Below are positions 1 to 64,000 of a stretch of 64,000 nucleotides of DNA, in pieces; within the stretch, counting starts at the first letter, position 1, and every line of letters begins with the position of its first letter. Origin of the DNA: a virus; the IMG/VR virus record IMGVR_UViG_3300032435_000001; one strand, given 5' to 3'. The notes beneath the pieces were generated by a model, which saw only the letters and a program-made list of their open reading frames with translations, searched no databases and had not been told where the DNA came from. Both the position numbers and the translations under genes were made by a program.

Positions 1-26
1 ATGTTGGTGGGTTATTATTCCAACAA

Positions 27-2129
27 TTGGGTTGGTTATTAGAGCAACAGAAAGCTGTTAAAATGACCACTTTAAGTATGGGTGTTTTAGGCAACCAAGC
101 GGGTGTTTTAAAAGCAAACCTTTACCAAGCGTCTGTCGCCACTAATAGGTTAGGTGTTGATACTAAAGATTTAGGTAAAATGCAATCTATATATTCAGAA
201 AGTATTGGTAGAGCTGTTGTTTTCACAACCAAATCAAACAAAGCTATGGCAGAACTTTCAGCTGGTACAATATTAGGTGCTGAAGGTGCTGGTGAATTAG
301 TGGCAAACATGGATGGGTTTAACGTATCAGCGGAGCAGAGTAGAGATTTAGTTGCGGATATGTTAAATAATGGAACTAAAATGGGTATTAATGGAAGTAA
401 ATTAACTAAAAATTTAGCTAGTAATATTAAAATGGCTAATAAATATCACTTTAAAGGTGGTGTTGAAGGTTTAGCTAGGATGGCAGCTATATCTACTAAG
501 TTTAAAGTTGAGATGAAAACCATTGGTTCATTCGCTGATAATTTGTTTGACCCAGAAGGTGCTGTTGAGATGGCTTCTAAATTATCAGTTTTAGGTGGTA
601 ATTGGAGTAAATTGGGTGACCCTTTTGAATTGATGTTTAAGGCTAGGAATGATTTGACAGGTTTAACCAAAGATATTATAGCAGCTACTGAAGTAAGTGG
701 TGTGTTTAATAAAACCACTGGTGAACTTCAATTTAGTGGTATGGAGATGCATCGACTAAGGGAGGCTGCTAAAGCTACTAATATGGAGTATGATGAATTA
801 GCGCAGATGGCCCAAGAAGTTGGTAAGAATAACGCAAAAATGGGTCAAATGGTAACTGGTGGTAAGTTAAATAAAGAAGAAAAAGAATATTTAGCAGCTA
901 TTTCTAATTGGGATAAAGATAAAGGTAAATTCTTTGTTGAGGTATTGAATGATGAGGGTGTAACTGATAGATATAATTTTGATGAACTACATAAGTTAGA
1001 CTCCGCTATGATTAAAAACATAATGGACCAAGAAAAAAATTTAGCAGAAAGAGCTGAAGAATCTTTAACATTTGATGAATCTTGGAAAAACTTGGTGAAT
1101 ACTTTCAAATCAACTCTTTTACCAGCATTTGACGGGTTTAGTAAATCAATGGAACTTGTATTAACTAGTATTGCGAAGAGTGGTGTGTTTGAGACAATTG
1201 CGCAATGGTCTATTACATTAGGTAAAACTTTAGCTGAGTGGCCTAAAACAGTTGCTGCCGTTTTAGCTGGTGCTTTCATAGTTAAAGAAGCTTGGTGGTT
1301 AGCTAGGGGTGTTTTTTTAGGACTCGGATTCAATACCACCGCTAGAGTTGGTGGTGGTGGTGGTGCTGCTGCTAGTAAAGCTACGAAGGGTAGTGGTGGT
1401 GGTGCTGCTGCTAGTAAAGCTACGAAGGGTAGTGGTGGTGGTGGTGCTGTTGCTAGTAAACTTGGTAAATTTACTAAATTTGCTAAAGTTGGTGGTGCTG
1501 CTGCTGCTAGTGGTGGTTTATTAACTGCTGCTTTTTCAGGTTATGATGAATATACTAGTAATGAAGAGAGTGGTATGAGTGGTGGCGAAAACGCTGGTAG
1601 GACTGCTGTTAGAAGTGGGTTGGCTGGTGGTGGTGCTTGGGGTGGTGCTACCGCTGGTGCTTCATTAGGGCTGCTTGGTGGTCCATTAGCACCAGTAACG
1701 GTACCTTTAGGTATGCTTATAGGTGGTATAGCTGGCGCTATAGGTGGTGATATGCTTGGTGATTCGGCTGGTGATGCTATTTTTGGGGGTGGTGGGGGGA
1801 GTCAAGTTCATGATGACTTTATTTCCAGACCAGGAGCTGACCCAATATCATTTAACTCAGCTGATACTTTAGTTGGTTTGAAGAAAGATGGTGGTATTGG
1901 TCGAGCTTTGGTGGAAAATAGCACTGGTAAGGGTTCAGGTTCTTCAGGTGTTAGTGTTAGTTTTGGTCAACCTTTAAGAATTGAAGGGAGTATTAATGTA
2001 ACCTCTGGAAATAAATCAGCTTCAATTGATTTAGATAACCCATTCTTTATTAGAGAGTTATCTAAAATGATTCAAGAAGAAATAAGTAGGGGTATTGGTG
2101 GTGGAAGAACGAGTTCTAACCCAATTTAA
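27..2129 (+). CDS. Tail tape measure protein, C-terminal part (true start probably upstream of the window)
   Basis: Ala/Gly/Met-rich helical sequence, C-terminal Gly-zipper hydrophobic segments, located directly upstream of the baseplate genes; frame is open from the window edge. Confidence 0.7.
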   Translation: MGWLLEQQKAVKMTTLSMGVLGNQAGVLKANLYQASVATNRLGVDTKDLGKMQSIYSESIGRAVVFTTKSNKAMAELSAGTILGAEGAGELVANMDGFNVSAEQSRDLVADMLNNGTKMGINGSKLTKNLASNIKMANKYHFKGGVEGLARMAAISTKFKVEMKTIGSFADNLFDPEGAVEMASKLSVLGGNWSKLGDPFELMFKARNDLTGLTKDIIAATEVSGVFNKTTGELQFSGMEMHRLREAAKATNMEYDELAQMAQEVGKNNAKMGQMVTGGKLNKEEKEYLAAISNWDKDKGKFFVEVLNDEGVTDRYNFDELHKLDSAMIKNIMDQEKNLAERAEESLTFDESWKNLVNTFKSTLLPAFDGFSKSMELVLTSIAKSGVFETIAQWSITLGKTLAEWPKTVAAVLAGAFIVKEAWWLARGVFLGLGFNTTARVGGGGGAAASKATKGSGGGAAASKATKGSGGGGAVASKLGKFTKFAKVGGAAAASGGLLTAAFSGYDEYTSNEESGMSGGENAGRTAVRSGLAGGGAWGGATAGASLGLLGGPLAPVTVPLGMLIGGIAGAIGGDMLGDSAGDAIFGGGGGSQVHDDFISRPGADPISFNSADTLVGLKKDGGIGRALVENSTGKGSGSSGVSVSFGQPLRIEGSINVTSGNKSASIDLDNPFFIRELSKMIQEEISRGIGGGRTSSNPI
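1356..1460 (+). repeat. In-frame 39-bp tandem duplication encoding GGGAAASKATKGS (2 copies plus a partial third)
   Basis: ggtggtggtgctgctgctagtaaagctacgaagggtagt is identical at 1356-1394 and 1395-1433. Confidence 0.9.
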
Positions 2130-2232
2130 AATAAATTTAAAAATATGTTAAAATATATTTGGTTATATGAAAATAATTTCGTATTTTTTAAATAATATAT
2201 TTTAATATATTAATACTATATATAATATATAG

Positions 2233-2344
2233 TAATATAATATATAATAATAATATATAATAATAATATATAATAATAATATATAATAATAATATATAAT
2301 AATATATAATAATAATAATATTATATAATATATAATAATATATA
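2233..2344. repeat. 100% A/T tract containing four tandem 13-mers TATATAATAATAA; candidate replication origin / DNA-unwinding element
   Basis: No G or C between 2233 and 2344; perfect 13-mers at 2241, 2254, 2267 and 2280, followed by length variants. The origin function is inference. Confidence 0.75.
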
Positions 2345-2363
2345 GATTTTTTTTTAGTCTTTA

Positions 2364-2370
2364 TATTTAT
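2364..2370 (+). promoter_or_regulatory. TATTTAT putative late promoter
   Basis: Motif recurs 12-29 nt upstream of structural gene starts. Confidence 0.55.
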
Positions 2371-2386
2371 TAATAAACAGTTTAAC

Positions 2387-5300
2387 ATGCCAAATGGAAT
2401 AAATAATATATCACCCTCAATTAGAGATTTTTTATTAAACAGAAATTTAATATTAAGTGATACTGTAAGTAATAATGGTTTAAGTGGTTATGGTGTTGGT
2501 TTAGGGTTACCTGTAACTATCTCTACTTATCCAGAAACAGTTATTGCGTCTAGTGATATTGAAATTGAAGGGCAATCTTATAGAGATTTAAATTTATTAA
2601 ACAACCCTTACGCATCAACTGTTGGGGACATTGTTGTTGATATAAATAGTAATAACATCCAAAATATTGGTAATTTACCAATAGGTACTCCCCAATCTGA
2701 ATACACTAATTATATTGGTTCAAGAATAATTGACTCATCTTTCACAAATTATGGTAATGATGGTAGGGTAAATTTACTAAGAAACTTATACCAACCGAGT
2801 GAATCTGAAAGGTATTTAGTTAGTTTGGATAATTCAAATAATAATGTTGAAAATTCTAATGGTGGTTATTTAGATAGAAATGGTAATTTAAACATTGGGG
2901 GACCTTCAACCAAAGCAATTAATATAATTGGTGGTATTTTAAATGGTGGTGGTATTGGTATTGGTGGTGATAGTAATTTTGATATAAGAAGTTCTTTAGC
3001 TGGTAGAGTATTAAACGGTATAGGTGTTTTAAATGATACCAAGTTAGGGGTTATTGGTGGTAGGGAATTATTAAAATCTTTAGCTAATAAAGTATCTTTT
3101 AACGCACAAAGGGAAATATTAGGTAATTTTAATTTAAATCCATTAAGTTTACTTAGTGGTAATGATTTTTTAGTACCAAATTATTCGATTACGGTAGGTA
3201 AAGATAAAGTAAGTAAAATTTTAGATATTGGTCTAAACATATTAGGTTTTGAAGCACCAAAAGGTTATTTATTTGAGGATTCGTCTTCTATTTTCTATGT
3301 GGAAAATAAAGTTGATACTAAAGATAGGTTATTATCACAAGTATCTAATACTGGTAAAGGTCAAATTATTTCATTATTTAAAAATTTAAATGAGAATACC
3401 TATAAAATGCAAATAACCGATTCTAGATTTAAAGGGGAATCCGTTATAAGTAATTTATATTTATTTAATAGTGGTAACGGTGCTATGTTAAACATGTTAA
3501 ACGCACCATTATTATTAGATGATAAAGGTAAAGTATTAGGTTCTTTAAAAAACGGCCCTAACACACCCATATCACCTAGTAATTATAAATTGGAGTCAAT
3601 GGTTAGGGATGGTGAATTTAGCTCTTTAAAAGGCCTTAAAATAGGTGAGGAGGGGTTTACTTGGGCTCAAGGTGTGAAAGAAGAGTTATTTCATTATGTA
3701 CTTGGTGATGGTGTTAACCTTACACCAGTTAATTCATCAAGTTCATTTGAAGCTTATGGTGATGTTAATATTAATAAGATTAAAAGGGGTTTACTAAACA
3801 CAACTAAAAATTTATTTAAATCTGGACATATAAACGTCATGGTTAGTAGTAGAGGTTTACGTTTAGATACAGAAGGTGAGATTGACAATGGGGTTAAGGT
3901 TTTTAGGGGTTTTAAAGGTGATAAAATGGATGGTCCAAGTTTCATTTCTAGAGGTTCTGGTGTTAAAAGTTTATCAGCTTTAGAGGGTGTTGCTGATGAT
4001 GCGAACATGGTTTTTTGTAGGTCTTGGACATCATTAGTTAAATATGATAAAGTTAGAAACTTACAAAAAAGTGATGGTTTAAAAAGTAATTACGGGTTAA
4101 GAAATAGAAATACAGTATCTAAATCGGTATTAGATGATAATGGTTTCGTTAGGGTAGCACCAACTAGAACTAAAGGTGAGATTGAAAACAATACTGAACT
4201 TGATGCTAAAAGATTCATGTTTTCAATTGAGAATTTAGCTTGGGCTGGGCAGACTGGTAATTTACCTAAGAATGAAATCGGACCAGGTGACCCATTAACT
4301 AAAACCAAAGGTAGGATAATGTGGTTTCCACCATATGATATTAAGTTTACGGAAAGTACTTCATTAAAATGGGATAGTTACGATTTCATTGGTAGAGGGG
4401 AACCTATGTATACTTATAACAATTCTGAAAGAAGTGGTAGTTTAAGTTTTAAGGTTATTATTGACCACGCATCTTACATGAACGATATTACTCTAATAGC
4501 TAAAGAATCTGGGTATGATACTGATGATTTTTTTAATAGTATTGTGGCTGGTTGTACTGATTTTGGTGATTATGATTTAAAAAATATAAGTGAGAATGAC
4601 CAAAATGCTTTAGATGTTGATAACGCTAGTAAGGTTGCTGAAAAACAAGATACGCCTAGTATAGTACCTTTAGGTTTTTCGTATTACTTTCCAAATGATG
4701 TGGTTTCAGATGCTTATTTTGATTATGAAAGGTTTGGTTCTGAGAATGGTGAGGTGACGGCTAGTTCGTATGGTAAGATACCTGAGGACCCTGGTTATAC
4801 TAAGGGTCAAACAATATTTTATGAGGATAGGAGTGATTTTGGTTTAAATAAAGCTTACTATGATACTAATTTTTTCACTAAATTAAGTGAGGATTTTAAA
4901 AAATGTGAACATTGTAAGATTGTGATTAAAGGTTACGCTAGTAAGGATGGTGTTACCAGTGTGAATAAAAGGTTATCTGATGATAGAGCTAAAACTATGA
5001 AAGGTATATTAATCAAGGAGTTGTTAGGTGGTAATGAGACTTCGGACCCGTTAAGTGGTAATAGGTTTAAACTAGTTGTTGGTAAAGGTGAATCAACTGA
5101 CTCACCAAGTAAAGGTGTTAAGGCGGTTGATTCAATATTAAATAAAAAAGCTAGAAGAGTTGACGTTACTTTTGTTGACGACCCTAGTAATAAGAAAATG
5201 TTAAATGAATTTAAGACTAATTTAAAATCTAATAACCTTAAAAAAATACTTAATGATAGGGTTAAGGGTAAATTTTTTAACGAATCATTATATTTTGAGA

Positions 5301-6301
5301 AGTTAAGACAAGATGATAAATTTACCTATGATTCCATAAGTGAAAAGATTAAATTCTTTCACCCAGCTTTTCATTCAGTAACGCCAGAAGGTTTTAATAG
5401 TAGATTAACATTTCTTAATCAATGTACTAGACAAGGGCCAACTAAGAACGCTAACTCACCTAGTAATTTAGTTTTTGGAGCCGCACCTGTTTCTATCCTA
5501 AGGATAGGTGATTTTTATCATACAAAGATTATAATTGATAGTTTAAATATTGACTATGATGGTGGGTTCGGTACGCAATGGGATTTAAACCCAGAAGGTG
5601 TTGGTGTTCAACCAATGATTGCTAATGTTTCAATATCATTTAAATTTATTGGTGGTCAATCATTAGATGGGCCTATTAATAAACTACAGAATGCGGTTTC
5701 ATTTAACTATTTCGCTAATACTGAGATTTATGATTCAAGAGCTGAATATTTTAGTAATGGTAGATATACTAGTGATGTGGTAAAGTTTAAACCTGAAGCG
5801 GGTTCACCTAAACCTAGTGAAACTAAAGTGGGTATTGAGTTAAATGAAGTAGAGGTTTTCGGTACTTTCAGTGCACCAAGTACTGAAACAGCTGTTGATG
5901 ATGGTAAAATTAAAATAACTGGTTTTAAGTATATTGAAGTAAGAGAAACGTTAACTCCAAATAAACGTTCGTTTATGTTTTCGCTTAAATTTTTAAACTT
6001 ACCAATTAATTTAGGTGAAAGTTCGGTTAGTGAATTCGTTTCAAAGGGTCTAAAAATTAGATTAAGTAATAATAACTCTTTTACGCATGAGGAAATTGTT
6101 AGTGAAATTAGTGGTGCTAGTGGTTCTTCTGGTTGTAAATCCTTTTCTTGTTTAAATGATAATTATATTTTGGGGGATAGAGATTCGGGTACTATTAGTT
6201 TAGTTAATGGTAATTATAATTTAGCTATAATTCATGACGGTAAAACTATCCAAACAATACCTGTTAAAATAAGTAGTGAACTTTATAAAGAATGGTTTTA
6301 A
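2387..6301 (+). CDS. Baseplate / tail-tube-initiator-like structural protein with an internal OmpA C-like peptidoglycan-binding domain
   Basis: Tube-initiator-like blocks WFPPYDIKF..FIGRGEPMYTY..SLSF and LRIGDFYHTKIII..WDLNPEG flank the OmpA motifs IKGYAS..N.RLS..RA and RRVDV; lies between tape measure and LysM wedge genes. Confidence 0.6.
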   Translation: MPNGINNISPSIRDFLLNRNLILSDTVSNNGLSGYGVGLGLPVTISTYPETVIASSDIEIEGQSYRDLNLLNNPYASTVGDIVVDINSNNIQNIGNLPIGTPQSEYTNYIGSRIIDSSFTNYGNDGRVNLLRNLYQPSESERYLVSLDNSNNNVENSNGGYLDRNGNLNIGGPSTKAINIIGGILNGGGIGIGGDSNFDIRSSLAGRVLNGIGVLNDTKLGVIGGRELLKSLANKVSFNAQREILGNFNLNPLSLLSGNDFLVPNYSITVGKDKVSKILDIGLNILGFEAPKGYLFEDSSSIFYVENKVDTKDRLLSQVSNTGKGQIISLFKNLNENTYKMQITDSRFKGESVISNLYLFNSGNGAMLNMLNAPLLLDDKGKVLGSLKNGPNTPISPSNYKLESMVRDGEFSSLKGLKIGEEGFTWAQGVKEELFHYVLGDGVNLTPVNSSSSFEAYGDVNINKIKRGLLNTTKNLFKSGHINVMVSSRGLRLDTEGEIDNGVKVFRGFKGDKMDGPSFISRGSGVKSLSALEGVADDANMVFCRSWTSLVKYDKVRNLQKSDGLKSNYGLRNRNTVSKSVLDDNGFVRVAPTRTKGEIENNTELDAKRFMFSIENLAWAGQTGNLPKNEIGPGDPLTKTKGRIMWFPPYDIKFTESTSLKWDSYDFIGRGEPMYTYNNSERSGSLSFKVIIDHASYMNDITLIAKESGYDTDDFFNSIVAGCTDFGDYDLKNISENDQNALDVDNASKVAEKQDTPSIVPLGFSYYFPNDVVSDAYFDYERFGSENGEVTASSYGKIPEDPGYTKGQTIFYEDRSDFGLNKAYYDTNFFTKLSEDFKKCEHCKIVIKGYASKDGVTSVNKRLSDDRAKTMKGILIKELLGGNETSDPLSGNRFKLVVGKGESTDSPSKGVKAVDSILNKKARRVDVTFVDDPSNKKMLNEFKTNLKSNNLKKILNDRVKGKFFNESLYFEKLRQDDKFTYDSISEKIKFFHPAFHSVTPEGFNSRLTFLNQCTRQGPTKNANSPSNLVFGAAPVSILRIGDFYHTKIIIDSLNIDYDGGFGTQWDLNPEGVGVQPMIANVSISFKFIGGQSLDGPINKLQNAVSFNYFANTEIYDSRAEYFSNGRYTSDVVKFKPEAGSPKPSETKVGIELNEVEVFGTFSAPSTETAVDDGKIKITGFKYIEVRETLTPNKRSFMFSLKFLNLPINLGESSVSEFVSKGLKIRLSNNNSFTHEEIVSEISGASGSSGCKSFSCLNDNYILGDRDSGTISLVNGNYNLAIIHDGKTIQTIPVKISSELYKEWF

Positions 6302-6306
6302 CTTTA

Positions 6307-6334
6307 TTTACTTTTTAAAAAAATTTAATAAATT
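6307..6334 (+). promoter_or_regulatory. TTTACT-N16-TAAATT putative phage sigma70 promoter
   Basis: Same motif and spacing at nine intergenic sites. Confidence 0.55.
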
Positions 6335-6355
6335 ATAGATAAAATATAATAAAAT

Positions 6356-6676
6356 ATGGCTGAATATTTTGATAGGTATGATAAATTTAGAACCAACAAT
6401 GGTACTAAACCAATCCCAGGTTTAAATATATCAATTCAACCTAGTGATAAGCAAGTTGTTTATAAGGTTGGTAAAACAAGGCTTGATAAGTTAAGTGATA
6501 AATATTATGGTAACCCATATCACGGTTGGTTAATTTTATTAGCCAACCCAAAAAAAGGTGGGTTAGAATTTAATATTGATAATAATGAGGTGATTAGAAT
6601 CCCATTCCCATTTAGGAGTGCTTTGGAGCGTTATGATGCTGAGGTTGATAAATATTTGAGGTTATATGGTGGATAA
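6356..6676 (+). CDS. Baseplate wedge protein, T4 gp53-like (LysM-like)
   Basis: TRLDKLSDKYYGNPYHGWLILLANP...VIRIP LysM/gp53 signature; context. Confidence 0.75.
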   Translation: MAEYFDRYDKFRTNNGTKPIPGLNISIQPSDKQVVYKVGKTRLDKLSDKYYGNPYHGWLILLANPKKGGLEFNIDNNEVIRIPFPFRSALERYDAEVDKYLRLYGG

Positions 6677-9600
6677 TACAAATAACAACGCAACTAACGC
6701 TGGTAAAGTAATATATGTTGACCCAAACCCAAAGGGTAATATAATTAAAACACCAGAAGATTTCGCTATTAGCGTTGAACTAGTAACGACTAAAAAAAAA
6801 CGTACAGCTATTGAGATTGTTAAAGGTGGTGATACGTATGTTGATACTGGTAGTTCTAAAACTAAAATAAGTTTTATTGATGGGTCAAAAGTTAATGGTG
6901 AAGGTGTTCAGAAATCTTTAACAACTCTATATACTGAGGTTGGTAACAATTTTAATAAAACTAATACTGATTTAGAAACGCTTGGTATTTCTAACATATC
7001 AATTGAATTTAATTCATCTTACGCACCTATGGTTTCAATTGATTTTGTTGATACTAGAGGTAAGTTATTCGAGATGGGTAATAATTCACCGTATAGCGTT
7101 TTTTTTGAATTACCATTTCCAGTTTTTGAGTTAACTGTTAAAGGTTTTTATGGTTCGGCTGTAAAATATAAACTACATTTATATAAATTTAATGGTAAAT
7201 TTAACTCATCAAAAGGTAGTTTTGAGGTTAAGTGTAATTTCATTGGTTATACGTATGCGTTTTTATCGGACATATTAATTGGTTATTTAAAAGCTTTACC
7301 TTATACAAATATAGGTGGTAAGATAATAGATGAGTTAAACGCATTAAATGTGGGTACTAAAAATAATTTCTTAACTTTTGATGAGTTAAACGTTGGGATT
7401 AAGAAATTAAGTAACGATATAAAGGTTTTGAAAAGTGATAATGTTGATGTGCAAGTATTAAGTTTAAGTGGTAAGTTAACAAGCTCTTTAAGTGAATTTA
7501 AAAGTACTTTCGAAGCTGAATTTATAAATATTTTAAATACTACTAATGATATTACTGGTGGTGGTGGTGGTGGTAAATGGGGAGCAAATATTTTAACTGA
7601 TACTACAGCACCTACAATTAGTAGTGTTATTGAAACATATAATACTAATATAACTAATAAAATTAAAGAATTAAATAAAAATGAGGGTGGTTTAGGTTCT
7701 AAATACCCATTGGATTTAAATTTATTTTTAGCTACAGAGGGTGTTACCTACCTTAAAGATTTAACTGTGAAAGGTCCTGATGTTTTTAAAGGTAAAACTA
7801 AATTAGTTAGTGATGTTTATGATAGGGTTAATTTCATATTATTAACTAATATGAAATTAGCTGAGGAAAAAACTGTTAATTTATTTATATTTGATAAGGC
7901 AATCGACTCTATAAATCAAATAATAGCTAGTTTATCATCAGATAGTAAACAAATTGTTAATACGTTAGGTGATGATTACACAAACATGGTTGGAGATGCT
8001 TTCCCAGATGGGAATTTCACATCATCTTTAGGTGATTTTTTTAGAATATTGTGTAATCACGTTGATATTTTTTTAGATGTTATTCGTCAAGTTGCAGTTG
8101 CGGCTGAAAAAGATAAAATTGATAGAAAGAAACAATTAGAGGGTATTGATTTTGGTGAAGGTTTAACGAAATTTAATGGTGGTACTAATGATGATATAGG
8201 TAGTATAAAAGCTTTTCCTGATTATAGAGAGAAGAATACTGATAACACGTTAGAAGATAAGTGGATTGGGGTTAAGGCACCTAATATGCCAGAAGTTATG
8301 TTAGTTGAGGAGATATTAAACGGTTTAATTAAATCCAAAATTAAAGATGATGAGGTTTTGGAGGAGATTACTAATAACGAATCCTCAACCACTACTCAAG
8401 ATTGGATTCCTGTTAACCCTTTTGATACCGTTATTTACTATAAATCTAACCCATACGAATCTTTAAAAGAGGAAGGTAGAGATTATGATTATTTAAGGTT
8501 ATCACTTTTTAGGTTTATAACACTTAATGGTTTTACTAATTCAGGTCTTACTCCTGATGAGATAAAAGCTTTTGCTATAGCCGAGGCTAACACTATTTTT
8601 AATTCAATTAAAAATAATGAGGTTAAACTTAATTTTAAGAGTTTAACTTATGCTAGTATAACAGATGGTTTTTCTAGTGCTAATCCTAATGCTAATGCTA
8701 ATTATAAGAATTACTCAACCAAAACCCCATCCGCAACCGCAACCCCAACCGCAACTACAACCGCATTTACCACAGGCGCACTTCCCACAGGCCAACTTGA
8801 CTTAAGTGTTACAACACCACCTAATGTAGTCAGCAATGTCAAAACTAGAGTTATTAGTCTTGCCACAAGTGGAGAAAGGTATTTTTATACATATACACCA
8901 ACAAAAAATAATGATGGTTCGTTATCAAATAAAATACAATTCATACCATTTAGGGTTGATAGTAGAAAAGATTTAAGTGGTGACTCTAATAATGATTTAT
9001 CAAATTCTGATAGGGTTACACAAAGAGATGGTGGTAAAAAGACTTTTTACAATCCTTTATATTACGTTAAACAAGCGCAAGAAGATGGAAAACGTAATAA
9101 ATTAGATAATGGAACAACATTTATTGATTTCTTAACTATATCTGATTACAATAGAGAATCACCATCTTTTGTTGATTATGTTGCTGCTGGGCTTGAAAAA
9201 TCAGTTGAACCATTAACCATGTCAGCTGAAAATAAAATTACTGGTGGTTTATTTCTAGGTAAATTTGGTGTACTTGATTATGCTAGTATTAAAAATTCTA
9301 ATGGTATTGATATGTTGTCAAAAACATTATTTTATAATAACCCTAAAAAAACAACTTTTTTTTATACCGCTATTAAAGAAAAAGCCGATAACTCATCTTA
9401 CTTCACTGTAGATAGTAATCTTAAAGTTGTCCCTATGAATAAAACAGCGGTCACTAGTTTTGAGTCAAATATTAATCCTGTAGTCGTTGCTAATGAGCGT
9501 TATGTAGCTATCACTGATGAGGTTTTGTATGGTAAAATTAATAAAGGTGATTTAAATGATGTTAATATATCTAATTTAGATTTAACCCCTGGCTACTCAC

Positions 9601-12239
9601 TATTTGGTAGTGATATGTATTATTTCCAAGATAACTTTGGTAAGGCTTTTCTATTTTTAGGGTCACTACCAATTAAAACTGGTGTTTCTACTGCTTTAAA
9701 TGAGACTATTTTAGGTCTATTTAATTATAGGGGTGGTTTTGTTGATGTACCATATTCTTGGATTTTACGATTAGGTTCAATTATTTACAGAATGGAAAAA
9801 GGGCTTAAGGGTGATGGGGATATAATAAAATATAAAACTTCTACATACGATTTAGCCCCTAGGGGTTCTATAGAGGTAAACCTAGGAAGTAATAAACTTT
9901 TATTTCTATCAAGTAGTGATGGGACTAATGTTATTTTAGATGGTAAAATTAGTTATGATATTGATGCCATCATAACGGGTTTCCCTCAACAAGTTAGGGA
10001 TAAATTCTCTAAAGAATTTGAGAGTTGGGTTAACGGTGATTTTGAAAAAATAATGAGTGAATTTGAAATTTTCAAACCTAACACTAAAAATGTTGAAAGA
10101 TATAAATTCTGGGGTAGACTAAACAAAGGTTTAAAAAGTAATTTGAATGTGACTTTAAAAGATAGTATTTTAAGTGATAATTTTTTAAAAAATTACAACT
10201 TGATATTAGCTAATTATAATGATACTAAATACAAGGCCGGTGTTAGTAGTGTTCTTACTGAAAATGAAGTTCTTCTTGAAATGAGGAAATTTGATAGTCA
10301 TAGTTATTTTAATTTCGTACTAGGTTTCAAACCTGATAGTGAGGGTGTTAAATTACTTAAAGATTTTATTTTTGACAGTAGGGTAATCACAAATGCGGCC
10401 CCTAATATTTGGGAAAAACACGATGTAAATGACACATCGTCTCATCTTGGTGTTAGTGTAACTAATTACAAACTTTATTACACGACTTTAGTGAATACGT
10501 ATGCTACTTTAAGTGAAGATACCACTATCACAGTTAATACTGAAAATGAGGTTAAAGCTCAAATATTCAACTCTATTGATAATGATGATATAAAACTAAA
10601 CATATATAAGAAATTAAAACTCATATATGATAAGTGGGTTTGCGGTAGTAGCACTAGATATGAGGATATTAAAGGTGATTTATTTGATAGTTTTAAATTT
10701 TTAGATAGAGGTTATAATGATATAACTAGCACTTTTTTAATTAACCCAGTTGTTATGAATGAGCACCTTATAGGTAGTTATAATCAAAGTTTTTACTCCT
10801 ATATTGGTAAAGTTTTACCAGATAACAACATTGATTTCTTCTCATTACCATCATATATAGATTATAATAGTAGTGCTGAATTAAGTAATGTTTTTAAACC
10901 ATATATGTATAATAACGTACCTAAAAATTCTGGTCCATCATTTATATGTATGTATATTGGGGAAAGGTCTAGTCAATTAAATTTAACTGAAGATGGTTCT
11001 TATGTGGACGATTCTTTCAACCTTAACATTAATGATGATAAAACTCTTGATTTAACTGATTTCCCACCAGACATGGTACAAGGTGATAGAAAACTACCTG
11101 TTTTTATGGTTAATTATGGTGATGATAATCAGAGTGTCTTTAATGATATTCAGTTGGACCAATCAGAATTCACTGCAACTGATGAGTACCTAACAACCGT
11201 TGATGAGATAACCAATAGTCGTGGTATCGGTCAAAATTTATTTGATATTTATAACACTAGAGCCTACACAGCTAATGTTGAGATGTTAGGTAACGCCATG
11301 ATACAACCATTAATGTATTTTCAGTTAAATGGTATACCTATTTTTAGAGGTTTGTATAATATTATTAAGGTAAAACATGATATAACACCTAATTCTATGA
11401 AAACCAATTTTACTGGTGTTAGGTCTCGTAAAACTAAAAGTAAGTTAGTAGATAAATCTACAATATTTTTGAACGTGTTAGGTTCATTATCCGACATAGT
11501 AACCGATGGTTCGACTTTAGATGGTAGTGGTAGAACCTCTAGTGGTGCTAGTAATAGTGAACTATCTAAACATATTATTTACCAATTAAGTACAGGTAAA
11601 GGTATTGCATCTAAAACCGTAACTAATAATTACGGTCTTAAAGATGTGGTTGATTTCTTAACGTTATTAGGTGTAAGATGGAATGATTTTGTAGTGGGAG
11701 GTGGAAAAAATTACTCACCTGTGATTAGAGTTAATGACCTGTCTAAAAGAGAAGGTGAATTAATCACGACTGTTAAGGATAATAAAACAGTACCAACTCA
11801 TAAGTCGCATAACAATGGTGTTGATGTTGATATTAGACCATTCATTAAAGACCCTAAGGCGAATGAAGGTGTTAATATCAAGGGTGAAAACAGTAAATAC
11901 TCTAGAGAGGCTACTGACGCTTTTTTCGACATTTTATTAACATTAAATGGTGAGTATAAAGGGTGGGGTAAAAACTCACCTATTAATGTGATTTATTTTA
12001 ACGATGAAGTAATAATAAGTAAGTACAATAAGAAGGTTTATAACGGTAAATCAGCTAGAGTTCAAGAAGAGAAAGGTCATGATACCCATTTACACATACA
12101 ATTTAACACACCAGAAGCATTATCATCTGGTACGTTAGATTCTGGGATACCAACGGAAGCTGGTTTACTTGTGAAAGTATCAGCTAAACTTGTTAATTCT
12201 AACTTTGATTCTTCAAAAAAATATTTAGGTGAATTATGA
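6666..12239 (+). CDS. Large baseplate hub protein with a C-terminal Zn murein endopeptidase (MepA/LAS-type) domain
   Basis: Hub-like C-terminal block ANVEMLGNAMIQP..F.L..IPIFRGLY.IIKVKHDI, then HKSHNNGVDVD (HxxxxxxD) and HDTHLH (HxH) zinc-peptidase motifs. Confidence 0.65.
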   Translation: MVDNTNNNATNAGKVIYVDPNPKGNIIKTPEDFAISVELVTTKKKRTAIEIVKGGDTYVDTGSSKTKISFIDGSKVNGEGVQKSLTTLYTEVGNNFNKTNTDLETLGISNISIEFNSSYAPMVSIDFVDTRGKLFEMGNNSPYSVFFELPFPVFELTVKGFYGSAVKYKLHLYKFNGKFNSSKGSFEVKCNFIGYTYAFLSDILIGYLKALPYTNIGGKIIDELNALNVGTKNNFLTFDELNVGIKKLSNDIKVLKSDNVDVQVLSLSGKLTSSLSEFKSTFEAEFINILNTTNDITGGGGGGKWGANILTDTTAPTISSVIETYNTNITNKIKELNKNEGGLGSKYPLDLNLFLATEGVTYLKDLTVKGPDVFKGKTKLVSDVYDRVNFILLTNMKLAEEKTVNLFIFDKAIDSINQIIASLSSDSKQIVNTLGDDYTNMVGDAFPDGNFTSSLGDFFRILCNHVDIFLDVIRQVAVAAEKDKIDRKKQLEGIDFGEGLTKFNGGTNDDIGSIKAFPDYREKNTDNTLEDKWIGVKAPNMPEVMLVEEILNGLIKSKIKDDEVLEEITNNESSTTTQDWIPVNPFDTVIYYKSNPYESLKEEGRDYDYLRLSLFRFITLNGFTNSGLTPDEIKAFAIAEANTIFNSIKNNEVKLNFKSLTYASITDGFSSANPNANANYKNYSTKTPSATATPTATTTAFTTGALPTGQLDLSVTTPPNVVSNVKTRVISLATSGERYFYTYTPTKNNDGSLSNKIQFIPFRVDSRKDLSGDSNNDLSNSDRVTQRDGGKKTFYNPLYYVKQAQEDGKRNKLDNGTTFIDFLTISDYNRESPSFVDYVAAGLEKSVEPLTMSAENKITGGLFLGKFGVLDYASIKNSNGIDMLSKTLFYNNPKKTTFFYTAIKEKADNSSYFTVDSNLKVVPMNKTAVTSFESNINPVVVANERYVAITDEVLYGKINKGDLNDVNISNLDLTPGYSLFGSDMYYFQDNFGKAFLFLGSLPIKTGVSTALNETILGLFNYRGGFVDVPYSWILRLGSIIYRMEKGLKGDGDIIKYKTSTYDLAPRGSIEVNLGSNKLLFLSSSDGTNVILDGKISYDIDAIITGFPQQVRDKFSKEFESWVNGDFEKIMSEFEIFKPNTKNVERYKFWGRLNKGLKSNLNVTLKDSILSDNFLKNYNLILANYNDTKYKAGVSSVLTENEVLLEMRKFDSHSYFNFVLGFKPDSEGVKLLKDFIFDSRVITNAAPNIWEKHDVNDTSSHLGVSVTNYKLYYTTLVNTYATLSEDTTITVNTENEVKAQIFNSIDNDDIKLNIYKKLKLIYDKWVCGSSTRYEDIKGDLFDSFKFLDRGYNDITSTFLINPVVMNEHLIGSYNQSFYSYIGKVLPDNNIDFFSLPSYIDYNSSAELSNVFKPYMYNNVPKNSGPSFICMYIGERSSQLNLTEDGSYVDDSFNLNINDDKTLDLTDFPPDMVQGDRKLPVFMVNYGDDNQSVFNDIQLDQSEFTATDEYLTTVDEITNSRGIGQNLFDIYNTRAYTANVEMLGNAMIQPLMYFQLNGIPIFRGLYNIIKVKHDITPNSMKTNFTGVRSRKTKSKLVDKSTIFLNVLGSLSDIVTDGSTLDGSGRTSSGASNSELSKHIIYQLSTGKGIASKTVTNNYGLKDVVDFLTLLGVRWNDFVVGGGKNYSPVIRVNDLSKREGELITTVKDNKTVPTHKSHNNGVDVDIRPFIKDPKANEGVNIKGENSKYSREATDAFFDILLTLNGEYKGWGKNSPINVIYFNDEVIISKYNKKVYNGKSARVQEEKGHDTHLHIQFNTPEALSSGTLDSGIPTEAGLLVKVSAKLVNSNFDSSKKYLGEL

Positions 12240-12868
12240 TGAGTAATAAAGAAAAAGCAGTATTAGATTTAATAGCGTTCGCTGAGGGTACTTTAGGTGT
12301 TTCGCAGAATGGTTATGATGTATCATATAATCATTACACAATTAAGGGTTGGACACCTGATACAACTATGAAACATGGTGGTGACAAATGGTTAAAACAA
12401 CAAGGTTTCGTATTTAAAATAAAAGGTGTGAATATTACCGACATAGCCGCTGGTAGATATCAATTCCTATTTAGCACTTGGAATGACCCCAGTGGAGGTC
12501 AAGGTCTGGCGTTCAGTAAAAATAATCAAGATTTAACCGCTTTAAAATTAGTTAAACGAAGATTAGGTTTTAAAGATTTTGAGGATAGAAGTGTTTCTAT
12601 TGATGACTTATCTGCGAATAAAGCTGATAGAGAAAAATTTGACATTTTTTTAAATAAAATTTCCCCTGAATGGGCTTCAATACCAGTAAGTAAAGATATG
12701 ATTAGGTATTATAGGGGTAAAGATAAAAAGGTTCATAATCAAAAAGCGATTAAAAAGGGAGATTCATTTTACGGTCAACTTGATGAAACTAAGAAACAAA
12801 CTATAAATCCTGATAGTTTATACAGAATTTTTTTAGAAGCTTTAAGGTTATATGATGCTAAAAAATAG
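12236..12868 (+). CDS. Lambda-R-like lysozyme / lytic transglycosylase (GH104-like)
   Basis: LDLIAFAEGT (catalytic Glu), AAGRYQF, QD..A, EWAS.P motifs. Confidence 0.85.
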   Translation: MMSNKEKAVLDLIAFAEGTLGVSQNGYDVSYNHYTIKGWTPDTTMKHGGDKWLKQQGFVFKIKGVNITDIAAGRYQFLFSTWNDPSGGQGLAFSKNNQDLTALKLVKRRLGFKDFEDRSVSIDDLSANKADREKFDIFLNKISPEWASIPVSKDMIRYYRGKDKKVHNQKAIKKGDSFYGQLDETKKQTINPDSLYRIFLEALRLYDAKK

Positions 12869-12876
12869 TATATTTG
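12869..12876 (+). promoter_or_regulatory. Bacteroidota-type -7 element TATATTTG, 4 nt before ATG
   Basis: Matches TAnnTTTG; no clear -33 element. Confidence 0.5.
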
Positions 12877-12880
12877 CCAA

Positions 12881-13480
12881 ATGATAGGTAATATAGTAAG
12901 TGATATTGATGTAAATGTAGGTTGTGAGTTTAACTATTCTAAAAGTTTAGATGGTATAGACTCACAACTACCTACATTAATTATTGGTTTCGACTTATCT
13001 AAAGAATTGTTAAATAGTGTTGACGTTTTAAATAGAAAAGTTAATGATAGTTTATTTTGGACATTCACGAAAAGGGAGTATAGAAAATTGTTTAATAATG
13101 ATATAGAAGATTTTACGCAATTTTGTTACACAACGTCAGTTAATCAAATAAGTTATATTTATATTGATTTATTACAAATGAAACCAACTACTTTATTTAA
13201 AATATATCGTAAGATAAACTCACTAAATAACTTATATTCATACGAATATGATAATAAAATGTTATATATATATTCAGATAACTTAATATTTGGCTTTGAC
13301 TTAGAATTATATACTTTTGTTGGTGGGGATGTTGAAAAGGTTAAAACTAAAATAAAAGATAAAAGTTTGGTCTTTTTGAGTGGTAATGGGGTATATATAG
13401 AGTATACAAATTATATGGAAAGGTTAAATTACGAACCTAAGTACATACCATATTTGGAATACTTAAATAAAAATGAATAA
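12881..13480 (+). CDS. Hypothetical protein
   Basis: 199-aa ORF preceded by a promoter motif. Confidence 0.7.
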   Translation: MIGNIVSDIDVNVGCEFNYSKSLDGIDSQLPTLIIGFDLSKELLNSVDVLNRKVNDSLFWTFTKREYRKLFNNDIEDFTQFCYTTSVNQISYIYIDLLQMKPTTLFKIYRKINSLNNLYSYEYDNKMLYIYSDNLIFGFDLELYTFVGGDVEKVKTKIKDKSLVFLSGNGVYIEYTNYMERLNYEPKYIPYLEYLNKNE

Positions 13481-13880
13481 AACACTACTATTAGCCTCTT
13501 TTGTTTATCTTGATAAGATAGATGAAAGGAAAAAACATTTGAAAGAAAACTTCAACATAGATGAAAATAATGTATTCATCTATGAAATTGAGGGTGAACA
13601 AGAAAAATTTCTCATCACTTTCAAAATTATAGTAGAGAATGGTGAAAGATTGGACATTAAAAAACATTTTAAGAATACGATTCTAATTCATAAGAAATCA
13701 TCAACACTATACACTATAAATGCGTTAAATGAGTTAATCATATCACAACATAAACTAAACCCATTATTAAAACATAATTTTAAAGAATATAAAATTGATT
13801 GGGTTAATTATGAGAGTAAATTATTAATGATTAATAATAATAATTTAACTTCGTTAAGTTTAAATAGAATTTTCCCTTAA
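13473..13880 (+). CDS. Hypothetical phage protein
   Basis: 135-aa ORF overlapping the previous stop. Confidence 0.7.
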   Translation: MNKTLLLASFVYLDKIDERKKHLKENFNIDENNVFIYEIEGEQEKFLITFKIIVENGERLDIKKHFKNTILIHKKSSTLYTINALNELIISQHKLNPLLKHNFKEYKIDWVNYESKLLMINNNNLTSLSLNRIFP

Positions 13881-13923
13881 TTGCGTATATTTATTATTAA
13901 ATAATAAACTTAAAAAAAATGTT

Positions 13924-14085
13924 ATGTTAGATAAAAAGATTGAAAAAAAATTAGATAAATTTCTAAACCCTTTAGATACTGAAGAATGTTTAAGTGATGA
14001 ATGTGTTATTAAATCTGATAAAAGTATTGTTGAAAGAATAAATAAAAAAGTTATTACTGAAGACGGTAGACAATTATTAACTTAA
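13924..14085 (+). CDS. Small 53-aa protein missing from the ORF track (MLDKKIEKKLDKFLNPLDTEECLSDECVIKSDKSIVERINKKVITEDGRQLLT)
   Basis: Translated by hand; TATTTAT at 13888 upstream, A-rich leader, stop 1 nt before the next ATG. Confidence 0.7.
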   Translation: MLDKKIEKKLDKFLNPLDTEECLSDECVIKSDKSIVERINKKVITEDGRQLLT

Positions 14086-14086
14086 T

Positions 14087-14794
14087 ATGAAAAAACCAAT
14101 GAAATCGTTAAATGAGGAATTGAAAAAATTCCAAAAAATAATTGAATATAATCATTACACTCCTGAGAATTACCATGAGGATGATTTATCTATTGTGATG
14201 GAGGACGAACCAGAAATGGGAGATGAAGATGGTATGGGTACCGAACCAGAAATGGGGGGTGAAGATGACATGGGTAACGAACCAGAAATGGGCGGTGAAG
14301 ATGAAATGGTTAGTGAACCAGAAACGGGAGATGAAGATGAAATGGTTAGTGAACCAGAAACGGGAGATGAAGTGGAAATTGATATCACCCAATTAGTTCA
14401 AGGTACTGAGGATGCTAAAATGTTAGCCCAACAATCTAATCAAAAGATTGATATGTTAATGAACCAATTTGATGAATTAACAAATAAGATATCTAATATA
14501 GATAATATATCAAATAGAATTGAAGGTCTTAGTGCTGAAATGGAGAAAAGATTACCTACTGACCAAGAAAAATTGGAAATGAGGTCTTTAAGTTCTTACC
14601 CTTATAATCAAAAACTTACTGATTATTGGTTTGATAAAGAAGGTACTTACGATGTTATGGGTAATAAAGAGGAAAATAAACCTAAAGAGTATGTCTTAAC
14701 TAAAAACGATGTTGATTCTGGTTATAGTGATGGTAAAATAAAGGCATCATTTAACTCAAATAACGATAATGAATTCGAGGAGGAAGATATTTAA
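14087..14794 (+). CDS. Acidic coiled-coil protein, possibly scaffold/internal head protein
   Basis: N-terminal LNEE motif, acidic repeat, coiled coil. Confidence 0.55.
   Translation: MKKPMKSLNEELKKFQKIIEYNHYTPENYHEDDLSIVMEDEPEMGDEDGMGTEPEMGGEDDMGNEPEMGGEDEMVSEPETGDEDEMVSEPETGDEVEIDITQLVQGTEDAKMLAQQSNQKIDMLMNQFDELTNKISNIDNISNRIEGLSAEMEKRLPTDQEKLEMRSLSSYPYNQKLTDYWFDKEGTYDVMGNKEENKPKEYVLTKNDVDSGYSDGKIKASFNSNNDNEFEEEDI
14207..14371 (+). repeat. 36-bp in-frame tandem repeat (EPEMGGEDDMGN-like), about 4.6 copies
   Basis: gaaccagaaa recurs at 14207, 14243, 14279, 14315 and 14351. Confidence 0.9.
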
Positions 14795-14820
14795 TAAGTA
14801 AAAAAAATACTACATATATT

Positions 14821-14850
14821 AAAAAAAACCGCTAAATAGCGGTTTTTTTT
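14821..14850. terminator. Bidirectional intrinsic terminator
   Basis: aaaaaaaaccgcta-aa-tagcggtttttttt. Confidence 0.85.
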
Positions 14851-14868
14851 ATATCTTATTTCATTAAC

Positions 14869-14899
14869 TTGTGATTTAAAATAAAAGTTGGTATATTTG
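14869..14899 (+). promoter_or_regulatory. Bacteroidota host-type promoter TTG-N20-TATATTTG upstream of ssb
   Basis: Matches the -33/-7 consensus and its spacing. Confidence 0.7.
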
Positions 14900-14919
14900 T
14901 TAAGTATTAGAATAAACAC

Positions 14920-14947
14920 TTTACTTTTAAAACTTTTAAAGTATATT
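14920..14947 (+). promoter_or_regulatory. TTTACT-N16-TATATT second promoter upstream of ssb
   Basis: Recurrent motif class. Confidence 0.55.
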
Positions 14948-14986
14948 TTAATAAATAAATAAATAAAATAAAATAAAATTATCATT

Positions 14987-15856
14987 ATGAGTTCATTAGA
15001 TGCTATATTAGCACAGTACGAAAAAAACGAGAGACCATCAAGTGGGAGAAAAGTTACAGATTTAAAAGATTATTTCACAACTTATTTACCTGATGGTCAA
15101 AATTCAAAAACTAAAACGATTAGAATTTTACCTATGGCAGATGGCTCATCACCGTTCGTAGAAGTTTACGGACATTCTATTCAAGTTGATGGGGCATGGA
15201 GAAAATTTATGTGTCCAAAACACCAAAAAAATGAACCTTGTCCATTTTGCGAAGCTAGGGAACTTTTATTAGCATCTGGTAAAGAAAGCGACAAGGAGTT
15301 AGCTAAAAAATACAACGCTAGAAAGATGTACATAGTTAAATTAATCGATAGAGAATTTGAGGAGGAAGGTCCTAAGTTCTGGAGATTTAACCATGACTTT
15401 AGAAAAACTGGTGTTTTCGACAAAATTGTAGATTTACTTAAGTCTGGTGTTGGGGAAATAATGCACCCTGAAGTTGGTAGAGATTTATCAGTTAACATCT
15501 CAAGAGACCAATTGAAAAAGCCATTCGTTTCGTCAATTATACACAAAGACATTTCACCTTTATCAACTAACCCAGAGTTATCTAAAACTTTTTTATCAGA
15601 CGAAAGAACTTGGGAAGATATCTACGCAGTTAAATCTTATGATTATTTATTTATAATAGTGTCTGGTGGTATTCCATTTTATGATAAAGACGCTAAGAAA
15701 TATGTTGATAAGAAAAATATCAAAGAAGGTAACGATTTATCTGACGCTGATTATGGTAGTGGTTTAACGATTACTAAAGAAAGTTTTGCAACTAATAACA
15801 CATCTAGTTCATCTAGTTCATCTAGTAATGACTCACCAGATGATTTACCGTTTTAA
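14987..15856 (+). CDS. Single-stranded DNA-binding protein, T4 gp32-like
   Basis: IRILP..PF.E..H..C..CPFC Zn site, acidic/Ser tail ending DDLPF. Confidence 0.8.
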   Translation: MSSLDAILAQYEKNERPSSGRKVTDLKDYFTTYLPDGQNSKTKTIRILPMADGSSPFVEVYGHSIQVDGAWRKFMCPKHQKNEPCPFCEARELLLASGKESDKELAKKYNARKMYIVKLIDREFEEEGPKFWRFNHDFRKTGVFDKIVDLLKSGVGEIMHPEVGRDLSVNISRDQLKKPFVSSIIHKDISPLSTNPELSKTFLSDERTWEDIYAVKSYDYLFIIVSGGIPFYDKDAKKYVDKKNIKEGNDLSDADYGSGLTITKESFATNNTSSSSSSSSNDSPDDLPF

Positions 15857-15874
15857 GGTAAGTAATTTAATGAT

Positions 15875-15910
15875 AAATAAGGTAAAACCATATATGGTTT
15901 TACCTTATTT
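15875..15910. repeat. Perfect 36-bp palindrome between ssb and recA (possible terminator/processing stem)
   Basis: aaataaggtaaaaccata|tatggttttaccttattt. Confidence 0.8.
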
Positions 15911-15954
15911 TATCTTAAAATTTTAAAAATAATAAGTTTAAATATAAATATAAA

Positions 15955-17061
15955 ATGGGTAAAGCACCGAAAAAAACTAATGTTATAGATAAAAATGATT
16001 TCGATTTAGATGCATTCTTAGAGTCTGAAAATATAGTAACTGTATCACAAGATAAAGAATTATCTTGGGTTCCACTATCTAAAGCTTGGCATGATGCGAT
16101 TAAACTACCAGGTTTCCCAAGAGGATTCGTTAGTCTTGTAAGAGGCTACTCAAATACTGGTAAATCAACCGCTTTTTATGAGGCTATCGCAGGTACTCAA
16201 AAAATTGGTGACCTTGCAATAGTAATTGAAACCGAAGGTAATTGGAATGTTGACCATGCTAAGAAAATAGGTGTTAAATTCAAAGAATTTGTTGATGCCA
16301 AAACTGGTGAGATAACTGAAAAACCAGATGGTTTTATTCTTATGAGAAGTAAGGATATTTACGATAAGTATAAATGTTACAATCATCAAGATAGTAAGAT
16401 GATGACCAAACCAACTAGAGGTGAGCCAGTTATTGAGGATGTTTCACTTTTTATTAGTGAAATGATTCAAAAACAAGAAGATGGTTTAATAAGAAAAAAC
16501 ATTGTATTCCTTTGGGATTCAATTGGTACATTAAATTGCTACAAATCAGCTTGTTCTAATTCTAGTAATAATATGTGGAATGCTGGTGCAATGGGTGCCT
16601 TCCAAGCTATTGTCAACTTTAAAATACCATCTAGTAGAGCAGTAGATAGTTTATATATCAATACAATGATTTGCGTTCAGAAAATATGGTTAGATAATAT
16701 GAATGGTACTGTGATTAAACACAAAGGTGGTGAGTTTATGTTCTTCAATTCTAGGATTATAGTCCATGTTGGTGGTATATTAACACATGGTACTAAAAAA
16801 CTAACAGCTAAAGCTTTAAATCAAGATTTCCAATATGGAACTGAAGCTAAAATTAGATGTGAGAAAAATCATGTTACTGGTATTGAGAGAAATGGTACGA
16901 TAGCTTCCACACCACATGGTTATATTAACCCAAATGAATTGGATGAGTATAAGAAAGAACATAGACAATTCATTCATGACGCTTTAAATGTTGATTACGA
17001 TACAGTGATTGAGTATTTAAGTGAGGACGGTCAACTTGAAGGTGATGATATTATAGAATAG
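15955..17061 (+). CDS. RecA/UvsX-like recombinase
   Basis: G.PRG, Walker A GYSNTGKST, IETE, Walker B FLWDSI, GG, KNH motifs. Confidence 0.85.
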   Translation: MGKAPKKTNVIDKNDFDLDAFLESENIVTVSQDKELSWVPLSKAWHDAIKLPGFPRGFVSLVRGYSNTGKSTAFYEAIAGTQKIGDLAIVIETEGNWNVDHAKKIGVKFKEFVDAKTGEITEKPDGFILMRSKDIYDKYKCYNHQDSKMMTKPTRGEPVIEDVSLFISEMIQKQEDGLIRKNIVFLWDSIGTLNCYKSACSNSSNNMWNAGAMGAFQAIVNFKIPSSRAVDSLYINTMICVQKIWLDNMNGTVIKHKGGEFMFFNSRIIVHVGGILTHGTKKLTAKALNQDFQYGTEAKIRCEKNHVTGIERNGTIASTPHGYINPNELDEYKKEHRQFIHDALNVDYDTVIEYLSEDGQLEGDDIIE

Positions 17062-17066
17062 AATAT

Positions 17067-18116
17067 ATGAGAAGAGCACCTAGAAAAGATAATCTTGGGA
17101 AAGAAATTAAAACATTACTAATAGATGGTAACGCTCTGTTTAAAACGGGTTATCATGGTGCTATAAACGATTATAACGATGATGGGAGGACTATAGGGGG
17201 TATTTACCAATTTGTGGTCATCATGAGAAAGTTAATCGATGAGAAGTATTATGATAGAGTTTTCGTCTTTTGGGATGGTAAATTTAGTGGTAAATTAAGA
17301 TATAATCTTTATTCCGATTACAAAGGTAATCGGAATAAAGATTATATAAATGGTACAATACCAGATGATAAGGACCAAATATTACAACGTTTGATAGTTC
17401 AAGAGTACCTAGAAGAATTATTTATTAGACAATTAGAGGATGAAATAGTTGAAAGTGATGATTTTATTTCGTATTTTTGTAAAACTAAAGGATTAAATGA
17501 GAAAATAACTATATGCACTAATGATAGAGATTTATGTCAATTAATAGATACTGATATTACGATTTATTTATGTGATAAGAAAAGATATGTCTCAGTTTGT
17601 AATTATAATGAGTTTTTTAAACATCACCATACAAATTCAGCTTTAGTTAAAATCATCAGTGGTGATAATAGTGATAATATTAAAGGTATCAAAGGAGTTA
17701 AAGAACCTTCACTTTTAAAGTACTTTCCGTTTATAGCTGAAAGAAGTTGCACCTTAGTTGAGATTATTAATGATGCTAAAAAATTACAGAATCAAAGATT
17801 AGTGGAGAAAAAGAAACCATTAAAAGTATTTGATAATTTAATCAATAGCGTTACAGATGGGATACAAGGAAAGGATATTTATAAAATTAATAAACTTCTA
17901 GTTGATTTAACCACGCCTCAAATTACTTTGAGTGGTATTAATAAATTAGAAATATTAAAAAATGGTGTTATTGACCCACAAAACAGGGGTGTTAAGAACG
18001 TTATTAATTTAATGAGAAGAGATGGTATTGATAAGAAATTTTCTGATGTTTCAGAATACTTAATACCATTTAATAGATTGATTGAGAGAGAAAAAAAAAT
18101 GTTTAACAAAAATTAG
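17067..18116 (+). CDS. 5'-3' exonuclease / flap endonuclease (PolI N-terminal domain or T4 RNase H-like)
   Basis: LLIDGN, VFWDG, YK.NR, ESDD, DRDL.Q, GD.SDNI.GIKG (H3TH) motifs. Confidence 0.9.
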   Translation: MRRAPRKDNLGKEIKTLLIDGNALFKTGYHGAINDYNDDGRTIGGIYQFVVIMRKLIDEKYYDRVFVFWDGKFSGKLRYNLYSDYKGNRNKDYINGTIPDDKDQILQRLIVQEYLEELFIRQLEDEIVESDDFISYFCKTKGLNEKITICTNDRDLCQLIDTDITIYLCDKKRYVSVCNYNEFFKHHHTNSALVKIISGDNSDNIKGIKGVKEPSLLKYFPFIAERSCTLVEIINDAKKLQNQRLVEKKKPLKVFDNLINSVTDGIQGKDIYKINKLLVDLTTPQITLSGINKLEILKNGVIDPQNRGVKNVINLMRRDGIDKKFSDVSEYLIPFNRLIEREKKMFNKN

Positions 18117-18120
18117 TGTT

Positions 18121-18615
18121 ATGAGAAAAAATGTTGAAAAGCCGTTATTTGAGTTTTCGTTGTTTATTAATAAAAACATTGTATGTCAAAGAAGTTTTGA
18201 TGTCTATGGTTTTAATGCGGACTCCTTAGGTTCTTATGAGTTAAAAGAAATGATGAATGAGATTTCTGGTGTTAACAACGATTTAGGTAGGTTAGGTATT
18301 ATACCTAAATTCTTAAAAAGTAAAAGTGATGATTATTTATGGGATAATTACAACCCACATATACATCAAAAAACGGAAGATATATTTATCCAAGATATAC
18401 TTGAGATAGATGATAATTTCCAATTCGAAGTGAGAATGGGTGGTAAATTAATAACCAGCTCTAACTTTAGTGGTAATTTATTCCCGCCAAGGGTTAGATA
18501 CCAAGTTAATATCAGAGAAATCATTTTTGATATTATTGGTGAGATAAGAGAATTTTTGACTAGGAAAGAATACACAGCAATTAGTGAAGTGTATAACGAA
18601 CAACCAGTAAATTAA
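18121..18615 (+). CDS. Hypothetical protein (start moved to ATG 18121)
   Basis: ORF filling the gap between the exonuclease and the helicase. Confidence 0.65.
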   Translation: MRKNVEKPLFEFSLFINKNIVCQRSFDVYGFNADSLGSYELKEMMNEISGVNNDLGRLGIIPKFLKSKSDDYLWDNYNPHIHQKTEDIFIQDILEIDDNFQFEVRMGGKLITSSNFSGNLFPPRVRYQVNIREIIFDIIGEIREFLTRKEYTAISEVYNEQPVN

Positions 18616-18624
18616 TATTAACAT

Positions 18625-21027
18625 ATGTCTAGAGTAGAAAAAGATAATCTAGGTTTTTTAGGTGAGGACTATCAGTTAAGGCTGATAGCTCAACTAATAA
18701 CTGATAAAAAATTCGCTAACGATATATTAGACATTATAGATGTTAACTTTTTTGGTGATGAATACCTAAAACTAATAGCTGTTGAGATTAAAAATGCTTA
18801 TAATACTCATCAAGTTATACCAGACTTTGAAAGTTTAGAGTTTAGATTGAAAGAAAGATTAAGTAATACAATACAGAGAGACTTCGCAATAGGTCAGTTA
18901 AATAAAATCAAAGATGTTAACTATAATGATAGCTTCAAGGTTCAAGAAATAGCTATGAAATTCTGTAAGCAGCAAGCTTTGAAAAAATCTGTTTCTGAAA
19001 TAAACGTAATACTAGAAAGAGGTGATTATGAGGAGTATGATGAGTGTGAGGTTATACTAAAGAAAGCACTTTCAGTTGGGGAAAATAAAGATTTTAGTAT
19101 TCAATTAGATAATGATATTGATGGCGTTCTAGCTGACGACTTTAGAAACCCAATAGCGACTGGTATTAAAGGTTTTGATGAATACATGAATGGTGGTTTA
19201 GCTAAAACTGAACTAGGGATTATATTAGCTCCTTTTGGTGTTGGTAAAGCTTTACCTAATTCAAATAAAATTTACACACCAGAAGGGTTTAAGTTAATGG
19301 GGTCTATTAATGTTGGTGATAAAGTATTTGGTAGAAATGGTAAGGAGACAAATGTTATTGGTGTCTACCCACAAGGTATTCGACCAATATTCAAAATTAC
19401 TTTTAATGATACTACCAGTACTTTTTGTGATGAGGAACATTTATGGGCGGTCAATTCTAATGACCAACGTAATCACTCATCTTGTAAAGTTGATAACTCA
19501 TTTAAAGTAGTTAAAACTTCTGAACTAATCAATAATTTAACTTTCGGGACTGGAAAAGATTTGAATTTTAAAATCCCAATGGTTGAACCAATTGAGTTTA
19601 ACGAACAAGAATTACCAATTGACCCATATGTTTTAGGTGTAATGCTACGTGATGGTAATATGAAGTCGTCTACGTTTACTAGTAAGGATTTAGAAGTTGT
19701 TAATGAGGTTAGTAGGTTAATGTGTGGTGTTATATCCATAAAGGAAAAATGTTTAGATATTGATAAAGATGATGTCTTAGTTAAAGAATGTTTATCTCAT
19801 GTTTCTATTCATGGTATTACCGATAAATTAAAATCGTTAAGTTTATATAATAAAAAATCTAATAATAAATTCATACCTATTAGTTATCTTCATAATTCAA
19901 AAACTAATAGGTTAGAAATACTTAGAGGTTTGTTAGATGCTGATGGTAATGTGAATAAAAATGGTAGTATCGAGTACGTTAGCGTTTCAAAAAAATTAAT
20001 TGATGATGTTAAATGGTTAGTATTATCTTTAGGTGGTTTTTGTGAATTATCTATCGGAACACCTAACTACAGTTACGATGGTGTTAAGAAGGTTGGTTGG
20101 GAAGCTTATGTATTAATCATATCATTCCCAAGTGAAAATAAAATAAAACCATTTAAATTAGCTAGAAAAAATGAACTTCTCATTACTGGGGGTATTTATA
20201 ATAGCGGTAAATTTATCAAATCGATTGAATATTCACATAAAGAAGAAGCCACTTGTATAATGGTTGATAATGTGGAACAACTATTCGTTACTGACGATTT
20301 TATTGTTACACATAACACAACTATGATTACCAAGATAGCTAACAGTGCTCTAAATCAAGGTTTTAACGTTTTACAAATATTTTTTGAAGATAATGAGAAG
20401 GTCATACAACGTAAACACTACGCTTGTTGGACCAATATAGAGTTAAATGAGTTATCTAATCATAAAGAATTAGTAAAGAAAACCGTTATTAGTAATTTAG
20501 AAGCTGGTGGTGAACTTAGGTTGTTAAAAATGAATAGTGATAATATCACGATAGCTAAGATAAAACTAATGGTTAGGAAATTAATAGCTAACGGTTTTAG
20601 ACCAGACATGATTTTAATTGACTATATCGACTGTGTTGAACCATCAAGAAAAGTAGATGATACTAATGTTGGTGAAGGTAGAGTAATGAGAGAATTTGAA
20701 ACCATGTTAAATGAGTTTGATATGGCTGGATGGACAGCAGTACAAGGTAATCGTTGTGTTGCACTTGACACTAAGGTGGATATTGAGGGTAAAGGTACTA
20801 TTGAGATAAAAGATGTGGTGTTAAATGATAAAATTTTAACTAAAGATGGTTACAAAATGGTATCACATATTTTCCCAATTCAAAAGCAACCAGTGTATAA
20901 GATAAAATTAAAATCTGGTAAGGAAATTAAAGTGAGTAAAAAACATTTCTTCCCAACATCAGATGGGGTTTTGAGTTCAATTGAAAGTGGTTTAAGTATT
21001 GGTGTTAAGTTACTAATTAAAAAATAA
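18625..21027 (+). CDS. dnaB: Replicative helicase DnaB/gp41, N-terminal fragment; contains a cis intein and ends in a split-intein N-fragment
   Basis: IATG..GFD..MNGGL, Walker A APFGVGK|TT interrupted, IDYID, WTAVQGNR followed by an intein Cys1. Confidence 0.92.
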   Translation: MSRVEKDNLGFLGEDYQLRLIAQLITDKKFANDILDIIDVNFFGDEYLKLIAVEIKNAYNTHQVIPDFESLEFRLKERLSNTIQRDFAIGQLNKIKDVNYNDSFKVQEIAMKFCKQQALKKSVSEINVILERGDYEEYDECEVILKKALSVGENKDFSIQLDNDIDGVLADDFRNPIATGIKGFDEYMNGGLAKTELGIILAPFGVGKALPNSNKIYTPEGFKLMGSINVGDKVFGRNGKETNVIGVYPQGIRPIFKITFNDTTSTFCDEEHLWAVNSNDQRNHSSCKVDNSFKVVKTSELINNLTFGTGKDLNFKIPMVEPIEFNEQELPIDPYVLGVMLRDGNMKSSTFTSKDLEVVNEVSRLMCGVISIKEKCLDIDKDDVLVKECLSHVSIHGITDKLKSLSLYNKKSNNKFIPISYLHNSKTNRLEILRGLLDADGNVNKNGSIEYVSVSKKLIDDVKWLVLSLGGFCELSIGTPNYSYDGVKKVGWEAYVLIISFPSENKIKPFKLARKNELLITGGIYNSGKFIKSIEYSHKEEATCIMVDNVEQLFVTDDFIVTHNTTMITKIANSALNQGFNVLQIFFEDNEKVIQRKHYACWTNIELNELSNHKELVKKTVISNLEAGGELRLLKMNSDNITIAKIKLMVRKLIANGFRPDMILIDYIDCVEPSRKVDDTNVGEGRVMREFETMLNEFDMAGWTAVQGNRCVALDTKVDIEGKGTIEIKDVVLNDKILTKDGYKMVSHIFPIQKQPVYKIKLKSGKEIKVSKKHFFPTSDGVLSSIESGLSIGVKLLIKK
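19249..20316 (+). mobile_element. Class 3 intein (356 aa, Ala1) with LAGLIDADG domain, inserted in the DnaB P-loop
   Basis: GK|ALPNS...HLW...CIMVD...VTHN|T; W-C-T triplet; LGVMLRDG and LRGLLDADG blocks. Confidence 0.9.
20755..21024 (+). mobile_element. Split intein N-fragment (90 aa) of DnaB
   Basis: QGNR|CVALDTKV...SKKHFFPT (block B His)...stop; no C-terminal HN in this ORF. Confidence 0.9.
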
Positions 21028-21073
21028 TTTAATAATGTTTTAAAATGGTTAATAATAAAGGGTTAGAGTATGT

Positions 21074-21538
21074 ATGGAAGAACATAAATTAAATTTAGAA
21101 GATTTTGATTTAGATGAGATTGAAAGTATTGAGTTAATTGGTTATGAAGACACTATCGATATAACAGTAGATGATACACATATGTTTTACGCTAATGATA
21201 TTTATACGCATAATAGTTCAATTAAAGCTGAGGTTGTTGAGTCAGACCAAATGGGTGGTTCGATTAAGAAAGCGCAAATTGGGCATTTCATAGTTTCAGT
21301 TGCTAGAAGTAATGAGCAAAAAGATAGTGGTCACGCTAATTTAGCAATACTTAAATCTAGATTTGGTAAGGATGGTATTGTGTTGAGTGATTGCATTTTT
21401 GATAATTCAAGAGTTCAAATTGAGATTGTTGAGCAAGAATCTAAAACGTTCTTACAAAATACTTTTGATAAAAATTCTAGGGATTTAGATAGGGTTAAGT
21501 TGATTATGGATGCTAGTAAGAAAATTAAAGAAAGTTAA
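21074..21538 (+). CDS. dnaB: DnaB C-terminal fragment preceded by a 47-aa split-intein C-fragment (21074-21214)
   Basis: [21 protein letters not shown]|SSIK followed by helicase motifs MGGSIKKAQ and ILKSRFG. Confidence 0.92.
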
Positions 21539-21555
21539 AAAAAAAAGAAAAAAAA

Positions 21556-22545
21556 ATGAGTGAGTTAAAAAAAGAACCGATTCTAACTGAAAATCAAAAT
21601 AGATTCGTTTTATTCCCAATTGAACATGATGACATTTGGAAACTTTATAAACAACAGCAAGCTAGTATTTGGACTGCTGAGGAGATTGATTTACAACAAG
21701 ACCTAAGGGATTGGAGTGAAAAGTTAAATGATAATGAGAAACATTTCATTAAACATATTTTAGCGTTCTTCGCAGCATCTGATGGTATAGTAAATGAAAA
21801 TTTAGCTGAAAACTTCCTTAGTGAGGTACAATACACGGAAGCTAAGTTCTTTTATGGTTTCCAAATTATGATGGAGAACATACACAGTGAAACATATTCA
21901 TTACTTATCGATACATACGTTAAAGAAGAGGCTGAGAGACATAAACTATTCAATGCGATAGAAACACTAAGTTGTGTTAAGAAAAAGGCTGATTGGGCTT
22001 TAAAATGGATTGAATCGGATTCTTTTGCTGAAAGATTGATTGCCTTTGCTGTTGTGGAGGGTATTTTCTTTTCAGGTGCTTTTTGTTCAATTTATTGGTT
22101 AAAGAAACGTGGTTTAATGCCAGGCCTAACATTCTCCAATGAGTTAATTTCTCGTGATGAGGGTATGCATACTGATTTTGCGGTTCATTTACATAATCAT
22201 CATGTGGTTAATAAGGTTCCAAAGGAAAGGATTATTGAAATAGTTAGAGATGCTGTTGAAATTGAAAAAGAGTTCATATTAGATGCATTACCAGTAAAGT
22301 TAATTGGTATGAATTCAGATATGATGTCACAATATATTGAATTTGTTAGTGATAGGTTATTAGTTTCATTAAATTGCGGTAAGGAATTCAACGTTACTAA
22401 CCCATTTCCATTTATGGATATGATTAACCTACCAGGGAAAACCAACTTCTTCGAGAAGAGAGTTGGCGAATACCAAAAAGCTGGTGTAACCAACACTGAT
22501 TCTAGTAAGTCTATCACTTTTGACAGTGAAGATGGTGATTTTTAA
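21556..22545 (+). CDS. nrdB: Ribonucleotide reductase class Ia beta subunit
   Basis: [49 protein letters not shown]. Confidence 0.97.
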
Positions 22546-22564
22546 CATAATATTAGATTAAATT

Positions 22565-22598
22565 ATGTGGTTAGGGTGAATATTCACCCTAACCACAT
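22565..22598. repeat. Perfect 34-bp palindrome between nrdB and nrdA
   Basis: atgtggttagggtgaat|attcaccctaaccacat; no U-tract. Confidence 0.85.
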
Positions 22599-22635
22599 TA
22601 ATTATAAGTAGATAATTATATAAATAAAAAAAAAT

Positions 22636-25002
22636 ATGAAAGTAGTAAAAAGAGATGGTATTACTAAAGAAGATGTGAACTTCAATAAAATTAGTACCAG
22701 AATTAAAAAATTATGTTATGGTTTAGACACATTATATGTTGACCATGATGAAGTCTCAAAAAAAGTTATAGATGGTCTTTATGATGGTGTTACAACTATT
22801 GAGTTAGATAGACTTGCATCTGAAACAGCTGGAGCTTTAGTATCCCACCACCCAGATTATTCTTTACTAGCTTCTAGAATTGAGATAACCGCATTACATA
22901 AAAGCACTGAGAAATTTTTCAGTAAGACAATTGAAAAATTATATTCCTATATAAATGATAAAAATGGTAAACATTCACCATTAATTAGTGATGAGTTATA
23001 TGAGGTTGTTAAGAAAAATACTAAAGTTTTAAATTCTGCGATTATAAACGATAGGGATTTTAGTTATGATTATTTTGGTTTTAAAACTTTAGAGAAGTCA
23101 TACCTTTTAAAAATAGATGGGAAAGTAGTTGAAAGACCACAACACATGTTAATGCGTGTTTCTTTAGGTATTCATGGTGGTGATGTTGAATCAGCGATAG
23201 AAACGTATAACTTAATGAGTGAGAAGTATTTTACACACGCAACACCTACATTGTTTAACGCTGGAACACCAAAACCTCAAATGTCATCTTGTTTCTTATT
23301 AACGATGAAAAATGATAGTATTGAAGGTATTTATGATACTTTAAAACAAACAGCTTTGATTTCACAATCTGCTGGGGGTATTGGTTTAGCAATACATAAC
23401 ATAAGAGCTACAGGTTCTTACATTGCTGGGACTAATGGGGTTTCAAACGGTCTAACACCTATGTTACGTGTGTTTAACAATACTGCTCGTTACGTTGACC
23501 AAGGTGGTGGTAAAAGAAAAGGTAGTTTCGCCATTTATATAGAACCCTGGCATGCTGATATCTTAAGTTTCTTAGATTTAAAAAAGAATCATGGTGTTGA
23601 AGATATGAGAGCTAGGGATTTATTCTACGCAATGTGGACCCCAGATTTATTCATGAAACGTGTTCAAGAGGATGGTGATTGGACTTTAATGTGTCCAAAC
23701 GAATGTCCAGGTCTTGCCGATGTTTACGGTGATGATTTTGAGGCTTTATATAAATCTTACGAAGAAGCTGGTAAAGGTAAAAGAACTGTGAAAGCTAAAG
23801 AAGTTTGGTTAAAAATTCTTGAATCTCAAATTGAAACAGGTACACCATATATGTTATATAAGGATGCTGCAAATAAAAAATCTAATCAGAATAATTTAGG
23901 TACGATTCGTTCTTCAAATTTGTGTACTGAAATTATTGAATACACTTCACCAGATGAGGTTGCTGTTTGTAATTTAGCATCAGTAGCTTTACCTAAATTT
24001 GTTGAGGTTAAGGATAGGAAAGCTAAAAAACTTGAATATGTGTTCAACCATAAGAAATTACATCAGGTTGTTAAGCTTATAACTATAAATCTAAATAAGG
24101 TTATAGATAGGAATTATTACCCAGTTATTGAGGCTGAGTATTCAAATAAAAAACATAGACCAATTGGGTTGGGTGTTCAAGGGTTAGCTGATGCGTTTCA
24201 AATAATGGGGATTCCTTTCACATCTAAGGAAGCTAAAGTTTTAAATGCTGCTATTTTTGAGACTATGTATCACGCAGCCATGGAATCTTCCATGGAATTA
24301 GCTAAGGTAGATGGTCCTTATGAGACATTTGTTGGGTCAATGACTAGTAAGGGTACTTTCCAATTTGATTTATGGGATGAACCTATTTTTAGTGGTATGT
24401 ACGATTGGGATAAGTTAAAGAAAGAGGTTGTTGAGAATGGTATCCGTAACTCACTTTTAATGGCCCCTATGCCGACTGCTAGTACTTCTCAAATACTAGG
24501 GAATAACGAAGCATTCGAACCTTATACTACGAATATTTACACTAGACGTGTGTTATCAGGTGAATTTATTTGTGTAAATAAACATTTAATTTTGACATTA
24601 ATAAATTTAGGTTTATGGGATGACGAAATGAGAGATAGGTTAATGATTAGTAATGGGTCGATAGCTAATTTTACTGACATCCCTGAAAATGTTAGAGATA
24701 TTTATAAAACTGTTTGGGAAATTTCACAACGTGATGTTATAGATTTATCAGCAGATAGAGGTGCGTTCATTTGTCAATCTCAATCTATGAATATATTTAT
24801 GGATAACCCAAATTTCCAAAAATTAACCAACATGCATTTCCATGGTTGGAAGAAGGGTTTAAAGACTGGTATGTATTACCTTAGAAATAAACCAGCTGTT
24901 GAAGCTATTAAATTCACTATCGACAAGACGAAATACGTCAAAGAGGATAAAGAGTTTTCAGCTGAAAATTCGGAATTTGATTGTGATAATTGTGGTTCAT
25001 AA
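22636..25002 (+). CDS. nrdA: Ribonucleotide reductase class Ia alpha subunit with ATP cone
   Basis: VVKRDG ATP cone, SSCFL, SNLCTEI, PMPTAS, KTGMYY, C-terminal CDNCGS. Confidence 0.97.
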
Positions 25003-25033
25003 AAAAAAGGGGTTTTAAACCCCTTTTTTTTAT
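24999..25033. terminator. Bidirectional intrinsic terminator after nrdA
   Basis: aaaaaaaaggggttt-t-aaacccctttttttt. Confidence 0.85.
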
Positions 25034-25084
25034 GCTTATAATTTAAATTTTAATTATATTATGTATATTTATCATAAAAGATAT

Positions 25085-25468
25085 ATGTCGTTACAAACTA
25101 TTAACATTGACTTCCCATTTAGAGATAGTATAAATGGTGATTTTATTAAATTAAATGATAATGATGCTGATGCTATAAAGGCTGATTTGATGCACCTATT
25201 ATTAACTAATAAAGGTGAGAGGTTATACCTACCAGATTTTGGCACTAATTTAAGGAAATTCATTTTTGAACCAAATGATAGTTTAACTTTCTCAGACGTA
25301 AAAGCTGAGATTAACGAGACTGTTAATAAATATATACCAAAATTAAAAATCACTACAATATCGGTTGAGGAATCAAATGAGGCTGAGTACACAACAATAG
25401 TTAAGTTGGATTATGTGGTTAGTGATGATATATTTGAGGTTAGGGATTCTATAACTATAGAATTGTAA
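25085..25468 (+). CDS. Baseplate wedge protein, T4 gp25-like (start moved to ATG 25085)
   Basis: LLLTNKGERLYLPDFGTNL..FIFEP signature; TATTTAT at 25066. Confidence 0.9.
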   Translation: MSLQTINIDFPFRDSINGDFIKLNDNDADAIKADLMHLLLTNKGERLYLPDFGTNLRKFIFEPNDSLTFSDVKAEINETVNKYIPKLKITTISVEESNEAEYTTIVKLDYVVSDDIFEVRDSITIEL

Positions 25469-25555
25469 CCATATTATGTATCTGTTTACATTTTAAATAA
25501 AAGATAAATATTTACAAATAAATAAAATCTTTTATATTTATTAATAAAAATGTAA

Positions 25556-27394
<1,839 letters not shown>

Positions 27395-27400
27395 AAAGTT

Positions 27401-27730
27401 ATGAGTTGTTGTAAAAGTAATGTGGATTCACCATTGGATGGTGAAAAAGAAAGTATATTAAGTAGAGTTATTGTTTTTATTGTTACCTTATTTTTGCTAA
27501 CTATATTAACACCATTTTTTTGGTTAATTGGGGTCTATTTTATATTTAATAGTTTTATTCTTAATAAGAATAACACCATCATACCTTCCATGATTTTTTT
27601 ATATAAAATTATTAATAAAAATAAAGATAAAGAAAATTTAAATGATGATAATGAAATTGAGGATATTGATATTGACAATGTAGATAACTACGAGTTAATG
27701 GATTATCAAATGGTTGATGACGATGAGTAA
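27401..27730 (+). CDS. Small membrane protein with acidic tail
   Basis: Long hydrophobic segment VIVFIVTLFLLTILTPFFWLIGVYFIF. Confidence 0.65.
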   Translation: MSCCKSNVDSPLDGEKESILSRVIVFIVTLFLLTILTPFFWLIGVYFIFNSFILNKNNTIIPSMIFLYKIINKNKDKENLNDDNEIEDIDIDNVDNYELMDYQMVDDDE

Positions 27731-30700
27731 TATTAGGATAAAAACGGATGTAGGTGTTGATAAATATCTAAAGGTTAATTTGGAACAAGATTTCGATTTT
27801 CTTGAGATATTATCATTAAAGTTATCCCAAGAAGATGTTTATAGGCGTTTTAACTCTGATTACGGTGTTGTAGTTGGTAGAGTTATCGTAAACAATGGTT
27901 TGGGTGTACCTAACGCTAAAGTATCCTTATTTATACCTTTAAATGATTCTGACTCGGAAGAGGTTAAAAGTTTATATCCATTTAACACGGCTAATGATGA
28001 AGATTTTGATGGTGTTAGGTATAATCTTCTACCAAAAGACTATCAAGGTGATTGTCACACACCAGTAGGTACGTTCCCAAAAAAGAGAGAGGTACTTGAT
28101 AATAATATTATTTTTGAGGTGTATGACAAGTACTATAAATTCACGACAACAACTAATAACGCTGGTGATTTTATGTTATTTGGTGTACCAGTTGGTAATC
28201 ACATTATAAATATTGATGTTGATTTATCGGATATTGGTCAATTCTCACAAAAACCTTATGATTTTATCGAACAAGGTAACCCAGAAAATTTATTCAAATC
28301 ATCTACCGTGTTTCTAGGTAGTAAAAATCTAAATTCCCTAACTCAACTTAAAAACCAAAAAGCAGGTGTCAATATAATACCATTTTGGGGTGAAGAGGGT
28401 GAGATTGGTATAACTAGAATTGATATGGATTTAAATTATAATTTAGTACCATCAGCAATATTTGTCGGTAGTATTTTCGGTGATAATGAGAAAAATTCAC
28501 TTAATAAAAATTGTAGACCTAGAAAAGATTTGGGTAAATTATGTGAGACGGTATCCGCTTCGGGTACTATTAATATGATTAGGAAAGATATTGATGGTAA
28601 TACTCAAAAATTTGATGTTTCTGGTGGTAATTTAATTGACGAGTTCGGTGCTTGGGCTTACCAAATACCTATGAACTTAGATTATGTTGTTACCGATGAA
28701 TTTGGTGAACTTATTCCTAGTGAGGACACCAATAAAGGTGTACCAACTAGGGCTAAAGTTAGATTTAAAATCGGTATGGATGATACTGGTGGCGAAGGTA
28801 GAATTAGAAGTAGAGCTAAGTTTTTAGTCCCTCATAACCCAAAAACTGCTGATGATATTGATTATAATTTTAATAGTGACACTAAAAGTAATAACTTTAC
28901 TGATTTATCTTGGAATAAAATATACACAGTTAGAAACCATATAACTAGAATACAATCTGCTTGTTCAGGTGGTTGTGCTGATAACAGAAGAATGATTGGG
29001 GTTAAAGATGTTGATGATTGTGTTGGTAATAAAAACCCATTCCCATTTAATAAGTTAGATGGTGATTTCAACCCATTATTCTTAATAATATGTTTAATAG
29101 TGGGTATTATTTTAATGATTTTAGAGTTAGCAAACAGAGCTTTTAGTCTTATCACTAGAGTTAGGTTGTTTGGGCGTGTTAGGTGTGTAGCTTTAGATTG
29201 TGATGGTGTTAAGTACGCACCAGGTTGTAGCGGTAGTCGTGCAAAACCTGATGGTACTAAAAGTACATCAAAAGATGCTTTAGAAGAGTGTTATAAAATT
29301 CAACTTGCTTCAGCTTTAAATATTTTTGAGTTTGATTTTTATAATGATTGGGTTAACGGTACATTATTTTCATTTTTATTAAAATATAAAAAAAAGAAGA
29401 ATAATGAGAAATTCTGTAGTGTTGATGTAAGTGAGGATAGTTACATTGTTGACACTTTAATTAATGGTAATTTAAAAAACCACGCTAGTGAAAAAATATA
29501 TAAGGGGTTCATTAAAAGTTTTAAGGGTGAATTATTTTACGCCCCATATGATAAGGATAGAGATTACATTTTATACGCAACCGATATAACTTGCTTAGGT
29601 GCTATTAATAAATGTGATTGGGAAGGTAAACCTAGTTTTCACGAATACTTACTACCTACATCATATAAGATACCACCATTAACTAATACAGATGAACCTA
29701 ATGTATCTAAATTGGCTGATAGTAATCCCAATAGAGGCCTGTTATTTACATTTTCATGTACTAAGCTTAATGCTAGTGATAATCAGATGAGTAATATAAG
29801 AAGGTTATGTGAGATTGGTGTTGGTCTAGATGAAGATAGAAATGATGAACCTAATGGTGTTTCTAAAAATAATAGTATTGGTGATGAAGACATTGATAAC
29901 CAATTTGTTAGGGATTGTTTAATTGTCTCAAATTCAAATACTTTATCTTTAACGACTACAGGTTTAAATAGTGGTTTTAATGGTTCACATTATAAAAATT
30001 ATAGAGATTTTGGTAAAAGAACTGTAAAGCAAGCTAGGGGTAATTCGTTCTATATGTATTTTGGTACAGCACCAAATAATAGCGCTATTGATAAGATGAA
30101 CGCTAAATATTTTACTAGTTGTGAACAAGTAGTGGAAGATGAGTTTATAATTGAGGGTGTGATTAGTGATGTAACGTATTTAGGTGGTAATGATGGTAGT
30201 ATAAATATCTCAATAATCGATGGTTTCGAACCATTCACATATCTTTGGAGTAATGGTGAGATTACTGAGGGGGTATCTAATTTAACCGCTGGTGAGTACA
30301 CCGTTAGCGTTACCGATGATAATGGTAGTGTTGTTAAAAAGACGTTTATAGTTAGCCAACCAAAACCAATTAAGGTTGAAATCGTGGTAAATACCACTAG
30401 AACCCCATTAAGTAGTGATGGTACATTAACTTTAAGTTCGATTATTGGTGGTAATGGTAATTATTTTGTAACAATAGTGGGCCCAACAAATAACCCAACT
30501 ACACAAACAGTTAATAACCCAATACCCAATTTCACATTTACTGGGTTGGCGAGTGGTACATATACCTTAACAGTCGTTGATACTAGTAACGTACCTTTGA
30601 CTTATAACAGTGTTTTTGAGATATTAAAACCGCCTAAATTAGAGACCACCATAACATTTACATCGCCAGAATGTTACGCACCTGATTATGATAATGATGC

Positions 30701-31478
30701 CGAAATTAATATTCGAATAAACGGTGGGATACCACCATATTTAGTACAAACTGTTGGACCAACTTTTGTGAATGAAAGCGGTGGTACTGAAACATATTCA
30801 TCAACATTAATGAACCATCTTTCGTTACCTAGTGGCACCTTTTCTATCACTATAACAGATTTATTTGGTCAAGTGGTTACTGGTTCTGGAGCTATAGTAA
30901 TGCCAACAGCTTTAAAAATTAGGTTTTATGAGATTAAGGTAATAACTCTACCATCTCGAATTTCTATTATGTCAAGTAATGCATTAGCTAACTTTTTAAA
31001 TGCTCAAAATTCTGTACATGATTTAAGTAATCAACATATAGATTATTATTTCAGATATAGTTATTTTCCTGGTGGGGTTCTAAGCGGAATGGGACATGCT
31101 TTCCACAAATTCATACCAAATTCGGTTAGTGGGTATGGTGTGTATGGTGGTAATGGGTTAAATTTCGATGAATCTAATTTTGAAACTATAGCAACTAATG
31201 AACAATCAAATTTTATTATAGATAAGAGGAGAATCAGTATTACCTCACCCCGTGCTGGGCAACTTAATGGGTTTGGGGATGGCGAGAAATTTGATGTATT
31301 TAAGGTCGGTTCAAGTGTTAAACTCTATGAGTTTACGATAGGTATTGTATATAATTTTGACACTAATTCTTTCCTACGGGTATATTCATTCCCACCGAAT
31401 GGTCTAACCGCTGGTGATAAAGCATACCTTGTGAGTCATAGGGATGGGTGTGAATCAAATGAAATAACAATTTACTAA
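27723..31478 (+). CDS. Large virion protein with SprB-like repeats and an internal hydrophobic helix
   Basis: NDGSINISIIDGFEPFTYLWSNG..VSNLTAGEYTVSVTD.NG plus two degenerate copies; located in the baseplate block. Confidence 0.65.
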   Translation: MSNIRIKTDVGVDKYLKVNLEQDFDFLEILSLKLSQEDVYRRFNSDYGVVVGRVIVNNGLGVPNAKVSLFIPLNDSDSEEVKSLYPFNTANDEDFDGVRYNLLPKDYQGDCHTPVGTFPKKREVLDNNIIFEVYDKYYKFTTTTNNAGDFMLFGVPVGNHIINIDVDLSDIGQFSQKPYDFIEQGNPENLFKSSTVFLGSKNLNSLTQLKNQKAGVNIIPFWGEEGEIGITRIDMDLNYNLVPSAIFVGSIFGDNEKNSLNKNCRPRKDLGKLCETVSASGTINMIRKDIDGNTQKFDVSGGNLIDEFGAWAYQIPMNLDYVVTDEFGELIPSEDTNKGVPTRAKVRFKIGMDDTGGEGRIRSRAKFLVPHNPKTADDIDYNFNSDTKSNNFTDLSWNKIYTVRNHITRIQSACSGGCADNRRMIGVKDVDDCVGNKNPFPFNKLDGDFNPLFLIICLIVGIILMILELANRAFSLITRVRLFGRVRCVALDCDGVKYAPGCSGSRAKPDGTKSTSKDALEECYKIQLASALNIFEFDFYNDWVNGTLFSFLLKYKKKKNNEKFCSVDVSEDSYIVDTLINGNLKNHASEKIYKGFIKSFKGELFYAPYDKDRDYILYATDITCLGAINKCDWEGKPSFHEYLLPTSYKIPPLTNTDEPNVSKLADSNPNRGLLFTFSCTKLNASDNQMSNIRRLCEIGVGLDEDRNDEPNGVSKNNSIGDEDIDNQFVRDCLIVSNSNTLSLTTTGLNSGFNGSHYKNYRDFGKRTVKQARGNSFYMYFGTAPNNSAIDKMNAKYFTSCEQVVEDEFIIEGVISDVTYLGGNDGSINISIIDGFEPFTYLWSNGEITEGVSNLTAGEYTVSVTDDNGSVVKKTFIVSQPKPIKVEIVVNTTRTPLSSDGTLTLSSIIGGNGNYFVTIVGPTNNPTTQTVNNPIPNFTFTGLASGTYTLTVVDTSNVPLTYNSVFEILKPPKLETTITFTSPECYAPDYDNDAEINIRINGGIPPYLVQTVGPTFVNESGGTETYSSTLMNHLSLPSGTFSITITDLFGQVVTGSGAIVMPTALKIRFYEIKVITLPSRISIMSSNALANFLNAQNSVHDLSNQHIDYYFRYSYFPGGVLSGMGHAFHKFIPNSVSGYGVYGGNGLNFDESNFETIATNEQSNFIIDKRRISITSPRAGQLNGFGDGEKFDVFKVGSSVKLYEFTIGIVYNFDTNSFLRVYSFPPNGLTAGDKAYLVSHRDGCESNEITIY

Positions 31479-33166
31479 TGGACAATGTGAAAATAATTTT
31501 AAATAATGGTAAGGGTGTTAATAGGGTTAATATTGATTCTTTCATAAAAGTACCTTTTAAGAGTACTAGTAGGTTATTACCTATTGGTGATATAAATGAA
31601 ATTGTTAATGTTGGGGATGTATTCAATAAGGAGAGACAAAAGTCTAAATTATATCGTTTCAATTTTACGATTAACCCTATCTTCACTAACGCTTTGTTTA
31701 ATGTTACTGGTGAAAATAGTTACGCAACATTTATGGGTCCTATATTTAGAGATAGGAGTTACCCACCTAATGGTATTGATTTAGATGAGGAAGAGGATTT
31801 AAAATATGGGGAGTCAATTCAAACCCACTTAGTTGAAAAACATGGTTGGTTTGGTTATTACGACCCAGATATTTCTAAAGTTAGTAATTGCTTATTTTAC
31901 GATATGTCACCATCTAGAGATTTATTCACTTTAACACCTAATAATGGTGTTAAAAATTGGGATATAACGATTGTATACCCTAAAAGTACCATTGATAGTG
32001 ATTTAACTAATGGTGGTTTAAAGATTATATATAAAGATACTATCATTTTTAATGGTAGGGAAATGACTATATTTGGGGTCCCAGTAAAGCATGGTTTATC
32101 CGTTGGTTCAACAGTTAGGATTAAGGGTTTACCCCAAATTAATTTTAATGATGATTATAATGTTCTTAGTTTGGGTTTATCTAATGGTGATGATAGTGAA
32201 TATTATTTTATAATTGATTTAAACCCAAATTTAGTTACCATTTCTAATGATAGTAGAATGGTTAGGGTTTTTGGTGGTCAAGAGTCAAAATATTACTATA
32301 GAGTTTTTAGTAAAATTAAAACTAAGAACACTTTCGTTATTGGTAATAATGATTATGAAATATACCCTTTAGCATTTAGTAAAAATATTTACAATGATAT
32401 TATATCGCAATTTAACATGAATGAGGATATTGATGTTAATGGTTTACTTGATAATTTAGGTAGACCATTATCAGAGGTTTACCTAACTTTCATAAAGACT
32501 GATTCTGAAAATACTTTCTCTAAGGTAAAATCTGGTTTATCAATGGCGAATATTAGTGGTATTGATTTGGATTTAAAAATTCCAGATATTAGACGAATAT
32601 CAAATAGCCTCATTACACATGAACATTTAGAGGGTAATGTTATGATTGGTAATGATGATTTCATTGGTGATTTGGTGGAATATAATAAGTATGAGGTTAG
32701 GGAGAATATCTTAGCCGATGTTTGGCACAGGTTCAACACTAATAATAGAGATGCTGGTGGTAGTGTTGTTAACAGTATTACTAATTATGTTTTAGATTTA
32801 GGTAAAAGATATGAGGGTTATATGTATAAACCTCACCACTTGATTAAAATTAGAGATTTCTCAAGTTATGTAGAACAAGGTGATTCTTCTGTTGTTGGTA
32901 TACCAGATTACGCTGAGGATTTAGAGGATGGGAGAATTATTTGGCGGGATTTACTAGATATTGGCGTTAACGGTATTAATGAAAATACCTTAGACTACCC
33001 ATTTGTTAATGGTGTTCACTACATGCATGATTTATTTAATTTTCAATTAAAAAGACAAGACCCTTTTTCTGAGTATGGGTTATATTATGAAAAAGCACCT
33101 AGAGACCCTTTTGGTAATGGCGTTAATGACAAGACTACTTTTAAAACGAATGATGATGAGTGTTAA
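31478..33166 (+). CDS. Putative structural protein
   Basis: 562-aa ORF translationally coupled within the structural operon. Confidence 0.6.
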   Translation: MDNVKIILNNGKGVNRVNIDSFIKVPFKSTSRLLPIGDINEIVNVGDVFNKERQKSKLYRFNFTINPIFTNALFNVTGENSYATFMGPIFRDRSYPPNGIDLDEEEDLKYGESIQTHLVEKHGWFGYYDPDISKVSNCLFYDMSPSRDLFTLTPNNGVKNWDITIVYPKSTIDSDLTNGGLKIIYKDTIIFNGREMTIFGVPVKHGLSVGSTVRIKGLPQINFNDDYNVLSLGLSNGDDSEYYFIIDLNPNLVTISNDSRMVRVFGGQESKYYYRVFSKIKTKNTFVIGNNDYEIYPLAFSKNIYNDIISQFNMNEDIDVNGLLDNLGRPLSEVYLTFIKTDSENTFSKVKSGLSMANISGIDLDLKIPDIRRISNSLITHEHLEGNVMIGNDDFIGDLVEYNKYEVRENILADVWHRFNTNNRDAGGSVVNSITNYVLDLGKRYEGYMYKPHHLIKIRDFSSYVEQGDSSVVGIPDYAEDLEDGRIIWRDLLDIGVNGINENTLDYPFVNGVHYMHDLFNFQLKRQDPFSEYGLYYEKAPRDPFGNGVNDKTTFKTNDDEC

Positions 33167-34007
33167 TAAAATTAAAGTGAATATTAAGGATTTGAATGGG
33201 TTAGACCCCAATTCATATATTAAAATACCATTAAATTTAGAGTTTGCTCATTTTGACCAATATGAGGTTGTGTCTAGAGACTTTATAAGTAAGGAGGTTG
33301 ATAAACTTATTAACCCAATTATCGATTACGAAAAGTTAAGATTCATACCAATAAATAATTCAGGTGATGATTTGGAAAATATAAAATATGAATTAAATTT
33401 TTTAAATGACACCAATACATATAACCCAAACTCATATTACTCTGATTTAGGTTTTATTAATTCAGATTTAAAATTTAGGAAAAATAATTTCACAAAATCA
33501 TTCTTAAAGTTAAGTTTTTATGATAATGACGTTGCAACTAACCAAAGGTTAATATCATTTTTAAGTATATTTTCTAGGGTAAGTAAGAGGGATATTGTGA
33601 ATTCTGGTTTCGGTATTAATTTACCATTACCAGCCAACGCTTTTAAGGTAAATTTTATACTTAATAACCCAGTAAAATACCCAGATGGTTTTTCCGAGGG
33701 TTATTACATTTACCATTATAAGGATGAGGTGAACTTTGGGTTACCAAAGGTGTTATACATGAAAGCTGAGTTTAACAACGCTAAAAATGGTGAGACAATA
33801 CCATTTATGACTGGAAATGTGGCGCAAGATATTAGTAACTTAAATAGCATGCTATACACTAAATATGTTTTAGTTAGAAACAATGATGGGTATTATTATA
33901 ATGTGGATAGTACATATTCTAATAATATAACATACAGTAGTTTTACTAATAACGGTGTTATTAATGATGATTGTGTAATAAAACTATATGAAATGAATGT
34001 GATATAA
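33156..34007 (+). CDS. Putative structural protein (start moved to ATG 33156)
   Basis: ORF coupled to its neighbours. Confidence 0.6.
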   Translation: MSVNKIKVNIKDLNGLDPNSYIKIPLNLEFAHFDQYEVVSRDFISKEVDKLINPIIDYEKLRFIPINNSGDDLENIKYELNFLNDTNTYNPNSYYSDLGFINSDLKFRKNNFTKSFLKLSFYDNDVATNQRLISFLSIFSRVSKRDIVNSGFGINLPLPANAFKVNFILNNPVKYPDGFSEGYYIYHYKDEVNFGLPKVLYMKAEFNNAKNGETIPFMTGNVAQDISNLNSMLYTKYVLVRNNDGYYYNVDSTYSNNITYSSFTNNGVINDDCVIKLYEMNVI

Positions 34008-34729
34008 TGGAAATAATTAAGAAAAAAATAAGTCTAAAATATTTTAATAAGACTAATAGATATGTGTATTTTAAAATTTTCTTAACACAAAGTTTTGATA
34101 ATATAGGTGATTTTAGTGAATTAAATTTCACACCTAAAGAAATTGTAAATAGGGAGTTATCAACGCTAGATAAGTTTTTCAGAATTGAGGGTGTTGGTGT
34201 TAATAAGTGGTATGTCGAATCTGGTTTGGTTAGAAGTTTTACTGATTCTAAATTAGAGGAGGTTAGGAATTACAATATTTTAAGTCCTTTTATCGCTGGT
34301 TTTAATGTTGAAAATGAGAGTTATGTTAATTTTAAAGGTGTTGGTGTTGACGGTGTTAATAGAGTTACTAGGATTGGTGATGGTGAGATAGATTACACAA
34401 TAAACGCTAAACTTGATAATTTAATAGGAACTGAAGCCCAAACTTCTGGTATTTTTTATTCTGAACCATTCCCAGATAATTTTAGTGAAACACCTACAAA
34501 TGTTAGGTTTTATGGTGAAGGATGGAATCAAACAAATACTTCTTTATCAGCATTATACAAAGAAGAATACCTAATGGGTATTATTTTTAGTCCAGAAGTT
34601 AAAAACGATGTATTTATAGATAGAGGTAATGTTAATGTAATGGAAAAACATTTAAGAATGTCTGAAATAGAAAATTTAAACCACTTAGTTAATTATAACA
34701 ATAGGTTTTTTAATATAATAAAATATTAA
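34007..34729 (+). CDS. Putative structural protein
   Basis: TAATG coupling to the previous gene. Confidence 0.6.
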   Translation: MEIIKKKISLKYFNKTNRYVYFKIFLTQSFDNIGDFSELNFTPKEIVNRELSTLDKFFRIEGVGVNKWYVESGLVRSFTDSKLEEVRNYNILSPFIAGFNVENESYVNFKGVGVDGVNRVTRIGDGEIDYTINAKLDNLIGTEAQTSGIFYSEPFPDNFSETPTNVRFYGEGWNQTNTSLSALYKEEYLMGIIFSPEVKNDVFIDRGNVNVMEKHLRMSEIENLNHLVNYNNRFFNIIKY

Positions 34730-34787
34730 TAATTTTTAATTTTAGTACTTACTTATTATTTTTTTTTAATATATTCTAGTAACACCA

Positions 34788-34818
34788 TTAACCCTGTTCA
34801 TAAGCAGGGTTAATTTTT
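34788..34818 (+). terminator. Stem-loop with T-run (terminator or leader hairpin)
   Basis: attaaccctgtt-cat-aagcagggttaat followed by tttt; lies just downstream of CTTACT-N16-TATATT at 34748. Confidence 0.55.
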
Positions 34819-34854
34819 ATGATAATAATGATAATAAATATAAATACAATATAA

Positions 34855-35766
34855 ATGGCTAACGGAGTTTACGGTACAGTGAGACCAGCGGATGTATCAC
34901 TTGATGATGTTGAGGTTTTCTTACATTTCTCACCAAGTAGGGGTTCTTTGGGTGATGTTGGGTTAACTAAATTAAACACCAACGATGTTTTACAGAGGAT
35001 TTCAAACCCTAATAATAAAAATACATTTGAAATATTTGGTGGTTTATACACACTTAAATTACCAGCCACTATTTTTGGTCTTAAAGGTATCTACACAATT
35101 GCGATTAAACCTATTGAGATTAGAACTAAAATTATTGATAGTGGTGTTTTATCATCACAACCAAATATAAAGGGTTTATTATTTGATACGTCAAATCTTA
35201 CAAGTGATTTGATTAGTAAATTCCAAAATAATGGTTTGATAGGTTATAGAATTGAATATTTGAGTTCAACACCAACAACCACTAATTCTAAGATTAATAA
35301 TTTCTTTAGAATCATTACCTCAAATAATAAGGCTGAGCCAATCACGCAAAACTTAAATAATACTAGTCAAAAAGCTATTAGATATCGATTTAATGATAAC
35401 TCAAATTTAGTTTTTTGCACTGTAACACCTAGTTCACCCAGTAATGTAAAGCCAAACGTATTACCATACATAGGTGAATCAAATCAAGATGTGATTCTAA
35501 CTAATACTTTTTTCAATCCAATCATGTTGGAGGTTGAAATGGTTGAATATGACACTGAATCGTTAGCGATAGGTTTATTCGGTGGGCAAACTAAATCGAT
35601 TGAAGATGGGATATACACAATTTATAATTTCGAAAATGAGATATTCAAACAATTTAATCTATATGAGATTAAAGATGAGTTTTCTGGTAAACCACTGTTT
35701 GAGGTTAGAGAGATTAGAAATAGTATTGATTTCACAAAAAGTTTTGAAAATATAACTACAATATAA
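34855..35766 (+). CDS. Putative structural protein
   Basis: 303-aa ORF in the structural block. Confidence 0.6.
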   Translation: MANGVYGTVRPADVSLDDVEVFLHFSPSRGSLGDVGLTKLNTNDVLQRISNPNNKNTFEIFGGLYTLKLPATIFGLKGIYTIAIKPIEIRTKIIDSGVLSSQPNIKGLLFDTSNLTSDLISKFQNNGLIGYRIEYLSSTPTTTNSKINNFFRIITSNNKAEPITQNLNNTSQKAIRYRFNDNSNLVFCTVTPSSPSNVKPNVLPYIGESNQDVILTNTFFNPIMLEVEMVEYDTESLAIGLFGGQTKSIEDGIYTIYNFENEIFKQFNLYEIKDEFSGKPLFEVREIRNSIDFTKSFENITTI

Positions 35767-38264
35767 TGGCTGGGAAAATAAAGGTAGCTGGTTATGCTCA
35801 GAAAGTATTTTATAATGATGGTATTGAGTATAGAAATTTTTCAAGTAATTTAGTTGGTAATCAACTAACTAACTCTAATAATAGCGCACTATTCACTATT
35901 GGTAACTTTGATATTACGACTAATTTGGATAGTAAGATTAGTAAGATTTTCAATACTAATAATTTTAGTAGCTTTCTTACGTTATCAGACCTTAAAAATG
36001 GTGAAAGTATAAACTTAACACTTAATGAGAAGAAGATGACTCTTAACTTAAATAAGCATAAGTTAAGTAATTACGCTTATTTCGGGTCGTTAAGGGAATA
36101 TATTAGAGTGTCACTTGAGAATATTATAATTAAATGGCCAGCGTCTTTATTTGCATCTCCTTTAAATGACGATAATGTTTTAGTTAATGAAAATACTGTT
36201 GAAGATTATGTATATGATGACATATCTGATATTAGTAGTTTCAAGGTTAATGTTAATAGGTTAAATAATAATTTTGATATTAATTTCTTAAAAAATGGTG
36301 AAACGTTAAACTCATATTCTGAGGGTAATGATTTAAGGAACTTAACTGTTAATTACAGTAGTTACGTTATTGTCTACAACGGTGTTTCAGTACCAGTAGT
36401 TGATTTTACAGGTTCCAATTCAAATATTAATGATTACATTGAGGTTAAGGTTAAGGGTAATTTATTTAATGGTTTAACTAATTTTAAGATAAACTACCAT
36501 ATTAGACCAAATGATTCGTTAATTGAGAAATTCTTTATTGAATTAAGTGATTTTGAAAATAATGTGTTAAATAGGTTTTCATCACCAATATACACTTCAA
36601 GTTATAATTTCAATTATGAGGCTGATAGTGGTAATATTATCTTAGGTAGTAAAACTATAACTTGGCCTATATCGGATGGTTATAACATTGACTTTCAAAG
36701 TGAAAGCTATGTTAACTTTGTTTCTCAGTTAATAGAAATGTCAGATAATAGTGATTTAACTAGCACAAATTTAGTTAATAGATTTTTTGTTAGTGAATCA
36801 ATATCGGAATTTGATACACTACCTAATCTTAATTTTGATGATTTAACGAGTGGTCAAAAAGTTAATAGTACTTTAAAAATATATGGTAGAGAATTTGATG
36901 AGGTTAAAAAATATATTGACGGTATTGGATTTGCTAATGTTGTAACTTATGATGGTAATGATAACGTACCAAATTTACTAATAAAGAATTTAGCCAAAGT
37001 GTTAGGTTGGGATTTAATTTCATCAATTTTAGAAGTTGATTTATTAAAAAACTACTTATCGGTTGGCGATAGCACTTATGTTGGTCATTCTAGAGGTTTA
37101 TCACCAGTTGAGAAGGAAGTTGAATTATATCGCAGGTTAATAATGAATACCCCATGGTTATGGAAATCTAAAGGTACTAGGAAATCGATTGAATTTTTAT
37201 TTAAATTTATTGGAACGCCAGATGGGTTAATTTCTTTTAATGAATACATCTACGTTGCTAACAATTCTTTGGATATGAACTCATTTAGAACTATATTAAG
37301 TGAGAGTAATGGTACTGATAACTTGCAAGATTTAAATGTTGATGATGATGGTTTTCCAGTTGTCAATAGGAATAATAGTGAGATGTATTTCCAAAAAGCT
37401 GGTTTGTGGTATAGAGAAACTGGAGGTGTTAACTCAAATGTTGATATCTTAGTGGGTAATAACCCACATATTGGACCATACGATGGTGGTCAAGAATACA
37501 TGAACCAATTTAATTGTCTTATACCTGATTTTGAGCCAGTTACTTTAATTAGTGAGAAGACTAGAGATGAAACTACTAATTTATTCATTAATTATGATAA
37601 TGGTACTTTTGATTCGATATATGATAGCAACATTGTTTCTAACATTGATTTAAATGTTAATTTTAGTGGTATTGTAAATACACAAATAGTTGAAAGTTTG
37701 CAAGGTTATGAAATACAACCAGAATTAAGTGGTTGTTCTGGGACAACAACTTGGGTTTTAGATTGTTACCTAGATAATGAGTTAGTTACATCATCAACTT
37801 TATTAGGTGGTGATTCACTATTAAATGGTGTGTTGGTTAACTATAATAACTTAGCGTCTCAATATCTGGGTGCTTTAAATGTGTTTTATAATGAGTTAAA
37901 TAGTAATTACGCACCGATAACGTCAGAAGTGAGTAATTTGAGTTATAGTCTTGTTGAGGAAAGTGGTCAATGTGAGGTCTACACGCCTTATTATTTGGGT
38001 AAAGTGATTAGGGTTGAATTAAAATTAAACTTAGACTATTCTTGTAACGATTGTAAACCAGTTATTAGCGTTGAACCTACATTTATATGTCCAGTTAGTG
38101 AAATGATTAATGGGGTTTTGTATTTTTATTGTGGGTTGGTTACATTTAGTGGTTTAGTTGATAATATTTTAATTGATAGCGAATGTTGTACCAACTTAGG
38201 TTATCAAGTTAAAGCGGTACAAGGTGGTTTTAATTGTTACGCAACGATAGGTAGTTTACAATAA
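35766..38264 (+). CDS. Putative baseplate wedge protein (gp7 / P2 gpI-like segment)
   Basis: LAKVLGW...LYRRL..N.PWLWKSKGT..SIEFL..FIG motif. Confidence 0.6.
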   Translation: MAGKIKVAGYAQKVFYNDGIEYRNFSSNLVGNQLTNSNNSALFTIGNFDITTNLDSKISKIFNTNNFSSFLTLSDLKNGESINLTLNEKKMTLNLNKHKLSNYAYFGSLREYIRVSLENIIIKWPASLFASPLNDDNVLVNENTVEDYVYDDISDISSFKVNVNRLNNNFDINFLKNGETLNSYSEGNDLRNLTVNYSSYVIVYNGVSVPVVDFTGSNSNINDYIEVKVKGNLFNGLTNFKINYHIRPNDSLIEKFFIELSDFENNVLNRFSSPIYTSSYNFNYEADSGNIILGSKTITWPISDGYNIDFQSESYVNFVSQLIEMSDNSDLTSTNLVNRFFVSESISEFDTLPNLNFDDLTSGQKVNSTLKIYGREFDEVKKYIDGIGFANVVTYDGNDNVPNLLIKNLAKVLGWDLISSILEVDLLKNYLSVGDSTYVGHSRGLSPVEKEVELYRRLIMNTPWLWKSKGTRKSIEFLFKFIGTPDGLISFNEYIYVANNSLDMNSFRTILSESNGTDNLQDLNVDDDGFPVVNRNNSEMYFQKAGLWYRETGGVNSNVDILVGNNPHIGPYDGGQEYMNQFNCLIPDFEPVTLISEKTRDETTNLFINYDNGTFDSIYDSNIVSNIDLNVNFSGIVNTQIVESLQGYEIQPELSGCSGTTTWVLDCYLDNELVTSSTLLGGDSLLNGVLVNYNNLASQYLGALNVFYNELNSNYAPITSEVSNLSYSLVEESGQCEVYTPYYLGKVIRVELKLNLDYSCNDCKPVISVEPTFICPVSEMINGVLYFYCGLVTFSGLVDNILIDSECCTNLGYQVKAVQGGFNCYATIGSLQ

Positions 38265-38291
38265 CATTGGTAGATAAATTAAATAATTAAT

Positions 38292-40064
38292 ATGATTACG
38301 GGTAATATAAATAATACTATAATAACTACCGACACTTTTGAAGTCTCTGGTTCTACAACGGCTATTAATTTGGTTGTTGTTGATTCTGACAATTTAGATA
38401 TATCAGAATGCACCTTAGTTACCACTGAGGTCATCAAAACTAACCCACCAATCAAGTATTTTGATGATTGTGGTTGCCCTATTAATGTTTGTCAAAAAGG
38501 TTCCCTTAGAATTACGATTAAGAAAATTGAACCTGAAGGTCCAAAATGTGAAATTAGTGAATTTACTTTAGATGATAGTGGTTTAGTTCTTTTTGTTGTT
38601 AACAGTAATAACACCTTTTTCACAGCACCAGAATGTTGTGAGTCTTTAGGTTTCACATCAGAAATAAATTCTAGTAATGGTTTATCCCAATGTAGGTGGC
38701 AAGAAATTGAAATTGACCCATGTAGTGGTTTCGTGGTTTTAGGTGAATCTGATGGGTTTGTTCATTTTCAAACCTCGGATGGTTCAAGCACGACTTATGT
38801 ACCGTCTATCGAGTGTTGCCCAACTAATAGTGTTCCTGAGGTAAGTAATTTTGGTTATCGTTGTTTGATTATCAAGGAAAATGATTCATGTTCAGATTAC
38901 ACACCATCTGGTTCACTTGATAATGATGGTTACGTTCTGTTCTATTATATAGATGAAGATACAACATCATCAACAGTACCGTCTATCGAGTGTTGTTCGA
39001 TATTCGACTATAAACCTATTCAATTGAATGGTTTGATATATTGTTCACCATGTAAAAGTTACGATAGTTACGAATTTAATTCTTTGGGAATAGCGGTCTT
39101 TGTTGATTACAACGGGGAAACATTTGAAGCGGTACCAAGTGGTAATTGTTGTCCGACATTAACTTCACCAGTTCCAGTAACTGTACAAAGTGGGTCACAA
39201 CCTAACTCACAAGATATCTCAAAACCTTTTGGTGCGACTGTTGTAACCAAATGTAAAAACATATTTTTTGATGAGTGTTCTATTTTCACACCAACTGAAG
39301 AACTTGATGATAATGGTTTTTTAATTTTTGATAAAATATCTGGTTCACGTACAATATATGTCCCAACTAGTGAGTGTTGTCCGACTAAGACAACCGCCAT
39401 TTTAACTAGAAGTGGTTATGCTTGTAGACCAAACCCATCAATTGATATTTGCCGTCACTTATCTGTTATATCAATAGTACCTGGTAATGTAAACCAAACT
39501 GACAATTCGATATCAGTGTCTGGTGAATATTGTGATGGTGAAAATTTTACTCGTACTTTATCAAGTGAACTTTCCCCAGATGCAGGTACTCTAACTAATT
39601 TACAAATTGAAAGGTGTGTTAAAGAAAGTTCGCTGGTGATAATTGGTGATGACCCTAGTAGGGTTGAGTATATTTTTAGTAACACTATTGTTTGTGGTCC
39701 AAATAACACTGTTAGAGCCACACTTGAACCTAACACAGGTTTCGAGATTGAAGGTTGTGATACTCAAAGAATAAGGGTTACTGGTGATGTTGGTTCTAAG
39801 GTTGAATTTAAAACTATTATTAGTAACAATGGTCTTTCAGGTTTAACTAATGTAATAACGATAAATGGTGTTTCACAAAGTGAAAGTATCTCAACTTATA
39901 GAAGTTTCATAATTCCATCAAATGGTTATTTCGTTATTGTTTGGACTGTGTGCGCTAACAACACTAACGGTGTTGGAGATGTTTGCGTTCCTGTTAGTGC
40001 TATTTTAGATATTAAATATAATAATATAACCATTGGTGATTTCGAAGCTAATGCGTGTAATTAA
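38292..40064 (+). CDS. Cys-rich repeat protein, probably virion-associated
   Basis: Five ~55-70-aa modules C..DG.V.F...VP..ECC...C. Confidence 0.65.
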   Translation: MITGNINNTIITTDTFEVSGSTTAINLVVVDSDNLDISECTLVTTEVIKTNPPIKYFDDCGCPINVCQKGSLRITIKKIEPEGPKCEISEFTLDDSGLVLFVVNSNNTFFTAPECCESLGFTSEINSSNGLSQCRWQEIEIDPCSGFVVLGESDGFVHFQTSDGSSTTYVPSIECCPTNSVPEVSNFGYRCLIIKENDSCSDYTPSGSLDNDGYVLFYYIDEDTTSSTVPSIECCSIFDYKPIQLNGLIYCSPCKSYDSYEFNSLGIAVFVDYNGETFEAVPSGNCCPTLTSPVPVTVQSGSQPNSQDISKPFGATVVTKCKNIFFDECSIFTPTEELDDNGFLIFDKISGSRTIYVPTSECCPTKTTAILTRSGYACRPNPSIDICRHLSVISIVPGNVNQTDNSISVSGEYCDGENFTRTLSSELSPDAGTLTNLQIERCVKESSLVIIGDDPSRVEYIFSNTIVCGPNNTVRATLEPNTGFEIEGCDTQRIRVTGDVGSKVEFKTIISNNGLSGLTNVITINGVSQSESISTYRSFIIPSNGYFVIVWTVCANNTNGVGDVCVPVSAILDIKYNNITIGDFEANACN

Positions 40065-40072
40065 TTAATGGT

Positions 40073-42220
40073 ATGGAGTGTAAAAATATAAATGGTGAGG
40101 TAATTAAATCCTTCCAATTTGGTGATGATGGTATTGTTTATGGTTTTGATGATATCAATATTAAATCATCGGTTGATAATAATTGTTGCAACTCTTTAAA
40201 CCACCAATTTGATTCTGTTGATGGTGTTTGTTATTGGAAAAAACCGTGTGAATTTGATGATGATGTTAAAATATTAATATCACCAGATGGGGATGATGGG
40301 CTTTTTTACCAAGTAAATGAAAATGATGATTGTAAATTAACTATTGAGTTTGATTATTTGATTGAGTTAAATTGTGGTGCTTTAAGTGAATGTTTAGCGG
40401 GAAATGAGTCTAATGAAAATGAGGTTGGTGTCATTAATGGTAAAATATCGAATAATGATGCGTTAATTAATGAAGATGATGAATCTATAATAGCGTTAAA
40501 TTCTGATTTTAAAAGGGTTCGTGAGGCTTTTGAGATTAAAATTAGTGATGGTGTTTTAGAGTTAGAAGTTTTAGATGATAGACTAACATTTAATAATAGT
40601 GAGGTTAGTAGAGTGAATAACTTACTTAACGATGAGTCTGACCCAATAACTAAGATTAATTATAATAACACATTAACAATTTTAAAAAATGAGATTGACA
40701 TTATTAATGTTGAGAGAGATACTGTTAAAGGTGTTAACCAAAATTTAGATATTGAATTACAATCTAGGATTAATTATTATGGTAGTTCGATAAATAAAGT
40801 TAAATTTGTTAAATATTTAAAGATATCTGAAAGTGCGGAGTGGGGTTTTGATTTGGAATTAGTACCACCTAAAATAATGTTAGCTGATATTTTAACCAAT
40901 CTTAAGTTAAGCATGACTTTAGACGTACTTACTAATATTGATAGTGTTGTTTCCACTAACACCAATTTTGAGACCCCTCAAGTTTATAGGCCTATACTCA
41001 CTGAGAAACTTTATGATGTTGACGACCTTACTGAGTATTTTAATAACTCTACGAATACTGGATTATTTTTAAATAATGATTCGGGTGATTGTAATTTTAT
41101 TATTAACTCAATTAATGAAAACTTAGCTGGTGAAGTTAGCTTCACTAAGTTAGAGCAATCTTTAAACTCACAATGGGTTCATTTTAAAATGGAGATTGAG
41201 GATTCGAATACACTGAAATTAATTGAGAATAAGTATTTAAAATTAGGTTTATACGTTGAAAATAGTTTATGTGAGTTATCAATATTATTAGATAACGTTG
41301 AGTTTAATAGGTCTTGTAGTGTAATTGAAAAAACTGAGACATTTATAAACACATGCCCATCATTTGAGTTAAATAGAGTAATAGATAATAAAAAATCTTG
41401 GGTTAGTAATGATAATGTTGAGAAAAGAAAATTCTTATTACCTAAGAGAGAAACTGGTTATCTTATAAATAATTCTAAATTAGGTATTAATAGTAAAGAG
41501 ATTGATATAAATTTAAACCCTAGTTTAGCTATTGAGAGTGATTTCCAAAGTTTTATAAAAAATAACCCTTGTTTGATGGACTCATTCTCTGGTGTTTTAA
41601 CGACTAACATATTTACTGCTGGTATTACTATAAATGAATTTAAGGATATTTTATATTCGGAGTTAATAGATGTTAAATCTAGGAAAACAATTAGTGGTTA
41701 CCCACTCCTAAAAGCCTTATACGATGCTTATTTGAATAGTTACGCTATTTGTGGTGTCAACTCATCTAAATTAAGTTATACCACCATGAATGACTTCATT
41801 TCGTTGATTGGAGCGTATTGGGTGGATTTAATCGAACAAGTTATCCCATCAACCACTATTTGGGGTTCAACTTATAAGTATAATAATACAATTTTTGATA
41901 ATAATAAGTTTAAATATAGAAAAAGTAGTTTATTCAATTGCACACCATCTTCAACACCGACATTACCTATAATAGGTATTAATAATAATGTTGATGCTGA
42001 TATCACATCGTATTATTATGATGATAAAAATGATGGGGTCTTGGTTGAGGAGTCAACAAAATGTAGTACTGTTTATATTTCACAAATTAATGATGGGTCT
42101 GAATTCATAGGGAGTGTGAATATAGTTGGATGGCAGTATCAGAATATCCGACTTAGAAATTCTGGTGATGTGATAATATTAAATGAATCAGAGAGTTCAA
42201 CAATACAAAAATCAATATAA
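40073..42220 (+). CDS. Putative structural protein with coiled-coil insert
   Basis: 715-aa ORF; N-terminal CC module; C-terminal W..LIEQVIP.TTIW. Confidence 0.6.
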   Translation: MECKNINGEVIKSFQFGDDGIVYGFDDINIKSSVDNNCCNSLNHQFDSVDGVCYWKKPCEFDDDVKILISPDGDDGLFYQVNENDDCKLTIEFDYLIELNCGALSECLAGNESNENEVGVINGKISNNDALINEDDESIIALNSDFKRVREAFEIKISDGVLELEVLDDRLTFNNSEVSRVNNLLNDESDPITKINYNNTLTILKNEIDIINVERDTVKGVNQNLDIELQSRINYYGSSINKVKFVKYLKISESAEWGFDLELVPPKIMLADILTNLKLSMTLDVLTNIDSVVSTNTNFETPQVYRPILTEKLYDVDDLTEYFNNSTNTGLFLNNDSGDCNFIINSINENLAGEVSFTKLEQSLNSQWVHFKMEIEDSNTLKLIENKYLKLGLYVENSLCELSILLDNVEFNRSCSVIEKTETFINTCPSFELNRVIDNKKSWVSNDNVEKRKFLLPKRETGYLINNSKLGINSKEIDINLNPSLAIESDFQSFIKNNPCLMDSFSGVLTTNIFTAGITINEFKDILYSELIDVKSRKTISGYPLLKALYDAYLNSYAICGVNSSKLSYTTMNDFISLIGAYWVDLIEQVIPSTTIWGSTYKYNNTIFDNNKFKYRKSSLFNCTPSSTPTLPIIGINNNVDADITSYYYDDKNDGVLVEESTKCSTVYISQINDGSEFIGSVNIVGWQYQNIRLRNSGDVIILNESESSTIQKSI

Positions 42221-42221
42221 T

Positions 42222-42464
42222 ATGCCATATTTAGTAAAGAAAGTAGAAGGGGAGATATTTAATAATTTCATAGGTGAAAATTATTTTTATAAAAAATTAG
42301 TTGGTACTATAGGTTTAGAAGATTATGTGAAACTTAATAATTTTATTGGTTTCACTCAAAATTTCTCAAGTGTTATTAAAGTTGGTTTAATTAGTAGTAA
42401 CACTAAAAATAAATATGGTCTTAAAAGTGGTGATAACGTAATAAATTTAGAAATATCTTACTAA
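42222..42464 (+). CDS. Hypothetical protein (start moved to ATG 42222)
   Basis: Short ORF coupled to its neighbours. Confidence 0.55.
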   Translation: MPYLVKKVEGEIFNNFIGENYFYKKLVGTIGLEDYVKLNNFIGFTQNFSSVIKVGLISSNTKNKYGLKSGDNVINLEISY

Positions 42465-43900
42465 TGAGGAGACAAGAAAATATATACGTGCAAACATCAC
42501 ATTCTTGTGTTAGGAATAAGGATATTTTGACCGTTAACACAAGTTCTGATGTTTGTGTATTCAAATCATCTAACTTTGTAATGAGTGGTGCTACTAATGT
42601 TTTATCTGGGTTAACTAGTTCTAGTGATTCAGTACACATTATTGATGGTGATTCCAATATTGATTTATCACTATTATTTACCACTAACACAAGTGGTTTT
42701 ATGGGTAATTCGGAATTACTATTTAAGTTTAATTTACACAAATTAAGTAGCGATAATGTTTTTAAAAGTACGGTAATATACTCATCACCATTTAAAACAG
42801 GTGATGAGCTATATAACAATGCCTTTATTTTCCAAAATTACATACCTATAACTAATTTAAATTTAGATGGTGAGTATATTTTAAAAGGTGAGTTTTCATA
42901 CCCAATATGCACTGATATTCTAGGTAGGTTAGGTTTAAGACATTTTACTAACACAAATGAAGTTGGGTTACCATATGGTAATTTTAATGAAGATTTTGAT
43001 TATTACTTTGTTGCGATAAAAAACGCTAATTCTCCAATATTTAACCTAACACCTAATGGTGGTGGTCCTATTGGGGTTTTAACAACTGAAAGTTTCTTCC
43101 CATCAGGACACACTGTTTTTTTAACGTCACAAACGATAGGTGGGTTTCCAATTGTAACTTTAAATGGTTTAACATTAGCGATTGAAGATGATTATCTTTT
43201 TACTAACGATAACACTATATCATTATTAGGTTCAACTTATCATGGTGATATACTAACGATAATATTCGTTGCTGGTTCCACTGGGAATGGGTTGCAAAAT
43301 GATGTGATATTAATTAATAATGTAATACCTAGCGGACCGTTTAACGGTGAGGGTGATAATTCAATATATTTAAACACTGATTCTGGTAAATACGAGGTAT
43401 TCACAAAAACATCACCAATTGATAACTCTAATGTTATAATCAGTTTAAATGGTGTTACGTTAACTAATAATATAGACTACTTTCAATCAATTACTAATCG
43501 AAAGAGGTTCATTTTAGAAGGTAGTTTACTAATCGGTGATGTAATAGCAATATTTTATAATTCATTTGGGAGTTATGTTGGTTCTATTACTGAACCTATA
43601 TTTGATGTGAGTTGGAATACTGATGATTATCCAGATAAGAATAATGGTATTTTCACCTTACAATTATCGGATACTAATGATTTTACTAATATTTTATATT
43701 CAGTGGTAAAACCTTATGAAGTTGGTATTAAAGTATATTCAGCAACTTTAGAAGTTTCGGGTGATATAGGTGATAAGAGGTATTATAGGGTCGTAAATCA
43801 AAAAAATTACATAACATTAAGTGGTGATGTCATTGAGTCAATTGCATACAGTGAGGTCATTCCATTAATAATTAACACAAATTCATTAAATTCTTACTAA
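42464..43900 (+). CDS. Putative tail/baseplate protein with repeated beta-domains and an Fn3-like C-terminus
   Basis: Two V.LNG.TL...DY...GD.I units; LQLS...F...YYRV. Confidence 0.55.
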   Translation: MRRQENIYVQTSHSCVRNKDILTVNTSSDVCVFKSSNFVMSGATNVLSGLTSSSDSVHIIDGDSNIDLSLLFTTNTSGFMGNSELLFKFNLHKLSSDNVFKSTVIYSSPFKTGDELYNNAFIFQNYIPITNLNLDGEYILKGEFSYPICTDILGRLGLRHFTNTNEVGLPYGNFNEDFDYYFVAIKNANSPIFNLTPNGGGPIGVLTTESFFPSGHTVFLTSQTIGGFPIVTLNGLTLAIEDDYLFTNDNTISLLGSTYHGDILTIIFVAGSTGNGLQNDVILINNVIPSGPFNGEGDNSIYLNTDSGKYEVFTKTSPIDNSNVIISLNGVTLTNNIDYFQSITNRKRFILEGSLLIGDVIAIFYNSFGSYVGSITEPIFDVSWNTDDYPDKNNGIFTLQLSDTNDFTNILYSVVKPYEVGIKVYSATLEVSGDIGDKRYYRVVNQKNYITLSGDVIESIAYSEVIPLIINTNSLNSY

Positions 43901-43953
43901 ATATAATTGACTATTGAGTATTTATTATTAAGATATAAAAACAATTTAAAATT

Positions 43954-46065
43954 ATGAGTTATATAATAAACACAACTAACCCATTTGTTAGTACTAAATT
44001 AACCGAAAAGGGTCGTGAAAAATTAGCAAAAGGTGAATTAACCTTCAACTCTTGGGCTATTGGTGATTCTGAGATTAATTATGAAAGAGCGATATTAACA
44101 AATTCATATCCATTAGATGAGGCGTACTCTAGAATCGATAAGATTTTAAAACCAAAAGATAGGCAACCAAATATTAAGTATTTCGTAAATACTGGTGGTG
44201 AAACCCCATTAAACTCACTTCAACCGTCTAACATTAAAACGATGAAAATTGTTGTGAATAATGAGGCAACTGAAAGAGGTTTTTTCGAGGGTAATCCAGA
44301 TGCTTATGTTACTTTAAGCGGTACACCGTATACCATATTAAGTGAGATAGTTTTAGCTACAACTTTTAGTGGCGGGACATCATTTGATATTGGCGTTAGT
44401 GGTGCTACTCAGGGTAATTTAATTTTAATAAAATGTGGTGAAGAGATTAATGGTAATAATATGCCAGTACCACATTTATGGTTTAAAGCTCAATCAGTTT
44501 CTAATACAATCATTAATGTTGATAGGGAATTACCTAATTTAACTTTAAGTGGTAATGTACAAGTTATCGTATATGATGGTGGTGAGATATCTGACAGTTC
44601 TTTTAGTGAGAATAACACAACGGCTTATTGGGATACTGGAACACTATCATTTGATAGTAGTTGTGATATAACTAGGGAAGATGTCCCTGTTTTTAATATG
44701 AATAATGTTTTCATGGAAACTATGTTAGGTATTAGTGGTGTTAATTACGAGGACCACACAAGATATGGTTCGTATGAATACATTGGTTTAGGTGAGCAAT
44801 ATCTAGAGTTGGGTAATGATAATGGGGGTTTGGTAAATGAAATAACATTTACATGTGATGAGATAACTGGGATTGGTGGTTATGATGGGTATGATAAATC
44901 ATTTGCGGTTATTCACTACACTAATAATACTATATCTAATTTATATGGTGAGTTTTTCTATATTAATAACACTAATAATAAGAATTTAAAGGTTCAAATA
45001 CCTGATTTGATGTACCATAGAAGAAATTCGGTTGGTAGCGGTAGTGGTACTACCATGGGTATGACTTTTATTTCAAGTGGTAATATAAAATTAATTGGTA
45101 CTTCCAATATTCAATATTATGATTTAATTGAGAGCCCTACTTTAATAATAGATGGGACTCCATTAATTGTTGGTAAAGTGTTTCCACAGTTAAAAATAGT
45201 TGTTTTTGAGGATGCTGAGATTATTAGTGCTATATCTTATAAATCTAATAGAAATTGGACACTACCTAGTTTACTAACTAATTTAGCGTCACCATCTGGT
45301 GGTGCGTCAACGGGTTTATTACAAAATGGTGAGACTATGTATATAACTTATGGTATTGAAAATAATAGTGGTGTTGGTTATACATCAGCATTACCATGTC
45401 AGAAATATGGTAGAATTAAAAATAGTTTATCAACAGCTAAGGATGTTCAATTTAGGTTAGAGGGTGTTAATTTATTACCTTATTTGAAGAAAATTGAAGA
45501 TGTTGGGTATGATAATACTGGTTTCTATGGGTATGAGTTTAAAGTTATTTATCAAATAGTAGCTGATGATTCTAGACCTACATCGGATGGTTGGAAAGTT
45601 TTGGATTACACATCAACTAATATTACTGGTGGTGTTAATGAAACGATAGACCCATTATTATTAGAGTCTCAAAATCACAATGATAACAACCAAGTAATTA
45701 CAATATTAGATGATGATATCGCATTACCATATAATTTAATTGATAAACTAAATTTACCACCTATTACTCAACCTGAATTATTACAATTTGGTGATGAAAG
45801 GTTTTTTTATGGTAACATTCAGACATTCATTGGTGCTACGATATTTAAAACTATATTTGACATTAGAATTGATTCTAGTCAATTCACTAAAACCACTAAC
45901 CCTACTAGAAGTAGTGATTTCTTAACCAACCCACCTAGCATTAAAGTGAGTGAGATTGGTATTTATGATAATAACAATGAGTTGGTTTTAATTGGTAAAC
46001 TAAGTGAGCCATTAGAATTAGGTGGTGGTAATACAATAATGGTAGAGCTTGGTATCGACTTTTAA
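43954..46065 (+). CDS. Putative baseplate / tail-fibre attachment protein
   Basis: KLT.KGRE.LA, GDSEINY, C-terminal SEIGIYD...LV.IGKL; TATTTAT at 43919. Confidence 0.6.
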   Translation: MSYIINTTNPFVSTKLTEKGREKLAKGELTFNSWAIGDSEINYERAILTNSYPLDEAYSRIDKILKPKDRQPNIKYFVNTGGETPLNSLQPSNIKTMKIVVNNEATERGFFEGNPDAYVTLSGTPYTILSEIVLATTFSGGTSFDIGVSGATQGNLILIKCGEEINGNNMPVPHLWFKAQSVSNTIINVDRELPNLTLSGNVQVIVYDGGEISDSSFSENNTTAYWDTGTLSFDSSCDITREDVPVFNMNNVFMETMLGISGVNYEDHTRYGSYEYIGLGEQYLELGNDNGGLVNEITFTCDEITGIGGYDGYDKSFAVIHYTNNTISNLYGEFFYINNTNNKNLKVQIPDLMYHRRNSVGSGSGTTMGMTFISSGNIKLIGTSNIQYYDLIESPTLIIDGTPLIVGKVFPQLKIVVFEDAEIISAISYKSNRNWTLPSLLTNLASPSGGASTGLLQNGETMYITYGIENNSGVGYTSALPCQKYGRIKNSLSTAKDVQFRLEGVNLLPYLKKIEDVGYDNTGFYGYEFKVIYQIVADDSRPTSDGWKVLDYTSTNITGGVNETIDPLLLESQNHNDNNQVITILDDDIALPYNLIDKLNLPPITQPELLQFGDERFFYGNIQTFIGATIFKTIFDIRIDSSQFTKTTNPTRSSDFLTNPPSIKVSEIGIYDNNNELVLIGKLSEPLELGGGNTIMVELGIDF

Positions 46066-46109
46066 TTATAATTACTTAAAAATATTAATAATAAATAAAA
46101 AAATAAAAT

Positions 46110-47300
46110 ATGGGTTACATACAAAGTGCAACAACTGTTACGGTTATAGCGAAATTAACGCCATTTGGTAGAGAAGAATTGTTATCAAAGAGTAATAAAA
46201 TAATTACGAACTTTAGTTTAGGTGATTCAGACGCTAATTACTACGTATCTAATATATTAGAAAGTGGTGAAGTACCGAGTATATCTGGTGAAATTGGTGT
46301 TTTAGGTAGTGTTAATAATAGCTCACCAACTAACTACAAAATAAGGGATAAGGTAATAGTAAACTCTATCGGTGATTTAACTAAACCAGTAGAACCTAAT
46401 GCGGGTAAAATAAGTAGTACTTTAAGAAGTGTTGGGTTTAAAAATTTAGTATCACCAGATGTTAATTTTAAGTTAATTAGTAAAAATGATTTAATTTCAT
46501 CCAGTGGTAACTTATTTAATTCACTAGGACTACCTATAACTGTCACTCAGAAAGCTTTATTTAACACAGTAAGCGATGCTAACGGTGGGTTTTCGGATAC
46601 TGGGATAGCATTACTTAATGTTAACGAAGGGTTAGTAATAGATATTAGTAATTTAGAGTATGGTGAGATAATAGATGGTAAGACTGTTAAAATAGAATTA
46701 ACAACTTCAACTAGTACATTTACTATTTACTCAACATTCCAATCTTCATTAACATCAAAAACAACGCAAGATGTTAATATTAGGGAATCATCAATAAAAA
46801 GTGGTTTAATTGGTAACAACATAGCGTTCTTATTCTGCGATGCTATTAAAAAGCCAAATAACAACCCATTGAAAAGTTGGGGTACTGGGTACAATTTAAA
46901 TAAACCATTTAGTGTTAATAATAAAGAATTATTTAACTTAACAACTAACAATACGATACAGAAATACGCTGATACGCCAGTTGGGTTAATACATTTGGAT
47001 AAGGGTTTAATAGTTATTAATAACCAAAGCATTTTAGATTCGTTAGATGCATCTCTAAGTGTGAGTGTTAGTTTTGATAGTCTATCAACCGAAATGTCAC
47101 AAGATATCATATGTATTGTGAATAGAGGTGAATTTATAGCTTCTAAAAATCAAACTTACAGTAATGGTGATTTGATTAGGGTTAGTGAGGTAGGTTTATA
47201 TAACTCAAATGGTAATTTAATAGCGATAGCTAAGATGAACAAACATATAACGATAGGGACTAACCAATTTATGGCTTTAGGTGTTAAAGTTACTATATAA
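46110..47300 (+). CDS. Putative baseplate / tail-fibre attachment protein, paralogous to the previous gene
   Basis: KLT..GRE.L, LGDSD.NY, C-terminal SEVGLYN..G.LIAIAK. Confidence 0.6.
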   Translation: MGYIQSATTVTVIAKLTPFGREELLSKSNKIITNFSLGDSDANYYVSNILESGEVPSISGEIGVLGSVNNSSPTNYKIRDKVIVNSIGDLTKPVEPNAGKISSTLRSVGFKNLVSPDVNFKLISKNDLISSSGNLFNSLGLPITVTQKALFNTVSDANGGFSDTGIALLNVNEGLVIDISNLEYGEIIDGKTVKIELTTSTSTFTIYSTFQSSLTSKTTQDVNIRESSIKSGLIGNNIAFLFCDAIKKPNNNPLKSWGTGYNLNKPFSVNNKELFNLTTNNTIQKYADTPVGLIHLDKGLIVINNQSILDSLDASLSVSVSFDSLSTEMSQDIICIVNRGEFIASKNQTYSNGDLIRVSEVGLYNSNGNLIAIAKMNKHITIGTNQFMALGVKVTI

Positions 47301-47357
47301 TATTATTTAATAACCTTTATTTTATTGGTTTATTATTTACATTAAGTGAAAAAAGTT

Positions 47358-48005
47358 ATGGTAGAAAATGAAAAGAAGTTTATACTTGGGTTAGATATAT
47401 CAACCAAAACTATAGGTATTGCGCTATATGAGGATTTTGGTAGTTATGGGAAATTAGTTTTACTACACCATGTAACACCAAATGTTAAACCAATTCCAAC
47501 AAATAAAATGGAGTTGTTATTCCTAAAAGGTGATATATTTGAAAATGATTTTTTAAAAGATTACACAAATTTTAATATCCATAAAGTTATTATAGAGGAA
47601 CCATTGTTAAGGTCCAATAATGTTAATACTGTCGCAACATTATTAAAATTTAATGGAATAGTTTCTAGGGCCATCTATAAGATGTTAAACGTGGTACCAG
47701 AATACGTATCATCTTATGACGCTAGGAAATATGCTTTCCCAGAATTGATGGCGATTAGAGAGGTTGATAAAAAGGGTGTTAGGTATAGCGATAAGAAGTT
47801 ATCCACCCAAAAACCAGTTTTGTTTGGTGGGTATAAATGGGACATTGATAAAAAAAGCGTTCTATGGGATAAGGTTGCTGAGACTTATCCACAAATAAAT
47901 TGGATATACAACAAAAAGAATATTCTAACTAAAGAGAATTTTGATATGGCAGATAGTGTATGCGCAACTTTAGGGTATATGAAGAAAATGGGGTTGTGGG
48001 AATAA
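47358..48005 (+). CDS. RuvC-like Holliday junction resolvase
   Basis: ILGLDIST..IG, IIEEP, D.ADS RNase H-fold acidic residues. Confidence 0.75.
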   Translation: MVENEKKFILGLDISTKTIGIALYEDFGSYGKLVLLHHVTPNVKPIPTNKMELLFLKGDIFENDFLKDYTNFNIHKVIIEEPLLRSNNVNTVATLLKFNGIVSRAIYKMLNVVPEYVSSYDARKYAFPELMAIREVDKKGVRYSDKKLSTQKPVLFGGYKWDIDKKSVLWDKVAETYPQINWIYNKKNILTKENFDMADSVCATLGYMKKMGLWE

Positions 48006-48066
48006 AATTAAATTAAAAATTATATAATTAAATAGGTTATGTAATTTTTTTTTGTATATTTGCATA

Positions 48067-49020
48067 ATGTCACAATTAATTTTAGGTATATTAGGTAATT
48101 TTTTAGGTGTTGATAGAGGTCATAACCACGATTCAGGTCAAATAAAATTTGACTGTCCATCTTGCGCTGAAATTAATGGTAGTGAAAAAAGTGTGGGTAA
48201 GGGTAATTTGGAGGTAAACATTAATAAAGGTGTTTTCAAATGTTGGGCGTGTTATGAAACGAATAACATGAGTGGTTCAATTTCTAGGTTAATTAAAAGG
48301 TTCGGTAGTCGTAGAGATTTTGATGAGTACGTTTTAATAAACCCAAATTACAACTATGATAAGGAATATGTTATTGATGAGTTAAAAGAATTATCATTAC
48401 CTGATGGTTTCACACCATTAGCTTCTTGTGATGAAAAACTATTCCGCTTTTCCGAAGCGTCCAAATATTTAAGTAATAGAAATATAACTCATGATATTAT
48501 AGAAAAATATAATATCGGTTTCACAACTATTGGTGAATACGCTAATAGAATCATAATCCCATCATATTGTGCTGATGGTAATTTAAATTTTTTCGTTGGT
48601 AGAGCCTTTACTAAGTGGGGTAAACCAAAATATCTTAACCCTACGTTTAGAAAAGAGTTGATAACATTTAGTGAGAACTTTATTAATTGGGATGCTACAA
48701 TATATTTAGTTGAAGGTGTTTTTGATGGCATCGTAATACCAAACTCAATACCTTTATTAGGTAAGGTATTACCAATTGAGTTATTATATAAATTACAAAC
48801 TAAAGCAAAGGGTTTAATAGTTGTGGCCCTAGATGGTGATGCTTATGAGGACGCTAAAATAATTTATAAGCGTATTAACACACTAAACCTATATAACAGG
48901 GTTAGAATGATTAAATTAAAAGAAGCTTATGATTTATCATTAATCAATGAAAAGTTCGGTAGGAAGGCTATTATAGCTGTATTAAAGACTGCTAATATTA
49001 TTCCAGAGAGTGAGTTATAA
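48067..49020 (+). CDS. DNA primase (Zn finger + TOPRIM); start moved to ATG 48067
   Basis: CPSC..CWAC, YL..R.I, RIIIP, KYLNP, LVEGVFD, LDGDA. Confidence 0.9.
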   Translation: MSQLILGILGNFLGVDRGHNHDSGQIKFDCPSCAEINGSEKSVGKGNLEVNINKGVFKCWACYETNNMSGSISRLIKRFGSRRDFDEYVLINPNYNYDKEYVIDELKELSLPDGFTPLASCDEKLFRFSEASKYLSNRNITHDIIEKYNIGFTTIGEYANRIIIPSYCADGNLNFFVGRAFTKWGKPKYLNPTFRKELITFSENFINWDATIYLVEGVFDGIVIPNSIPLLGKVLPIELLYKLQTKAKGLIVVALDGDAYEDAKIIYKRINTLNLYNRVRMIKLKEAYDLSLINEKFGRKAIIAVLKTANIIPESEL

Positions 49021-49029
49021 TTAATGGTT

Positions 49030-49560
49030 TTAATAACCAATTCTATCATCATCGTATTCATCATAATCATCCATCTCAAAATCCACATCATTAGACGTTT
49101 TAAAAACTTCGATATTAATAATTTTCGCTCCAAAACCTTGATTTAATAGTGAAATCTCATTTTCGTGAGGGTGTTGCATTTTATTTGATAAAGTGGCCAT
49201 TACATCTACCAATTTTTTTGGTGCTTTAACAGTTAGCATGTAAGGTTTACCACCGCCAACATGACTAGCTTGGTTATGTGATTGCTCTAGTTCACGTCTA
49301 TTTATAACATAATGGGTACCAACCTCATTATAATTCAAATCTTTTTTATTTTTTAAAAAAACCACTCTATGTAGTGTAAGGGTATTTGGTAACCTATCCA
49401 CAATCTCCAAATTTTGTTTAAGAAAATCTTTAGCTATATCCTTATCACTAAAAGCTGTTCTCATACCTAAATCTATTAATTCTTTAACTTGAAGAGGTTT
49501 AATACCCATAGAATTCTCTAATAATTTAACCCTTAATGATTCTTTTATAAAAACTATCAT
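49030..49560 (-). CDS. Hypothetical protein, possibly ADP-ribosyltransferase-like and virion-packaged
   Basis: Only convincing minus-strand gene; own TATTTAT motif (49574-49580); LHRV / GTHY / ENEI pattern. Confidence 0.55.
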   Translation of the reverse strand: MIVFIKESLRVKLLENSMGIKPLQVKELIDLGMRTAFSDKDIAKDFLKQNLEIVDRLPNTLTLHRVVFLKNKKDLNYNEVGTHYVINRRELEQSHNQASHVGGGKPYMLTVKAPKKLVDVMATLSNKMQHPHENEISLLNQGFGAKIINIEVFKTSNDVDFEMDDYDEYDDDRIGY

Positions 49561-49581
49561 AATTTCTTTTAATATAAATAC

Positions 49582-49612
49582 TTGGATTTTAATTAAAAGA
49601 TTAGTATTTTTG
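49582..49612 (+). promoter_or_regulatory. Bacteroidota host-type promoter TTG-N20-TATTTTTG, back-to-back with a minus-strand TATTTAT
   Basis: Consensus match with correct spacing. Confidence 0.7.
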
Positions 49613-49630
49613 TGATAAAATAAAGCAATA

Positions 49631-51283
49631 ATGGCGAAAATTGAGAAAAGTATGGTCTATTTAGAACCAATAGAACATGTTTATATTCATAGGGAGAGTG
49701 GAAAGCGTTTCACATCGGTAACCAAAGTTCTATCTTCAATAGAACCTCATTTCGAGGGTGATAGAATAGCTGGTAATATCGCTAAACAATCAGACTCAAA
49801 CCCAAAAAAAAACCCAGCTTATATTGGGATGAATAAAGAACAAATATTAGATTATTGGCAAGAGTTGAATGACACTGCTAATATATACGGTACTATGGTT
49901 CATGAAATAGTTGAGAGATATCTATTAGCTAATAAAATGTATTTCACTAGCGACCCTTTTGAATTGAAGGTGATTAAAGCTTATGAAGATTTAGAGGTTG
50001 ATGAAGGTATTGAAATATACCCAGAGAGGATTATGTTTTCAGAAGAGTACGAATTAGCTGGCACTGCTGATTTAAAGATTGATATTAATGAAACATACTT
50101 TGATATTGGGGATTGGAAAGGTTTACCAATAGACACACCAATATTCACTAATAATGGTTGGAAAACTATGGCTAGCTTATCACATGGTGATAAAGTTTAT
50201 GATATGGATGGTAAATTATGTGATATTTTACATTTTTCCGAAATAAAAAATAAAGATTGTTTTGAAATTGAATTTGATAATGGTGAAGTAATAATATCTG
50301 ACCATGAGCATAGATGGTTGGTTTCATTTATGCGTAGTGGGAATTTAACTGATAAAGTTATGACATCAGAAGAATTATTTGAACACACTAATAAGTTAGG
50401 TACTAAAAGATGGTCATATAAAATACCTAAGGTTAAAATATGTAAAGCTTTGGATAATCAACACATTGATTTACCTTTAGACCCTTATTTATTGGGTGTT
50501 TGGTTATGTGATGGGGATAAAGATATTACCAAAACGATAATCGTTGATGAAAATGTTTGGTTAGAATTAAATTTGGTAAATGATAAACGTATACCAGATA
50601 CATTTTTTATGTCATCATATGAACAACGTGTGGGTTTATTACGTGGGTTTATGGATGTTAATGGTCATTATAACAAGTCACGTAAAAGATTTGTTATGTC
50701 AACAACTATAGAGTGGCAAGGAAATGAATTTAATAAGTTAGCGTCTTCACTAGGTATTAAAACAACTGTTATTAAATATAATAAAAAGGTTAATGGTGAA
50801 ATTGTTGACGTAATTGATATTTGCTTTAGTACAGATAATTTAAACCCATTTTTAAGTAAAGAGGTGTTAAATGTTGAGTATAATAATAAAACATTTAAAA
50901 ATATTATTAGGGTTAGTAAAGTAGAATCAGTGCCAACTAGATGTATCGAAGTGGGAAGTTTAACTAGTACTTTTTTATATGGGTTTAGTTTTAGTGTAAC
51001 ACATAACACAAATAAGGAATTCAATTTCTTCAATAAATTTGGTTATAAAACACTAAACAAACCTTTTGACCATCTCCAAGACTGCCAATATTCTATATAT
51101 TCAATGCAATTAAGTACTTACGCTTTGATGTGTGAAATGGAAACTGGTATGAAATGTAGACAAATATGGATTGGATATTGGGATAAAGTAAATGAGGTGT
51201 TTGAAAAGATACCAGTAATGTATTTAAAGTCTGACGCTAAAAAATTGCTAGACATACACAAGTACACACAATTATATAAATAA
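49631..51283 (+). CDS. PD-(D/E)xK exonuclease (RecB/Cas4-like) with intein
   Basis: SVT, GT.VH..VE.Y, E..., AGTADL, DWK|T split by the intein, Y..QLS.YA. Confidence 0.85.
   Translation: MAKIEKSMVYLEPIEHVYIHRESGKRFTSVTKVLSSIEPHFEGDRIAGNIAKQSDSNPKKNPAYIGMNKEQILDYWQELNDTANIYGTMVHEIVERYLLANKMYFTSDPFELKVIKAYEDLEVDEGIEIYPERIMFSEEYELAGTADLKIDINETYFDIGDWKGLPIDTPIFTNNGWKTMASLSHGDKVYDMDGKLCDILHFSEIKNKDCFEIEFDNGEVIISDHEHRWLVSFMRSGNLTDKVMTSEELFEHTNKLGTKRWSYKIPKVKICKALDNQHIDLPLDPYLLGVWLCDGDKDITKTIIVDENVWLELNLVNDKRIPDTFFMSSYEQRVGLLRGFMDVNGHYNKSRKRFVMSTTIEWQGNEFNKLASSLGIKTTVIKYNKKVNGEIVDVIDICFSTDNLNPFLSKEVLNVEYNNKTFKNIIRVSKVESVPTRCIEVGSLTSTFLYGFSFSVTHNTNKEFNFFNKFGYKTLNKPFDHLQDCQYSIYSMQLSTYALMCEMETGMKCRQIWIGYWDKVNEVFEKIPVMYLKSDAKKLLDIHKYTQLYK
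50120..51007 (+). mobile_element. Class 3 intein (296 aa, Gly1) with degenerate LAGLIDADG domain
   Basis: DWK|GLPIDTPI...HRW...TRCIEV...VTHN|T; LGVWLCDG and LRGFMDVNG blocks. Confidence 0.88.
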
Positions 51284-51286
51284 ATT

Positions 51287-51934
51287 ATGGAAAAAGAATT
51301 TTTAAAATTAGTTTCTGATTACAGCGAGATGTTATCAGACAATGGGGTTAATATGAGTAAGGTTAGGTTTATAGATAAACCAATATTCTCATATGATATT
51401 GAGAATGACAACGTAGAACCAATTAACTTTTACAATGGTAAAGAAGTTGTTAATGGTAGGATTAAAAAGGGTAGTACTAAATTATTTAACGTGGACATTA
51501 AAATCTTAGAAGGTATTTTCAATGATTTAGAGTTAGGTGTTGTAATTGTTTTAGATAAACCATTATCTAAAACATATGTTGACGGTGATTGGGTTTTACA
51601 ATGGGAAATTGGTTTCTTGGACACACTAATTGAGATGGATAGTGAGTCTGACTACATGCACGATAAACTATTATCGAACCAAACCATTATTGAGATGGTA
51701 GACTCTATAAATAATAACCTTTCAAATGATTCTGGCTCACCGATTGATTTTGCTGTCATAAGTGAAAAAACATTTAGAGTTTTAGATAATGAAAAATTAG
51801 TTATGTTAATTGATAACTCTTATTATTTAAATAAGATAAAAATTAAGGTTAACTCTAATATAGGTGATAATTTAATTTCCCTTACTAATAGAAATGAAGT
51901 TAGGGTATTAAAATTAGTTGGGTATGGTAATTAA
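51287..51934 (+). CDS. Hypothetical protein
   Basis: 215-aa ORF. Confidence 0.65.
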   Translation: MEKEFLKLVSDYSEMLSDNGVNMSKVRFIDKPIFSYDIENDNVEPINFYNGKEVVNGRIKKGSTKLFNVDIKILEGIFNDLELGVVIVLDKPLSKTYVDGDWVLQWEIGFLDTLIEMDSESDYMHDKLLSNQTIIEMVDSINNNLSNDSGSPIDFAVISEKTFRVLDNEKLVMLIDNSYYLNKIKIKVNSNIGDNLISLTNRNEVRVLKLVGYGN

Positions 51935-52736
51935 ATCAATAATACACTTAGCTGACATACATATTAGGACCTATAAATTACACACGGAGTATAACGAATC
52001 TTTTAATAAGCTTTATATTAAACTAAGAGAGTATATGTTAGGTTTTGAGTATAATGAGGTTAGAATCGTTGTAGCTGGTGATTTAGTTCACCAAAAAATA
52101 ACAATTTCAAATGAGCAATTAATCCTATGTTGCGATTTTCTAACTAAACTTTCAAAGATAGCACCAGTTGTGATAATAGCTGGTAATCACGATTTATTAG
52201 AGAATAACAAAGATAGGTTAGATTCAATATCACCAATGATTCAATTATTGGATAATAATAATATTAGTTATTTAAAAGAAAGTATATGTTATCCAGATGA
52301 GAACATTGTTTGGTGTAATTACTCTATTTTCGAAGAAAACGCTAGACCGAACATAGAAGATGGTAGAGCTAAATATGGTGATAAAACATACGTTGGTTTA
52401 TTTCACGGTCCAATAATTGGTGCTAAAACTGATGTTGGTTATGAATTTGAACATGGTACGTCATTAGAATATTTTGATGGTTGTGATATGGTATTGTTAG
52501 GTGACATACACAAACGCAGTGAGTTCAACCATAATGGTATCCCAATTAAGTTTTCTGGTTCATTAATCCAACAAAATTTTGGTGAAACGGTATCTAAACA
52601 TGGTTATACAATTTGGGATGTTAACACTAAAAGTAATGTTGATTATGAGTTAGAAAATGATTATTCGTTCTACCATTTTAAAATAACTTCGGTTGATGAT
52701 GTTCAAAATAATGTTGAAAAATTAATAAACGAATAA
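51924..52736 (+). CDS. Mre11/SbcD (T4 gp47-like) metallophosphoesterase nuclease
   Basis: DIH, GDLVH, GNHD, H, LGDIH, GSLIQQNFGE motifs. Confidence 0.9.
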   Translation: MVIKSIIHLADIHIRTYKLHTEYNESFNKLYIKLREYMLGFEYNEVRIVVAGDLVHQKITISNEQLILCCDFLTKLSKIAPVVIIAGNHDLLENNKDRLDSISPMIQLLDNNNISYLKESICYPDENIVWCNYSIFEENARPNIEDGRAKYGDKTYVGLFHGPIIGAKTDVGYEFEHGTSLEYFDGCDMVLLGDIHKRSEFNHNGIPIKFSGSLIQQNFGETVSKHGYTIWDVNTKSNVDYELENDYSFYHFKITSVDDVQNNVEKLINE

Positions 52737-52996
52737 TGTTAATAGAGATTGATGATAAGTTAATTAGTGATATTAAAGAATATTGTGAGTTGAATGATGT
52801 TTTAGACACAACATTATTCATCAGTAAAGCTATTAGGGTTGGTTTTAATAGTATTAAGTATGGACATAGAGTTACAATACCGATTAAAAACAAAAAAGTG
52901 GAACCACCAAAGGTTATTGACGTGATTAAAATTGAAAGTGTTAAAATTAATAAGGTTAATAAGGTTAATAAAAATATTTACGGAGAAGATGAATAA
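52736..52996 (+). CDS. Hypothetical protein
   Basis: 86-aa ORF coupled on both sides. Confidence 0.6.
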   Translation: MLIEIDDKLISDIKEYCELNDVLDTTLFISKAIRVGFNSIKYGHRVTIPIKNKKVEPPKVIDVIKIESVKINKVNKVNKNIYGEDE

Positions 52997-53567
52997 AATT
53001 ATAAATATTCCTCAAAGTGCTAAAATTAAAGTACATTGGGGTGATAAAGGTGAGAATTACAGTCGTGAGAATAAAATTAAAGTTAGAAATGATTTCGCAA
53101 AAAAATACGGGGTTGATAAAAATAACGTTAATATAATTTTCAGACCTTTTAAGGTAAATTCTAAAGGTGAGTTAATAGAGGTTAAAGGAGCTTCTATTGA
53201 TAATATAATGGATATTTCATATCAACGTAGCTTGATGAAGGAATGGTTCGTTAGGGAAGCTAAAAGTGTTGATTTAGATAGGTTAATGAAATTAGATGAT
53301 AAGGTAAATAATTCATTAAATATTGATTTAACACAAAAAACACATAGGTCTTGGAATTTGAAGTGGTTAATGTTAAACAATTTCTTATGTTATGGTCCAA
53401 AACAAAACTTCATATCATTCGCTAATTTAAAAGGGCTTAATGTTGTAACGTCAAACCCATCAAATCAAGGTGGTAAATGCGTTAGGGCAAACACTAACAT
53501 AAAAATTAGTTATAATGTTGATGACATAGTAAAAAAACTAGGTTTCCTACCAGATGAATTGAAATAA
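52989..53567 (+). CDS. Rad50/SbcC (T4 gp46-like) N-terminal fragment ending in a 29-aa split-intein N-fragment (53478-53564)
   Basis: W.LK.L.L.NFLCYG...GLNVV..SNQGGK (first half of Walker A), then CVRANTNIKISY...stop. Confidence 0.88.
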   Translation: MNKIINIPQSAKIKVHWGDKGENYSRENKIKVRNDFAKKYGVDKNNVNIIFRPFKVNSKGELIEVKGASIDNIMDISYQRSLMKEWFVREAKSVDLDRLMKLDDKVNNSLNIDLTQKTHRSWNLKWLMLNNFLCYGPKQNFISFANLKGLNVVTSNPSNQGGKCVRANTNIKISYNVDDIVKKLGFLPDELK

Positions 53568-53594
53568 TTAACGATAATTTTAAGAAGAAAATAA

Positions 53595-55832
53595 ATGAAT
53601 AAAGAAATAACAATTGGTGAATTAAATTCTATATATGAAAAATATGGTGATTTAAACTTTAAGGTTGAGACACCATATGGATATAAAGATATAACTTGGT
53701 GTGGTATAACCGAAGAAAATGCTGATGTATATCGTTGTGAACTTGAAGATGGTAAATACGTTGAGGGTGCTGATTACCATAGGTTAAAAAAAGAGGATGG
53801 GGATTTCGTTCTTTTAAAGGAAGTTGAGGTTGGTGAGTCGATTCAAACAGTTAATGGGATGTCTAACGTTAAATCCATTGAGTTGATGTCTTCCAAAGAT
53901 ACATTATATGACATTCAAGTGGCTGAAGTTCATCAATACTACTCCAATGGTATAGTTTCACATAATACAACTTTTAGTGTTGACGCATTAAAATTCTTAT
54001 TTTTTGGTAGAACAACTAAAACTGATAAGAATGAACAAATTTTTAACTCATATACCGATGAAAATGAGTTGAAGGTTAGAGGGATGATTGAATTCGATGG
54101 TAAGGAAATTATAATCGAGAGAAAGATGAGTAGAACGCTTAAAAAAGAAGGTGGTTGGGCTGTGAAGAATCAACTTAATTATTTTGAGTTATTACCAGAT
54201 GGTGATGAGGTTTTATTGAATGATGAGGATAGCAAGGCTTCAACTATGACAATTCAAAATACGATTGGTTCTGAGAAAGATTTTGATATTACAATATTAG
54301 CAACTGGTGGTAACCTTGAGGATTTAATCGACTCAACACCAACTGAGAGTGGTAAATTATTAACTAAATTCATTGGTCTTGAAATAATTGAGTTGAAAGA
54401 AAAATCAGCTAGGGATATGTACAATGAATTTGCTAAAACTAAAACTGCTAATATTTATGATATTACAACATTATTTGATGAGATAAATGATTGTGGTGAG
54501 AAAATTGAGTTACTAGATATTGCATTTAGTAATCAAAACGAAACTATGGGAGTATTAAATGGCAAGCTTAGTAATTTAAATGAATCTAAAGACATTAAAT
54601 TATCATCCAAAAAGAATGTTAATGAGAAAATATCAATTCTAAACCCAGATACTTTAGAGAGTAAATTATCAGCTATTGGTTTGGCTGGTAAAAATAAAAA
54701 TGTTGAGATTGCAAATTTAAATGTTGAGATTAAATCATTATTAGCTGTTGATTATGATGAATCTAAATATTTTAAATTAATTGAGGATAGAGCGATTATA
54801 AATAATGAAATATCAAATTCTGGTCTGGATAAACTTAGAATTGAAAAGTTGGTTTCAGATTTGGAAAATGGTGAGTTATGCCCTACATGTAGTAGACCGT
54901 TAGAGGATGTGGACCATTCTACTGAGATAAAAGATAATAAGGCGTTATTACTTATTAAAATTGGTGATATTATAAAATTTGAAGCTAAATTAATTGAAAT
55001 TAATAAGGTTATTGAGGATTTAAATACAAATAAATTATTAGTTGATAGGCGAATGAGGTTAGAAAACCTACTTGGTAAAAATGAATTGGAGTTAGCGCAA
55101 TTAAAGGTTGATTATGTTGACCAAAATAAACTTTTAACTGAGTATAACTTAAATAAAGATTCCATAGAATTTAACTTAGACGTTGATTTGATGGTTTCTA
55201 AGATTAAATCTGATATTCAGATTGAGGAATATAATAAATCTGAATTACTTAAAAAAATAAGTGAGATTGAAACTTTATTAAGGGATAAGAAATTATTAAT
55301 TGAGAAAAACAATGTTTTAGTTTCCAAGATTAAGAACGAGGAAGAGGTTGATAAGATATTTAAAGTTTACATTGAAATGGTTGGTAAAAAGGGTATTAGT
55401 AAACTAGTGTTAAGGTCAGTATTACCTATCATAAATTCTGAGTTATATAGATTACTTGATGAGTCTTGTGATTTTAATATTGAATTAATTATTAACTCAA
55501 AAAACGAAGTTGAGTATTTATTAGAAAAGGATGATATTTTAAAACCTTTAAAATCTGGTAGTGGTTTAGAAAGAACCATAGCTAGTTTGGCTTTAAGATG
55601 TGTTTTAGGTAAGATGTCACACCTACCAATGCCAAATTTCATTACGTTTGACGAAGTTTTGGGTAAAATAGCTGATATTAATATTGAAAAATTGAAACCA
55701 ATGTTTGAGAAGATACGTGACATGTACGAGATTGTATTTTTAATCACACACAACGACATTGTGAAAGATTGGTCTGACAATATAATATCAATAACCAAAA
55801 CTGATAATATATCAGAAATATACGTTAAGTAA
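53595..55832 (+). CDS. Rad50/SbcC C-terminal fragment preceded by a 124-aa split-intein C-fragment (53595-53966)
   Basis: ADYHRL, LYDIQV..HQYYSNGIVSHN|TTFSVDAL; CPTC zinc hook, SG.E signature, TFDEV Walker B, LITH. Confidence 0.92.
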   Translation: MNKEITIGELNSIYEKYGDLNFKVETPYGYKDITWCGITEENADVYRCELEDGKYVEGADYHRLKKEDGDFVLLKEVEVGESIQTVNGMSNVKSIELMSSKDTLYDIQVAEVHQYYSNGIVSHNTTFSVDALKFLFFGRTTKTDKNEQIFNSYTDENELKVRGMIEFDGKEIIIERKMSRTLKKEGGWAVKNQLNYFELLPDGDEVLLNDEDSKASTMTIQNTIGSEKDFDITILATGGNLEDLIDSTPTESGKLLTKFIGLEIIELKEKSARDMYNEFAKTKTANIYDITTLFDEINDCGEKIELLDIAFSNQNETMGVLNGKLSNLNESKDIKLSSKKNVNEKISILNPDTLESKLSAIGLAGKNKNVEIANLNVEIKSLLAVDYDESKYFKLIEDRAIINNEISNSGLDKLRIEKLVSDLENGELCPTCSRPLEDVDHSTEIKDNKALLLIKIGDIIKFEAKLIEINKVIEDLNTNKLLVDRRMRLENLLGKNELELAQLKVDYVDQNKLLTEYNLNKDSIEFNLDVDLMVSKIKSDIQIEEYNKSELLKKISEIETLLRDKKLLIEKNNVLVSKIKNEEEVDKIFKVYIEMVGKKGISKLVLRSVLPIINSELYRLLDESCDFNIELIINSKNEVEYLLEKDDILKPLKSGSGLERTIASLALRCVLGKMSHLPMPNFITFDEVLGKIADINIEKLKPMFEKIRDMYEIVFLITHNDIVKDWSDNIISITKTDNISEIYVK

Positions 55833-55875
55833 GAATTTTATATGTATATTTGTATTAATAATAAAGATAAGGAAT

Positions 55876-56394
55876 ATGGGTTTAAAAAATTATTTGTTAG
55901 TTAGTTTAGGTGCTATTGATGGTATTAAAGAGGATTTATTAGAAATTTCTGAAGGTCACCCAAAATATATAAACGCTAAAAACGTTTTTATGAGCACATT
56001 TAAATCAGGGTTAAATTGTAATGAGATTAAAACTTATTTAAACTCTATTGAGGGAAGAACTTTTTTCATTTCGGAAATAAATAAGAAAACTTTAAGTGTT
56101 TCATTAGGTAGTAAGAAATTCGATGAGCATCTTTTCGGTGATTACATTGATTACATAAACACAGTAGACATTTCAGAATCTTACGATGATTTAAATGGTA
56201 ATCCATTCAGTGCCACAACAACTGAAACCCCAATTTTTAAATCAGTAAACACTAAAGGTTCAAATTTAGACATTAGGTTTATGACAGATTCTGAAATTGA
56301 GGAATCAATAGATTTATTATTAGATAAAGGCTTTTTTAATTTAACTGAGTATGATAAAAACTTACTAGTTAAATTAAACAGTATAAAAAAATAA
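55876..56394 (+). CDS. Hypothetical protein
   Basis: 172-aa ORF; TATATTTG at 55845. Confidence 0.65.
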   Translation: MGLKNYLLVSLGAIDGIKEDLLEISEGHPKYINAKNVFMSTFKSGLNCNEIKTYLNSIEGRTFFISEINKKTLSVSLGSKKFDEHLFGDYIDYINTVDISESYDDLNGNPFSATTTETPIFKSVNTKGSNLDIRFMTDSEIEESIDLLLDKGFFNLTEYDKNLLVKLNSIKK

Positions 56395-56397
56395 ATC

Positions 56398-56425
56398 TTT
56401 ACTTTTATGTAACATTTAGTATGTT
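56398..56425 (+). promoter_or_regulatory. TTTACT-N16-TATGTT promoter upstream of the sigma gene
   Basis: Recurrent motif class. Confidence 0.55.
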
Positions 56426-56464
56426 ATATAGTTAAGTATAAGGTAAAATTAATTAATTAATTTA

Positions 56465-57310
56465 ATGAGGAGTAATTATGTTAATCTTGATAATACTGAT
56501 AGTGTGATTAAGTATTTTAAGGAAATTAAAAAAGTTGATTTATTAACAATTGACGAAGAAGTGGAGTTAGGTAATAGAATCCAGAGTGGTGATGAAAAAG
56601 CTGTTAACGAATTAGTTGAGGCAAATTTAAAATTTGTGATTTCAGTAGCTAAAGAATATCAGAATAGTGGTGTTTTATTTAGTGATTTAATCAATGAGGG
56701 TAATTATGGGTTAATAAAAGCAGCCTATAGGTTTGACCCAACTAGAGGTTTTAGATTTATTTCATATGCTGTATATTGGATTAAACAATCTATCATGCAA
56801 TATCTAAATGAGCATGGTAGAACGATTAGGTTACCAGTTAATGTTATTAGTAAGATTAACTTAACTAAAAAACATATGGCTAGTTTTGAGTTCGAGAATG
56901 GGAGACTACCAACGGATAATGAAGAGATTGACTTTAATGGTGAAAATTTAATATTCGAGGAGATTAACGTTTCCTCTTGTAGCTCTTTGAATGATTATAT
57001 AAATGAAGATGGTGATGAGTTATCTGATTTAATATCCGATGATATAAATATCGAGGATTTAATAATCAATAAAACTGATAGCGATAAACTAAGAAATGCT
57101 TTAATTGAAACATTAAAAGTTTTGAATGTTAGGGAGAGAGAAATCATCAGCTTTTATTTTGGTCTAGACTATGAATACGAACCTATGACCTTGGAAGATA
57201 TTGGTGATAAGTTTAATCTTACTAAAGAGAGGATTAGACAAATTAAAGAAAAGGCTATTAGAAAGCTTAGACATAACACAATAAATTTACAAAAAATATT
57301 AGATAAATAA
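56465..57310 (+). CDS. RNA polymerase sigma70-family factor, similar to the Bacteroidota primary sigma (no region 1.1)
   Basis: ANLKFVISVAK.YQ, DLINEGN.GLIKAA.RFD..RGF.FISYAV.WI.QSI, TLEDIG..F.LTKERIRQIKEKA. Confidence 0.93.
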   Translation: MRSNYVNLDNTDSVIKYFKEIKKVDLLTIDEEVELGNRIQSGDEKAVNELVEANLKFVISVAKEYQNSGVLFSDLINEGNYGLIKAAYRFDPTRGFRFISYAVYWIKQSIMQYLNEHGRTIRLPVNVISKINLTKKHMASFEFENGRLPTDNEEIDFNGENLIFEEINVSSCSSLNDYINEDGDELSDLISDDINIEDLIINKTDSDKLRNALIETLKVLNVREREIISFYFGLDYEYEPMTLEDIGDKFNLTKERIRQIKEKAIRKLRHNTINLQKILDK

Positions 57311-57311
57311 T

Positions 57312-58568
57312 ATGAAGTTACATTTTGGATATTTACTCGGATTATCAGCTTTATTAGTAGCTGGTTGCGCAGCTTTTTTCTCTGTATATGGTCTTAGTCA
57401 ATTATTTGCTGGAGCTAGTTTAGCTGTTATTATAATGGCATCAGCACTAGAGTTTAGTAAAATAATCGCCACTAGTTTTTTACATATATATTGGAAAGAG
57501 ATAAGTAAATCATTAAAAATATATTTAACAACAGGGGTTGCCGTGCTAGTCACGATAACCTCTGCTGGTATTTATGGATTCCTATCTAACGCATATCAAA
57601 TTACAGCGAATAATTTAGACATGTTAAATGGGGAATCTAATTTATATGATAATAAGATTAGACAATTTGATAGTAAGGTAAGCTCAAATAATAAATTAGT
57701 TGAGTTGAAATCTAAGCGTGTTAATCAATTGAATAACTCTAGAGTTAGTCAAGAAAATAGATTAGACTTGGGTAAGAATAGTTGGGCGATAAGAAATGAT
57801 ATTAAACAAGCTAGTTCTGAAATACAAACTATGAATTCAGAAATTGATAATTTAGTTTCTGAAAATAACAAACTATTAGATTCAATTTCATCATTAAAAA
57901 ATGAAAAATTTAAAATAGTAGGTAACTCCAAGGTTGCTGGGGAGATAGGCCCTTTAAAATATATTTCAGAGTTAACTAACACATCTATGGATAAGATAGT
58001 TAATTATTTTATACTATTACTAATATTCGTATTCGACCCTTTAGCCATTGCATTGGTAATAGCAACTAATTGGGTTTTCGATAAGAATAGAAAAGCTTTA
58101 TTGGTCAAACCTGAAGCAAATAAAAATGTAGGTGAGATTAAAGAAACCAAATTAGATTTTGATACTTTAACAATAGAAGAGGATAATAATTTGATTGATG
58201 AACCTATCGATACTTTCAAGAGTGTAGAACATTTTAATGAACTTACTAGTAAGACTATAAAATTAGATGAAGAGGTTACAAATGAGGTTGTAAATGAGGT
58301 TGTAAATGAGGTTGTAAATGAGGCTGTAAACTTAGATAGTGAGGTTGTAAATGAGGTTGTAAATGAGGAATTAATTGATAGTATTGTTGATATTTTAAAT
58401 AAGACTAGGAAGGTTCAGAGGGATGATATCAAGGAAATAAGAGAGATTAATGAACGTGATAGAGGTTTCCCAACCTCAATACCCGATATCAAGAATTCGG
58501 TTAATAGAATAGACGGTGATATGTTTAATGTTAACGGAGACACTAAAAACATGTTTTATCGAAAATAG
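57312..58568 (+). CDS. Multi-pass membrane protein with a long coiled coil
   Basis: Three N-terminal TM helices, coiled coil, further TM segment ILLLIFVFDPLAIALVIA. Confidence 0.7.
   Translation: MKLHFGYLLGLSALLVAGCAAFFSVYGLSQLFAGASLAVIIMASALEFSKIIATSFLHIYWKEISKSLKIYLTTGVAVLVTITSAGIYGFLSNAYQITANNLDMLNGESNLYDNKIRQFDSKVSSNNKLVELKSKRVNQLNNSRVSQENRLDLGKNSWAIRNDIKQASSEIQTMNSEIDNLVSENNKLLDSISSLKNEKFKIVGNSKVAGEIGPLKYISELTNTSMDKIVNYFILLLIFVFDPLAIALVIATNWVFDKNRKALLVKPEANKNVGEIKETKLDFDTLTIEEDNNLIDEPIDTFKSVEHFNELTSKTIKLDEEVTNEVVNEVVNEVVNEAVNLDSEVVNEVVNEELIDSIVDILNKTRKVQRDDIKEIREINERDRGFPTSIPDIKNSVNRIDGDMFNVNGDTKNMFYRK
58272..58368 (+). repeat. 12-bp in-frame repeat (NEVV)
   Basis: aatgaggttgta repeated in two short runs. 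Confidence 0.85.
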
Positions 58569-58569
58569 G

Positions 58570-59178
58570 ATGGTTAATAAAGAATATAAATTAGGTGAGT
58601 CGAATTATATTAAGGTAGTCTCACCTAAAAATAAAATTGTTATTGGTAACTCTAACACTTCCGAAATGAAACATTTTGATAGGTGGGTTAATAGAATATC
58701 TGGTGATTATAAGAACACATCAAGTTATACCATTGATTTAAATGGGGTTATCTACGAACATTTTAACCCCAAGTACTTTAGTTATTTTATAAATGATGAA
58801 TCAGTTGATAACTCAATTATAGGTATTACTTTGGTTAATGAAGGTTATATTAATGTTGAAAATGAAAAAAAAGATAAGTTAACTTGGAATAATGATATTT
58901 ATATTAGGAAGAGTAGGTTAATTAGTAAAAAATGGCGTGATAAAGAACTTTGGGCACCATATAGTGAGAAACAACTTAATAGTTTAGTTTCATTATGTAA
59001 AGATTTATCCATATTATTCGAAATACCGTTAGAATGTATTGGTCACAATGTTGAGATAATGAATCCTAATGGTTTTGATGGTATAATGTTTAGGAGTAAT
59101 TTTTCAAAATTTAATTATGACGTTTCACCAGCATTCGATTTTAATGAGTTTAATAAAAAAATTGTAAAAAGTAAATAA
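58570..59178 (+). CDS. N-acetylmuramoyl-L-alanine amidase-like protein (Amidase_2 fold), catalytic residues appear altered
   Basis: Y.ID..G.IYE, SIIGI.L.N.G, Y...Q..SL..LC, GH, DVSP.F. Confidence 0.6.
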   Translation: MVNKEYKLGESNYIKVVSPKNKIVIGNSNTSEMKHFDRWVNRISGDYKNTSSYTIDLNGVIYEHFNPKYFSYFINDESVDNSIIGITLVNEGYINVENEKKDKLTWNNDIYIRKSRLISKKWRDKELWAPYSEKQLNSLVSLCKDLSILFEIPLECIGHNVEIMNPNGFDGIMFRSNFSKFNYDVSPAFDFNEFNKKIVKSK

Positions 59179-59180
59179 AA

Positions 59181-59648
59181 ATGAGTATAGAGCAAAATAA
59201 TGAGCATGACATCACTAGGAAGATGTTAAATGTTATTAGAGAAAATCACACCAAAGGAAACAGGTTAATCAAAGAGGGTTTTGGTGAAAATGGGGTTGGT
59301 GATTCCAATGAAAATAAAGCCGTATCACTTAGTCAAGAAGAATTAAATCAAGAACACAACACATTTAGGGATTTGGTTTCAGCTAGAGTTGATTTCACAA
59401 CATTTAAAATATACCCTGATGTTAGTAATGTAATATTTGGTGGTGTACTACAAAATGGTATGGAGTGGCAATTATCATTAGAAGAATCTAATGGTCTGTA
59501 TATAACAGCTAATAATTTACAACTTGATGATGAAACCATTAATTTGATTAAAAAACTAAAAGGTTTTTATGATAGATGGGCTGACGAGTGGGCTAAAAAA
59601 ATAAATACTGAATACAAAAATGGTGATAGGGATGAAAATGGATTATAA
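59181..59648 (+). CDS. Hypothetical protein, possibly internal head protein
   Basis: 155-aa ORF with N-terminal IRE/IKE motifs. Confidence 0.6.
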   Translation: MSIEQNNEHDITRKMLNVIRENHTKGNRLIKEGFGENGVGDSNENKAVSLSQEELNQEHNTFRDLVSARVDFTTFKIYPDVSNVIFGGVLQNGMEWQLSLEESNGLYITANNLQLDDETINLIKKLKGFYDRWADEWAKKINTEYKNGDRDENGL

Positions 59649-60411
59649 AAAAACCAACCGACTGTTAATTGTTATTATGATAGGTTTAATCTTATTAACG
59701 GTTTTAAATTGTAATAAATCTAGTAACCTACAAGTTAAAAATAATATTACTGAGCAAAATTTAAAAGCTTTAAGTGATTCATTAAGGGTTAGTGAAAATA
59801 AAGTTGGTGATGTTGAATATAGTAAAAATATACTAGTTTCAGAAAAAAAAGATTTAAAGAATTTAAACAGTGATTTAGCTAATGAATTATCAAAAGAGAA
59901 GGGTAAGGTTAGTCAGCTAACTAAGTACGTTATATCAATTAAGAATAACCCAAAAGACACTATTAAAGTACCAAACTATATTGCGATTTACCCTAATGGT
60001 GTGAAAGGTTTGAAATGGGATTATGAAAAAGTTTACGATTCAGTAAATTATAGAAGAATTTCTGGCGTTTCTAAATATATAGTTGATACAATTAATTTAG
60101 AGTTAAGACCTTTAAATACTGAGATAATAAATGATGAGATTAGTTTTGACGTAATACAAGGTTTAAGAGAAAAAGATGGTAATGTTGAGATGTTTGTAAG
60201 GTCAAATTACCCTGATTTCTCTCTTAAGGATTTAAACTCAGTTATTATAGACCCTCAAACCCACCCAGTTTTGAGTAAATACACTAAAAAAAGAAGGTTT
60301 GGTGTTGGATTTTATACTGGTTATGGTATCTACGTTGATAATTTTAGGGGTACAGCTGGATTAGGAGCCCAATTAGGCGTTGGTTTCAGTTATAATTTAT
60401 TTAATTTTTAA
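59638..60411 (+). CDS. Envelope protein: N-terminal signal anchor/lipobox, coiled coil, C-terminal beta-hairpin ending in Phe
   Basis: LLIVIMIGLILLTVLNC; RFGVGFYTGYG..GAQLGVGFSYNLFNF. Confidence 0.6.
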   Translation: MDYKKTNRLLIVIMIGLILLTVLNCNKSSNLQVKNNITEQNLKALSDSLRVSENKVGDVEYSKNILVSEKKDLKNLNSDLANELSKEKGKVSQLTKYVISIKNNPKDTIKVPNYIAIYPNGVKGLKWDYEKVYDSVNYRRISGVSKYIVDTINLELRPLNTEIINDEISFDVIQGLREKDGNVEMFVRSNYPDFSLKDLNSVIIDPQTHPVLSKYTKKRRFGVGFYTGYGIYVDNFRGTAGLGAQLGVGFSYNLFNF

Positions 60412-60482
60412 TAAAACCCTTTATTTAGTGTTTTTATGAATTATTTTAATATTTATATGTAAGAACTTAAAAGATATTATAA

Positions 60483-61925
60483 ATGAGTAAAATAAAATTA
60501 ACTAATTCTCAAGTAAAAATGATTCAGGAGCATGAGGATTCAATTGGAAAACGAATAATATTAAAAATAGATAAGGGTCAGTATTCAAGGTTATTTGAGT
60601 CAAAAGAAAAACAAATGACCCTTAATAACGTGAGTGAGGGTATTATGGATACACTTACTAGTGTTGACCCTGAATTTCTATCTAATTTAATAAGTACTTT
60701 TAAGAGTTTCATTAACGACCCATCACAAAAAGGGTTATCACCTTTTTGGGTTAAAAATGGTGTTACTTGGGGTGATTATAAAGCATTCCTATTATCAACT
60801 GGGTTGTTCACAACTTTAGTTATTGGTGGTAGTGAAGTTTTAAAATTAAATAGAAAATTAATAAATAAATTACCTAAACAAGAAGTTTTAAAGATTATTA
60901 AAACAGCTGGTAGACATCTATATAATAAATTCGTTGAGAATAGGTATGATATGGAAAATGGTGGTAAAGTTATTAATGTAGATGGTGAAAAAGTTGATGA
61001 GGTTTTATATGGTGATGATTTAGAGTTAGGGAATGTGAATGAATATGGTGATTACCCATCTGGTGCTGAGGATGATTCAAATGCACCTTGGAATCAAAGT
61101 GATGCGAGACCAGAATACGAAATGGAGTCACAAGAAAATGTTGTAATGTTAATTAAAAATTATGGTGATTTTGGTTTATTATCTGATAATGATGGTGGTA
61201 AATACTACATTGACTTAATGAATTTCCATTATGACCCAAATTCGGATAACGATTTCCTAAACAATAAAATAAATGTTGCGATTGAAAGCGGTGAGCTTGA
61301 ATTAGACACTAAAGGTACTAAATTATTTAGTGCTAATGTAATATCTAAAATAACTTCATTTAATAAAGAAGAATTTTTGGGTAACACTTTCGATGGTGAT
61401 AGAGATGAGATTGAACAACATCTTAATAATTTAAAAGAGATGACTACTACTGGTAGCGTTGGGGGTAGTTATGTCCAACCATTGGGTAGGAAATCAATAG
61501 TTAGAGGTGGTAAGATGATTGAGGATGGATACGATAAAGATGATAGTAAGAAATTAAGATTCGTTGTTGAGTTAGACATGTATATTGATGGTAATACGAT
61601 TGAGGAAGCCGAAGCTAAGGGTTTTGGTATTACTAGAATGATAAATAAAAAATTTGATGTAAATGCTAGAGTAACTAACATTCAACCAAGGAAATTTGGT
61701 AGTATTGGTGAGAATTTTAAAAAAACGGATAGTCAAGTTTCTTTTGATGATTGCACAAAATTAAATAACAATACGGTAGCCCAAGATGGTGGTTGTAGTG
61801 TTGGTAGTGTTGATGATGTTGTTAAAATTGAGGGTTTTTATGAATCAGTTGCATTAAAAACTGGTAGAACTGTTAATGAAGTTAGAGAAATAATTAAAAG
61901 AAATAAAACTAAAAATAATGGATAA
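60483..61925 (+). CDS. Hypothetical protein, possibly internal head protein
   Basis: TATTTAT at 60450; many hydrophobic-x-E sites. Confidence 0.6.
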   Translation: MSKIKLTNSQVKMIQEHEDSIGKRIILKIDKGQYSRLFESKEKQMTLNNVSEGIMDTLTSVDPEFLSNLISTFKSFINDPSQKGLSPFWVKNGVTWGDYKAFLLSTGLFTTLVIGGSEVLKLNRKLINKLPKQEVLKIIKTAGRHLYNKFVENRYDMENGGKVINVDGEKVDEVLYGDDLELGNVNEYGDYPSGAEDDSNAPWNQSDARPEYEMESQENVVMLIKNYGDFGLLSDNDGGKYYIDLMNFHYDPNSDNDFLNNKINVAIESGELELDTKGTKLFSANVISKITSFNKEEFLGNTFDGDRDEIEQHLNNLKEMTTTGSVGGSYVQPLGRKSIVRGGKMIEDGYDKDDSKKLRFVVELDMYIDGNTIEEAEAKGFGITRMINKKFDVNARVTNIQPRKFGSIGENFKKTDSQVSFDDCTKLNNNTVAQDGGCSVGSVDDVVKIEGFYESVALKTGRTVNEVREIIKRNKTKNNG

Positions 61926-63060
61926 GGATTTAATTAAGAATGCCCTTTTTGAAGCGTTTGTTAAACATAATTCAACTCAAGGTACTGAAAAAGTTCAGAA
62001 GGATGAAGATGAGGTTAATAAAGAGTATTACGATGAGGTTACTAAAAAAATGGCTGACTACGCTAAAACTGATGATAACGAGTTAGAAGATGGTGTGAAG
62101 ATGAATTATGAGGGTTCTGAAAAAGAATATCATGATGAAATGGAAATCAGAAATGGGCAAGAAATGCTTAAATATGACAGAGAGCCTAGCGAAACGTTCA
62201 AAGATAGAGCAAAAAAATCTTTAACTGGTGATTCAACTATGGGTAATGCAGTTAAAACTGGTAAATGGAACCCTGAAACTGGTGAGGGTAATGGTAACAC
62301 TGAATCGGTTTGGGGTGCGTCTAACGATAACTTCGGTTCTGAATTAGTAGCTACAGTAAAATCCTCTAACGATAAGCGAAATAAAGCCACAGTACCAACT
62401 ACACAATTTGGTGATGATATTGAGGTTTTACCAAAAGGAACTAAAACCGTTGGTGGTGGTAAAAAAATAGCGGTTGAAGGTGCTTCAAATGAAAAAGATA
62501 ATGTTAATGAAACATTCCATATTGGTTTCGAAGCTAATAAAGGTGATACTATCGAGATGAAGAATAAGAACGATGATAATACTTATTTAGTAACTTATGT
62601 TGATTCTGTTAACGGAATGGATAGATTTAAAGATAAGAAAGGTAATTGGGTTACAACTGATGGTATGGGTAGTAATTGGGTATTTAAAAAAATTAATAAT
62701 TTAAAAGTGATGGAAGGTATTAAAAGATTAAGATTTAAAAGTGAGTTCAACGGAGTTTCTAACGCATTAAATTTAATCCCAGAAAGTTATAAGGTTGATA
62801 ATAAAATCTTTGAAATGACTGATGGTAATGAAACTTATAGAGTTAAATGGGAAGGAAGTTTAACAGAAGGTCAGGGAATTGTTGTTTCTGGTACTAATAA
62901 AAAGTTAGTTAGTGAGGAAATGAGTAAGATGAAACATTTAATCGCTTATAGCTCATTAAATACTTTAGGTGCTGTTAAAGGTAAGGATAGGATTGATGAG
63001 AACAATAAATTAAATGAATTAATTAATAAAACTAAAGAATTAAGTAAAAACAAAAAATAG
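61918..63060 (+). CDS. Hypothetical protein, possibly internal head/core protein
   Basis: Hydrophilic; many hydrophobic-x-E sites. Confidence 0.6.
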   Translation: MDKDLIKNALFEAFVKHNSTQGTEKVQKDEDEVNKEYYDEVTKKMADYAKTDDNELEDGVKMNYEGSEKEYHDEMEIRNGQEMLKYDREPSETFKDRAKKSLTGDSTMGNAVKTGKWNPETGEGNGNTESVWGASNDNFGSELVATVKSSNDKRNKATVPTTQFGDDIEVLPKGTKTVGGGKKIAVEGASNEKDNVNETFHIGFEANKGDTIEMKNKNDDNTYLVTYVDSVNGMDRFKDKKGNWVTTDGMGSNWVFKKINNLKVMEGIKRLRFKSEFNGVSNALNLIPESYKVDNKIFEMTDGNETYRVKWEGSLTEGQGIVVSGTNKKLVSEEMSKMKHLIAYSSLNTLGAVKGKDRIDENNKLNELINKTKELSKNKK

Positions 63061-63109
63061 TTATTAAAAGGTTAAAAACCTAATTTAATAGAACTATAAT
63101 AGTTTAAAT

Positions 63110-63135
63110 AAAAACCCCTTAAATAGGGGTTTTTT
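63110..63135. terminator. Intrinsic terminator
   Basis: aaaaacccct-taaat-aggggtttttt. Confidence 0.8.
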
Positions 63136-63183
63136 CGTGTACGCTATTTATATTTCAAATGAAAATTGTAAATTATAGTAAAA

Positions 63184-63657
63184 ATGGATGAAATAGATAA
63201 AACTAAGGGTTTTCTATTAGCGTTAAATAATTCAAAAAATACACACCACATTTATAATGTTTGTAGAGATAATGGAGTTGATTTTTTAAGAGTTGATTTA
63301 TATTTGGATTTTATTTTTAGTTTAAATAAATTAACGCAAGAAACATATTTAGGTGATGACGTTTCACCACCACATATCCAAAAAATTCATTTTGATTGGG
63401 TTTGGAATCGAGTATGTGATAGTTTTACATGTGAGAATATTTATTTCCACCACAATCAAGAATTATATGAATACTTTAAGGATTTTTTTAATGAGGTTTT
63501 TTACTTTTTAGAAGAGCCTGATAAATATGATATTAAGACTAAAAAAAGTGTTGAGAGGGTGTGGAAACAATTGTTTAATTATAGAATAGATAAAACAAAA
63601 TTAGATGTGGAAATGTTTTTAATGTTATACTCAGTTTTTAATAAATCTTTTAAATAA
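63184..63657 (+). CDS. Hypothetical protein
   Basis: 157-aa ORF; TTTATA-N16-TAAATT at 63147. Confidence 0.65.
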   Translation: MDEIDKTKGFLLALNNSKNTHHIYNVCRDNGVDFLRVDLYLDFIFSLNKLTQETYLGDDVSPPHIQKIHFDWVWNRVCDSFTCENIYFHHNQELYEYFKDFFNEVFYFLEEPDKYDIKTKKSVERVWKQLFNYRIDKTKLDVEMFLMLYSVFNKSFK

Positions 63658-63706
63658 CCTTTATTTTCATTTTAAAATTGTTAAGTTTAAAATAAAATAA
63701 AAGTAA

Positions 63707-63934
63707 ATGGAAAAAATAGTTAACATAATGAATATTAAACTATCGTTAGATAGAATAACACTTGAAGGTGAGTTAGAAAATATTATTAATGGGAATTTAA
63801 GCTTAGGTTTGAAGTCAGATAATATTGACCGTGTGTTAGGTGAGTTAGCGTTAAATGAGATTAAATTTAATAAATGGGTGTTATTAACTAAAAATGCTGA
63901 GGACCCGTTAAATAACGTAAATATTAATAAATAG
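63707..63934 (+). CDS. Hypothetical protein
   Basis: 75-aa ORF; TTTATT-N16-TAAGTT at 63660. Confidence 0.6.
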   Translation: MEKIVNIMNIKLSLDRITLEGELENIINGNLSLGLKSDNIDRVLGELALNEIKFNKWVLLTKNAEDPLNNVNINK

Positions 63935-63941
63935 AAGCTTA

Positions 63942-64000
63942 ATGGTAGGATTTTTAAACAGCGTATTAATATTACTATACATATTATCAATTTTAAATTG
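63942..64000 (+). CDS. Start of a small membrane protein, truncated by the window edge (MVGFLNSVLILLYILSILN...)
   Basis: Translated by hand; ATG 7 nt after the previous stop; hydrophobic. Confidence 0.5.
   Translation, partial: MVGFLNSVLILLYILSILN

Follow-up and report, generated by a model that had tools for sequence, protein, structure and literature searches.

A diverged gp41-8-type intein, very probably split by nature and active, in the replicative helicase of an uncultured T4-like phage

The closest described relatives of the element reported here are split inteins of gp41-type helicases. One of them, gp41-8, was found as a split intein in the GOS metagenome by Dassa et al. 2009 (PMC2677866), and it also appears in Carvajal-Vallejos et al. 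2012, as cited in PMC11168065. Both gp41-8 and gp41-1 trans-splice fast (PMC7090010; PMC11168065), and for both a positive IntN and a negative IntC have been reported (PMC2677866). Their native junctions are LNR/SA for gp41-8 and SGY/SSS for gp41-1, the slash marking the insertion point (PMC7090010 supplement). A further locus, gp41-7, is a fractured gene without a homing endonuclease gene (HEG), the state that Dassa et al. 2009 (PMC2677866) place as step III of their gene-breaking model. This HEG-free step III had previously been reported only for gp41-7, which belongs to another gp41 intein lineage than the one analysed here.

The window, by which we mean the whole 64,000-nt stretch of DNA that was analysed, comes from a large uncultured T4-like phage in which the replicative helicase, of the DnaB/gp41 type, is split over two adjacent genes (Table 1). 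The ATG of the second gene, ORF2, is its only possible start codon, and a purine-rich stretch (AAAGGG..GAG) is found 7-17 nt upstream of it. Since a promoter/terminator scan revealed no terminator-like site in the spacer between the genes, with promoter-like matches at chance level, both ORFs are probably on one transcript. In the Pfam comparison ORF2 gave a C-terminal match to Intein_splicing, and the Intein_splicing matches of the first ORF were weak. The upstream genes are an exonuclease gene and a 177-aa ORF; the neighbouring genes also include those for SSB, a UvsX/RecA-like recombinase, NrdB, NrdA and the baseplate wedge. This neighbourhood is a T4-like replication module, intact, in DNA of 30% G+C.

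Table 1. Features of the split helicase locus (positions are those of the window)
Feature	Position	Strand	Properties
N-precursor ORF, 800 aa	18625-21027	+	frame 0; helicase N-extein, contiguous first intein and terminal IntN; Pfam DnaB_C, LAGLIDADG_3, Intein_splicing
First intein, 356 aa, in Walker A/P-loop	19249-20316	+	contiguous; Ala at start; class 3 signature; LAGLIDADG domain
IntN, 90 aa, net charge +7	20755-21024	+	Cys1 (20755-20757) straight after QGNR; block B S61-x-x-H64
TAA stop and 46-nt spacer	21025-21073	+	stop 21025-21027, spacer 21028-21073; stops in all frames; no ORF
C-precursor ORF (ORF2), 154 aa	21074-21538	+	frame 1
IntC, 47 aa, net charge -14	21074-21214	+	block F Asp29; block G His46-Asn47
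Helicase C-extein, 107 aa, and stop codon	21215-21538	+	Ser+1 first

The intein is inserted after the Arg of a Q-x-N-R motif (QGNR/S), with Ser at +1, a point that we take to be DnaB motif H3. With gp41-8 it shares the NR/S junction, unlike the SGY/S of gp41-1, as well as a phage DnaB/gp41-like helicase as host and membership of class 1 with Cys1 and Ser+1. The split is also alike (about 89/45 aa in gp41-8 and 90/47 aa in the window), and in both the IntN is positive and the IntC negative. When the halves were aligned, IntC was 55% identical to gp41-8 (over 38 aa) versus 45% to gp41-1, and IntN was 39% identical to gp41-1 and approximately 48% to gp41-8, the last figure being counted by eye (about 43 of 89 positions). 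The earlier note on this DNA, made from the letters, had proposed that the sequence and insertion site closely resemble gp41-8 and that the intein probably belongs to that family. The insertion site and the family stood, but not the closeness: to judge from these alignments, the intein appears to be a diverged gp41-8-type member at the gp41-8 insertion point and not a near copy. Since the identities are only 39-55%, the kinetics of gp41-1 and gp41-8 are not transferable to it. Note that gp41-8 itself, looked for by motif among the database matches to IntN and ORF2, was not found there.

The loci also differ in their organization. At the gp41-8 locus, a HEG separates the halves and a gene for DnaG primase lies upstream (PMC2677866), whereas the window has no HEG in that place, carries a second intein in the helicase gene and has the exonuclease gene and the 177-aa ORF upstream. 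The gp41-1 intein (PDB 6qaz, 6riz), which is the best match among solved structures, shares the position of the split in the fold, the block B S-x-x-H, the block G THN/S and the charge polarity (PMC2677866); it differs in its lower identity, in its IntC of 37 aa versus 47 aa, and in its insertion point, which from the extein context Q-T-T-R-S-G-F-S of P0075 would lie 3 residues downstream in the same motif. As in gp41-7, the two halves sit next to each other on the same strand, a short spacer between them and the endonuclease gene absent, but gp41-7 belongs to the gp41-1 allele group, in a cyanophage-like gp41, with another insertion point and intein lineage. Under the strict definition of Dassa et al. 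2009, a fractured gene carries a free-standing HEG between the intein halves, where the window has the 46-nt spacer; moreover, no homologue of the family's Vsr-like endonuclease was found anywhere in the 64 kb. What the window adds is a gp41-8-type split intein, diverged and free of a HEG, within a phage context that is long and readable. It leaves the current understanding of inteins unchanged, and it provides a candidate protein-ligation tool that may be orthogonal to the existing pairs.

The borders of the element were established by comparison with a sister phage. When viral contigs were scanned with ORF2, 43 related loci emerged. One of these, L005, runs colinear with the window for 12 kb (approximately 82% nucleotide identity) and lacks exactly two of its segments, 19249-20316 and 20755-21214. 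The intein-free helicase of L005 matches PHROG 19, the DnaB-like replicative helicase (E 7e-57), and Pfam DnaB_C (5e-13). In-silico removal of both inteins from the window generates a 461-aa helicase that is 86.3% identical to that of L005 (461-463 aa), with no internal gap. The residues round both junctions are identical in the two phages but for one, the junction of the split intein having been checked over 20 residues on each side. The precise absence of the two segments in L005, together with the gapless alignment of the spliced helicase, confirms the borders exactly.

The intein halves carry the complete class 1 catalytic set: Cys1, the block B S61-K-K-H64, the block F Asp (in T-I-D-I-T) and Y-T-H-N/S with Ser+1. 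Across 36 family members Ser61, His64, the block F Asp and the terminal His-Asn are invariant, and at least 80% of these 36 have Cys1, one row having a tblastn match that began at residue 2. The best PDB match of IntN is the gp41-1 intein (6qaz, E 3.7e-13, residues 4-90), and the start of ORF2 matches 6qaz residues 89-128 (E 6e-4); the break therefore falls where it does in the HINT fold of gp41-1. With this IntN match, and with borders that agree to the base with the empty site of the sister phage, the element is far beyond chance. Calculated over IntN and the IntC core (Nei-Gojobori), dN/dS was 0.11 versus L011, the closest relative of this intein, described below (dS 0.90), and 0.10-0.21 versus more distant alleles. 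These values indicate that the intein itself, beyond the exteins, is under purifying selection, and the conserved catalytic residues together with a dN/dS of about 0.1 predict that it is active in protein trans-splicing.

The 6qaz match, the empty site in L005 and the complete class 1 residues all support what the earlier note had put forward, a naturally split intein in a DnaB/gp41 helicase. Its description of the halves was equally correct on recounting: IntN, straight after QGNR, has 17 Lys versus 10 acidic residues (6 Asp and 4 Glu), and IntC, which ends in THN followed by SSIK, has 15 acidic residues (8 Asp and 7 Glu) versus 1 Lys. The halves do lie in different frames, 46 nt apart and free of any endonuclease gene, and the charge complementarity that it had emphasized is of the N-positive/C-negative type reported for gp41-1 and gp41-8 (PMC2677866).

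How common is this arrangement? With IntN as query, 1.84 billion representatives were searched exhaustively, and 249 matches were obtained at E <= 1e-3. Among the best 150 representative clusters, 122 stop at the end of IntN, give or take a few residues, and so represent split N-precursors. Another 13 run straight into an IntC, which makes them contiguous mini-inteins, and the upstream context seen most often among these 150 is Q-x-N-R/C. ORF2 has 423 homologues of similar length, and an IntC ending in THN/S near residue 47 opens 118 of the best 120. The split state is the norm for this family, which has hundreds of metagenomic members, mostly split, and has been known since 2009. In INPHARED (GenBank phages), no match to IntN or ORF2 was obtained at E <= 1e-5, a search in which a 90-aa query may miss distant relatives, and a DNA search with the whole locus gave no match at the threshold used. 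The extein alone matched only helicases among the GenBank phages, at less than 30% identity.

The related loci present the same site in different states. It is empty in 7 loci, and in 11 it holds a contiguous mini-intein with a linker of 4-5 codons. In 18 others the halves are 1.07-1.32 kb apart, and each of the 11 distinct gaps examined among these contains one ORF of 348-410 aa. Compared with Pfam, the gap ORFs matched DUF559 above the cut-off in 5 of 6 cases and MTES_1575 below the cut-off in all 6; the gap gene of the wide-gap loci is a Vsr-like HEG. Short gaps were found in 6 loci: three with 66 nt (L001, L003 and L004), L011, L012 and L034. In L011 (5984-6010) the halves overlap as ATGA right after a run of six A, so that one extra A would generate a contiguous mini-intein; this overlap could be either true translational coupling or a homopolymer sequencing error. 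The 332-nt gap of L012 (338-669) reads as the N-terminal part of the Vsr-like endonuclease gene, and the 245-nt gap of L034 (5756-6000) as the C-terminal catalytic part of the endonuclease, with in-frame stops. Both look like decay intermediates.

Two sister phages, L020 (contiguous, 5981-5987) and L013 (fractured, 4730-6009), have flanks that are approximately 91.6% identical and differ by an insertion of about 1.28 kb, the endonuclease gene, in the intein linker. One lineage therefore has both a contiguous and a fractured intein. The three architectures are interleaved in a tree of the intein sequences, in which the window pairs with L011, likewise endonuclease-free (support 98/92). With split halves and no HEG, the window represents step III of the gene-breaking model. 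Taken as a series, from the empty site through the contiguous mini-intein, the HEG-fractured gene and the HEG remnants to the clean split halves, these loci back the 2009 model with a compact natural set of examples that includes sister genomes.

The first intein of the helicase interrupts the P-loop, with the junctions GVGK/ALPNS...FIVTHN/TTMI. It carries the W-C-T signature of class 3 (block B D-E-E-H-L-W, of the pattern D-x-x-H-x-W, block F A-T-C-I-M-V with its Cys, block G T-H-N), a class whose features were defined in PMC6195587, and a LAGLIDADG_3 domain (E 3.5e-8). This element is absent, to the base, from L005 and present at 42-49% identity in L001, L003, L004, L008, L009, L010 and L011. 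A similar pair is known from the DnaB of Mycobacterium smegmatis, where a class 3 intein occupies the P-loop and a class 1 intein lies further on in the ATPase domain (PMC6195587). The likeness is that one replicative helicase holds both kinds of intein in these two regions. However, in M. smegmatis both are contiguous, an endonuclease domain is missing from the P-loop intein and motif H4 is the site of the second, whereas in the window the P-loop intein has the LAGLIDADG domain and the other intein, which is split, is placed at Q-x-N-R.

We consider it very likely that the locus encodes a working gp41-8-type intein of class 1, split by nature, and that it interrupts a DnaB-like replicative helicase of the phage just behind the Arg of Q-x-N-R. 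In the proposed mechanism, both genes would most likely be co-transcribed, with translation of ORF2 starting at an ATG of its own. Electrostatic attraction would then bring the Lys-rich IntN and the acidic IntC together to build one HINT domain, in which Cys1 would form a thioester, Ser+1 would attack it and Asn47 of IntC would cyclise. After an O-to-N shift, the peptide bond ...AVQGNR-SSIKAE... would join the exteins. These steps are taken from the class 1 pathway. Removal of the P-loop intein would be required as well; it would take place in cis, probably along the class 3 route, and the two reactions together would yield the 461-aa helicase. In evolutionary terms, we would see the locus as a fractured gene from which the free-standing endonuclease gene has disappeared.

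The spacer itself may be what is left of the 3' end of that endonuclease gene. In frame 0 it reads FNNVLKWLIIKG followed by a stop, which resembles the conserved C-terminal tail of the endonucleases of relatives (for example IINECLKFLK and a stop). In a local alignment of the spacer DNA with the 3' ends of the relatives' endonuclease genes, the score was equalled or beaten by 17 of 1000 shuffles. The peptide FNNVLKWLI was in the top 1.2% of the 9-mers of the window when compared with a profile of the C-terminal tail, a rank that is not significant after about 30 placements. We regard these results as suggestive only. A bolder reading would make the spacer the last relic of the Vsr-like HEG and so the dated end-point of invasion and decay, and would see in the two mechanistically different splicing reactions (class 3 in cis at the P-loop, class 1 in trans at Q-x-N-R) a post-translational checkpoint on replisome assembly and not mere tolerance; we think this improbable.

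Other explanations of the split gene were considered. It is quite improbable that the intein halves are inactive, and that the helicase is either a non-covalent two-piece enzyme held together by them or a dead gene replaced by another helicase. In its favour, genes fractured by an endonuclease and without any intein can yield working enzymes, as reported for the Aeh1 NrdA (cited in PMC2677866). However, all the catalytic residues are kept here and the low dN/dS extends across the intein itself. Moreover, the break interrupts a conserved ATPase motif, in which some 137 extra residues would be hard to tolerate, and the adjoining replication module (SSB, recombinase, exonuclease, NrdB and NrdA) is intact.

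It is very improbable that the two ORFs are one contiguous mini-intein split by a sequencing or assembly frameshift, the outcome that the earlier note had itself named as fatal to its proposal. In 11 related loci this family has a contiguous mini-intein at this very site, and the ATGA overlap of L011 would be fused by one extra A; both observations speak for the idea. Nevertheless, frame 0 closes at 21025 and the frame of IntC is interrupted by several stops, the last of them at 21056-21058, and the ORFs can therefore not be joined by any single indel. The 46-nt spacer, furthermore, is without counterpart in the contiguous alleles, the start position of ORF2 is common to about 118 of 120 homologues, and the exact ORF2 sequence is recorded on 6 contigs. 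In a separate exact look-up, the window's own ORF2 returned no contig.

A translational bypass of 50 nt is known from T4 gene 60. This phage is T4-like and its 46-nt gap is of close length, but that the gap is bypassed in translation, or removed from the RNA, to give a contiguous intein can be dismissed almost entirely: after the stop at 21056-21058 the IntC frame has, up to the ATG, only the codons AGG, GTT, AGA, GTA and TGT, none of which is the take-off AAA, the same spot in relatives holds 1.1-1.3 kb with a whole gene or 66-332 nt, which could not be crossed, and 46 nt is too short for a self-splicing intron.

Finally, traces of other inteins were observed. In the window, the segment 50141-50680 (+), inside the ORF at 49631-51283, is 26% identical to the first intein (tblastn, E 6e-14), so this ORF probably contains another intein, and the segment 53859-53966 (+) is 42% identical to the IntC core (E 3e-6). 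Extra IntC-like matches (52-74% identity over 19-24 aa) were also present approximately 2-6 kb downstream of the helicase in L002 (8337-8402), L007 (8114-8170), L008 and L009 (12090-12146) and L043 (9539-9619). These suggest further inteins in the neighbouring replication or nucleotide-metabolism genes of the relatives.

Follow-up and report, generated by a model that had tools for sequence, protein, structure and literature searches.

How does a single phage genome come to carry two naturally split inteins, and are their halves kept apart in the infected cell by design or simply by descent? This question is raised by a 64,000-nt stretch of viral DNA (IMG/VR record IMGVR_UViG_3300032435_000001), referred to here in its full length as the window, in which translation and boundary mapping identify four inteins in three DNA replication/repair genes, two of them contiguous and two naturally split. 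The initial annotation had read the two split pairs as a natural orthogonal trans-splicing system. The reading favoured here, which we consider likely, is that the DNA belongs to an uncultured jumbo myovirus with four independent selfish inteins of two lineages, and that orthogonality is the default outcome of their divergence. All four inteins belong to families already described, and their splicing activity is in every case deduced from sequence.

All features lie on the plus strand. The first interrupted gene (18625..21027) encodes the N-terminal part of a DnaB/gp41-like helicase. It comprises extein residues 1–208, a 356-aa class-3 intein that contains a LAGLIDADG domain (residues 209–564; 19249..20316) inserted in the Walker A motif GK|T, extein residues 565–710, and the N-terminal half (IntN) of a split intein (90 aa, residues 711–800; 20755..21024), which follows QGNR and starts with Cys1. 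A spacer of 46 nt (21028..21073) separates this half from the 47-aa C-terminal half (IntC; 21074..21214), which opens the ORF 21074–21538 and ends in THN; the extein continues with SSIK, so that Ser is at +1. The C-extein of 107 aa (21215..21538) adjoins the middle extein piece directly in L065, an intein-free allele from a related phage.

The second gene (49631..51283) encodes a PD-(D/E)xK exonuclease with a predicted mature length of 254 aa. It is interrupted at DWK|T, before TNKEF, by a 296-aa class-3 intein (residues 164–459; 50120..51007) with an eroded LAGLIDADG domain. An SbcD/Mre11-like phosphoesterase, the partner of SbcC, is encoded without an intein at 51918..52736 (Pfam Metallophos, 9.2e-10). 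The SbcC N-terminal gene itself (52989..53567), whose start Met is shared by relatives, encodes a 163-aa extein ending in QGGK, followed by the IntN of an atypically split intein (29 aa, Cys1; 53478..53564). After a 27-nt spacer with a second in-frame TAA at its end (53568..53594), the 124-aa IntC (53595..53966) opens the ORF 53595–55832; it carries blocks B (AxxH), F and G and ends in SHN; the extein continues with TTFS, so that Thr is at +1. The remaining 621 aa (53967..55832) form the C-extein, as seen by comparison with the intein-free allele L007.

Evidence for these assignments comes from intein-free alleles of related IMG/VR phages, in which the extein pieces join precisely, with the reading frame preserved. 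These alleles are L065 for DnaB (461 aa; phrog_19 DnaB-like helicase, 6.9e-57, and Pfam DnaB_C), L008 for the exonuclease (phrog_298 exonuclease, 7.4e-17), and L007 for SbcC (phrog_77 SbcC-like, 8.2e-37). The predicted spliced products of 461, 254 and 784 aa compare with 461, 252 and 780 aa for the intein-free homologues. Given these exact joins and the matches to the structures 6QAZ and 6VGV described below, the presence of four inteins is far beyond chance. Boundary mapping also showed that the four insertion points given in the initial annotation (GK|T, QGNR|S, DWK|T and GK|T) and its split lengths of 90/47 and 29/124 aa are exact, and that both split pairs occur together in the window. Pfam alone proved too insensitive for such calls, with every Hint/intein match in the window falling below the gathering cut-off; they were based instead on the intein-free alleles and on custom HMMs.

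Six-frame BLAST/phmmer searches and custom HMM scans of the window revealed no fifth intein. Regular expressions describing LAGLIDADG-like motifs or HN|[CST] junctions returned nothing further, and motif strings for TerL, portal, PolB and SNF2 inteins had no match in the window. Its NrdA and NrdB are contiguous Pfam domains, and the RecA-like and primase ORFs have no Pfam intein domain. The proposed limitation of inteins to replication and recombination genes describes the window but not its relatives, which carry inteins in NrdA, SNF2-like and ligase-like genes. Their NrdA inteins include split ones: the protein is encoded in three gene pieces, and the middle piece has an IntC and an IntN at opposite ends. 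The number of split inteins per genome is at least two in the window and at least 3–4 in relatives. Insertion into P-loops and other catalytic motifs is a known general pattern for inteins, described in PMC4760082 and likewise in PMC5050341.

The two contiguous inteins are related to each other (26% identity, E 1e-15, in a comparison within the window). [quoted passage not shown] In this class, the block-F Cys opens splicing by its attack, and a branched intermediate forms on it. The DnaB intein, located between ...GVGK and TTMIT, has Ala1, DxxH, Trp B12, Cys F4, Thr G5 and HN|T, and the exonuclease intein has Gly1 with DxxH and the Trp-Cys-Thr signature. Neither has a Cys, Ser or Thr at position 1, so that splicing cannot begin at residue 1; judging from the signature, both most likely splice via the block-F Cys. 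The signature (DxxH, Trp B12, Cys F4, Thr G5) is constant across 29 non-redundant alleles. Some sister DnaB P-loop alleles have Ser1 or Glu1, and because of the former this class-3 lineage is not uniformly nucleophile-free at position 1.

An active LAGLIDADG endonuclease has two such motifs, each supplying a catalytic acidic residue and small residues for the helix interface. The endonuclease domains of both class-3 inteins are altered at otherwise invariant positions. That of the DnaB intein, which matches Pfam LAGLIDADG_3, keeps both Asp residues and has an Arg in motif 1 where 20 or more relatives have Gly; this intein also shows an 8-aa deletion after block B. Compared with sister alleles of 335 aa, the exonuclease intein has lost about 36 aa, with a Gly-to-Cys change in motif 1 and an Asp-to-Asn change in motif 2. 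Its endonuclease is very likely inactive, to judge from these changes, and its description as eroded is well founded, in particular on the deletion and the motif 2 substitution.

The split intein of DnaB is, by alignment, a homologue of gp41-1 and a class-1 intein with a canonical split. Its IntN matches the gp41-1 intein structure 6QAZ over residues 3–89 (E 3.7e-13), and the break lies at the canonical endonuclease site (90/47 aa, where the type has about 90 + 35–50 aa). Block B reads SxxH, and the net charges of IntN (+7) and IntC (-14) are complementary. The split intein of SbcC is, as judged from its matches, a class-1 atypically split intein of the VidaL/TerL type. Residues 3–123 of its IntC align with chain residues 24–141 of VidaL (6VGV; E 4.5e-8); the consensus atypical intein Cat (6DSL) is matched at 1.5e-4, and Kuttervirus TerL inteins at 33–38% identity. 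With halves of 29 and 124 aa, it shows the hallmark of atypical splits, namely an IntN of about 16–37 aa and a long IntC containing blocks B, F and G. An AlphaFold2 prediction for a contiguous SbcC intein allele, run on the single sequence without an alignment, had a pLDDT of 36 and was uninformative.

The origin of the two breaks is best seen in the relatives. Fractured genes, as described by Dassa 2009, consist of split-intein halves flanking a free-standing homing endonuclease gene (HEG), and they include a HEG-less gp41 locus, gp41-7 (PMC2677866). In the window, both split genes have their parts on one strand and a host gene broken by the split intein, as expected of fractured genes, but a free-standing HEG is lacking at both loci, where only the 46-nt and 27-nt spacers are found; the split inteins are endonuclease-free, as first described. 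In relatives, the DnaB split contains about 1.2 kb including a 380-aa Vsr-like HEG, and the SbcC split contains a Vsr-like HEG of 337–349 aa or an ORF of 140 aa. The 337–380-aa ORFs between the halves (L004, L016, L019, L032–38, G002 and G006) are mutually homologous and match Pfam DUF559/MTES_1575 and I-Bth0305I (3R3P). Two other relatives, L001 and L002, have no spacer ORF at the SbcC site and carry a contiguous intein. Contiguous and split alleles differ there by a 48-nt indel between GAA repeats, which is compatible with re-fusion and also with an ancestral empty HEG site. Across the relatives and the window, the SbcC site is either empty or occupied by a contiguous mini-intein or a split intein, the halves of which enclose a HEG, a short ORF or a bare spacer.

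The catalytic residues (Cys1, the block B His, the terminal HN and the Ser/Thr at +1) are kept in all split alleles. Both split pairs are best read as late-stage fractured genes from which a Vsr-like (EDxHD-type) HEG has been deleted in the window phage, so that only a stop codon, a brief spacer and a start codon remain at each locus. Stop-codon read-through or recoding that would join the SbcC halves was considered and rejected, since two TAA codons lie in the way and HEG-bearing alleles share this stop and start. The initial annotation had also arranged the inteins in a decay series, from a near-intact endonuclease through an eroded one to an endonuclease-free split. This series does not hold, as it mixes two unrelated lineages, class-3 inteins with a nested LAGLIDADG domain and class-1 split inteins with a separate endonuclease gene.

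Complete relatives of the window phage measure about 340 kb. A DNA search of INPHARED with the DnaB and SbcC loci gave no match, and protein relatives among cultured phages are distant (22–29% identity). Across 12 related genomes, occupancy of the four sites is a mosaic, and the closest DnaB allele, L065, with 81–90% extein identity, has no intein. Since their presence and absence vary independently from one related phage to the next, the four inteins look like separate selfish elements and not like parts of a designed system. Either split intein occurs alone in these genomes, the SbcC split being found without the DnaB split in G001 and G010; G006 combines a DnaB split with an SbcC split, and G002 a split with a contiguous intein. 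An SbcC intein is present in all three genomes with the DnaB split versus two of the nine without it, in a sample that is phylogenetically non-independent.

Between phages, the IntC of SbcC is 64–92% identical versus 46–54% for the extein, and that of DnaB 74–88% versus about 52%. The suggestion that parts of split inteins are exchanged between phages finds support at the DNA level, with the SbcC IntC block sharing 80–93% nucleotide identity with L002, versus 60–69% for the flanking exteins and IntN. The SbcC IntN is 50–72% identical among alleles. Because a variable IntN stands beside an IntC that seems recently exchanged, compatibility of the SbcC pair is an assumption.

Orthogonality of the DnaB and SbcC pairs is plausible from their alignment. 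The two split inteins are about 30–36% identical to each other, with 6 of 18 aligned residues identical in the segment of the 29-aa IntN. Given this divergence, no cross-reaction is expected between the pairs, which is the default of unrelated split inteins: mutual orthogonality held for 15 of 16 split inteins in Pinto 2020 (PMC7090010), and atypical and canonical pairs have been run together as orthogonal in vitro (PMC11185735). The initial annotation had attributed the absence of chimeras to the different split positions. This is borne out for one combination, the 29-aa IntN with the 47-aa IntC, which cannot form a HINT domain because block B is missing. It fails for the other, the 90-aa IntN with the 124-aa IntC, which overlap. 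Overlapping fragments can splice, and those of one and the same intein cross-react (Pinto 2020, PMC7090010), so that orthogonality in this combination must rest on sequence divergence.

These data bear directly on the view that the two split inteins form a selected orthogonal trans-splicing system, whose split positions evolved or were maintained against DnaB–SbcC chimeras. Co-residence of both pairs in the window and in G006 (split and split), with the split-plus-contiguous state of G002, would fit such a system, as would the SbcC intein in 3/3 DnaB-split genomes versus 2/9 others and the combination without block B. However, each split point coincides with a HEG insertion point in relatives and is typical of the gp41-1 and TerL/VidaL families in other host genes. 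The SbcC split occurs alone in G001 and G010, the 12-genome tally is phylogenetically non-independent, the overlapping combination is unprotected by geometry, and orthogonality is the default among diverged inteins. As the split points are HEG sites and relatives carry either intein alone, the split geometry appears inherited rather than selected for orthogonality. A natural orthogonal system, as originally proposed, is not upheld by pre-existing intein families of this kind, and we regard it as quite improbable. Unlikely, too, is that the inteins were co-opted as post-translational switches, timing the helicase, the exonuclease and SbcCD through redox control at the block-F Cys or through the stoichiometry of the halves. 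Such a role would have a precedent in the class-3 DnaB P-loop intein of M. smegmatis, which is reversibly inhibited by oxidation (PMC6195587); all four inserts lie in motifs needed intact for activity, and inteins with an eroded HEG or none persist. Yet L065 and many relatives do without any intein, and the presence/absence mosaic is what selfish elements predict.

One or both split genes could also be dead remnants, with halves that ceased to splice after the HEG was lost and a function taken over by a host enzyme or a second phage enzyme. The lack of a HEG that would maintain the element would agree with this, as would the differing histories of the SbcC IntN and IntC and the replacement of the block B Thr by Ser in the DnaB split intein and by Ala in that of SbcC. 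But AxxH also occurs in block B of the active VidaL intein, as their alignment shows, charge complementarity is retained in the DnaB pair, and catalytic residues and the open frames of halves and exteins are kept across alleles with about 50% extein identity. Moreover, a further DnaB-like or SbcC-like gene did not turn up in the window, the search in relatives having covered DnaB; we hold decay of this kind to be very unlikely. Least credible of all, to the point of being negligible, is that the splits are assembly or sequencing artefacts of contiguous mini-inteins. A contiguous SbcC allele does exist in L001/L002, differing by a 48-nt indel. However, 46 nt and a change of frame separate the DnaB halves, and two in-frame TAA codons lie between those of SbcC. 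At least nine contigs from independent metagenomic assemblies, most of them with a HEG at this place, moreover show identical stop and start positions, which are kept in diverged relatives.

The preferred reading thus remains that of four independent selfish inteins. One lineage would comprise the class-3 inteins, which are related to each other and carry nested LAGLIDADG domains; the DnaB P-loop holds one of them, and the other interrupts the RecB-like exonuclease at its catalytic Lys. The other would comprise the two class-1 naturally split inteins, the gp41-1-type after the DnaB QxNR motif and the VidaL/TerL-type in the SbcC P-loop. The 461-aa helicase would then require one cis-splice and one trans-splice, the 784-aa SbcC one trans-splice, and the 254-aa exonuclease one cis-splice. 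A wider reading, put forward tentatively, is that this phage lineage is a natural test bed of mutually compatible co-resident split inteins, in which IntN and IntC are separately exchangeable with breakpoints at the HEG site, and in which one atypical intein shifts between cis, split with a HEG, and split without a HEG. An IntC can be up to 92% identical where the IntN is only 50%. Should halves encoded by different phages be able to complement one another, phages sharing a cell could rescue or poison the helicase and SbcC of their partners at the level of the proteins. The SbcC P-loop offers a clean natural series of states that bears on the gene-breaking model of how split inteins arise, notably where the rare atypical split is concerned. 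Protein engineers gain from the window two naturally co-existing split inteins, one a new homologue of gp41-1 and the other a new atypically split intein with Cys1 and Thr at +1, and from its relatives a cis/trans allelic pair only 48 nt apart. For phage biology, it documents an uncultured phage lineage, about 340 kb in genome size, whose replication/repair genes are heavily loaded with inteins. None of these findings overturns current understanding.

Each of the four inteins can be set beside a known system. The DnaB class-3 intein resembles DnaBi1 of M. smegmatis and M. leprae and DnaB1 of M. chimaera (site b, P-loop), which are likewise inserted after the VGK of Walker A (PMC6195587, PMC7664689), and Ala1, DxxH, Trp-Cys-Thr and a Ser/Thr at +1 are common to both. 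The mycobacterial inteins are mini-inteins, whereas that of the window keeps its LAGLIDADG domain. M. smegmatis DnaB likewise has two inteins, one of class 3 and one of class 1; its second intein is located in H4, whereas that of the window is split and lies in the QxNR motif. For the exonuclease intein, the closest counterparts are the class-3 inteins of the Cas4/RecB-like exonucleases of cluster C1 mycobacteriophages, also in a PD-(D/E)xK RecB-like host (PMC5050341); the likeness covers host type and class, the window intein having Gly1 and lying at the catalytic D-x-K|T.

As for the split inteins, gp41-1 (PMC2677866; 6QAZ) is found in a phage gp41/DnaB-type helicase with a class-1 split of about 88–90 plus 37–47 aa, as in the window, and both have Cys1, THN and a Ser at +1. 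The window intein is nevertheless only about 45% identical to gp41-1; its host is an uncultured jumbo phage of 30% G+C rather than a cyanophage, and its helicase also has a class-3 intein, unlike the gp41-1 gene. The insertion sites presumably differ as well. In an alignment to Syn33 gp41, the window site R|S appears to lie about three residues upstream of the presumed gp41-1 site (RSGY|SSS), within the same QxxR-S region. The SbcC intein shares its very short IntN and long IntC with GOS-TerL (PMC2677866), AceL-TerL, VidaL (6VGV) and Cat (6DSL), and its halves are adjacent phage genes, as in other atypically split inteins; its IntC of 124 aa compares with 122 aa for the TerL IntC of Dassa (PMC2677866). 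It differs from these TerL-type systems in its host protein, an SbcC/gp46 (Rad50-like) protein broken at Walker A GK|T, with Cys1 and Thr at +1. No paper mentioning a split intein together with SbcC was found in the literature searched. Both split loci of the window resemble the HEG-less gp41-7 locus; in its relatives, where a free-standing Vsr-like HEG separates the two halves, they resemble the other fractured genes of Dassa 2009 (PMC2677866). Finally, atypical and canonical split inteins have been used side by side without cross-reaction both in Pinto 2020 (PMC7090010) and in the combination of Cat/VidaL with Cfa (PMC11185735). Those engineered orthogonal pairs are tested laboratory constructs, whereas the pairing in the window, known from its sequence alone, is a natural one.

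The window has a G+C content of about 30%, with almost all long ORFs on the plus strand. Annotation with Pfam and PHROGs delineated a replication and recombination block in which baseplate and structural genes are interspersed, encoding a gp32-like protein, a RecA/UvsX-like protein, a 5'-3' exonuclease, a DnaB-like helicase, NrdB, NrdA, a gp25 baseplate protein and large structural proteins (one with SprB repeats), a primase, a PD-(D/E)xK exonuclease, SbcD, SbcC, and a sigma-70 factor. Because a nucleotide search against 50,697 GenBank phages gave no match, the nearest cultured relatives (Microcystis phage Mel-JY01 and Flavobacterium phage immuto) are only 27–29% identical in a baseplate protein, and IMG/VR holds many relatives, including two complete genomes with terminal repeats (339,635 and 345,454 bp), the source can be assigned to an uncultured jumbo myovirus lineage. 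A Bacteroidota host is hinted at by weak, sub-threshold Pfam matches of a 1254-aa structural protein (27714–31478) to the SprB repeat and a Por-secretion-tail-like segment, by the phage sigma-70 factor (56465–57310), and by distant similarity to Flavobacterium phages.

Translation and boundary mapping reproduced every number of the initial annotation for the four inteins. A 356-aa intein interrupts DnaB at GVGK|T (19249–20316), and the same protein harbors a split intein whose N-terminal half (IntN, 90 aa, 20755–21024) follows QGNR and whose C-terminal half (IntC, 47 aa, 21074–21214) precedes SSIK, in a different frame and after a 46-nt spacer. The exonuclease carries a 296-aa intein at DWK|T (50120–51007). 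In SbcC, a 29-aa IntN after QGGK (53478–53564) is separated from a 124-aa IntC before TTFS (53595–53966) by a 27-nt spacer ending in a second in-frame TAA. The strongest test of these boundaries was alignment with intein-free alleles of related phages (loci L065 for DnaB, L008 for the exonuclease, and L007 for SbcC), in which the extein pieces adjoin directly in frame; the predicted spliced lengths are 461, 254, and 784 aa, against 461, 252, and 780 aa for the respective intein-free homologues. From sequence, we infer that all four inteins splice. Three small ORFs near SbcD/SbcC (51287–51934, 52736–52996, and 55876–56394) matched nothing in Pfam or PHROGs. The second, of 86 aa, overlaps the TTG that mechanical calling assigned as the start of SbcC-N; the gene really begins at the ATG at position 52989, the start that relatives use too.

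The window yielded no fifth intein in six-frame BLAST and phmmer searches, with five custom HMMs, or by regex scanning. As had been noted, no intein was seen in NrdA, NrdB, RecA, or primase: the NrdA and NrdB Pfam domains are contiguous, and none was found in the RecA-like and primase ORFs; nrdA (22636–25002) is intact. The idea that only replication and recombination genes are occupied holds within the 64 kb; in the related genome G006, a SNF2-like helicase has a cis intein. The preference of inteins for P-loops and catalytic residues was already known (PMC4760082, PMC5050341).

The two contiguous inteins are homologous over their full length (26% identity, E about 1e-15). Both have a non-nucleophilic residue 1 (Ala or Gly), DxxH-x-W in block B, a Cys in block F, and a terminal Thr-His-Asn; when 29 non-redundant alleles of relatives were aligned, the DxxH-x-W, Cys, and Thr-His-Asn positions showed zero variation. 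Together they form the WCT signature, the defining mark of class 3 (PMC6195587, PMC7664689, PMC5050341), with block B in the DxxH form known from M. smegmatis DnaBi1 (PMC6195587); both inteins thus belong to class 3. Their nested endonucleases are of the LAGLIDADG type. That of the exonuclease intein is rightly called eroded: compared with 335-aa sister alleles, about 36 aa are missing between the LAGLIDADG motifs, a Cys replaces the Gly of motif 1, and an Asn the catalytic Asp of motif 2. For the DnaB intein, the wording "near-intact" may be generous, as both LAGLIDADG Asp residues are kept, but the otherwise invariant Gly of motif 1 is an Arg and 8 aa are deleted. Further class-3-like inteins, 34–40% identical to the DnaB intein, lie in other host genes of relatives (L056, 2796–3656; G005/L110, 15861–17024), one of them 3 kb upstream of DnaB and one in a 985-aa frame.

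The split inteins of DnaB and SbcC are only about 30–36% identical. Over 87 residues, the DnaB IntN aligns with the sequence of the crystallized, cyanophage-like gp41-1 intein (6QAZ; E 3.7e-13). The SbcC IntC matches the atypically split intein VidaL (6VGV; E 4.5e-8), as well as the consensus atypical intein Cat (6DSL) and TerL inteins of Kuttervirus and Vibrio phages. In related phages, the gap between the halves is about 1.07–1.2 kb, against 46 and 27 nt in the window, and encodes a 337–380-aa protein with a C-terminal DUF559/MTES_1575 match and similarity to I-Bth0305I (3R3P; E 1e-3). These gap proteins are homologous between the DnaB and SbcC loci (E 4e-16). Since the IntN stop and IntC start occupy identical positions in the window and in alleles bearing this homing endonuclease gene (HEG), the window has lost the HEG from both split loci. 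In other relatives (loci L003/L005/L006, 5582–6004), the ~340-aa Vsr-like endonuclease between the SbcC intein halves is replaced by a 140-aa ORF without Pfam or PHROG match, which may be other cargo or a remnant.

In the relative G002 (loci L001/L002, 5923–6363), the atypical SbcC intein exists as a contiguous (cis) allele, one continuous reading frame within an ORF of 947 aa. Identity to the split intein of the window is 92% for its IntC part and only 50% for its IntN part. Relative to the window, the L002 DNA lacks 48 nt at the split point, made up of the final two codons of IntN, the stop, the spacer, the start, and three codons; this indel is flanked by short GAA repeats. This contiguous form could represent either a re-fusion or an ancestral, empty HEG site. 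A sliding-window comparison of the window with L002 gave nucleotide identities of 60–69% in the exteins and IntN; values of 80–93% are confined to the IntC block, which is bounded by the split point and the C-terminal splice junction. Confinement of high identity to this block indicates a recent exchange of the IntC half as a module, and supports at the DNA level the earlier proposal that split halves might be exchanged between related phages.

The observations of the initial annotation stood, and its interpretation was supported in part; the reading of the two split pairs as a natural orthogonal system, kept apart by their different split positions, is not among the supported points. The reasoning that DnaB-SbcC chimeras need to be avoided is sound. 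Split geometry would be a barrier for IntN29 with IntC47, which lack block B and most of the fold, but not for IntN90 with IntC124, whose fragments overlap. Because overlapping fragments of the same intein usually splice (Pinto 2020, PMC7090010), protection against the latter combination must come from divergence; along the stretch covered by IntN29, the DnaB and SbcC inteins share only 6 of 18 aligned residues. The two pairs are likely orthogonal, but as a by-product, since divergent split inteins are so as a rule (15/16; Pinto 2020, PMC7090010) and the atypical Cat and VidaL are routinely paired with canonical Cfa as orthogonal sets (PMC11185735).

A survey of 12 genomes or contigs, scored at least at the DnaB and SbcC sites, does not favor a co-inherited system. 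The window has class-3 inteins at the DnaB P-loop and exonuclease sites and HEG-free split inteins at QxNR|S of DnaB and in SbcC. G006 has a class-3 P-loop intein, HEG-bearing split inteins at both split sites, and no exonuclease gene; G002 an empty P-loop, a split intein with HEG at QxNR|S, a class-3 exonuclease intein, and a contiguous SbcC mini-intein. Both DnaB sites are empty in the complete G001 (no exonuclease gene; SbcC split with HEG) and in G010 (class-3 exonuclease intein; SbcC split with a 140-aa ORF). The complete G009 has a class-3 intein at the P-loop and three empty sites, and G015 has class-3 inteins at the P-loop and exonuclease sites, the other two being empty. In G004, the DnaB and SbcC sites are empty and no exonuclease was found in the 6-kb flank; in G005, G014, and two more contigs, all four sites are empty. 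The closest DnaB allele, L065, has exteins 81–90% identical to those of the window and neither DnaB intein. Between phages, inteins are more alike than their host genes (SbcC: IntC 64–92% against C-extein 46–54%; DnaB: IntC 74–88% against extein about 52%). Variable occupancy, an intein-free closest allele, and these identities together form the pattern expected of mobile elements spreading and decaying independently, and not of a co-inherited system.

Relatives also carry split inteins in other genes. NrdA of G002 (L155/L156, 57100–61469, minus strand) is divided among three pieces, of which the middle one starts with an IntC and ends with an IntN (1–436 + IntN; IntC + 419–624 + IntN; IntC + 620–792), with ORFs of 267 and 114 aa between them and the first split at the thiyl-radical N|C-x-E. 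Two trans-splicing steps would be required to assemble this NrdA, and its middle piece would carry halves of two different inteins. NrdA of G006 (L146, 47386–53199) is in at least three pieces and has a cis LAGLIDADG-type intein and a C-terminal IntN. There, a 67-aa ORF consists of an IntC with only 9 residues after it, and next comes a 260-nt gap that could reflect decay, a frameshift, or an intron; downstream lie a 255-aa piece with NrdA 297–434, a 255-aa ORF, and an IntC with NrdA 434–792. In the SNF2-like helicase of G006 (982 aa, 8782–11727), the intein is contiguous and its end reads VHN|C. The same genome has another fractured gene (141757–142743), a 329-aa ORF of unknown family that is ligase-like by eye only and is recognizable by the IntC-like stretch at its start, which ends in VHN|S. 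Genomes with three or four split pairs occur in this lineage.

The SbcC P-loop was not found as a split-intein host or site in the literature searched. The added value of the present analysis lies in the allelic series at this site, the exchange of IntC as a module, and the high split-intein load of an uncultured jumbo-phage lineage. The four elements themselves belong to kinds already described: class-3 DnaB-b, class-3 RecB-like, gp41-1, and atypical TerL/VidaL. Insertion after VGK of Walker A corresponds to the known DnaB-b site, and M. smegmatis DnaB likewise combines a class-3 P-loop intein with a class-1 intein (PMC6195587). The exonuclease intein has a precedent in class-3 inteins of RecB-like exonucleases from cluster C1 mycobacteriophages (PMC5050341). 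Finally, the split loci of the relatives have the exact "fractured gene" layout of IntN, free-standing Vsr-like homing endonuclease, and IntC (Dassa 2009, PMC2677866), a study that already included gp41 helicases, one gp41 locus without HEG, and a terminase with an unusual split point and an IntC of 122 aa.
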